Virus record (IMG/VR): IMGVR_UViG_3300029070_000006 | Coordinates: 1 to 16,986 of that record | Direction: 5' to 3' (one strand) | DNA length: 16,986 nucleotides | From: a virus | Shown: in pieces, positions 1 through 16,986 of the stretch | Layout of the letters: each line of letters opens with the position of its first letter | Numbering within the stretch: the stretch's first letter is position 1 | Translations under genes and position numbers: made by a program | Notes under the pieces: model-generated | Seen by the model: only the letters and a program-made list of their open reading frames with translations | Told to the model about the DNA's origin: nothing | The model's database searches: none

Positions 1-99
1 CAGCCGTTCTGCTGTGGTGCCGACCCAGTGCAGGCCCGTGTAACGTGCATCGGATGATACGGGCCCTTGTTTCTGCAATCTTTTCCACAGGATCATGCG
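1..99. repeat. Terminal overlap, copy 1 (identical to 16888..16986)
   Basis: Read base by base; 99/99 identical. It lies inside a coding region, so it fits an assembly overlap of a circular or concatemeric molecule rather than a physical end. Confidence 0.95.
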
Positions 100-540
100 G
101 CTGGAGGCGCTGAGCTCCAACAGCCAGCCGCCGCCATGTGGCCGGGCTTCGCCGCCGTTCTGCACCAGCCCGTCGAACAATGTCGTCGCCGTGCTTGACT
201 TGTCGGAAGGGTTGCCGGGCGTGTACGCCTGGTGCAACACTGCCAAGCGCATGCGCTGCGCCGACCATGCGCCCATATCCGGGCGGAGCATGCCCCATGT
301 GGGCTGTTCTGAGATCTGCACGAGCACGCGCGCGCCGGCCAGCGTGAGCGCGCGGCCGGTGAGCCAACCGGTTGCATCGCGCAGCCGGAAGGTCATCACG
401 GACGGGTCGGGCTGCTGGTCGATGCCGTCGGTGCCCCACTGGATGCTGAAGCCGTCCAACGCGGCCACGTCGTTGTCGTGGTCGTTGACGGCAACCCAGC
501 CGTCGCCCCAGTCAAGGAACATGAAACACTGCTGCGCCAT
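1..540 (-). CDS. Minor tail protein in the Dit position, N-terminal part. The full gene is join(15898..16887,1..540), 509 aa.
   Basis: ATG at 538..540 overlaps the tape-measure TGA (540..542) by 1 nt. The frame is open to position 1 and in phase with ORF 15898..16983 (444 nt between 540 and 96). The translation starts MAQQCFMFLDWGDGWVAVNDHDNDVAALDGFSIQWGTDG. The gene lies immediately after the TMP. Confidence 0.7.
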   Translation of the reverse strand, partial: MAQQCFMFLDWGDGWVAVNDHDNDVAALDGFSIQWGTDGIDQQPDPSVMTFRLRDATGWLTGRALTLAGARVLVQISEQPTWGMLRPDMGAWSAQRMRLAVLHQAYTPGNPSDKSSTATTLFDGLVQNGGEARPHGGGWLLELSASSRMILWKRLQKQGPVSSDARYTGLHWVGTTAERL

Positions 541-2462
541 CAGTTGCCTCGCTTCCGGTCGTAGTCGCGGAGAATCTTCCTGATTTCGCGTGCCACGCCC
601 TCACGGTCCACCGGCGCGTTGAACGTGACGTTCACGACGGTGCCGCCCATGCCGGCGCCGCCGTTCACACCGGCGTCCAGGCTCAGGCCGCCCATGCGCC
701 CATTGATCCGCGAGATGGTGCGCCGAACGTCCGCGTCGAAACCGCTGCGCAAACCGCGCGCAAATCCCTGCATGATGAGACGGCCGTTATTCACGAGCAT
801 TACCGCGTCGTATTCCGGCGGGCCCTTGTGCTCCTTGATCCAGTCGCCGATACCGCTGATCCAGCCGGTCACGCTGTTCCACATGCTCTTCAGGCCGTCA
901 AGGAAACCGCTGATGATGGACGCACCGGCGTTATACAACAGGTTGCCCACGTTGCCTATCGCGCCGGTGATACGTCCCGGCAATCCCCTGAACCAGTCCA
1001 CGACGGCGTTCCACTTGTCGGTCGCGAACTGTGCGGCCGACTGGAAGAAACCGCCTATCTTGCCCGGCAACGCCTGGAAGAATCCCACGATGCCGTCCAC
1101 GCACGAGCCGAGAAACGCGGTGAACCGGCTCCACAACTGGCGGCCCGTCTCGGTCTGCGTGAAGAACCAGACGAGCGCGGCGACCAGCGCGCCTATCGCG
1201 GTGACGACGATCATGATCGGGTTCGCGTTCATGGCGACGTTCAAAGCCCATTGCGCGATCTCGGCGGCCGTTGTTGCGAAGCTGAAGCCCTGTAACGCGG
1301 ACGTCACGGCGCTTACCACACTGGCGACCTTGAACGCGGCGAAACCGCCACCGATGGCGACTAGCGCGCCCGCGATGGGTTCCGCGTTCGCGCTCACCCA
1401 GTCGCCGAACTCGGTAAGCTTGTCCGCCACCATCTTCACCACGCCGGCCGCGCCGTTGAACGCGTCGCCCACGCTCGTGCCGATGCCTCCCGCGTCGTTC
1501 AATCCCTGCAATCCGGGCGCTATCTCCGTGGCGATATTCGCGAACGCCTGACCCAACGCGGACAACGCGGAGCCCACGGCGTTCATCATGTCCTTTGCGG
1601 TCTGGAACGCTCCCGTGTCCTGCAACGCCGTGGCGAACGCCTGTATGTTGTTGGTCGCGGTGGTGGCGAACGATCCGACCGCTTCGGCCGCGCCGCCGAT
1701 GGCGTCGGTGACGGCCGGCTTTATGAGGTTGAACGCGTCCGTGAGCCCGCCGGTGACGGCGGCCTCAAGATTGCCCAACGCGCCTTCCATGGTCTGCGTC
1801 GATGTGGCGGCCTCTTTCGCCACGTCGGTCATGCCCAGGTCCATGATGGCCTTGTTGAACTCGTCGGCCGTGATCTCGCCTTTTTCCATGGCCTCGCGGA
1901 AATTGCCCGTGTACGCTCCCGCGTTCAACATGGCTTCCTGGAGCTTGCCGGCCGCGCCGGGGATGGCGTCGGTCAGCTGGTTCCAGTTCTCCGTCGTGAG
2001 CTTGCCCGCGCCTGCGGTCTGCGTCATTACCATGGCAACCGATTTGAACGTGTCGGCGTTTCCGCCGGCGACGGCGTTCAGGTTGCCCGCTGCCTCGGTC
2101 AATCCGACGTAATCCTGGATGCCGTTGGCCGCGAGCTGCGCCGTGGTGTTCTGCACGGTGGTGAGGTCGTACACGGTCTTGTCGGCGTAGTCGCGTGTGG
2201 CCTTCGTCGCGGCCTCCACGGCTCCCGTGTCGAAGCCCGCGAAATTCATTGTGCTTTTGAACTTGTCCGTGGAATCGGACATGTCCATGACGGCGCCGGT
2301 GAAGCCCTTGAGCGTGTCCCACAAGGCGGAAACGCCCTTGAGCGCGGCACCGCCCATGAACGTGCCGAACGCCGACGCTTTCGCCGTGACCTTGGAGAGC
2401 GCTTTAACGGCGTCGTCGCTGTTGCCCGTGATCCGCACGGACATGATGGCGCTTTTACCCAT
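540..2462 (-). CDS. Tail tape measure protein (640 aa)
   Basis: It is the longest ORF, Ala/Gly-rich and helical, with internal hydrophobic segments (IMIVVTAIGALVAALVWFF). It follows the G/GT chaperone pair. A GGAGGA RBS lies 10 nt upstream of the ATG. Confidence 0.85.
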   Translation of the reverse strand: MGKSAIMSVRITGNSDDAVKALSKVTAKASAFGTFMGGAALKGVSALWDTLKGFTGAVMDMSDSTDKFKSTMNFAGFDTGAVEAATKATRDYADKTVYDLTTVQNTTAQLAANGIQDYVGLTEAAGNLNAVAGGNADTFKSVAMVMTQTAGAGKLTTENWNQLTDAIPGAAGKLQEAMLNAGAYTGNFREAMEKGEITADEFNKAIMDLGMTDVAKEAATSTQTMEGALGNLEAAVTGGLTDAFNLIKPAVTDAIGGAAEAVGSFATTATNNIQAFATALQDTGAFQTAKDMMNAVGSALSALGQAFANIATEIAPGLQGLNDAGGIGTSVGDAFNGAAGVVKMVADKLTEFGDWVSANAEPIAGALVAIGGGFAAFKVASVVSAVTSALQGFSFATTAAEIAQWALNVAMNANPIMIVVTAIGALVAALVWFFTQTETGRQLWSRFTAFLGSCVDGIVGFFQALPGKIGGFFQSAAQFATDKWNAVVDWFRGLPGRITGAIGNVGNLLYNAGASIISGFLDGLKSMWNSVTGWISGIGDWIKEHKGPPEYDAVMLVNNGRLIMQGFARGLRSGFDADVRRTISRINGRMGGLSLDAGVNGGAGMGGTVVNVTFNAPVDREGVAREIRKILRDYDRKRGN

Positions 2463-2468
2463 ATCGGC

Positions 2469-2639
2469 CTAATCCTCCATTCGGTCCATCTCGTCTTGCA
2501 GCAGTCTTAAACCGGTGCCCCAGTCCAGTTCGTCGGCCTCGTGCCGCCATGCCCACGGCGTGCCGCCGAAGCGTGCCGCGAGCATGAACGACAGGATCCC
2601 TAACGAATCGTCGGGCCACTCGGCTAGTTCGTAGGGTTT
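2469..2639 (-). CDS. Tail assembly chaperone -1 frameshift extension (T part; predicted GT product 137 aa)
   Basis: The -1 frame after A AAC CCT reads YELAEWPDDSLGILSFMLAARFGGTPWAWRHEADELDWGTGLRLLQDEMDRMED and then stops at TAG 2469..2471. Third-position GC is high. There is no independent start with an RBS. Confidence 0.65.
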   Translation of the reverse strand, partial: KPYELAEWPDDSLGILSFMLAARFGGTPWAWRHEADELDWGTGLRLLQDEMDRMED

Positions 2640-2881
2640 TCCGGCGTCTCCACGTCGATGTCGTCCACGAGGTCAAGCCATTGTTCGTAAGGCGTGGTGG
2701 TGTTGCCGGCGTAGCGCTGCGCGAGATACGCCATGTAGTACGACTGGCGAATCTTGCTTGCTTCGCCCGGCTCCCATCCCTCTTTCTGCGCGTGTTCCTC
2801 GGCGGACGTGATGACGCGCGGCGTCAACGGTGCTTCGTCCACATGGCCGTCGGTGTAGGTGACTTTCGCGGTGCTTCGCAT
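2624..2881 (-). CDS. Tail assembly chaperone G (85 aa)
   Basis: Small acidic ORF directly upstream of the TMP, with an AAGGAG RBS. It contains the slippery heptamer near its 3-prime end. Confidence 0.7.
   Translation of the reverse strand: MRSTAKVTYTDGHVDEAPLTPRVITSAEEHAQKEGWEPGEASKIRQSYYMAYLAQRYAGNTTTPYEQWLDLVDDIDVETPENPTN
2633..2639 (-). promoter_or_regulatory. Programmed -1 ribosomal frameshift heptamer A AAC CCT (G/GT)
   Basis: Canonical X XXY YYZ in the G frame (gaA AAC CCT), with only two further sense codons before the G stop. Confidence 0.6.
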
Positions 2882-2884
2882 GGT

Positions 2885-3268
2885 TCATGCTCCTTTGATC
2901 TGGTTCATGGTCTTCTTCACGAACTGTTCGTATTCCTTCGCCCACTGGCCTTCGGTCGAGGCCACGGCGTCGTTAACGAACGTTCTCGGTTTGATGTGCC
3001 GTGCGGGCCAGCCGTAATTGATCGGTCCCGCATATGGCACGGTCTTGCGGCCGGCGCGGATGATACCGGCCTTCTGGGTCGCGCCCACGCGTATCGATCC
3101 GGCGAGTTTGCCGGTCCTTCCGCGTGGCGCGCGGGCCACCGCCTCGGGTTTGGCGATGTCGGCGGCCCGCCGGTTGACCTCCTTCAGCTCCTTCATGTCG
3201 GCGCCGGCCTTGCGCATGGTCTGTACGAAACGCTTCTGACCGACGACGTACAGGGCCTTGTCGGCCAT
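2885..3268 (-). CDS. HK97 gp10-family neck/tail-completion protein (127 aa)
   Basis: The motif APRGRTGKLAGSIRV...VPYAGPINYGWP resembles the gp10-family (P.dTG.L..SI ... Y..vE.G) signature. Confidence 0.6.
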   Translation of the reverse strand: MADKALYVVGQKRFVQTMRKAGADMKELKEVNRRAADIAKPEAVARAPRGRTGKLAGSIRVGATQKAGIIRAGRKTVPYAGPINYGWPARHIKPRTFVNDAVASTEGQWAKEYEQFVKKTMNQIKGA

Positions 3269-3269
3269 G

Positions 3270-3692
3270 TCAGGCGCTCGTCGGCGTGTACGCCGACGCC
3301 TTCACGTCGGTGGCGGAAAACTCAAAATCCTTCTTGTTCTTCGTCTTCACGTCACCGCCGAACGCGATGGGCGCGATGACCACGCGCATGTCCAGCTGGA
3401 GCTTGCCGGCAGTGTTCGGCACGAACTTCGCAGCCTTCGTCTCGCCCGCGTGATTCAGGCAATACACCTGCGCGCCGTTCATGCTGTAGTCCTCGGCGAT
3501 GCTCCCCGACAGCTTCCACGACGTCGTGAGCGCGCCGCCCTCCTCGTGGCCGTCCAGGTACGTGTCGGGGTCCTCGCTCGAATTGTCCGGCGACAGTTCC
3601 ACGCTCGTGCAATCGACGTCCAGCTTGTACTGGTCGTCTGAGGAGCCGATGACCAGGCTTCCCGGTCCCAGGGTACGAATCTTGTCCGCCAT
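3270..3692 (-). CDS. Major tail (tube) protein, actinophage type (140 aa)
   Basis: The pattern LGPGSLVIG...LSGSIAEDY...KFVPN...IAPIAFGGDVKTKN..DFEFSA is typical of small actinophage tail tube proteins. An AAAGGAA RBS is present. Confidence 0.6.
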   Translation of the reverse strand: MADKIRTLGPGSLVIGSSDDQYKLDVDCTSVELSPDNSSEDPDTYLDGHEEGGALTTSWKLSGSIAEDYSMNGAQVYCLNHAGETKAAKFVPNTAGKLQLDMRVVIAPIAFGGDVKTKNKKDFEFSATDVKASAYTPTSA

Positions 3693-3709
3693 GATGGTTG
3701 TTCCTTTCG

Positions 3710-4075
3710 TTAGATTTCATTGAGTGTGATCTGGTAGGCCGCGAGCGTCGCGTCTCCACGCGTGAAGCCGACGGGCTCGGCCGATGTGACAGGCAGCGCG
3801 GACGCCACGAGCCGGTCCATCGCGGCCAGTAGCAGCGGCAGCGCGGACGCCTGCGCCCAGGGACTGCCGGCGACGAGCACGAGCCGCACCGATAGTTCGT
3901 TTTCCGCGCCCGCGTAGGGCCATGCCACTTCGGGGGGTTTGACCCATACGCAGACCTTGCCGCGTGGCGGCTTCACCTCGGTCTCGTCGATGGTGACGTG
4001 TTCCACGAGGTCGCCGCACGCGCCGGCCACCTGTTCCATGAGCGCGTCGATCTTGCCGGTGATGGTGTTTGTCAT
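3710..4075 (-). CDS. Tail terminator-like / head-tail joining protein (121 aa)
   Basis: ATGA overlap with the upstream connector gene. Size and position between the connector and tube genes fit, and the pattern is DUF3168-like (weak). Confidence 0.4.
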   Translation of the reverse strand: MTNTITGKIDALMEQVAGACGDLVEHVTIDETEVKPPRGKVCVWVKPPEVAWPYAGAENELSVRLVLVAGSPWAQASALPLLLAAMDRLVASALPVTSAEPVGFTRGDATLAAYQITLNEI

Positions 4076-4404
4076 GCGATCCCCATTCCCGCGAGCACGC
4101 CGGCGGCGCGGAGCTTCGGCCAGGCGGCGCGCAACGGGTCGGCGGAGACGCGGAACGGTTCGATGGCGTCGCTGTCCACGTTCATCACGCCGTTGCGCGC
4201 GTCCTTCTGGTTGAACAGGTCGGCGGCGACCGCCAGCACGCAATCCGACTGGATCAGGTCGGGCACCGTGTCCCACGTCTCGCCCAGGTTCGCCGACAAG
4301 TAGGCGCGAGCCGTTTTCAGGCAACCGTCGGCGCGTTTCTCGTCCTCGCTGCCGATGACGTTCATCATCGCGAGGAAATCCGCATGCAAGGCGTCTTCTT
4401 CCAT
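4072..4404 (-). CDS. gp6-like head-tail connector (110 aa)
   Basis: Pattern LKTARAYLSANLG...SDCVLAVAADLFN, AGGAGA RBS, and position downstream of the capsid module. Confidence 0.6.
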   Translation of the reverse strand: MEEDALHADFLAMMNVIGSEDEKRADGCLKTARAYLSANLGETWDTVPDLIQSDCVLAVAADLFNQKDARNGVMNVDSDAIEPFRVSADPLRAAWPKLRAAGVLAGMGIA

Positions 4405-4412
4405 ACGCTCTC

Positions 4413-4778
4413 CTATCCGTCGGTCTCGGACGTTCCGTCTGAAATGGCGGTCAGCACAGGCATGATGTCCGCGTCAACGGTGCTGCCGTTGCGGGTAATG
4501 ACACCGCAGCTGTAGGTGCCGGCCGTGGTTATCGTGAACGGTTCGGTTGAGATTGTGTTGTAGTTCTTGCCGTCAACGGTGATCTGCACATACAGGTTCT
4601 GTCTATCGGTGCCGACGCTGCCGGCCAGGCTGTATCTTCCGGGCTGCAACGTGACTTCGCTGCCGACGCCGCCCCATGCGGTGCAGGTGCCGACGGCGTG
4701 AATGACGCCTTCCGACTTGTATGTGTAGGCCACGCCGTTACGAGCGGCCGGCAGTTTCGGCAATGGATAGAGGTTCAA
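4413..4778 (-). CDS. Small beta-sandwich (CBM/decoration-like) protein 2 (121 aa; TTG start)
   Basis: The TTG at 4776..4778 is preceded by GAGGGGGGG. It appears to be a distant paralog of the upstream ORF (GVIHAVG vs GSLHLAG; QPGRYSL vs PAGTYSY). Confidence 0.5.
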   Translation of the reverse strand: MNLYPLPKLPAARNGVAYTYKSEGVIHAVGTCTAWGGVGSEVTLQPGRYSLAGSVGTDRQNLYVQITVDGKNYNTISTEPFTITTAGTYSCGVITRNGSTVDADIMPVLTAISDGTSETDG

Positions 4779-4779
4779 G

Positions 4780-5217
4780 TCAGTTCCCCCCCTCGAGGCC
4801 TGTGTTGTCCGGGCGCGTCCAGTCGGTGGCCGTGGCGCCGAGCTCGAGCTGTGCTCGCAGATCGCCGTCGATCGGATTGGTGGTCGATGCCGCGATGCGC
4901 AGTTCAAGAGTGACCGTGTCCTCCGGGATGACGCTCGGTTTGTCGGTTTCGAGTGTGGCCAGCAGGCTCAGGTTGGTGCCACGTGCCTGCAAGTACGAGT
5001 ACGTGCCGGCAGGGAATTGCGCGACCGAATAGATGACCGTCTGGCCCTTTGCTGTGTCCGGGCACTCCCACCGCCACCGAAGGCCCTTGTTGGCTGTCGG
5101 CGCGTCACCGGCCAGGTGCAGGCTGCCGTCCTCGTTCACAGTCGCCGTCAGTCCCGATCCGGAGGCCGGGCCGTAGGCGAGCAGGTTACGCGACGCTACC
5201 GGCGGGGGAGGGGTCAC
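4780..5217 (-). CDS. Beta-sandwich (CBM/decoration-like) domain ORF 1 (145 aa from GTG). Probably expressed as a -1 frameshift extension of the capsid protein.
   Basis: There is no ATG. GTG overlaps the capsid TGA (GTGA). The ORF starts with the linker-like TPPPPVAS and ends QLELGATATDWTRP, resembling the LE.G..ATDW.P ending of phage fibre/CBM domains. Confidence 0.55.
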   Translation of the reverse strand: MTPPPPVASRNLLAYGPASGSGLTATVNEDGSLHLAGDAPTANKGLRWRWECPDTAKGQTVIYSVAQFPAGTYSYLQARGTNLSLLATLETDKPSVIPEDTVTLELRIAASTTNPIDGDLRAQLELGATATDWTRPDNTGLEGGN

Positions 5218-6779
5218 GCTTTTGGGGCCAGCGGCATGATTCCCCCCTCGAACACGGTCGCGAACGCGGCGTAGCCGTACACGCTGTAATTGGAAAGCAG
5301 TTTGGTGGTGTCGTCCTGCTGGAGCTGGAACGGGCCGCCGGCCTCCCACATCTGCAACGCGGTCGGGTCGATGAACGCGGCCGTGTTCGCGGCGGCACCC
5401 GGCACCATCTGCACGGGGACCGACAGCATGCGGCCGGTCACGCCGGTGAGGCTCATGCTGCCGAGCTTGTCCACGCCCTCGCCGGACACGTCCATGAGCG
5501 CGTCGCCGCTGCGCGTGATCTTCGCCATGGCGTCGAACACGTCCTTGCTGACAGCGAGCGTGCCCAGCTGGGCGCCGCGAGCGTCGGCGGCCTCGGCCGC
5601 GTTGATGATGACGGTAATCCACTGGTCTGCGGTGAGCGTGCTCACGGCGGCCGGCGTGTCCAGCTTGTTCGCCGTCGCGGCGGTGATGGCTGCGGTGAGC
5701 TTGGCGCGTGCCGCCGATTCCACGGCGTTGCTGTACGCGATGGTGAGCGCGCGAAGCGCGGTGTCCAAGGCGGGCGTGTTGCTGCGTTCGATGACCTGGC
5801 GTGACAGCTGTGCGTAGCCGCCGTAGGTGGCGACGGCAGCGGTCGCGCTGGTCAGTGTGATCTTGCCCGTTGCCAGCGTCGTGCCTTCCGTGGCCTGCTG
5901 CGTGACCTTGAGCGTGTTCGATCCGAGCTTGAGATATTCCAGCGTCATGCCGGTGGCAGGCAATGCCGCATGCTGGAACAGGGTCGCCACGCTGCGGCGC
6001 GACTGGATGAGTCGAATCTGGTCGGCGACCCACGTGTTCGTGTTGTGCACGTCGGTGCTGGAGATGAGGTCACGGGCCTCGCGCATGAACTCATACGCGG
6101 TGTCTTCGCCGGCCGCGAGCGATTTGGCGTATTCGCCGGCCGAACGGTACTGGCCGCCGATGATGTGCGGCGGTTCGGGCTGCTGCCGGTCGATGGTGTC
6201 GGCGAGAGAGCGAATCTGCATTTCGAGCTGGTCGAAACGCGATTCCTGGGTGGGTTCGTTTTCCACTGTTTTCTCCTTGGTTTCGTTGGTTTCCTGGTTG
6301 ACGTGTTCCTGGTCGCGCTGGCCGGTGATGGCGGCGCCCGTATAGGCGGGGATTCCGGTGACGGCTACCTCCAGCAATCGGACCGCGCGGCGCACGTACA
6401 CGGTCGTATCGCCTTCCACGCGCTTGTCCGTTGTCACCGGCTGGAATCCCACGGAGAACGAATCGACCACGCCGTCACGGATCAGCTGCACCGCGTCGCG
6501 CCCTTCGGCGGTGTCGCTGATGGCTGCGGTGATGTGCAGGCCGTCGGCTTCCCTGGTGGCGTTCGTGATCTTGCCGATGAGACGGCCGTGGTCACGGCTG
6601 AGCTTCGTGCGTGTGGTGTCGCCGAAATCGCAGTCCGGCGCGAACTCCTCGGCGGTGCCCGGCCATAGGCCGATGCGCTGGCCGAACGGCACGGCTATGC
6701 CCTCGATGCTGGTGCCGTCGCCTTCCGTCTCGCGTAGCTCGATGCCTCTCATGGTGATGGTGCGTTTCTCGGTGCTCAT
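5214..6779 (-). CDS. Fused HK97-type prohead protease (S78/U35) and major capsid protein (521 aa)
   Basis: The N-terminus carries DHGRLIGK...GLHITA...DSFSVGF (protease His/Ser motifs). The middle is an acidic coiled linker (ETNETKEKTVENEPTQESRFDQLEMQIRSL). The C-terminal ~290 aa look like an HK97-fold capsid. ATGA overlap with the portal gene and an AGGAGG RBS. Confidence 0.75.
   Translation of the reverse strand: MSTEKRTITMRGIELRETEGDGTSIEGIAVPFGQRIGLWPGTAEEFAPDCDFGDTTRTKLSRDHGRLIGKITNATREADGLHITAAISDTAEGRDAVQLIRDGVVDSFSVGFQPVTTDKRVEGDTTVYVRRAVRLLEVAVTGIPAYTGAAITGQRDQEHVNQETNETKEKTVENEPTQESRFDQLEMQIRSLADTIDRQQPEPPHIIGGQYRSAGEYAKSLAAGEDTAYEFMREARDLISSTDVHNTNTWVADQIRLIQSRRSVATLFQHAALPATGMTLEYLKLGSNTLKVTQQATEGTTLATGKITLTSATAAVATYGGYAQLSRQVIERSNTPALDTALRALTIAYSNAVESAARAKLTAAITAATANKLDTPAAVSTLTADQWITVIINAAEAADARGAQLGTLAVSKDVFDAMAKITRSGDALMDVSGEGVDKLGSMSLTGVTGRMLSVPVQMVPGAAANTAAFIDPTALQMWEAGGPFQLQQDDTTKLLSNYSVYGYAAFATVFEGGIMPLAPKA
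5220..5226 (-). promoter_or_regulatory. Candidate -1 frameshift heptamer C CCA AAA at the capsid 3-prime end
   Basis: The capsid frame reads gcC CCA AAA gcg tga. The -1 frame continues AGC GTG ACC CCT CCC CCG (S V T P P P), which is the frame of ORF 4780..5217. Confidence 0.5.
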
Positions 6780-7897
6780 AATGCGACCTCCTGCGGTGCT
6801 GTCTGGTTGATGGGCGCCCATCCTTCCTTCGCGCGCGCCTCGTTCACGGTCAGGAAACCGGCGGCGATGGCGGTCTGGTAGGCGGAATAGCGCGTGTTCG
6901 TGTCGGAACGGTGCAGGGAATCCCAATCGGGTTCGACCCATTGGCCTTCGGGCAGCAGCGATGACAGGGCCTCGCATATCTCGTCGGCGTAGGCGCTCAG
7001 CGTGTATTCGGCGAACGTGAGCCATTCCTGTTCGATGTTCGAGTAGGTCAGCGTCGTGCCTTCCACCTTCGCGAGCATGAGCGACGCGGGGATTCCCAAT
7101 AGGCGGGCTATCTGCGTGGTGTTGAACTGCTGGGATTCGATGAATTGGAGGTCTTCGGGGCTCAATGCCAACGGCGTGTAGTCCAGGCCCTTGCCGAGCA
7201 CTCGAACGCCGCCGGCGCCGCCCTTGGCCCAGCGTTCCGAAGCCGTCTGCGCGTCCTGGTCGCTCAGTATCTGGTCGCTTTTCAGGATTCCGGCGGGCCG
7301 TGCCGTGTTGTCCAGCCAGTTCGCCGCGTAGGCGCGCGTGTCCTGAGCGCCCTCGATCTCCTCGCGCGCCGCGCTGATGGGCCCCATGCCGCGAAGGCGT
7401 CCGGCGACGTTCAGCAGCTTCAGATGCACGATGCGGTCGGCGCCGTAGTCCACGCCGCGATACGAGTAGCGCAGGCGCGGGTTCGCGGGGTCCATGTTCA
7501 AATCGGTGACGGTGACGAGCTGCGGCGGCAGGCTGCGCACGCCGACGAGCACGCCGGAGATTTCCACCTTGAGCAGGAAAGCGTTGCCGTTCAACGCGAG
7601 GGCTGAAACGAGGTCGCCGAACAGGTCGCGGCGGCTGCGGTTCAAATCGGGACGGGTGATGAGCGTGCTCGGCCTCATGCGCGAGCCGTCCGGCGCGTAC
7701 TGGATCACCGGGAGCTTGCTCACGGCGGTCTCGATGATCTGCACGCCGCGAAACACGGTGGACAACGCCAATGGATCATGCGAGGCTTCCGGGCGTGCAG
7801 GCAGCACGGGCGCTTCGGAATCCCCGTCATCGGCCGTGGCCTGCGCGGCGCGCAACATCAACGCGGCGGTGCTGGAGATGCGTGACAGAAGACTCAT
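6776..7897 (-). CDS. Portal protein, HK97 family (373 aa)
   Basis: Size, its position between terL and the protease, and motifs (LNGNAFLL, NWLDN..RPAGILK, QQFN..QIARLLGIP). Confidence 0.8.
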   Translation of the reverse strand: MSLLSRISSTAALMLRAAQATADDGDSEAPVLPARPEASHDPLALSTVFRGVQIIETAVSKLPVIQYAPDGSRMRPSTLITRPDLNRSRRDLFGDLVSALALNGNAFLLKVEISGVLVGVRSLPPQLVTVTDLNMDPANPRLRYSYRGVDYGADRIVHLKLLNVAGRLRGMGPISAAREEIEGAQDTRAYAANWLDNTARPAGILKSDQILSDQDAQTASERWAKGGAGGVRVLGKGLDYTPLALSPEDLQFIESQQFNTTQIARLLGIPASLMLAKVEGTTLTYSNIEQEWLTFAEYTLSAYADEICEALSSLLPEGQWVEPDWDSLHRSDTNTRYSAYQTAIAAGFLTVNEARAKEGWAPINQTAPQEVAL

Positions 7898-7948
7898 GCG
7901 GCCGATTCAACGCCACACATGCCGGACCACGCAAAAAAACCATCAACA

Positions 7949-7988
7949 AACATCTAAAAACGTCTAAGAACATCTAAAAACGTCTAAA
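7949..7988. repeat. 20-bp tandem direct repeat x2 (aacatctaaaaacgtctaaR) in the AT-rich terL-portal spacer
   Basis: catctaaaaacgtctaa occurs at 7951..7967 and at 7971..7987. The second copy overlaps the terL stop codon. Confidence 0.85.
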
Positions 7989-9435
7989 CGAAAATCTGCA
8001 AAGGCGCGGCCGGTTGAGCGTGCAGCGACGCGGTGACGGCGAGCTGCGCGGCCTCAAGCGCGTTTATGGCCTGTTCGCTGTTGCGCCTGGATAAGACCCA
8101 GCTGTCGGCGACCCACCGGCGCACCGCGACGGCGGCAGCGTCGTCCAGCGCCGGATCAGGCACGTGCAACACCTGGCGTTGCATGAGCCGGTCAAGCATG
8201 AGCACGCCGGCCGCGACTATCTCCGTGTTCCCGATATCCGACAACCGGTATTCAGGCGTGCCGTCCGCCGCGACCTCATGCAACCGGTCGGCCAACGGCG
8301 CGGACGGGCCGCGCCGGTCTATGGCTATCGGCGCGCCGCCATACCGTGATTGCAGGTCGGCCAGCCGTTCGGCCGCGCCGGCGGTGCCCGGCAGCACGTC
8401 CACGATCTGCACGACGGTGACGCCATCGCGCCGGCACGCGGCGGCTATCGCGGTCGATTCCGATTCCATGCCGACCGCGACGCCGAACGCGAGCGTGTCC
8501 AGGTCGAGCGCCGACAGGTCGAGCGGCGCGGTCTCGGTCTCCGTCCACAAGGCGGCGGGGTAGACGCGTTCGGTGCTGGACGTGTCACGGAGATTGCAGA
8601 ACGCGCGACGCCAGCCGGCCGGGTCGTCCGCGAACTGGTCGCGAAAGTCCTTGAGCTGCCGACGGTCGAACAGATAGCCGCAACCCGGATGCGCGCGGGC
8701 TACGGCGTCCAGGTCCTCGCTGTCCTTCGCGGGGTCAAGCCCCCAATCGAAGAACGCCCAACGTTTCGGGATGTCGCCGGCACGGCACCGGTCAAGCAGC
8801 GCGTTGTAATACTCGCTTTCAGCCGTGCCCTCCGTGCTCGTGATCCACAATTGCGGACGGACGCCCGTGGCCCTCATGCGCGTGGTCGTCGTCGGGATGA
8901 AGCCGTCAAGAATCTGCTTGGCCTGGAGCGCCGACAGCGCCCACACCTCGTCAAGGTTGATGAAATCGCCTTGGAAACCATGGCCGGCGCTCTCGGTCAT
9001 GCTTCCCGGCCGCAACGTGCTGCCGTTGACGAGCGGCAACGCCATGCTGCCGTTCGACATGCGCGGGTTCCCGTCGATCAGCGCCGACAGGGGAGAACGC
9101 ACCACGCTTTTGATGAGCTTGCGGAACTGCTCGTTGCTGTCCTTGCCGGTCTGCGCCAGATACCACACTTCGCGGTCGGGCCCAAGCAGCGCGTTGCGCA
9201 ACTGCTCGGCCTTGCTGATGGTCGTCTTGCCGGCCTGGCGTTGCACTGACACAATCACACGGTCGTAGTAGTACGTGCCAGTTTCCGGGTCGATTTCACC
9301 GGCAACGTCCGCGACCTGCTGCTGCCACGGGATCAGCGGTTGACCCAACGCGGCGGAGATGCGCGCCACCTTGCCGCCGTCCGTCTCACGCGCGGGGTCG
9401 CGCGGGGTCGCGTGGCGCGCCGGTGCCGACCTCAC
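7984..9435 (-). CDS. terL: Terminase large subunit (483 aa; GTG start)
   Basis: Walker A QRQAGKTT, a downstream nuclease-type acidic region, and a GTGA overlap with terS. Confidence 0.85.
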   Translation of the reverse strand: MRSAPARHATPRDPARETDGGKVARISAALGQPLIPWQQQVADVAGEIDPETGTYYYDRVIVSVQRQAGKTTISKAEQLRNALLGPDREVWYLAQTGKDSNEQFRKLIKSVVRSPLSALIDGNPRMSNGSMALPLVNGSTLRPGSMTESAGHGFQGDFINLDEVWALSALQAKQILDGFIPTTTTRMRATGVRPQLWITSTEGTAESEYYNALLDRCRAGDIPKRWAFFDWGLDPAKDSEDLDAVARAHPGCGYLFDRRQLKDFRDQFADDPAGWRRAFCNLRDTSSTERVYPAALWTETETAPLDLSALDLDTLAFGVAVGMESESTAIAAACRRDGVTVVQIVDVLPGTAGAAERLADLQSRYGGAPIAIDRRGPSAPLADRLHEVAADGTPEYRLSDIGNTEIVAAGVLMLDRLMQRQVLHVPDPALDDAAAVAVRRWVADSWVLSRRNSEQAINALEAAQLAVTASLHAQPAAPLQIFV

Positions 9436-9746
9436 TGCGCCATGTCCTTGAGCAGCTGCGCGAGGTCGCCGGCCTTCGCGGACGATTCGGACGGCTGCAA
9501 CCGGTCGATGGTCTCGTTATAGCTCGTCACCATGCGGGAGATATCACGGCCCTTGCGACACAACCGGTCGATGGTGCGGGCGCACGTGAGCAGCAGCGTG
9601 CACAGGGCTCGGCGCTGCGGCGTCAGGTTCGCGTCGTCCTGCAACAACTCGCCGACGAGCTCCTTGGTCGAGTTGGTGAGCGGGTTCGTGAGCTCGTCGC
9701 TGTCCTCCATGCCTGGAAGTGTCATCTGCTTGTCGTTATCGTCCAT
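9432..9746 (-). CDS. terS: Terminase small subunit (104 aa)
   Basis: Small acidic, helical ORF directly upstream of terL and translationally coupled to it. AAGGAG RBS. Confidence 0.6.
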   Translation of the reverse strand: MDDNDKQMTLPGMEDSDELTNPLTNSTKELVGELLQDDANLTPQRRALCTLLLTCARTIDRLCRKGRDISRMVTSYNETIDRLQPSESSAKAGDLAQLLKDMAQ

Positions 9747-9812
9747 GATTTGCGCTCCTTGCCTATCGGTGTTACTGTCTGGAACTGGCTTAATTCCGCC
9801 GATTGGTGGAGC

Positions 9813-9841
9813 GCCGCGCCCTTCACGGCGCGGCTTTTTTT
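9813..9841 (+). terminator. Intrinsic-terminator-like hairpin oriented for the plus strand (gccgcgcc-cttcac-ggcgcggc followed by T7)
   Basis: An 8-bp all-GC stem at 9813..9820/9827..9834 is followed by ttttttt. It lies in the HNH-terS spacer, opposite to the flanking genes. Confidence 0.55.
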
Positions 9842-9909
9842 ATTTGGGTTGGGGATACGAAATCGGTGGGCGCGGGGTGTCCCTTCAGATACGTCTCTTA
9901 AAAAACCGG

Positions 9910-10635
9910 CTACCATCGCGGCCGCGCCGACGCCGCCGGCGACGAGCTCGGAGCATCGAGCAGGCGAAGCCGCGCCAGCCACGCGCGCCTGCGTTCCAGC
10001 AGGCCGTCAACACGCGACTGGGTGATGCCCAGGCGACGCCACCGCTTCAGCAGCTCCATGTCCTCACGGCCACGGCCCTGCTCGGCCATGCGCTGCCTCA
10101 GCTGCGCGTCGTCCATGTCCAGCACCACCACGTCATAGTTCAACGCCACCCACTCGGCCAGCATATCCGGGCTGTTACGCGACTGAGGCAACGCACGCAC
10201 CAGCCACACATGCCGGGCCGTGAGCATGCGTGACACACGACGGTACGCGCCACCCCACAGCACATCGGCCAATGCGTGAGCCTCGCTGCCGCCATCCACG
10301 CACGCGGCCGCCAACCGTGACGGGTCAATCACGATATCGCCCGGCGCCATGTGCTCACGCACATAATCGGTCTTGCCCACGCACGGCGGCCCTATCACGG
10401 CAGTGACCTGCGCGCCGAAGCCGTTCACGACACGATCTGCACGCAACGAGTTGCAATGCTTGCACGCCGGGCGAAGATTCGCCGGCATGGTCGGGCCGTG
10501 CAGACTGTACGGCTTCACATGGTCCATGGTCTGCGCGCCTTGGTGCGTGCAACCCGGCATGCCCAGCCAACAATCCGAACCGAACATGAGCAGCACCTGA
10601 GCGGCCATGCTCGGCGGCACCCTCTTACGCTTCAC
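9910..10635 (-). CDS. HNH endonuclease fused to a P-loop NTPase/kinase-like domain (241 aa from GTG; alternative ATG at 10608)
   Basis: HNH-type Cys pairs (Zn-finger-like) and catalytic motifs: CWLGMPGC...DHVKP...N..PACKHCN. Then Walker A GPPCVGKT and Walker B-like VVVLDMDD. GTGA overlap with the upstream gene. Confidence 0.7.
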   Translation of the reverse strand: MKRKRVPPSMAAQVLLMFGSDCWLGMPGCTHQGAQTMDHVKPYSLHGPTMPANLRPACKHCNSLRADRVVNGFGAQVTAVIGPPCVGKTDYVREHMAPGDIVIDPSRLAAACVDGGSEAHALADVLWGGAYRRVSRMLTARHVWLVRALPQSRNSPDMLAEWVALNYDVVVLDMDDAQLRQRMAEQGRGREDMELLKRWRRLGITQSRVDGLLERRRAWLARLRLLDAPSSSPAASARPRW

Positions 10636-10814
10636 TGCTGCCTCCCAAGCCACTTGTTGACATCGGCCACGCGATACACCACACGGCCCTCCAGCATCCG
10701 CCATTTCGGCCCCTTGCCCTGCTTGCGCCACATGTAGAGCGTCTGCCCGGACTTGCCTAGGAACTCGGCCAGCTCACGCGCGTACAGGAAACCACGGCCC
10801 ATCAGTGGCACCAC
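10632..10814 (-). CDS. Excisionase/AlpA-type HTH DNA-binding protein (56 aa from ATG 10802, or 60 aa from GTG 10814)
   Basis: YARELAEFLGKSGQTLYMWRKQGKGP...RVVYRVADVNKWL matches the HTH_17/excisionase pattern. The ATG at 10800..10802 overlaps the upstream TGA by 1 nt. Confidence 0.65.
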   Translation of the reverse strand: MVPLMGRGFLYARELAEFLGKSGQTLYMWRKQGKGPKWRMLEGRVVYRVADVNKWLGRQQ

Positions 10815-11131
10815 GCCTTGAACGACGCGACCACATCACGACAGTCATACGTCTTCATGCCCAGCATGCGGCCCACCGGACGGATGCCCGCGCCCTGGCG
10901 TTCGGACAGGATCAGTTGCATATCGTTATCCGCTCCCGGCGTCTTCACGCTCAATCCGATCATCGTCATGAGCTCCTGCCTGGTGATGGTCTCCGAACAC
11001 GCGCACCGCTCCTCGATGTGAGGCAACGAATACTTCACCATCGCCCTGAGCATCCTCAGTTTCGACTTGGACGCCGGCGACTGGGTGACGTTGCGTTTGC
11101 GTGTTGGTTTGTAATCGACTGCATATCCCAT
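10802..11131 (-). CDS. Hypothetical protein (109 aa), possible small DNA-binding protein
   Basis: ORF with a GAGG RBS and a possible HTH-like stretch (ITRQELMTMIGLS). No family was recognised. Confidence 0.45.
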   Translation of the reverse strand: MGYAVDYKPTRKRNVTQSPASKSKLRMLRAMVKYSLPHIEERCACSETITRQELMTMIGLSVKTPGADNDMQLILSERQGAGIRPVGRMLGMKTYDCRDVVASFKAWCH

Positions 11132-11159
11132 AACAGCTACCTCGATTCGTTCGATTGAT

Positions 11160-11553
11160 TCATTCAGAGACTTTTGGGTGGTGGGTGGTTAGAGCGGGGA
11201 GACCTAAACGCAGGCGACGAAAAAGACTCGAACAAAAGTTCGTAGTCTCTTCGTCGTCTACAGGTCTCCACGCGAGACTTTCGGTCTGGAGCCGGGCCGT
11301 CGCATTGTCGAGAGCGGGCATACGCCCGCCGTGAATGGTCCCGCCAGAGCCCCCGCAATCGCGGTACGCCGCCCTATTACGCCTTAACCGGCAAGCCCTG
11401 GTGGTAGGGAAAGCGCTCAAGACCACAGGTCAGGTTTCGTTCCGCTCGTAACGTTACGCCAGACGTCCGCAGTGGGTTAGACCCGTCAACGTGCTACCGG
11501 GTCCCTGCACATCCCCGGTCACGGCACATTCAGTTATCCAGAAAAACGAATGG
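11160..11553 (-). other. ORF-free, highly structured non-coding region (candidate ncRNA, origin or regulatory array)
   Basis: No credible ORF on either strand. It contains a 72-nt compound hairpin, a 12-bp perfect palindrome, a GC stem with a tetraloop and 5 GAGAC/GTCTC copies. Strand and function are unknown. Confidence 0.4.
11198..11269. repeat. Long compound hairpin / imperfect palindrome
   Basis: Nested pairings: ggagacct (11198..11205) with aggtctcc (11262..11269); ggcgacgaa (11213..11221) with ttcgtcgtc (11250..11258, one G-T pair); agact+cgaac (11224..11233) with gttcg+agtct (11238..11248), closing an aaaa loop. Confidence 0.75.
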
Positions 11554-11727
11554 TTATTCAGGCGGCGAAGACAACGCCGCGTAAAGCTCGTGGAACAACG
11601 ACAACGCCTCCTCGCGCGTGAACGAATAGATACGCCCGCGATCCTCGCGCCGACGCGAACGCACCAGCGGGACGATCGTCACGACCACGTACCCCTGAGC
11701 GGAGCGACTGACGGTGAACTCATACAT
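11554..11727 (-). CDS. Hypothetical small protein (57 aa)
   Basis: MYEFTVSRSAQGYVVVTIV... has high third-position GC (13/16 in the first codons). A GC hairpin (11561..11567/11575..11581) sits at its 3-prime end. Confidence 0.45.
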   Translation of the reverse strand: MYEFTVSRSAQGYVVVTIVPLVRSRRREDRGRIYSFTREEALSLFHELYAALSSPPE

Positions 11728-12293
11728 CGCGCCACCGCAGAATCCTCGCCCGGACCAGTCGAGCGATCTGACGAAGCTAGAGCTTGGAGTGCATTGGGTA
11801 TCATCTCCAACCCGTCTCCACCGGTGTCGATATACGCAATTCCCGATCTGGGGCATAGAACCAATGAAGTGCGGACCCTTTGAACGCCTGCGCAGATGGC
11901 ATAGGGACAGGCTGGGTCATCGCAGGTTCCATGCTCTCGACAGAAAACGGGCTTCAGAACAGAGAAGACTCCTGAGTTAGGAACAATCCGATACGTCCCG
12001 TCCGAAAAAACCTCAAAAGCGTCGTCGGAATCAGCCACGCCGTCGGAATCCTTACGACGAGTCCAATCATCCTTGATTTGCGGAGCAAAGCCGAACTGTG
12101 TTCTTAACTCCCAATCGTGAACGATCTTGTGGTCGTAGGGAAGCCCCACATGCTTGCGCGAGGACTCCAAAGCGTAACGACTACGCTCCACGGCCCCAGC
12201 GGCCTCGATTCGTGCCATGCGGGACCAGTAAAGCGCGGCGCAGGAAATAACCAAGGACGCAAAAGAAACACCCAACGAAACGAAGCCAAACAT
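11679..12293 (-). CDS. Hypothetical membrane-anchored protein (204 aa), low-GC insert
   Basis: N-terminal TM segment FGFVSLGVSFASLVISCAALYW and a Cys-containing C-terminal domain. The ATG overlaps the Cro-like TGA by 1 nt. The last ~16 codons overlap the 57-aa ORF, so the end is uncertain. Confidence 0.5.
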   Translation of the reverse strand: MFGFVSLGVSFASLVISCAALYWSRMARIEAAGAVERSRYALESSRKHVGLPYDHKIVHDWELRTQFGFAPQIKDDWTRRKDSDGVADSDDAFEVFSDGTYRIVPNSGVFSVLKPVFCREHGTCDDPACPYAICAGVQRVRTSLVLCPRSGIAYIDTGGDGLEMIPNALQALASSDRSTGPGEDSAVARCMSSPSVAPLRGTWS

Positions 12294-12499
12294 CACAACA
12301 CCTCCAAGGGCTCGCGGCCAAGCACGAGATCAGTGGAAACGTCGAAAAAGTCGGCTATGCGCGACACATCACGCAACGTGAAATTTGAGCGGCCATGGAA
12401 TTTGTCGCTGATGGCCTGCTCGGAGACGCCTAGCTCATGCGCCAGATCGCGCTGTGTGACGTGATTGTCTCTCATGAGTTTTCTTATCTGACTAATCAT
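12293..12499 (-). CDS. Cro-like XRE-family HTH regulator (68 aa)
   Basis: VTQRDLAHELGVSEQAISDKFHGRSNFTLRDVSRIADFF is a classic XRE HTH. It is divergent from the second HTH gene. Confidence 0.75.
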   Translation of the reverse strand: MISQIRKLMRDNHVTQRDLAHELGVSEQAISDKFHGRSNFTLRDVSRIADFFDVSTDLVLGREPLEVL

Positions 12500-12598
12500 T
12501 TAAAAACTTTCAGACTAAAGATTTGATGAAGTTCTAGACCAAAGATTAACCATATGACGTAGCCAACACGCCGAGTACTACGCTAAAACCGTAGTAAA
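12500..12598. promoter_or_regulatory. AT-rich divergent switch region with candidate operators
   Basis: Direct repeat agacYaaagatt at 12512..12523 and 12536..12547. Inverted repeat tactacg/cgtagta at 12576..12582/12590..12596. A TAAAAT -10-like hexamer at 12595..12600 lies 7 nt before ATG 12608, which could allow a leaderless start. Confidence 0.4.
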
Positions 12599-13024
12599 AT
12601 GAATTTCATGACAATGCTAGATATTCAGCCGAGCGCTACATTGCGCAGGCAGGACGTTGTTGCGATGAATACGAACATGATCTTGTCCAACAGCGGTTTA
12701 ATGAAGAAGGACCTTGCTAAGGCAATGGGACTCTCGCCGCAATCGATGGCGTCGAGGCTTCAGAGCAAGGCCGATTGGACCATTGACGAAACTTGCGCGG
12801 CGGCCGATTTCTTCGGCGTCCCGTTGATGGCTTTGCTGGATGAGAACTTAACGCCAGCAAAAGCCATGGAATATATAAAAAACCGCCGTTCCGATAATGG
12901 GAACGGCGGTCAAGTGGTAGCGGGGCATGGATTTGAACCATGGACCTCTGGTAACGTTGTTGCCCAGAGGTCCACGGTTCAAATCCATGAAGCCCGATTA
13001 TTTGATTTTATCCTAGCGGCGTAA
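12599..13024 (+). CDS. CI-like XRE-family HTH repressor candidate (up to 141 aa; start uncertain: 12599, 12608 or 12614). Its C-terminus reads through the attP core and ends ...FILAA.
   Basis: HTH MKKDLAKAMGLSPQSMASRLQSKADWTIDETCAAADFF. The ORF stays open through the tRNA-like segment to TAA 13022..13024, 18 nt before the integrase ORF. Confidence 0.65.
   Translation: MNFMTMLDIQPSATLRRQDVVAMNTNMILSNSGLMKKDLAKAMGLSPQSMASRLQSKADWTIDETCAAADFFGVPLMALLDENLTPAKAMEYIKNRRSDNGNGGQVVAGHGFEPWTSGNVVAQRSTVQIHEARLFDFILAA
12877..12910 (-). terminator. Intrinsic terminator on the minus strand, immediately 3-prime of the tRNA fragment
   Basis: An 11-bp stem accgccgttcc (12882..12892) with ggaacggcggt (12900..12910) and loop gataatg. 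On the minus strand it is followed by TTTTTT (12877..12882). Confidence 0.65.
12915..12951 (-). other. tRNA 3-prime-end fragment (variable loop, T-arm, acceptor strand, CCA): candidate attP core
   Basis: The minus strand reads CCAGAGGTC-CATGG-TTCAAAT-CCATG-CCCCGCT-A-CCA. That gives a perfect 5-bp T stem, a canonical T loop, a 7-nt acceptor strand, the discriminator and CCA. No D-arm or anticodon arm is present, so it is not a complete gene. Confidence 0.7.
12926..12989. repeat. 26-bp inverted repeat (25/26) with a 12-nt spacer. The right arm is a degenerate inverted copy of the tRNA fragment.
   Basis: catggatttgaaccatggacctctgg (12926..12951), spacer taacgttgttgc, then ccagaggtccacggttcaaatccatg (12964..12989). 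Confidence 0.85.
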
Positions 13025-13042
13025 TGCCGCCGGCCGCCAAGG

Positions 13043-13882
13043 ATGCCGGCCGTGAGTATGCACAAAAAGCTGCCCCCTGCTCAGTGGCGGGACGAAATCA
13101 CCCTATGGCTCGAATCGCTCACGGCGGCGGGTCTCAGTCAGGACACGATCAACACGCGGCGGTGCAAGATAGGGCACGCGGCGCGGTGCCTGGATAAATC
13201 GCCCTATGACGTGACGTCAGAGGATCTAGTGCATTGGACGGCCTCGCAGTCCTGGAAGGCGGAGACGCGCAAGGGCTATCGGAATACGCTCGTCGGTTTT
13301 TTCCGGTGGCTGCATGCCACGGGCCGGCGCGCGGACGATCCGGCGGTCGCGCTGCCGAAGGTGCGCAAGACGCGGCCGCATCCCCGCCCGTGCCCCGACG
13401 CGCACATATACGCCGCCATGTGCGCCGCGAACGATGTGGAACGGCTCATGCTGCGCCTTGGTGCCGAAGCCGGGTTGAGACTGTCCGAAATCGCGGCCGT
13501 CCACTCGCGCGACGTGCTGGAAGGCGACGCCGGCCCGTCGCTGATAGTGCGGGGCAAGGGCGACAAACAGCGCATAGTGCCCATAAGCGAAGACCTGGCG
13601 AAGCGGATAACGGCCGCGCCCGGTTGGCTGTTCCCCGGCCGGTGGCGGGGACACGTCGAAAAATCGTATGTGTCCCGCCACCTCACACGGCTGCTGCCGG
13701 ACGGTTGGGGGCCGCACTCGCTGCGCCACCGGTACGCCACGCGCATGTACGAGACCACGCACGATCTGCTGCTGGTCTCGAAGCTGCTGGGACATAGCAG
13801 CGTGGAGACCACGCAAATCTACGTGGCGATGCCGGATAGCCGGCTGCGCGTCGGCCTGGACGCGGTGACGTTGGCCGGCTAG
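13043..13882 (+). CDS. int: Tyrosine recombinase/integrase, short XerC/D-like (279 aa; alternative starts GTG 13052, ATG 13058)
   Basis: Candidate catalytic residues: GLRLSE (R), KGDKQR (K), HSLRHRYAT (H-x-x-R), LGHSSVETTQIYV (H...Y). There is a SAM-like core-binding N-terminus but no obvious arm-binding domain. Confidence 0.85.
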   Translation: MPAVSMHKKLPPAQWRDEITLWLESLTAAGLSQDTINTRRCKIGHAARCLDKSPYDVTSEDLVHWTASQSWKAETRKGYRNTLVGFFRWLHATGRRADDPAVALPKVRKTRPHPRPCPDAHIYAAMCAANDVERLMLRLGAEAGLRLSEIAAVHSRDVLEGDAGPSLIVRGKGDKQRIVPISEDLAKRITAAPGWLFPGRWRGHVEKSYVSRHLTRLLPDGWGPHSLRHRYATRMYETTHDLLLVSKLLGHSSVETTQIYVAMPDSRLRVGLDAVTLAG

Positions 13883-13897
13883 ATTATTTGCCGGCCA
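13872..13897. terminator. Hairpin at the convergent int/holin gene ends (tggccggc-N10-gccggcca)
   Basis: An 8-bp GC-rich stem encloses both stop codons. There is no clear U-tract on either strand. Confidence 0.35.
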
Positions 13898-14204
13898 TGC
13901 GTAGAGGGTTGTAGGCGACGCCGAAACCGCCGGTGAGCACGCCGCCCGCGAAGATGATGTATTCGCCGATGTCGGCGTGGCCCGCGAGGGCGACGCCTCC
14001 ACCCGCGAGTACGGCGGCGAGGCCGACGACGTAGATCACCGTTCGGATGGTCTCGCTGAACACGGGGGTGTATCCCTTGCTTGCGTCGATCTGCGCGGCG
14101 GCTTTGTGGTCGGCCACGCCTGGTGTGTTCGTGTCCGTGGTGATGGTGTTGTTCTCGGCGGCGAGCATCTGCTCGCTGGTGGGCTGTTGCATGTCGGCGC
14201 TCAT
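13884..14204 (-). CDS. Holin-like membrane protein (106 aa, two TM segments)
   Basis: TM segments VIYVVGLAAVLAGGGVALAG and YIIFAGGVLTGGFGVAY. ATGA overlap with the amidase stop. Confidence 0.6.
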   Translation of the reverse strand: MSADMQQPTSEQMLAAENNTITTDTNTPGVADHKAAAQIDASKGYTPVFSETIRTVIYVVGLAAVLAGGGVALAGHADIGEYIIFAGGVLTGGFGVAYNPLRMAGK

Positions 14205-14986
14205 TTGGCGGTGTCCTTCTCCTGTGCGGTCATGGTGATGACGAGTTTGTCGATTTTGTCGCTGACGGCCTTGGCGGTCCTGTCGGCGATGTCCTCGGGG
14301 TTGCTGCCGAGCGCCGTGGTGAGCTTGTCGATCTGCCGCTGCTGGGCCGCGACGGTTGCCTGCAGGGCAGTGACGGCTTTCTTCACGTCGCTGATACGGC
14401 CGGGCAGTTCGTAGTTGATGGCGTTGTACATGTTGCCGCCCAACGCGCTCTTGTTGTAGTTGTATCCCCATATTTCGGCTGCTGTTGCCATGTCGATGTC
14501 TCCGTATCCGTTGATTTGGTTTGCTTTGTTGATGATGTACCGCCAGTTGAGCCCGTTCGGGCACAGGTCCGGGCAGGCCGGGTGCGCGTAGGGAGGCACG
14601 TCCCGGTGCAGGAATATGTTCCTGCCGCGTTCCAGCTTGCCGAACCCGTACCGGCGGGCGATGTCCGCGCATAGGCGGGCGCTGGCGTCGAGGCATGCCT
14701 GGGTGCATGGGATGAAGTCGAGTCCGCCCTGGTGCTCGATGCTGATGGTCTGGCAGTTGCTTGTGTAGCTGCCGTCCGCCCATGCGGCATCCGTCTCGGC
14801 GACGTACTGGTGGGTCTCCCCGTTGCCGCCGATGCCGTAGGTGCTTGATGCCTGGTATGAGGCACGCTGGAAGATGTTGTCGGTGCCGGCGAGCCAGCCG
14901 GCCATGATGTGAAGGGTGATGCGTGTGACGCGGTATCCCCTTCGCCCCGCGTAGTGGTTGGGGCTGCCTATCCATGTGATGCTCAT
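14201..14986 (-). CDS. Endolysin: N-acetylmuramoyl-L-alanine amidase (Amidase_2/PGRP type) with a coiled-coil C-terminus (261 aa)
   Basis: ITLHIMAG...STYGIG..G..HQYV...AWADG...NCQTISIEH...LHRDV....CPD match Amidase_2 motifs. AAGGA RBS. The long upstream extension in the ORF track (from 15082) is rejected. Confidence 0.8.
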   Translation of the reverse strand: MSITWIGSPNHYAGRRGYRVTRITLHIMAGWLAGTDNIFQRASYQASSTYGIGGNGETHQYVAETDAAWADGSYTSNCQTISIEHQGGLDFIPCTQACLDASARLCADIARRYGFGKLERGRNIFLHRDVPPYAHPACPDLCPNGLNWRYIINKANQINGYGDIDMATAAEIWGYNYNKSALGGNMYNAINYELPGRISDVKKAVTALQATVAAQQRQIDKLTTALGSNPEDIADRTAKAVSDKIDKLVITMTAQEKDTAK

Positions 14987-14993
14987 CGCATGC

Positions 14994-15278
14994 TTATTCC
15001 TTTCCGTCGTCGTTGTCCTGGAAGAGCCCGTCGGGCGCGCTCGGTGGCGGTGGAGGCGCGCGCCGCCATATCGCGTCCACAAGTTCCCTGTTCCACAACC
15101 ACAGGAGCTGTCGGTCTCGGGCGCTTTGGTCGAGTTGGCGTTGCGCCTCGATGAGCAGGCGGCTGGCGTCGGTGTCCTTGTCGCTGCGTGTCTTCGCCCA
15201 TGTGGCCACGAACTGGACGCACGCGCCTACGGCCACGCCTCCCGTGCCGATGAGTGCGCTGATTATCGATTCGGTCAT
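14994..15278 (-). CDS. Small membrane protein (94 aa, one N-terminal TM plus coiled coil), possible lysis accessory or second holin
   Basis: MTESIISALIGTGGVAVGACVQFVATW is followed by a charged helix and a PPPPP tract. ATGA overlap with the upstream tail gene. It lies directly upstream of the amidase. Confidence 0.45.
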   Translation of the reverse strand: MTESIISALIGTGGVAVGACVQFVATWAKTRSDKDTDASRLLIEAQRQLDQSARDRQLLWLWNRELVDAIWRRAPPPPPSAPDGLFQDNDDGKE

Positions 15279-15901
15279 GCGATCGCGTAGCTCAGCGAGC
15301 AGCCGAAAAAGGCAGTACCTTGGGTGCCACCATTGTTGGTGTAGTCCATGGTGCCGTCGGCACGGACGTTGATGGTTTTCTGGTTGGCTCCGTCGCGGCC
15401 GCCGAAGCTGAAATTGAGGTCGAACAACGGCCACCATCCTTCGGGGAGCTTTCCGAAGTCGCCTTTGGCCCACGAGCCGCTGGCCGAACTTTTCCAGTCG
15501 ATTCGCAGTGTGGCGAGCTTGCCGCGCCTGTATCCCTTGATGGTGCCGTAGGTACTGTTAATAAGCATGACAGTTGAGGAATCTTCGGCGAGTATGTCGG
15601 ACACGTCGGAGATCGTCGCGATGCGCGCCCACGCGCTGCCGGTCCAGCAGTACGGTCCGTTGTTGCCTTCGGCGGGGTCGGCGGTCACGTAGCCGGCCTG
15701 TCCCGTAACGCCGGTGATGCCGGCCAACGTTTCCAAGGTGGTGGCTATGGCGGGTTTCACGCCGGCCGGGGTGTTGCGGCTGTCCACCTCGTTGAGTGCG
15801 TTCTCGAAGCCCTCGGCCATGGTCTTGAACTGGGCGGGCGCGCTTGACACGAGGTCGCCGGCCTCGATGTAGGGCAGGCCATAGATCGGTGTGGTTTTCA
15901 T
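15275..15901 (-). CDS. Minor tail protein / candidate receptor-binding protein (208 aa)
   Basis: The N-terminus MKTTPIYGLPYIEAGDL...FENALNEVD resembles conserved actinophage tail-fibre N-termini. ATGA overlap with the upstream tail gene. The upstream extension to 16366 in the ORF track is rejected. Confidence 0.6.
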   Translation of the reverse strand: MKTTPIYGLPYIEAGDLVSSAPAQFKTMAEGFENALNEVDSRNTPAGVKPAIATTLETLAGITGVTGQAGYVTADPAEGNNGPYCWTGSAWARIATISDVSDILAEDSSTVMLINSTYGTIKGYRRGKLATLRIDWKSSASGSWAKGDFGKLPEGWWPLFDLNFSFGGRDGANQKTINVRADGTMDYTNNGGTQGTAFFGCSLSYAIA

Positions 15902-16986
15902 GGTTCCTCCGTGATGGTGGTTGGTTGCTGATAGGTGTGGACGAGGGATAGTTCGGCGAGGGTGAGTGCGCATTGACTCCACGTGGCGGGCCATGCGCCC
16001 ATGCTTGCCCAGGTGGTCGCGGTCGCGGCGGCTACTGGTAGAGGCCATAATGTGACCTCGTTGCGTAGGTGGGGTTTGCCGGCAGACCATTGATAGGTAA
16101 GGGTGCCGCCGATGCTGGCCCACACGCCGCCCGCCGACGGTTTTGCGTCGTCTCCGGTGAGCCGTGAGGTGATGTCTCCTTGGATGACGAGCGGTCCGCT
16201 GCTGGCGGTGAGGTAGAGGCGTGCGTGTATGGCGGGGTCGAGCCGCCGGCTGTCGAACACGATGGTGTCCGAGCGCAGTCGCCGGTCCATCGCGACGAGC
16301 AGTTGGGCGAATGTCTCCCGCTCGTCGGACGATGGCGTCCACACGGTGCCGGAGGCCCTGCCCCATACGCCCTCGGACGTGTCGGCGGAGACCACGTCCG
16401 ATTCCACGGTGATGCTGGATTGGGTGATGGTCAGGTTGGCCGGCAGCAGGCCAAGGGCGGTGAGCTCGGTCTCATGCTCGTCGAATTCCAGTGCGCCGTC
16501 GTTGGATTTCGCGTTTTTGCCCTGGATGGTGAATTGGGTGACTGGTTCGGGGATGACGATGGTCTGCTCGTCGTCGGTGATGATGTCGGTGGCGTCGAGG
16601 CCGTCCAGCGTCTCTCCGGTCCAATCGGTCACGGTGAGTCGGGCTGTGTCGTCGATGCCGATGCTTGCGGGAGCGCCGAACGGCATGTAGTCGATGCGAC
16701 TCGCGTCACGGTCGGGGTATTCGTACCATATCGGCCACATTCTGGAGTGAGCGTAGGTGCGGTGGAGCAGGTCGAGTTGCGATGGACAATCGTCGGTCCG
16801 GTAGGGTGCCACGGATGCGGTGGTGTCGAGGCCGTTGACGTTGGCCTGTGGCGCGTCCGCCTCCTTGGCGCGTCGGTTGAGCTCCGTCAGCCGTTCTGCT
16901 GTGGTGCCGACCCAGTGCAGGCCCGTGTAACGTGCATCGGATGATACGGGCCCTTGTTTCTGCAATCTTTTCCACAGGATCATGCG
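15898..16986 (-). CDS. Minor tail protein in the Dit position, C-terminal part (continues from 1..540 across the junction)
   Basis: Same frame as 1..540 through the 99-nt overlap. The apparent ATG at 16983 is internal (equivalent to position 96). Confidence 0.7.
   Translation of the reverse strand, partial: RMILWKRLQKQGPVSSDARYTGLHWVGTTAERLTELNRRAKEADAPQANVNGLDTTASVAPYRTDDCPSQLDLLHRTYAHSRMWPIWYEYPDRDASRIDYMPFGAPASIGIDDTARLTVTDWTGETLDGLDATDIITDDEQTIVIPEPVTQFTIQGKNAKSNDGALEFDEHETELTALGLLPANLTITQSSITVESDVVSADTSEGVWGRASGTVWTPSSDERETFAQLLVAMDRRLRSDTIVFDSRRLDPAIHARLYLTASSGPLVIQGDITSRLTGDDAKPSAGGVWASIGGTLTYQWSAGKPHLRNEVTLWPLPVAAATATTWASMGAWPATWSQCALTLAELSLVHTYQQPTTITEEP
16888..16986. repeat. Terminal overlap, copy 2 (identical to 1..99)
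   Basis: Same 99-nt string as 1..99. Confidence 0.95.

Follow-up and report, generated by a model that had tools for sequence, protein, structure and literature searches.

The 16,986-nucleotide stretch of DNA analyzed here (the window) is, with a probability of roughly 0.88, the complete genome of a temperate siphovirus from human-gut Bifidobacterium. By its att core, integration site and size it belongs to an already described group of small Bifidobacterium prophages. It carries a covarying, structured non-coding element that is previously undescribed and new in this analysis.

Genome Unit and Gene Content

Bases 1–99 and 16888–16986 are terminal direct repeats with 100% identity, an assembly overlap that closes the circle and leaves a non-redundant unit of 16,887 bp. 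The repeat is located within the gene for a 509-aa minor tail protein and, since this open reading frame is continuous through the junction, represents an arbitrary break point of the assembly. Both the identical ends and the tail gene running through the junction bear out the original prediction of a closed tailed-phage genome of about 16.9 kb. That prediction was also right in the content of lysogeny, packaging, head, tail and lysis genes, but not in their number, which is about 25 rather than about 27. Of these, 23 are on the minus strand, and the repressor and integrase genes are on the plus strand. The functions assigned via Pfam and PHROG are a lysogeny switch, packaging, a head module with a protease-capsid fusion, tail and lysis; the packaging, structural and lysis genes occupy about 13.5 kb of the 16,887-bp unit.

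The packaging module includes a 241-aa fusion of an HNH endonuclease with an AAA_33 P-loop kinase-like domain (9910..10635, minus strand; PF01844, PF13671; PHROG 4581, E = 7e-21), which is 34% identical to gp27 of the Gordonia phage McGonagall. Between the HNH and the terminase genes (9747..9909) a cos region is predicted from synteny, the genome ends of McGonagall and of the Microbacterium phage Quaker falling between the HNH gene and gene 1. Also on the minus strand are the genes for a 104-aa protein in the small-terminase position (9432..9746), assigned by synteny, 95% conserved in relatives and without a family match; for the terminase large subunit (7984..9435; PHROG 9, E = 1e-37); for the portal protein (6776..7897; PF04860, E = 7.5e-73); and for a 521-aa prohead protease-(scaffold)-major capsid fusion (5214..6779; PF04586 and PF25209, PHROG 2263), with Peptidase_S78 at residues 13–162 and Phage_capsid_4 at residues 266–510. 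Two small genes for proteins of 145 and 121 aa (4413..5217, minus strand; PHROG 35081 and 35108) lie in a segment that has no DNA-level alignment to any relative.

The minus strand further encodes head-to-tail connectors of 110 and 121 aa (3710..4404; synteny with gp6 and gp7 of Quaker), the major tail protein (3270..3692; PHROG 4574, E = 8e-23), an HK97 gp10-like neck or tail completion protein of 127 aa together with a putative tail assembly chaperone of 85 aa (2624..3268; PHROG 5, in a position corresponding to gp9–11 of Quaker), a 640-aa tape measure protein (540..2462; PHROG 58, E = 2e-53), the 509-aa minor tail protein whose gene crosses the junction (5′ part 1..540, 3′ part 15898..16887), a 208-aa minor tail protein (15275..15901; PHROG 36485, E = 1e-46) and a lysis cassette consisting of a 94-aa membrane protein, a 261-aa Amidase_2 endolysin and a 106-aa holin-like protein (13884..15278; PF01510, E = 6e-18). 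A tRNA-Gly called by ARAGORN at 8077–8171 is regarded as a false positive, being 95 nt long, inside the terminase reading frame and without an Rfam tRNA match.

Small size, an integrase and the lack of replication genes would also be expected of a PICI-like phage satellite relying on a helper phage. Such a satellite is extremely unlikely, however: the genes for terminase, portal, capsid, tape measure, tail, tail tip and lysis are all present, and isolated relatives of the same size (clusters EE and CW, see below) plaque unaided.

Integration Site and Immunity Switch

Lysogeny would be established by integration-dependent immunity, in which attP lies within the repressor gene. The immunity repressor, an XRE-type HTH protein of 119 aa in its viral form (12665..13024, plus strand; PHROG 4583, E = 2e-10), has an alternative start at 12599, which would yield 141 aa. 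Beside it are encoded a tyrosine integrase of 279 aa ending in TLAG (13043..13882, plus strand; PF00589, E = 1.5e-20; PHROG 1) and a Cro-like HTH_3 regulator of 68 aa (12293..12499, minus strand; PF01381, E = 3e-10), in agreement with the integrase and repressor switch that had been claimed. The intergenic region between repressor and cro contains two direct repeats of 19 nt (12505..12547), which are probably operators.

The attP core (12915..12951, minus strand) corresponds to the 3′ end of a host tRNA-Met and is inside the repressor reading frame. It reads TGGTAGCGGGGCATGGATTTGAACCATGGACCTCTGG in the window and is identical to the core TGGTAGCGGGGCATGGATTTGAACCATGGACCTCTGGGT published for the prophages Bb423phi2 and 689b-1 (PMC6109161, Table 3). 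An inverted repeat with 26-nt arms that are 96% complementary (12926..12989), one arm being the T-arm of the att core, probably holds core-binding sites of the integrase or forms a hairpin.

Because attP is within the 3′ end of the repressor reading frame, integration shortens the encoded protein from 119 to 97 aa. The viral form terminates in ARLFDFILAA, the LAA end of which is, by resemblance, an ssrA-like tag. The first 96 residues are identical to those encoded at 3822–4115 of a 72-kb host-anchored contig (L001), beyond which the viral and the 97-aa prophage forms diverge. The free phage would make the longer, LAA-tagged repressor, which integration would truncate. In systems of this type, ClpXP reportedly degrades the longer, inactive viral repressor, and the truncated form confers immunity. 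Such immunity has reportedly been found in the mycobacteriophages BPs, Brujita and Charlie (Broussard et al., 2013, Mol Cell, as cited in PMC6109161), with which the window shares an attP in the 3′ end of the repressor gene, an adjoining tyrosine integrase gene and a longer viral repressor with an ssrA-like tag, although its genome is only about a third of the size of theirs.

In L001, metA (HTS) is found at 2539–3573 and tRNA-Met at 3789–3865, the match to the phage beginning at 3829; the neighbors of this integration site are metA and the ATP synthase operon. In two further contigs (L002 and L097) the phage match stops at the att core and is followed by host DNA. The integrated form that the original prediction had proposed to look for at the tRNA core therefore exists in all three and, as these integrated copies are bounded by host tRNA-Met and host DNA, the window represents a whole element rather than a fragment of a larger prophage. 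The attP junction of the window is the exact recombination product of attL and attR and is present in L001 too.

Relationship to Known Bifidobacterium Prophages

The host genus was found through the metA neighbor, whose relatives are from Bifidobacterium. Scanning GTDB genomes with only the capsid fusion as query gave no match, and the BLASTn comparison that had been proposed, run as a whole-genome megablast against GenBank phages, returned only a 346-bp match in the tape measure gene. In DNA comparisons, segments of the window share 82–99% identity with 16 contigs of IMG/VR. Among these is L097, a 17.9-kb provirus in the isolate genome with IMG taxon number 637000031, whose identity to the window is 82–97% over about 12 kb and in the structural genes. 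The early region (from cro to the gene of the 109-aa protein) and positions 4377–5228, in contrast, cannot be aligned with genomes of the L097 type. The exact integrase and HNH proteins are deposited at NCBI under B. longum and B. adolescentis, and IMG/VR contains 300 relatives of the HNH-kinase fusion as well as many contigs of 16–19 kb.

The described group comprises the prophages Bl-1 (B. longum NCC2705), 689b-1 and Bb423phi2 (B. breve) of approximately 18 kb, which integrate at tRNA-Met beside metA and use integration-dependent immunity (Mavrich et al., 2018, Sci Rep 8:12772; PMC6109161). The window has in common with them the host genus, the tRNA-Met 3′ end beside metA and the att core, a similar size (approximately 17–18 kb) taken up mostly by structural genes, an integrase at one end and a repressor at the other with attP in the repressor gene, and a viral repressor with an ssrA-like tag. 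It differs from the Bl-1-type group in that the 8-bp inversion site published for the latter, CAGGGTTA, was looked for and is absent. Moreover, the window represents the circular attP form; Mavrich et al. had this form only as an in silico reconstruction.

The possibility that the window derives from a cryptic or defective prophage, its circular contig being assembled from tandem or repeated copies that replicate only with the chromosome, has to be considered at this point. Bl-1 and 689b-1 were initially classed as cryptic owing to their size, and Bb423phi2 showed neither excision nor a rise in copy number after mitomycin C (PMC6109161). Moreover, the path through L001, attL-phage-attP-phage, runs through more than one copy, and tandem prophages rather than free circles could explain both this path and the closure. 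However, a lack of response to mitomycin C is typical of phages with integration-dependent immunity (PMC6109161), all of the approximately 25 genes are intact with a high G+C content at third positions, and the family is mosaic and widespread, which fits horizontal spread rather than vertical decay. Also, an attP junction needs integrase activity or free circles. A defective prophage is therefore considered very unlikely, and the window is read in the following as the genome of a temperate phage.

Relationship to Other Small Actinophages

The window fits the small-genome actinophages (clusters CW, DM, AN, AX, FE and EE, and RRH1), which are siphoviruses with genomes of less than 20 kb, a protease-scaffold-capsid fusion and few or no DNA replication genes, and shares with them the position of the HNH nuclease gene next to the terminase; it has been noted that such phages do without many non-structural genes and that all of them carry the capsid fusion (PMC7302621). 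Among them is Gordonia cluster CW (McGonagall, Jeanie, GMA5, GRU3), with temperate phages of 17.1–17.7 kb (Pope et al., 2017, mBio 8:e01069-17), and for clusters CW and DM, both temperate with genomes of about 17 kb, integration-dependent immunity has been reported (PMC5559632; bioRxiv 10.1101/2022.02.05.479200). The original prediction had held a temperate phage of this size to be unusual, which does not agree with the published temperate phages of 17–18 kb in clusters CW and DM and in the Bl-1/689b-1/Bb423phi2 group.

Cluster CW and the window share the order small gene, TerL, portal, capsid-protease fusion and tail, continued by the oppositely oriented integrase and repressor genes and the small early genes, with the HNH-kinase as the rightmost gene. 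They also share integration-dependent immunity at a tRNA gene. The proteins of McGonagall and the window are 42% (integrase), 33% (TerL), 34% (HNH-kinase) and 35% (major tail protein) identical, whereas similarity at the nucleotide level is absent. The integration site is tRNA-Lys in CW phages and tRNA-Met in the window, and the host orders differ. McGonagall also has an exonuclease of the DnaQ/RNase_T type (gp26) that the window lacks, and its endolysin gene is found among the head genes.

The phages of cluster EE (Microbacterium; Orlajensenviridae, e.g., Quaker) have genomes of about 17.4 kb and are lytic. In tblastn the capsid fusion of the window matched 140 cluster EE fusion genes. The fusion is 32% and the portal protein 42% identical, and in both cases an HTH_17 gene followed by the HNH gene is found at the genome end, with a non-coding gap of about 0.5 kb upstream and without replication genes. 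Unlike the window, EE phages have no integrase and no repressor, their HNH protein is without the kinase domain, and the structured element is undetectable in them by covariance models. With protein identities of only 32–42% to CW and EE phages, the comparison suggests that the window would form a cluster of its own under the PhagesDB rule, which requires a gene-content similarity of at least 35%.

The Search for Replication Genes

No primase, helicase, polymerase, Rep initiator, general recombinase or single-strand binding protein was found in searches with Pfam, PHROGs, PADLOC and PDB profiles, nor with AlphaFold/Foldseek in the case of the 109-aa protein, so that the original prediction of a genome without a recognizable replication gene stands. 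These negative profile searches leave room for an initiator of a novel kind.

The genes between cro and the HNH fusion are on the minus strand. A 204-aa protein in an accessory slot (11679..12293) combines a membrane helix at its N-terminus with a Cys-rich domain, matched no known family in profile searches and gave a poor AlphaFold model (pLDDT 51). Its profile match to TAL effectors (E = 4e-6) was rejected, as no single stretch reaches the threshold and the score comes from a repeated ..LPVLCQAHG.. motif. A 57-aa protein (11554..11727) is conserved in the closest relatives only. The 56-aa DNA-binding protein encoded at 10632..10802 has the HTH_17 domain of the MerR/excisionase type (PF12728, E = 3e-9) and is the product of the Xis-like gene that had been proposed. 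Its assignment as excisionase is uncertain, however, because its positional counterpart is found directly upstream of the HNH gene in the lytic cluster EE phages (Quaker), which have no integrase. The P-loop of the HNH fusion had also been named as a candidate for replication. A helicase or replication function was rejected for this domain, which is about 130 aa long, of the AAA_33 kinase type, homologous to the annotated polynucleotide kinase of McGonagall and situated in the packaging module. McGonagall gp26, annotated as "DNA polymerase III subunit," is no more than an exonuclease domain of the RNase_T/DnaQ type, without a homolog in the window.

There remains the 109-aa protein, p109 (10802..11131, minus strand), likewise put forward originally. 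AlphaFold predicts a helix plus a winged-helix-like fold (pLDDT 79), a model resembling a small DNA-binding protein of the winged-helix type. Proteins of this small winged-helix type account for many initiators of phages and plasmids. One could imagine that p109 or the HTH_17 protein is an initiator of a novel kind, which binds DNA at or near the non-coding block and brings in helicase and primase from the host. Indeed, the p109 family is kept in all lineages and is always encoded directly downstream of the conserved element. However, p109 matches no initiator in sequence or fold (a Foldseek search yielded nothing below E = 0.5), the block and its surroundings are free of iterons and repeated binding sites, and p109 is the first in a run of genes continuing to HTH_17, HNH and terminase, which suggests a late or packaging role. 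We therefore regard an initiator function as rather unlikely.

A Structured Non-coding Element

The region upstream of p109, already recognized as a non-coding block at about 11160..11553, has no open reading frame between 11132 and 11553 that holds up in its relatives. The lengths of its indels are not divisible by three, with examples of 5 and 8 nt among close relatives, and changes are concentrated in hairpin stems; a coding reading was rejected on these grounds. Within it is a conserved structured element (11164..11540, minus strand), whose 3′ domain (11171–11368) is supported by a covariance model. Although folding energy alone is indecisive as to the strand, one-sided changes from G:C to G:U and from A:U to G:U in an alignment of 48 sequences favor the sense strand. 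The block behaves as a structured RNA, and we consider it probable that the element represents a new structured RNA family whatever its role, e.g., that of a late-operon leader or an antiterminator. Searches of Rfam were negative, both for the window (E ≤ 1) and for McGonagall and five diverse members (E ≤ 0.1).

The presence of the element was established in 71 related loci, in each case ahead of a member of the p109 gene family. Among the loci with sufficient upstream sequence it is missing from only one (L264). In L264, a Prim-Pol primase and a P-loop protein are encoded upstream of the HNH gene, and it should be noted that this locus differs from its relatives over the whole early region and not only in the element. 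The Prim-Pol gene means that the phage family is not uniformly without replication genes.

Outside Bifidobacterium, the covariance models R1 and R2 gave no significant match in Quaker or McGonagall, and a loose two-anchor DNA pattern run over IMG/VR gave chance matches only. Homology there rests on a nhmmer match (E = 5e-4) to McGonagall 15250–15560 together with a composite motif (0/200 shuffles), and this segment may hold a homolog. The element family is certain for Bifidobacterium phages and possible for Gordonia cluster CW phages.

Proposed Mode of Replication

Since the genome has no recognizable replication protein, it would be copied by the host replisome after excision, from a putative origin. 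The non-coding block, the third of the original candidates, does not look like a classical origin: DnaA-box-like sites are at chance level (11 found versus 7.4 expected), there are no iterons, and the G+C content is about 0.58–0.60 without an AT-rich tract.

It is conceivable that the element acts in replication as an RNA, the sense transcript priming synthesis or opening an origin by analogy with ColE1 RNA II. Such an RNA would need host enzymes only, as would suit a phage without a replication protein; no other non-coding sequence in the early region is as conserved as the element, covariation and G:U patterns favor the sense strand, and the sole locus lacking it carries Prim-Pol and the P-loop protein instead. 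But this exchange of a primase for the element is a single case in a locus differing throughout its early region, the 3′ tail of the element is C-rich where a G-rich one would be expected for a stable RNA-DNA hybrid, and the inner hairpin and the position ahead of a long gene run fit a terminator/antiterminator leader equally well. A function as replication determinant is therefore quite unlikely, and it is hardly probable that an RNA family common to small actinophages would supply the replication start in cis and be replaced by Prim-Pol in L264. With copying by the host replisome as the preferred reading, the element and p109, which form the most conserved early unit, would be the best candidates for a function in cis and in trans, which could lie at the boundary between early and late transcription or at the start of replication.

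Biological Implications

The small tRNA-Met prophages of Bifidobacterium are among the commonest mobile elements of a genus that is central to the infant and adult gut. Formerly regarded as cryptic, they have yet to be observed excising in culture; the attP junctions in the window and in L001, both from natural gut samples, speak for recombination of these prophages in vivo. How a tailed dsDNA phage without initiator, helicase, primase or polymerase is copied is a question that spans the lineage of small-genome actinophages, and the element together with its natural primase-bearing variant offers a testable handle on replication or on late-gene control.

Genome Closure and Gene Content

The terminal 99 bases at both ends of the window are identical, which gives a unit of 16,887 bp, and the 509-aa minor tail gene spans the break point of the assembly with its reading frame continuing through the junction. 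The assembly path is therefore circular and was cut at an arbitrary position, and the genome is closed, as the original prediction had it. Counting genes by third-position G+C, ribosome-binding sites and the stored gene calls of identical contigs, we arrive at about 25 instead of the about 27 of the original prediction, 23 on the minus strand and two, repressor and integrase, on the plus strand; genes for lysogeny, packaging, head, tail and lysis were confirmed with Pfam and PHROG, from which the following assignments are taken. The plus strand encodes an XRE-type repressor (12665–13024) and a tyrosine integrase (13043–13882). On the minus strand are found a Cro-like HTH protein (12293–12499), an HTH_17 protein (10632–10802), a 241-aa fusion of HNH and AAA_33 P-loop domains (HNH-kinase; 9910–10635), the terminase large subunit (TerL), the portal, a 521-aa prohead protease/major capsid fusion, connector genes, the major tail protein, the tape measure, two minor tail proteins, an Amidase_2 endolysin and small membrane proteins. 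Judged from these assignments, the virion and lysis gene set is complete. A 95-nt tRNA-Gly called by ARAGORN within the TerL ORF (8077–8171, minus strand) has no tRNA match in Rfam and is most likely a false positive.

The segment 4377–5228, which separates the capsid gene from the head-tail adaptor, carries a 145-aa and a 121-aa gene and gave no DNA-level alignment to any of 16 relatives, which elsewhere are 82–99% identical. An invertible locus of ~500 bp has been described among the structural genes of the tRNA-Met bifidoprophage group (Mavrich et al., 2018; PMC6109161); the 8-bp inversion site of these authors, CAGGGTTA, is absent from the window.

Kinship with Temperate Small-Genome Actinophages

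The att core of the Bifidobacterium breve prophages Bb423phi2 and 689b-1 (18.2 kb) and of the B. longum prophage Bl-1 is TGGTAGCGGGGCATGGATTTGAACCATGGACCTCTGGGT (Mavrich et al., 2018), and the same sequence is present in the window at 12915–12951. These bifidoprophages, for which integration-dependent immunity was proposed, have been related to the small phages RRH1, Arthrobacter cluster AN and the temperate Gordonia cluster CW (Mavrich et al., 2018). For the cluster CW phages (17.1–17.7 kb), a temperate lifestyle, turbid plaques and integration-dependent immunity at a tRNA gene have been described (Pope et al., 2017; PMC5559632), and a preprint of 2022 adds cluster DM to the temperate small phages (bioRxiv 10.1101/2022.02.05.479200). 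The original premise, according to which phages of this size are lytic and a temperate one would stand out, is therefore incorrect. A protease-scaffold-capsid fusion is common to all small-genome actinophages, in which many non-structural genes are missing (Jacobs-Sera et al., 2020; PMC7302621). The gene order of the window is identical to that of the cluster CW phage McGonagall, with 42% identity for the integrase, 33% for TerL, 34% for the HNH-kinase and 35% for the major tail protein; to the lytic Microbacterium cluster EE the identities are 32% (capsid fusion) and 42% (portal). The window adds a new mosaic genome to a kind already published, the tRNA-Met bifidoprophages among the small-genome actinophages, and it has integration-dependent immunity.

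The comparison also bears on the gene previously described as Xis-like. It does belong to the HTH_17 family, but its role as excisionase is doubtful: the cluster EE phage Quaker, which is lytic and has no integrase, carries an HTH_17/MerR gene (16862–17080) directly before its HNH gene, as does the window. The gene may therefore not encode an excisionase and may rather encode a packaging or regulatory DNA-binding protein. The genome ends of Quaker and McGonagall fall between the HNH gene and gene 1; by synteny with both, cos would be located next to the HNH gene, at about 9747–9909.

Integrated Form, Host and attP Junction

An exact look-up of the capsid fusion protein led to the same phage integrated in a host-anchored 72-kb contig (L001), in which similarity to the window begins within a tRNA-Met gene 250 bp from the metA (homoserine O-succinyltransferase) gene and the ATP synthase operon. 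In another assembly (L002), which is independent of the first, the sequence stops 44 nt beyond the att core; this short piece of host DNA is identical to what flanks a 17.9-kb provirus taken from an isolate genome (L097). The integrated form flanked by the tRNA core, for which a search had been proposed, is hence available, and its boundaries match the 16.9-kb unit. The genome is therefore complete, and the alternative that had been considered, a fragment of some larger prophage, does not apply. Integration at tRNA-Met by the predicted tyrosine integrase, with attP within the repressor gene, can be read from the same contigs. The nearest relatives of metA of L001 are all from Bifidobacterium, and the integrase and the HNH protein of the window have identical counterparts at NCBI under B. 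longum and B. adolescentis.

At 3789–21566 of L001 (ERZ1741926 NODE_71) the order, anchored in host DNA, is attL, the whole phage, attP and a second phage copy; the contig (72,193 bp) by arithmetic ends about 10 bases past two full copies. The attP junction is identical to that of the window, which indicates that attP-spanning reads occur in the natural sample. Their source could be free circles, concatemers or tandem lysogens, and the arrangement in L001 is either a tandem lysogen or an assembly path via excised circles.

Immunity Region

The 3′ end of the repressor ORF contains the att core. In the free phage the repressor has 119 aa and the C-terminus ...FILAA; in the integrated form of L001 it has 97 aa, of which the first 96 are identical to the free-phage form. 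The predicted proteins thus show two forms of the repressor, viral and prophage, and by its sequence the repressor/cro region is divergent, with two 19-nt repeats. The predicted arrangement is exactly that of the proposed integration-dependent immunity, in which the viral repressor would be unstable in a tag-dependent manner. Induction by mitomycin C would not be expected for phages with such immunity.

A 26-nt inverted repeat (12926–12951/12964–12989; arms 96% complementary) sits in the portion of the repressor ORF that is lost upon integration. The att core, which derives from the tRNA, makes up one arm; the second, carried by the phage, is an inverted copy of the tRNA T-arm.

Search for Replication Proteins

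No replication module was recognized with Pfam, PHROGs, PADLOC, profile searches against PDB sequences or, for the 109-aa protein, Foldseek. Its lack, as stated in the original prediction, is confirmed within the reach of these tools. It is a shared, published trait of the lineage and not a peculiarity of the window, and copying would be carried out by the host replisome. Specifically, the 204-, 109-, 104- and 57-aa proteins have no match in Pfam, PHROGs or PADLOC, and the PDB profile searches returned nothing credible. The homologs of the 204-aa protein (29 clusters) and of the 109-aa protein (12 clusters) form small unannotated families limited to these phages.

Of the candidates proposed for a hidden replication function, the P-loop domain of the HNH fusion drops out: it is of the AAA_33 kinase type rather than a helicase, has ~130 aa, adjoins the terminase genes and is homologous to a McGonagall protein annotated as polynucleotide kinase. 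The AlphaFold model of the 109-aa protein (pLDDT 79) consists of a long helix and a subsequent strand-helix-helix-hairpin unit, as modeled a winged-helix-like arrangement, and its C-terminus is similar to the neighboring HTH_17 proteins; a Foldseek search gave no match better than E = 0.5.

The 204-aa protein (11679–12293) combines a membrane helix at the N-terminus with a Cys-rich domain, and its AlphaFold model is too poor to use; a match of its profile to TAL effectors stems from a repeated motif and is an artefact. The slot after cro is occupied in relatives (e.g., L097 874–1479) by unrelated ~200-aa proteins with N-terminal membrane helices, often encoded on the opposite strand, which is that of the repressor. 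The position would be typical of an accessory or exclusion slot, and the ~200-aa proteins are candidates for exclusion/defence genes expressed from the prophage. The "DNA polymerase III subunit" of McGonagall is no more than a DnaQ/RNase_T exonuclease domain, a feature of that phage without counterpart in the window.

A Conserved Structured Element

The non-coding block upstream of the 109-aa gene, another of the candidates, does not look like a classical replication origin: DnaA-box-like sites are at chance level, iterons are absent and the block is not AT-rich. It is the best conserved DNA of the early region, with a mean column identity of 92% among three relatives whose flanking proteins are just 55–72% identical, and the indels among them (5 and 8 nt) are confined to hairpins. 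Homologous blocks in two more divergent lineages are again positioned just upstream of the 109-aa gene family. In an alignment of 10 sequences, both partners have changed in 18 of 66 predicted pairs, as compared to 9.0 ± 2.0 in column shuffles (0 of 500 reached the observed value).

With an HNH-kinase profile 300 relatives were retrieved from IMG/VR and 80 kept; many lie on contigs of 16–19 kb. A covariance model of the 3′ domain (11171–11368, minus strand) found a match in 71 of the 83 sources searched, in every case on the strand of the HNH gene and 0.6–1.1 kb upstream of it. For 48 distinct sequences, both-side changes were found in 15 of 22 pairs (shuffled 10.2 ± 1.3; 0 of 500) with a covariation score of 0.313 versus 0.03–0.10 when partners were slid, in an alignment that was fitted to the covariance model and thus favors the structure. 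Despite this, the main helices are convincing, given the slid controls and the visible swaps. For example, the long-range helix reads by lineage GGAGACC/GGTCTCC, GGGAACC/GGGTTCC, CAAGACC/GGTCTTG or GGTGTCC/GGGCACC. One-sided changes from G:C to G:U and from A:U to G:U, which on the other strand would be A:C mismatches, are frequent and suggest an RNA with the same orientation as the phage genes; from folding energy alone the strand could not be decided.

The element (~380 nt) is located at 11164–11540 (minus strand) of the window, at 2030–2425 of L097 and at 8338–8688 of a related contig (L021), as well as at the 71 loci found by covariance model. From 5′ to 3′ it is composed of a variable hairpin, the conserved sequence GGGACCATTCNCGGC, a covarying hairpin, the conserved sequence ...ATGCGACGGCCNGGCTCCANACCGAAAG, a long-range helix around a long variable hairpin, and a conserved unpaired tail ...CACCACCC(A/G)AA(A/G)G, after which follows the ribosome-binding site of the 109-aa gene. 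Neither the window nor five diverse members gave a family match in Rfam. The element is conserved throughout one large family of small Bifidobacterium phages, in each case upstream of a gene from the 109-aa family, and may represent a new RNA family. Two conserved unpaired motifs (11167–11205 and 11274–11290), ...CCGAAAG and ...CCCAAAAG, vary in parallel by lineage (CGAAGC with CCGAAGG; CCGAAAT with CCGAAAT; CGTAAAT with CCATAAA), a pattern that resembles a duplicated recognition site or two alternative partners for a third strand.

Outside the group, nhmmer matches the Bifidobacterium element to a region of McGonagall between gp24 and gp26 (15250–15560; E = 5e-4), in which the composite motif GGCTCCNNNCCG-N50-80-CCACCACCC occurs once versus 0 of 200 shuffles and the motifs GGCTCCAGACCG and CCCACCACCC enclose a hairpin. 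The covariance models reach neither McGonagall nor Quaker, and the region is therefore only tentatively a remote homolog. It is partly annotated as the 50-aa gp25, which suggests that gp25 may not be a gene. From a further IMG/VR contig, L264 (IMGVR_UViG_3300045596_000030; 44% identity to the window in TerL, 48% in the portal and 41% in the capsid fusion), the element is absent with search filters off and 4 kb of upstream sequence present. Upstream of its HNH-kinase gene, on the opposite strand (464–3164), L264 encodes a Prim-Pol primase (PF09250 at E = 2e-20; PHROG 1156 at E = 4e-38) and a 516-aa P-loop protein. L264 is one example only, with an early region that differs throughout from that of the window; it shows that within the family a recognizable replication module can be located in this genome region.

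Possible Role and Significance

The structured element could mark the boundary between early and late transcription or act as a leader, or it could be a start of replication that acts in cis, possibly together with the 109-aa putative DNA-binding protein. We consider a transcriptional or leader role somewhat more likely than one in replication. The question of how these phages replicate is legitimate, but it is a known gap across the whole small-genome actinophage lineage. What the present work adds is the evidence for attP from natural samples and the conserved structured element.

Follow-up and report, generated by a model that had tools for sequence, protein, structure and literature searches.

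A −1 frameshift and its CCCAAAA slippery sequence are documented for Lactobacillus phage A2 (PMC5009743, PMC6950654), and review text describes further frameshift-appended domains on structural proteins, namely those of gene 10A/10B of phages T3/T7, of the Listeria phages A118, A500 and PSA, and of the Ig-like class of Fraser et al. 2006. We compared the two A2 sites directly in the A2 genome record. The head gene (ORF5) ends in ACC CCA AAA GCG TAA and the tail gene (ORF10) in GCC CCA AAA GCG TAG, and at both sites a Big_2 domain follows in the −1 frame, starting from SV. An earlier note on the DNA studied here, made from the sequence alone, had named A2 as a precedent; this was right, and the same cassette is found at both the head and the tail gene of A2.

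Here we analyse a 16,986-nt stretch of viral DNA (the window; IMG/VR record IMGVR_UViG_3300029070_000006), in which all the genes concerned lie on the minus strand. The heptamer, its register, the GCG codon, the stop one codon further on and the 0-frame tail (A/T)PKA* all match between A2 and the window, and the A2 head extension opens with SVTP, as does that of the window. In A2, a small share of a major virion protein is made with an extended C-terminus, and a form of this kind is predicted for the window. In contrast, the addition in A2 is a whole Big_2 Ig-like domain where that of the window is a proline linker with a non-Ig jelly-roll, the capsid and protease genes are separate in A2 but fused in the window, and the A2 host does not belong to the phylum of the window phage host. 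As far as the review text allows a comparison, T3/T7 and phages A118, A500 and PSA are similar in that recoding at the 3′ end gives two forms, the long one displaying an accessory domain, but their slippery sites and shift direction differ (PSA shifts +1) and their payloads are mostly Ig-like. The window extension lacks the Ig fold that marks the class of Fraser et al. 2006.

From the comparative sequence evidence, we consider it likely that the window contains an A2-type −1 frameshift that fuses a protease–capsid protein to a Pro-linked jelly-roll in a minority product. The central claim of the earlier note, a −1 fusion to a Pro-linked beta-sandwich display domain, is supported to the same extent. 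The frameshift trick itself is known, with the proven A2 precedent, and the window is very probably a well-supported new example of it and not a new mechanism. If confirmed, it would extend the A2-type capsid/tail cassette from Lactobacillus phages to high-GC human-gut Bifidobacterium prophages, and it would show that non-Ig fibre-like binding modules are among its possible payloads and that a protease–capsid fusion can be its carrier.

The architecture of the fusion gene has its own counterparts. Microbacterium cluster-EE-like and Curtobacterium phages, siphoviruses of ~17 kb, have the same S78 plus HK97-type fusion and the same gene order as the window (terminase, portal, fusion, adaptor, tail), and their 'major capsid and protease fusion protein' is 31–33% identical to the window protein. 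In two of these records, the head-to-tail adaptor follows directly after the fusion gene and there is no extension ORF. We found no description of a capsid frameshift of the window type in the bifidoprophage paper.

The capsid gene and its slippery heptamer

The features of the locus are collected in Table 1. According to Pfam, the 521-aa ORF contains a Peptidase_S78 domain (PF04586, residues 13–162) and a Phage_capsid_4 domain (PF25209, residues 266–510); with an S78 protease and an HK97-type capsid domain in a single ORF, it is, by its domain content, a prohead protease–major capsid fusion protein. The gene ends in CTG GCC CCA AAA GCG TGA, with the 0-frame stop at 5216..5214, confirming the heptamer that the earlier note had placed one codon ahead of the capsid stop.

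Table 1. Coordinates of the features at the 3′ end of the capsid gene and downstream of it
Feature	Positions	Strand	Remark
Protease–capsid fusion gene, 521 aa	5214..6779	-	0-frame product; Pfam and phrog_2263 major head protein
G6 run, SD-like	5242..5247	-	15 nt upstream of heptamer; possible local stimulator
Slippery heptamer C CCA AAA	5220..5226	-	X XXY YYZ register in the capsid frame; first C is a third codon position
GCG codon and 0-frame TGA	5214..5219	-	one codon past heptamer; holds incidental −1-frame GTG (5217..5215)
Tetra-proline linker CCT CCC CCG CCG	5200..5211	-	interrupted C-run
Payload domain, SRNLLAYGPASG...ATDWTRPDNTGLEGGN	4783..5193	-	predicted jelly-roll beta-sandwich; phrog_35081, E = 2e-35
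Poly-G run, G7	4786..4792	-	3′ end of extension; Gly-rich tail and SD for next ORF
Stop codon of trans-frame extension	4780..4782	-	sequence
Second accessory ORF, 121 aa, TTG start, phrog_35108	4413..4778	-	profile match

Heptamers of the X XXY YYZ type are scarce in frame, with only six in 2,982 structural-gene codons, one of which is the tail-chaperone site; this canonical tail-chaperone-type −1 site of the window genome is A AAC CCT at 2639..2633. The capsid heptamer is also made of rare codons, CCA accounting for 5% of Pro codons and AAA for 24% of Lys codons, and therefore the probability of CCA-AAA for a Pro-Lys pair is ~0.013.

The −1 frame extension and its start codon

Past a −1 slip the codons are AGC GTG ACC CCT CCC CCG CCG GTA GCG TCG CGT AAC CTG CTC, giving the peptide S V T P P P P V A S R N L L. 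The extension runs from 5220 to 4783, a total of 146 codons, and is open up to its TGA. The predicted fusion has 520 + 146 = 666 aa, in agreement with the minority capsid species of about 666 aa proposed in the earlier note. No Met codon is present among the 146 codons; the sole start codon nearby is the GTG within the GTGA overlap, and no GGAGG-like element was found in the 25 nt upstream of it (gaatcatgccgctggccccaaaagc). The earlier observation of a −1 ORF without ATG or convincing ribosome-binding site, with only this GTG available, thus holds, the SD being absent.

The GTGA overlap also allows the 145-aa ORF to be read as an ordinary gene, translated by coupled restart at the GTG into a free protein, perhaps attached to the head by non-covalent contacts or with a role elsewhere, with the heptamer incidental. 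Some independent initiation may occur at the GTG. Coupled genes of the window genome usually overlap by four nucleotides, such overlaps are also frequent in its relatives, gene callers annotate the extension as a separate ORF (P0001, P0002), and distant homologs elsewhere have their own strong SD and ATG. We nevertheless regard a separate gene as unlikely. Among 12 genes of the window genome, at least eight are preceded by a recognisable SD, including the capsid gene, which itself starts in an ATGA overlap, whereas the GTG has none. The GTG is also not conserved among relatives with intact extensions, being replaced by GTA in L068 and at both A2 sites, and by CTG in L096/L112/L117 and the L063/L085 tail sites; as the A2 stops are TAA and TAG, no overlapping GTG exists in A2. 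The junction of L068 reads GCG TAA, and the earliest start codon in its 264-aa extension is codon 24, while in L096/L112/L117, with CTG at the junction, the first 40 extension codons contain no start. Two features that would mark an independent, translationally coupled gene, a conserved start codon and an SD at 5–10 nt, are therefore both missing from the window ORF. A poly-Pro start makes sense in a fusion but would be an odd design for a free M-T-P-P-P-P protein. Finally, a separate gene leaves unexplained the rare pair CCA AAA, its constant distance to the stop and its loss where no extension exists, as described below. Such ORFs, now listed as separate hypothetical genes, would be better annotated as joined features.

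In the frameshift reading that we prefer, most ribosomes would terminate at the capsid TGA and release the 521-aa protein. A minority would slip by −1 with CCA and AAA in the P and A sites and re-pair on CCC and AAA; both the slipping and its efficiency are what we infer here. The slipped ribosomes would read AGC GTG ACC and on through the tetra-proline linker and a 137-residue jelly-roll, yielding a 666-aa protease–capsid–linker–domain protein. The N-terminal protease/scaffold part would be removed during head maturation, and some capsid subunits, if the long form is incorporated, would display on the outer head surface a tail-fibre-like module that probably binds a glycan or surface.

Conservation of the heptamer in relatives

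The survey covered 80 IMG/VR loci and other loci, with capsids 44–90% identical and ~34 capsid-end types. The earlier note had proposed looking for CCCAAAA and the −1 frame in relatives, and the two go together: C CCA AAA followed by one codon and a stop is present in every one of the 11 junction types whose −1 extension has no start codon and in 0 of the 23 extension-less ones. Conversely, all 23 heptamer-less types are without such an extension, leading either straight to the adaptor gene or, in L097/L102, to an ORF with its own ATG. The co-occurrence of heptamer and extension gives a Fisher p of 3.5e-9 on types, which are not phylogenetically independent. Across 16 homologous sites, including the two of A2, only C CCA AAA G and the position of the stop are invariant (16/16) and the flanking codons vary; this signature provides a clean handle for finding further cases.

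The closest extension-less relatives (89% identical) write the Pro-Lys pair as CCG AAG, and L097, which lacks the first extension, has GCG AAG at this site. The directly joined counterparts of the window form (L068, L072 and L073), on the other hand, have all kept the heptamer. The heptamer thus decays where the extension is absent, which implies selection where it is present, although it could partly be hitch-hiking with a mobile cassette and not be selected lineage by lineage.

The earlier note had also held that homologous ORFs with their own ATG and RBS and no heptamer would speak against a fusion. Taken literally, such ORFs exist among distant homologs (L003, L004 and L097), but this does not apply to the directly joined form. 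We do not read these three as a refutation because they follow another design, with the payload attached to the second half of a split Big_2 domain. ORFs of this design use their own ATG even in genomes that have the heptamer, which there leads into the first half (L039, L060).

RNA elements around the heptamer

No significant structure was found downstream of the heptamer in the window, where the fold is a 7-bp hairpin with zero spacer and z = 0.1–0.7. The hairpin has no equivalent in L020, L068, L072 or L073, and the alignment fold showed no covariation among Big_2-type junctions. The RNA structure past 5220 that the earlier note suggested predicting therefore did not appear as a stimulator in either single or alignment folds. 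A downstream stem-loop reportedly accompanies the phage A2 frameshift. In the same folding test, however, the A2 sites give z = 0.87 and −0.51, with no significant structure; as they also score none, the missing structure in the window is weak counter-evidence.

Upstream of the heptamer, the region of the G6 run takes the form GGGGGGAA, GGTGGAA or GGAGGAA in the window and sister groups. The element is absent both from the extension-less group A and from more distant heptamer-bearing lineages. We considered this SD-like G-run as a dnaX-style stimulator and set it aside, given its distance from the heptamer and its absence from the distant lineages; since it is missing there, it lies outside the conserved signal.

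The predicted appended domain

The payload domain was modelled with AlphaFold2 at a pLDDT of 96.8 using a 42-sequence alignment, which supersedes a first run with 22 sequences (pLDDT 59, no significant fold match). Structure matches to the model in BFVD are tail-fibre/RBP proteins, themselves predicted structures, with TM 0.6–0.73, the best having E = 8e-8, TM 0.73 and an rmsd of 3.0 Å. In the PDB the model matches Asp3 (6lnw_C, E = 1.3e-4, TM 0.59), and a CBM22 structure matches at E ~2e-3 with TM ~0.45, a moderate value like the other TM values. The modelled payload thus resembles CBM-fold proteins (CBM22, Asp3) and tail-fibre/RBP modules in fold, but it does not fall into a CBM family by sequence profile: Pfam gave no Big_2, other Ig or CBM match for the window domain, and only one of 42 payload family members had a CBM_4_9_1 match, below threshold. 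The family profile found no relative among PDB sequences.

The C-terminal motif LE.G..ATDW.P pointed out in the earlier note is present as QLELGATATDWTRPD and conserved in 22 homologs, with Q, L, G, T, A, W, P and D invariant and E nearly so. Some family members are found in frame inside large fibre-like proteins with collagen repeats. On the basis of the model, the payload resembles, as a jelly-roll, predicted phage tail-fibre/receptor-binding structures and is not Ig-like. The fold search hence agrees with the fibre or carbohydrate-binding beta-sandwich anticipated in the earlier note, while the theme of Ig-like domains that it invoked does not carry over to the window payload, given the lack of an Ig match in Pfam and the jelly-roll structure matches. 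The ligand of the modelled domain is probably a glycan or surface, and, if the fusion is confirmed, a capsid-displayed binding module on a phage of a gut commensal would bear on ideas about phage adherence to mucus or cell-surface glycans.

The 145-aa ORF had no tblastn match in 50,697 phage records, a DNA-level search returned distant Microbacterium portal matches only, and scanning genome contigs with the payload alignment gave a single locus (B. reuteri). Pattern scans of metagenome and viral sequences for the exact junction returned sister-cassette contigs and chance matches only.

Compared with five homologs, one of them a 94%-identical copy from another phage, the payload has a dN/dS of 0.42–0.73; together with the confident model, this marks the −1 ORF as genuine coding sequence under purifying selection. 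Some close copies are damaged. Among relatives 97–99% identical to the window, L007 has TGG>TAG at the invariant Trp of the domain and the domain ORF of L008 is shortened by 1 nt, so the extension must be dispensable or decaying in some copies. These lesions, together with a sister cassette that is out of frame in four of five contigs and the lack of any extension in the closest lineage, would suit the view that the extension, brought in as a cassette by recombination, is not expressed and is now decaying, with the heptamer as inherited baggage and no long capsid form of importance to the phage. We consider such a remnant very unlikely in the window, where the ORF is intact over its full length, evolves at the dN/dS given above and yields a confident model; the selection implied by decay of the heptamer in extension-less lineages also argues against it.

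Split Big_2 domains in relatives

The split Big_2 domains and homopolymer-encoded linkers of the relatives are further features that deserve attention. In L039 and L060, Big_2 sequence is appended behind the heptamer, and in many relatives the Big_2 domain is split over two ORFs. A +1 frameshift and a 34-nt translational bypass (GGA GTG ... GGG GTA) were both weighed for the split domain of L003/L004; neither is supported, because the second ORF begins precisely where a strong SD and an ATG are placed, and because other lineages keep an SD and ATGA there although their sequences differ. ORFs of the L003/L004 type were also considered as possible Rin-shufflon cassettes (PMC6109161), but the gene maps place them beyond the invertible segment, on the downstream side of rin.

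A broader reading, which we put forward tentatively and with more doubt than confidence, is that CCCAAAA-N3-stop may be a portable 'socket' of Firmicutes and Actinobacteria phages, which the bifidoprophage lineage might use for plug-in display on head and tail. The payload would then be attached covalently in the window, L068, L072 and L073, and via the split Big_2 domain in many relatives. In the latter, the −1 slip would extend the capsid or tail protein by the first Big_2 half. The second half would stand at the head of a payload protein with an initiation of its own, and the ribosomes reaching its ATGA-overlapping start could be those that had frameshifted. The two halves would thereby be made in matched amounts and assemble by strand complementation.

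Homopolymer tracts and the neighbouring ORF

In L068, a C10 run encodes the linker homologous to the tetra-proline of the window; in the sister cassette, the corresponding run is either C9 or CCAC7. In four of the five sister-cassette contigs, the C9 run puts the domain in the +1 frame, and tract length decides the frame; being in the +1 frame, the C9 domain is beyond the reach of a single −1 slip. These true homopolymer linkers, and the variable poly-G run at the other end of the domain, raise the possibility that expression is set mainly by the length of the C-tract, through DNA phase variation or transcriptional slippage, instead of by frameshifting at the heptamer. For the window we judge this extremely improbable. 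Its tract is interrupted (CCCCTCCCCCGCC) and, as it lies downstream of the capsid stop, could not join the two frames alone; moreover, L072, L073 and all Big_2-type junctions have no such tract and have kept the heptamer nonetheless.

As a further part of the tentative socket reading, display could also be phase-variable because the linkers, poly-Pro from C-runs and poly-Gly from G-runs, are homopolymeric. The poly-G tract is longer than that of the window by 4, 3 and 1 nt in L005, L007 and L008, respectively, and is G10 in L072. In the window, this run may toggle the addition of a second domain, encoded by the second accessory ORF, whose homolog in L068 forms an in-frame fusion with the payload domain, on its C-terminal side.

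A candidate frameshift site at the end of the capsid gene

The capsid gene of the window ends with a C CCA AAA heptamer that is in register and one codon short of the stop (see table), as the earlier note had described. After the heptamer, the −1 frame reads S-V-T-P-P-P-P-V-A-S-R-N-L-L and stays open for 146 codons, to a TGA at 4782..4780. This extension, a Pro linker followed by a jelly-roll domain (the payload), has no Met codon, and the one start codon close by, a GTG (5217..5215), is not preceded by a Shine–Dalgarno (SD) sequence, in agreement with the claim that the ORF has neither an ATG nor a convincing ribosome binding site. A ribosome slipping −1 on C CCA AAA would read through into the SVTPPPP... 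frame to give a 666-aa protein, and our recalculation returns the length first proposed. In-frame slippery heptamers are scarce in the structural genes of the window (6 per 2,982 codons), in which CCA accounts for 5% of Pro codons and AAA for 24% of Lys codons. We consider it likely that the heptamer directs a −1 frameshift producing a capsid–linker–jelly-roll fusion.

Another of the six heptamers, A AAC CCT, opens a −1 frame of 73 codons, and the −1 ORF runs to 2455, ending just ahead of the tape-measure ATG (2462). This is a canonical tail-assembly-chaperone-type −1 site in the classical G/T arrangement.

Coordinates of the features discussed (in the window unless a related locus is named)
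Feature	Position	Strand	Remarks
Protease-capsid fusion gene, 521 aa	6779..5214	−	3′ end CTG GCC CCA AAA GCG TGA
Heptamer C CCA AAA	5226..5220	−	X XXY YYZ register; one codon upstream of stop
Poly-G run	4786..4792	−	End of extension; doubles as SD of next ORF
Next ORF, 121 aa, TTG start	4413..4778	−	Downstream of poly-G run
Heptamer A AAC CCT	2633..2639	−	Five codons upstream of stop of 85-aa gene 2624..2881, tail-chaperone position
Split Big_2 ORFs, related locus L039	4843..5004 and 5001..5525		Two ORFs, different frames

Conservation of the junction among relatives

Capsid relatives were gathered from IMG/VR and other collections and each capsid 3′ end was inspected by script, giving about 34 junction sequence types. 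A −1 extension of 48–289 aa without a conserved start of its own is found in 11 types (the window group; related loci L051/L052; the L060, L096, L087, L099, L063 and L085 types; L068, L072 and L073), and the capsid frame has C CCA AAA, one codon and a stop in 11/11. The heptamer is absent from 23 types, in which an adaptor gene with its own ATG lies directly downstream, except in L097/L102, where a payload-homologous ORF begins at its own ATG 3 nt past the capsid stop. CCCAAAA and the −1 frame, whose retention in relatives the earlier note had proposed to check, are kept in every extension type, and the 23 heptamer-less types have no such extension; homologous ORFs with an ATG and no heptamer, which the same note would have counted against the frameshift, do occur, among these junction types in L097/L102. 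Heptamer and extension are associated across types (Fisher's exact test, p = 3.5e-9, with independence overstated as the types are related). An extension-less group, 89% identical, writes the same Pro-Lys as CCG AAG, and L097 has GCG AAG at the heptamer position (full end GCG AAG GCG TGA).

In an alignment of 16 sites (11 capsid types, three tail sites and two from Lactobacillus phage A2), just two elements are invariant in 16/16: C CCA AAA G, and, one codon on, the T that opens the stop. The preceding codon (GCC, TTC, TCC, GAC, AAC, ACC), the following codon (GCG, GGG, GTC, GCC, GCA) and the stop (TGA, TAA, TAG) all vary.

The GTG at 5217..5215 is the only nearby start codon and arises from the juxtaposition of GCG and TGA. 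An independent start there could add some free payload protein in the window. No SD lies upstream of this GTG, whereas a clear SD of the GGAGG type precedes most genes of the window, among them the capsid gene, whose own start codon is part of an ATGA overlap. In L068, GTA replaces GTG (stop TAA) and the 264-aa extension is intact with its first start codon at codon 24; in L096/L112/L117, CTG replaces it and there are no start codons within the first 40 codons. At the L063 and L085 tail sites the codon is CTG, and at both A2 sites it is GTA. Because GTG varies among intact sites, independent initiation cannot be the conserved expression route of the extensions.

Comparison with phage A2

The heptamer class was said to be that of A2, which frameshifts in its major head and tail genes, and the A2 genome record bears this out. 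Its head gene ends ACC CCA AAA GCG TAA and its tail gene GCC CCA AAA GCG TAG, both with an in-register heptamer, then GCG, then the stop; the −1 frames start SVTPDG... (head) and SVVGVS... (tail) and encode an Ig-like Big_2 domain (87 aa or 82 aa). The window, with GCC CCA AAA GCG TGA and SVTPPPP..., has the same cassette. The A2 −1 frameshift is documented in the review by Atkins et al. (PMC5009743), and for the major head genes of the A2 group the slippery sequence is given as CCCAAAA (PMC6950654). The window site is an addition to the A2-type class, and the mechanism itself is already known. It differs in its non-Ig, fibre-like payload, where A2 appends complete Big_2 domains, in being carried on a protease-capsid fusion, and in having Bifidobacterium as host.

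RNA signals near the heptamer

Structure prediction downstream of the heptamer, which the earlier note had suggested, revealed no stimulatory element in the window or its relatives. The window hairpin starts right at the heptamer end, and its stability does not exceed that of shuffled sequence; nothing resembling it is found at the relatives' junctions, and no covariation is seen in those Big_2-type junctions that could be aligned. This counts for little because the A2 sites gave the same negative outcome. On the upstream side, a G-run (5247..5242, −) looks like an SD stimulator of the dnaX type, but lies 15 nt from the heptamer and is missing from distant heptamer lineages. The SD-like G-run uses rarer Gly codons, and an in-frame ATG comes 4 nt after it (5235..5247, −; GGGGGGAATCATG); the window group and the sister cassette (the same junction with another payload) share this element, which is absent from the extension-less group (GGC GGC GTC ATG).

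The payload domain

The payload had no Pfam match, and in PHROGs it is phrog_35081, with no function assigned there. The family is small: one search gave 64 clusters and another 76 representatives among 1.84 billion. A few members are in frame inside large proteins, one with collagen repeats. An AlphaFold2 model (42-sequence alignment) is all-beta with pLDDT 96.8 and pTM 0.88. Its best matches among predicted viral structures include tail fibre or receptor-binding proteins by name and one annotated galactosidase (E down to 8e-8, TM 0.59–0.73), and in the PDB they are CBM-fold proteins, Asp3 (E = 1.3e-4, TM 0.59) and then CBM22. By sequence, the payload was not assigned to a CBM. It is not Ig-like, and the earlier note's description, a beta-sandwich for display of a kind known from phage fibres or carbohydrate-binding domains, is a fair one. 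The −1 frame ORF is under moderate purifying selection (dN/dS 0.42–0.73).

Two relatives 97–99% identical to the window keep the heptamer despite disabling lesions in the extension ORF: TGG to TAG at an invariant Trp in L007 and a 1-nt deletion in L008. Some copies can therefore do without the extension, unless the lesions are assembly errors. They align to about window 5076 (L007) and 4950 (L008), and L007 also has a divergent 3′ end.

Homopolymer tracts and the sister cassette

The break between the 145-aa and 121-aa ORFs of the window is the poly-G run. Its length differs in the 97–99% identical relatives (+4 nt in L005, +3 nt in L007, +1 nt in L008), and the corresponding boundary of L072 carries a G10 run. 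Homologues of both ORFs are, in L068, joined in frame in one 264-aa extension, and the window TTG start aligns to an internal Leu of this fusion. Hypermutability or slippage of the tract may account for the length differences; alternatively, they may be assembly noise.

The sister cassette has the same heptamer/GTGA junction and a different jelly-roll-like payload starting NLLNDPGFE. In 4/5 independent contigs (L021, L033, L034, L035), GTGA-C9-GG places this payload in the +1 frame; L020 alone has it in the −1 frame (CCACCCCCCC). The payload ORF stays open, and its codon differences, 27 of them non-synonymous and 6 synonymous, cluster in patches. Possible explanations are a second slip on C CCC CCC, a phase-variable tract, or decay.

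Split Big_2 domains and tail-gene cassettes

The more unusual features, which we regard as leads, sit in relatives: the split Big_2 and homopolymer-encoded linkers. Many relatives attach the same payload in another way. Their −1 extension is just 53 aa, the first half of Big_2; at its end is an ATGA overlap, with GAGGTGATC, AAGGAG or GGGGGA ahead of it as an SD-like sequence, after which the next ORF encodes the second half and then the SRNLL payload. Singly the halves have no Pfam Big_2 match, but concatenated they do: at L039 they cover Big_2 positions 3–76 of 79 (16.7 bits), and at L003 they score 35.2 bits, or 42.3 bits after removal of the junction peptide. Such splits occur at L039, L060, L096, L087, L099, L063, L085, L003 and L004, with at least three different junction sequences; they include a different, +1, junction after the tail-tube gene (L003, around 2951) and after another Big_2 protein (L004, around 8001). 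The capsid or tail protein (in its frameshifted form) would carry the first half, and the second would be N-terminal on a separately initiated payload protein. We know of no description of a split Ig domain of this kind. At the L062 mid-Big_2 junction, CTG stands in place of ATG in the overlap (CAC TGA), and the usual payload-ORF start is missing. L097/L102 lack both the heptamer and the first Big_2 half, and their payload ORF still opens with the second, an orphaned half domain.

At L063 (6234), L085 (6233) and L091 (4948), the major tail gene (...AYPDPKA*) has C CCA AAA, a codon, TGA and a −1 half Big_2 at its 3′ end. In these phages, frameshifting appears to affect the head gene as well as the tail gene, a parallel with A2. 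The heptamer is absent from the window tail gene (3270..3692).

Genome and relatives of the window

The window (16,986 nt, 63% GC, structural genes on the minus strand) looks like a complete small temperate siphovirus, encoding an integrase, HNH protein, terminase, portal, protease-capsid fusion, adaptor, tail genes and a tape-measure protein. ARAGORN reports a 95-nt tRNA-Gly(gcc) at 8077..8171 (−) within the terminase ORF (7984..9435), probably a false positive. The nearest annotated relatives (31–33% identity) are phages of Microbacterium and Curtobacterium, ~17 kb in size, that likewise have a "major capsid and protease fusion protein"; nearer kin come from metagenomes and Bifidobacterium genomes. 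We found no description of this capsid frameshift in the bifidoprophage paper of Mavrich et al. 2018 (PMC6109161), and the closer relatives fit its ~18 kb tRNA-Met-integrated group-1 bifidoprophages.

Follow-up and report, generated by a model that had tools for sequence, protein, structure and literature searches.

Integration-dependent immunity was defined for the mycobacteriophages BPs, Brujita and Charlie (Broussard et al. 2013; PMC3694055, PMC4557955), and has also been described for the ~17-kb Gordonia phages of Cluster CW (Pope et al. 2017, PMC5559632). In bifidobacteria the switch was predicted by Mavrich et al. (2018, Sci Rep 8:12772, PMC6109161) for Bb423phi2 and 689b-1, two ~18-kb tRNA-Met prophages of B. 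breve, with a viral repressor carrying additional C-terminal residues and an ssrA-like tag; Bb423phi2 showed neither excision nor induction. Outside the bifidobacteria, gene phamilies in common with the tRNA-Met bifidoprophages have been reported for the Cluster CW phages alone (PMC6109161, PMC5559632). A preliminary description of the locus studied here saw in it an extension of the mechanism beyond the mycobacteriophages. In view of these reports that claim is outdated; the switch itself is not new, and its layout was already predicted in 2018 for closely related bifidobacterial prophages.

The locus lies in the IMG/VR record IMGVR_UViG_3300029070_000006, and the whole analysed stretch of 16,986 nucleotides is referred to as the window. 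A 99-nt terminal repeat at its ends shows it to be a circular assembly with a unique length of 16,887 bp, and the structural, lysis and integration genes are all intact. The best explanation of the window is a temperate siphovirus from Bifidobacterium of the human gut, whose 16.9-kb genome is seen here in its circular (excised) state. The integrated relative closest to it is a prophage of B. longum, and identity to the window proteins reaches up to 100% in the B. longum prophage L016. The prophage L001 from a B. breve genome, used as a stand-in for Bb423phi2 and 689b-1 in comparisons, matches 12 window proteins in the same order at 29-73% identity. There is no close cultured relative among 50,697 phage records; megablast of the whole window against these gave a sole match of 346 bp, in the tape-measure gene of an Arthrobacter phage. 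The features referred to below are:

10632..10814, minus strand: HTH_17 protein, 60 aa (PF12728, E 3e-9; phrog_66 'excisionase and transcriptional regulator', E 8e-10)
12293..12499, minus strand: Cro-like HTH gene, 68 aa (PF01381 HTH_3, E 2.9e-10; PHROG transcriptional regulator families)
12500..12598, no strand: rep-cro control region, 99-bp, with direct and inverted repeats
12599..13024, plus strand: viral-form repressor ORF (rep), 141 aa (phrog_4583 transcriptional repressor, E 1.7e-10)
12882..12910, minus strand: predicted intrinsic terminator hairpin, 12 pairs then TTTTTATATAT, T run
12915..12951, minus strand: attP common core, the 3' 37 nt of tRNA-Met(CAT), anticodon stem 3' strand through CCA
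12940, no strand: polymorphic core position, a T-stem base and the third base of the Pro codon CCA (synonymous)
12964..12989, plus strand: right arm of the 26-nt inverted repeat, an inverted core copy (T arm and variable region), 96% complementary
13013..13024, plus strand: terminal L-A-A codons CTA GCG GCG and TAA stop, giving the viral-form repressor its ssrA-like C-terminus
13043..13882, plus strand: integrase (int), 279 aa (PF00589, E 1.5e-20; phrog_1 integrase)

The genes cro, rep and int form a 1.6-kb cassette (12293-13882), in which rep and int are adjacent and co-directional and cro is divergent. The order given in the preliminary description, with a Cro-like gene on the minus strand, a divergent repressor, 18 nt and then int (ATG at 13043), was found with every element in place, and so was the tRNA-derived core, which encodes residues 106-118 (VVAGHGFEPWTSG) of the 141-aa ORF ending ...FILAA. 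An HTH part at about residues 20-90 precedes the core-encoded segment in this ORF, and a 23-aa tail (residues 119-141) follows it, the last residues before the stop being ARLFDFILAA. The terminal repeat of the window, the inverted core copy and the terminator hairpin had been overlooked in the preliminary description. It seems that rep starts at or near 12599, as the residues RRQDVVAMN before Met23 are kept as protein in homologues without Met there, and the ATG context is retained in a relative with a 76% identical repressor. Gene callers frequently choose Met23 as the start and then report a 119-aa viral form, which is why an exact look-up of the 141-aa repressor gave no match; look-ups of homologues succeeded.

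The control region holds two direct repeats, TTYNAGACYAAAGATT at 12508-12523 and 12532-12547, a motif confined to the control region within the window (0.01 chance matches expected), along with a small inverted repeat, TACTACG/CGTAGTA, at 12576-12582 and 12590-12596. The region is the same in integrated and circular copies and is partly kept in the relative with the 76% identical repressor, and we suggest these repeats as candidate operators. A sigma-70 consensus promoter scan of 12200-13200 gave no site, and none between rep and int either. The Cro-like gene is the first of the leftward lytic operon, and its counterpart in L001 from B. breve is 64% identical. The HTH_17 gene sits in the lytic operon and likewise has a counterpart in L001; its product is possibly an excisionase (RDF) or may be another DNA-binding protein, and its place in the switch is uncertain. 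A possible excisionase-like gene is a point against the switch, as the canonical cassette is without an RDF.

The reverse complement of 12915-12951 reads as T arm, acceptor strand, discriminator and CCA of a tRNA. The core is identical at 37/37 positions to Bifidobacterium tRNA-Met(CAT) genes, and its pattern was matched, over the pattern used, in 118 of 118 Bifidobacteriaceae tRNA-Met genes. ARAGORN found no tRNA in 12599-13882, where the core is a 3' fragment only. Integrated copies of essentially the window phage are present in public assemblies. Three of them (L008, L009 and L011) match the window without a difference up to 12951, from where they continue with GTTATGAGCCCAGCGAGC..., the tRNA-Met body, which places the crossover inside the repressor ORF as had been proposed. 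The attR repressor (L008-L011) consists of residues 1-118 plus Leu, ends ...TSGL and has 119 aa; the 23 residues NVVAQ...FILAA, including the LAA end, are exchanged for one Leu and a TGA stop, and the anticipated change of C-terminus is thereby observed. The truncation arises from the TTA TGA that the antisense anticodon loop brings in, where the stop overlaps the antisense of the CAT anticodon. The same form recurs in the family P0001 (82 member sequences), with 100% identity to residues 1-118 and one extra Leu. Truncated ends are also found in L001 and L002, and 39/45 IMG/VR relatives end ...SGL. In L001 the rep stop lies inside tRNA-Met (10311-10387), with metA and the ATP synthase operon coming next; the attR loci are in general flanked by the HTS (metA) gene and then the ATP synthase operon.

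The tRNA rebuilt at attR takes its 5' part from the host and its 3' part, along with a terminator, from the phage. The predicted hairpin at 12882-12910, directly downstream of the tRNA-derived 3' end and within the rep coding sequence (KNRRSDNGNGGQ), would serve the reconstituted tRNA and replace the host tRNA-Met terminator upon integration; the host B arms have a hairpin of their own at the equivalent position. At attL the order is host flank, core, spacer, right arm and int. This end receives the sequence of the 23-aa tail, the inverted repeat and int, which adjoins host DNA and lies ~17 kb from rep and the rep promoter, in line with the separation of the two that had been put forward. Independent assemblies contained some 30 rep-attP-int junctions, and many of these contigs are roughly as long as the genome (16-17 kb).

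The attP is embedded in an inverted repeat, with its left arm at 12926-12951 and its right arm at 12964-12989. The right arm is found in all attP families and is slightly disabled, with CCACGG for CCATGG at 12975; its translation in the tail is QRSTVQIH. The RNA fold of 12870-13045 has a predicted energy of -96.3 kcal/mol (z = -10.7), and in the rep-int transcript the two arms are predicted to pair into a hairpin of very high stability. Full-length translation of the rep tail is thus not guaranteed, considering this predicted structured RNA and the U-rich stretch before the stop, which is another point against the switch. CTX-like single-strand hairpin integration was ruled out, as both arms remain together at attL, and so was integrase-mediated inversion between the arms, as the spacer is never seen inverted.

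At 12940, attP, attR and attB all have A, whereas attL has G or T (Fisher p = 7.7e-18), and attL and attR differ here in 53/55 prophages; an attL/attR mismatch at the matching position is also seen in Table 3 of PMC6109161. The attL base almost always makes the attP inverted repeat perfect. Because of this polymorphism, strand exchange would be placed within the last 11 bp of the core, 12941-12951. We ruled out that the attP contigs with A are assembly chimeras of attR and attL: the k-mers joining 12940 to the phage spacer must come from real reads, since the two are only 11-12 nt apart. This attP form also turns up repeatedly in ENA, JGI and Logan contigs, which derive from many separate samples.

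The repressor homologues (n=67) fall into two groups, tailed and truncated. Every tailed homologue ends in L-A-A or L-T-A, despite differing tail sequences, lengths and frames. In the circular-form relatives the tails read through the inverted core copy in two frames (QRSTVQIH versus RGPRFKSM), and the spacers between the arms are 12, 5 or 3-4 nt in the attP families, with a frame that always reaches L-[AT]-A. ILAA is retained in L223 with 9 tail substitutions and a changed stop codon, and unrelated tails have like ends, as in P0061 (...EDYVLAA), P0019 (...IFALAA) and P0022 (...AWILTA). The frame is not automatic, as the tag is lost at the out-of-frame hybrid junctions of L185, P0005 and P0011. 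A run of 23 open codons past the core has P ~0.28 by chance and is by itself not significant, but an L-[AT]-A end has a chance of ~0.0024 for one random tail, and its recurrence across differing tails and frames is hence not due to chance. Judged by its predicted C-terminus, the viral-form repressor has an ssrA-like end. The native Bifidobacterium ssrA tag was sought through tmRNA-integrated prophages, which yielded one tmRNA; this sole tmRNA, with a B. breve-type 3' end (host unverified), encodes a tag ...AFAAAA and not LAA, so the term ssrA-like refers to the general ClpX C-motif and not to identity with the native tag.

The integrase has a Pfam catalytic domain at residues 124-263, a weak SAM-like core-binding match at 22-90 and no additional N-terminal domain, and from this domain content it appears to be a simple two-domain, arm-less tyrosine recombinase. 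Its best PDB match was 5VFZ 'Gp33' (E 2.3e-22), presumably the integrase of mycobacteriophage Brujita, followed by XerC, XerD and XerA, and the likeness to the BPs and Brujita systems noted in the preliminary description is borne out on this point. The assembly index lists this exact protein in 4348 blocks. The six index places that were read adjoin B. longum-type or B. adolescentis-type host flanks; 100% identity across the two host types argues for recent horizontal spread. The window integrase ends ...AVTLAG and related ones end RLDV, RLI, RLAV, RLT or LLSA, with no clear or conserved AA tag among them. BPs integrase differs in this respect, which is a further observation against the switch.

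The closest described relatives of the cassette are Bb423phi2 and 689b-1 (also Bl-1). They agree with the window in the tRNA-Met site by metA, in genome size and gene order, and in having int at attL but rep at attR, and the core of Bb423phi2 and 689b-1 is the same, TGGTAGCGGGGCATGGATTTGAACC[A/T]TGGACCTCTGG.. (PMC6109161 Table 3). The viral form of these prophages is an in-silico reconstruction, whereas that of the window is observed as a circle. Further, the nearest relatives of the window are in B. longum and B. adolescentis and not in B. breve, and its repressor shares only ~50% identity with that of the B. breve type (P0034, L001). The viral repressor of the window is 22 residues longer than the prophage form, as compared to 18 in Bb423phi2 and 689b-1, and uses the other frame through the inverted repeat, with a spacer of 12 nt as against 3-4. 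Like BPs, Brujita and Charlie, the window has a compact int-rep-cro cassette with attP inside rep, cro divergent and a simple arm-less integrase; upon integration the BPs repressor goes from 136 to 103 aa and that of the window from 141 to 119, both viral forms having an ssrA-like end. It differs from them in a host from a different phylum branch, undetectable repressor homology, an integrase without a conserved tag, the possible RDF-like gene, an attP that lies within an inverted duplication (26 nt) of the tRNA T arm, and a prophage-form stop that comes from the antisense anticodon loop, and the window is known at the sequence level. The Gordonia Cluster CW phages (Jeanie, McGonagall, GMA5 and GRU3) similarly have ~17-kb siphoviral genomes and an attP core of 37 bp that falls in a tRNA gene, but their target is tRNA-Lys, their host genus is another, and megablast against the phage collection gave no nucleotide similarity to the window.

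The anatomy of the cassette matches integration-dependent immunity, and those tests by which the preliminary description could have failed that were run on public sequence all came out in favour of its reading. We therefore take 12293-13882 to be a cassette of this type, with a degraded viral form and a short form that is stable and active, at a probability of roughly 0.78. Upon infection the 141-aa viral repressor would be made and its C-terminal ...ILAA read by ClpXP-type proteases, and there would be no stable immunity without Int-driven integration of the genome. The arm-less integrase recombines the 37-bp core with the 3' half of the tRNA-Met gene adjoining metA. The tail-less 119-aa repressor would then be stable and repress the divergent lytic promoter, probably via the two control-region repeats, and int, parted from the rep promoter, would give less Int and a stabilised prophage. 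Tag-dependent proteolysis, activity of the short form and transcription of int from the rep promoter are steps that we infer from the analogy with the described systems.

It is also conceivable that immunity is conventional and the attP overlap incidental, with both repressor forms equal. The attP would then lie at the 3' end of rep owing to the compactness of the cassette, and the LAA tail would be a by-product of DNA kept for integrase binding or int expression. The tail does mostly encode the inverted repeat, which is conserved as DNA for its own reasons, the last codons (TTAGCGGCG or CTAGCGGCG) are common to two attP families and could be homologous instead of convergent, and the two BPs repressor forms bind DNA similarly (PMC4557955). 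We nevertheless find this improbable, as the spacer indels (12, 5 or 3-4 nt) are always compensated to reach L-[AT]-A, the unrelated tails of P0061, P0019 and P0022 share the end type, and L223 keeps ILAA through 9 tail changes and a new stop codon. The constant encoded L-[AT]-A end is also what an RNA switch would leave unexplained. Here the 26-bp inverted repeat and a U-rich tract would terminate or attenuate transcription of rep-int, which would limit int and might cut transcripts short of the rep stop codon, non-stop rep mRNA would be tagged by tmRNA and not by the encoded LAA, and integration would remove the hairpin. Such a role would fit the very stable predicted fold followed by AUUAUUUGAUUUUAU before the stop at 13022, the conservation of the hairpin in all attP families and the rep-int gap without a promoter-like site. 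There was no plus-strand terminator call, though the limits of the scan (20 stem pairs, 3-8 nt loop) would miss a hairpin of 26 pairs and a 12-nt loop; the U tract is interrupted and apart from the stem, and integration needs int expression through the hairpin, and we judge this explanation very improbable.

Finally, the ~17-kb units might be decayed or domesticated elements, cryptic prophages in which the switch layout is a relic without a working lytic-lysogenic decision. Bl-1 and 689b-1 were first classed as cryptic, Bb423phi2 gave no excision or mitomycin C induction (PMC6109161), and the mismatch between attL and attR at 12940 in 53 of 55 prophages points the same way. Yet mycobacteriophages with integration-dependent immunity are likewise insensitive to mitomycin C, and the circular assembly of the window, the ~30 rep-attP-int junctions from independent assemblies with many contigs of 16-17 kb, the intact structural, lysis and integration genes and an identical Int in two host types leave decay with hardly any probability.

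Returning to integration-dependent immunity, we speculate that the attP quasipalindrome rewrites the attL base at 12940 (A to G or T) after integration, by template switching against the right arm, and that the change is a one-way latch, although we consider this unlikely. If 12940 is in or beside the strand-exchange region, attL and attR become heterologous, and the reversible switch of a directionless integrase would turn into a latch. Were this true, a block of excision would equal a block of immunity loss in an integration-dependent system, and it would explain how common the intact-looking 17-kb prophages are and their 'cryptic' behaviour, as well as why the tRNA-type base is kept in free genomes. 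The attL-specific base change is in any case a cheap marker, which maps the crossover and tells long-resident from fresh integrations.

The directly observed circular and integrated forms confirm the layout of the 2018 prediction, which was drawn from prophage sequence alone. The 1.6-kb cassette with its 37-bp core offers, ready for use, integration by a single arm-less protein into a tRNA-Met site conserved across Bifidobacteriaceae, and the two repressor forms (141 and 119 aa) lend themselves naturally to testing ClpXP-tag biology in a genus for which genetic tools are few. Further, the compact circuit with the integrase as the decision-maker would be widespread in the dominant bifidobacteria of the human gut.

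The gene layout around the attachment site was as the preliminary description had it, namely a Cro-like gene on the minus strand, the divergent repressor gene, 18 nt and the integrase gene, and its coordinates for repressor, core, gap and integrase were all correct. It had not included the hairpin and the inverted repeat listed here.

Features of the repressor-integrase region
Within 12293-13882, minus strand: Cro-like HTH gene, separated from the repressor gene by a 99-bp intergenic region
12599-13024, plus strand: repressor gene, 141-aa HTH ORF ending ARLFDFILAA*
12882-12910, minus strand: hairpin with a 14-bp stem, then TTTTTT, directly after the CCA
12915-12951: core
12926-12951 and 12964-12989: inverted repeat of the core's inner 26 nt with the right arm, 1 mismatch, 12-nt spacer
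13043-13882, plus strand: integrase gene, 279-aa tyrosine recombinase, after an 18-nt gap

The repressor ORF matches phrog_4583 (transcriptional repressors, E 1.7e-10) in PHROGs. As residues upstream of Met23 are kept at the protein level in homologues without that Met, and the ATG context is retained in a relative with a 76% identical repressor, a start at or near 12599 is supported. Two TTYNAGACYAAAGATT repeats, present in the control region only, are candidate operators.

The window carries an identical 99-nt direct repeat at its ends (1-99 = 16888-16986), and we therefore regard it as a circular (or concatemeric) assembly, 16,887 bp long when the repeat is counted once. It encodes a tape-measure protein, a protease-capsid fusion, a portal and a large terminase, along with an HNH protein, a lysin and a holin. 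The HNH-domain protein (9910-10731, minus strand) also matches phrog_4581 (terminase small subunit, E 7e-21), and its gene shares ~100 nt with the 3' end of the HTH_17 ORF that lies upstream. ARAGORN called a 95-nt tRNA-Gly(GCC) at 8077-8171 (minus strand) inside the large terminase ORF (7984-9435); being over-long and within a coding region, this is probably a false positive.

The reverse complement of the core, CCAGAGGTCCATGGTTCAAATCCATGCCCCGCTACCA, comprises the anticodon-stem 3' strand, variable loop, T arm, acceptor strand, discriminator base and CCA of a tRNA. The tRNA-Met(CAT) gene in the B. breve genome locus L001 matches it without a difference, as do 118/118 tRNA-Met genes from a pattern scan, almost all in Bifidobacteriaceae genomes. 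ARAGORN called no tRNA at the core, as this is a 3' fragment only. The hairpin at 12882-12910 serves the tRNA as a substitute terminator; at the matching place, host B arms carry a hairpin of their own.

A protein search with the repressor ORF returned 67 homologues in two classes. The first ends ...GHGFEPWTSGL* and includes P0001, which has 82 member sequences and 100% identity to window residues 1-118; the second has a 19-23-aa tail beyond TSG. Three short metagenome contigs (L008, L009 and L011) have the window sequence from the control region through 12951 and continue with GTTATGAGCCCAGCGAGC..., the tRNA-Met body. In L001 the repressor ends ACC TCT GGG TTA TGA within the tRNA-Met (10311-10387, minus strand), its TGA stop overlapping the complement of the CAT anticodon, and metA and then the ATP synthase operon adjoin. 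The ...SGL* form occurs in 39 of 45 IMG/VR relatives. At the opposite junction, attL sites carrying the exact window integrase consist of host DNA (with the tRNA terminator), core, the window's spacer TAACGTTGTTGC, right arm, tail remnant and integrase gene. Their host flanks are of two kinds, adjacent proteins naming B. adolescentis and B. longum in exact-sequence look-ups. As these attR and attL junctions show, integration swaps the last 23 repressor residues for one Leu, takes the integrase gene ~17 kb away from the repressor gene and rebuilds the tRNA at attR. The check suggested beforehand, reading integrated copies across attR, thus placed the crossover within the repressor ORF and found the C-terminus changed, and both predicted effects of integration, a replaced repressor end and a separated integrase, are seen at the junctions.

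The assembly collection lists the exact 279-aa integrase in 4348 blocks, e.g. L012-L017, where host genes of B. adolescentis type and B. longum type flank the prophages, and the repressors and structural genes beside it vary. The same integrase with two host-flank types and differing repressors and structural genes speaks for mosaic genomes and, within the genus, a broad host range.

The ssrA-like LAA end noted earlier proved to be confined to the viral form, and it is conserved as L-[AT]-A over differing frames and tails. The 23 open codons after the core are in themselves unremarkable (P about 0.28). It is the ending that stands out: L-[AT]-A in one random tail has P about 0.0024. A codon-level comparison of attP variants gave three types.

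Types of attP (spacer; right arm; tail end; GGA to stop)
Window type: 12 nt; QRSTVQIH; ILAA; 96 nt
Second family: 5 nt; RGPRFKSM; ILTA or ILAA; 93 nt
Third, B. breve type: 3-4 nt; RGPRSKPM; SLAA; 84 nt

Over these differences in spacer, frame and length, the indels in the variants are always compensated, translation reaching L-[AT]-A. The locus L223 differs from the window in 9 tail residues and the stop codon and keeps ILAA, and the same ending is found on tails without similarity to the three types (P0061 ...EDYVLAA, P0019 ...IFALAA and P0022 ...AWILTA). The tail frame is not automatic, since the hybrid junctions L185/P0062, P0005 and P0011, in which the 12-nt-spacer family is joined to another family's downstream DNA, are out of frame and untagged (...GASELIQAHFNRLKPGVHDGS). 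They probably arose by recombination or mark places where different prophages meet. A tmRNA in the compared locus L265 (7110-7482, minus strand) has a 3' end equal to the published B. breve tmRNA att core, and its tag peptide, ANDNFVPAFAAAA, ends AAA, not LAA.

At 15 loci (including L003, L006, L004/L005, L034 and L231-L233) GTTATGAG or GTTAGTGA comes after the repressor P arm and core, and next comes DNA that is not tRNA (ACCACC...), which in L006 is part of another phage-like element. This looks like a second element in the same tRNA-Met, with a core reaching the anticodon loop, and hence like polylysogeny. At GTTATGAG junctions the first phage's repressor still ends SGL*; the GTTAGTGA variant (L004, L005) has lost that stop, extending the repressor to 124 aa (P0007). 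An ENA contig of 279,743 nt (L156) holds an intact viral-form repressor, attP and integrase gene mid-contig (122375-125719), which suggests tandem or heterologous double prophages with the internal repressor retaining its tag. In a 16,834-nt contig (L007) the antisense anticodon-loop stop is TGC, not TGA, which would mean a U33-to-G change in the tRNA, and the repressor (P0002) reads through to 159 aa; this may reflect an error in sequencing or damage to the tRNA copy.

Core position 12940, with mirror position 12975, lies in the T stem and falls on a synonymous position of a Pro codon, and its base depends on the type of site.

Base at position 12940
attB, 102 sites: A 102/102
attR, 45 sites: A 45/45
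attP, 30 junctions: A 28/30, G 2/30
attL, 55 junctions: A 2/55, G or T 53/55

The difference among site types has a Fisher p = 7.7e-18, the attL/attP split having been made partly by eye from left flanks (loci including L012-L017 and L136-L213). The attL base almost always pairs with the right arm, making the 26-nt inverted repeat perfect, and it co-varies with the arm base (G with C, T with A) even inside one attP family. The published sites of the B. breve prophages Bb423phi2 and 689b-1 have T in attL and A in attR, a mismatch that Table 3 of Mavrich et al. 2018 (PMC6109161) contains but leaves uncommented. As conservative A x A recombination cannot create G or T, the attL base was changed after integration or came from rare variants. 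The simplest reading is strand exchange right of 12940, within 12941-12951, with the attL copy altered by a quasipalindrome template-switch mutation. Position 12940 would travel with the P or B flank and be held at A wherever part of the tRNA; the attL copy would be free, and a template switch would make it perfectly complementary to the right arm. Alternatively, the attL/attR heterology may impede excision, which fits the lack of Bb423phi2 excision reported (PMC6109161).

The integrase (279 residues) has a catalytic domain and a weak SAM-like core-binding match. Its best solved-structure match is 5VFZ "Gp33" (E 2.3e-22), with XerC, XerD and XerA behind. [quoted passage not shown] Lunt and Hatfull 2016, cited in PMC6109161, is the reference for that integrase. 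Whereas a C-terminal tag is reported for BPs Int, no conserved one was found among the integrases compared here (ends TLAG, RLDV, RLI and LLSA). [quoted passage not shown]

Bb423phi2 and 689b-1 are ~18 kb long and lie at tRNA-Met beside metA, with the repressor at attR and the integrase at attL; their in-silico viral reconstruction extends the C-terminus by 18 residues, with an ssrA-like tag, and Mavrich et al. draw an explicit parallel with integration-dependent immunity and with Gordonia Cluster CW phages (PMC6109161). Their Table 3 core equals that of the window. About half of the Gordonia phages with an identifiable attP core have such a system, including ~17-kb Cluster CW phages (Pope et al. 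2017, PMC5559632). The B. breve prophage in L001 shares its gene order with the window at 29-73% protein identity, which reaches 100% in a B. longum prophage. By gene order, protein identity and core, we place the window as a further member, here in circular form, of the described tRNA-Met bifidoprophage group. The expectation that it would extend the mechanism no longer holds, as the switch was already predicted for Bb423phi2 and 689b-1 and reported for Gordonia phages. Only the base change specific to attL and the attP palindrome go beyond the literature compared, and novelty is otherwise low.

The original observation on layout is thus confirmed, and anatomy together with comparative genomics supports its interpretation as integration-dependent immunity. 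The compared junctions establish an attP within the repressor gene, truncation by integration, integrase relocation, tRNA repair and an ssrA-like end that is conserved and confined to the viral form. The functional steps we infer by analogy with BPs and Brujita (PMC3694055, PMC4557955): the long form would be degraded by ClpXP-type proteases, so that immunity would require integration, the short form would be stable and repress the lytic promoter, and lysogeny frequency would be set by Int levels.

The RNA of 12870-13045 has a predicted fold of -96.3 kcal/mol (z = -10.7). The viral-repressor tail codons lie within a very stable predicted RNA hairpin (12926-13010, plus strand), with AUUAUUUGAUUUUAU and then the stop codon. 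We speculate that transcription into the integrase gene might be attenuated, or a non-stop repressor mRNA produced, by the large hairpin together with the U-rich tract ahead of the stop, a possibility complementary to the tag-degradation switch. If transcription ends early at AUUAUUUGAUUUUAU, the mRNA would be non-stop and the viral repressor would undergo genuine tmRNA tagging.
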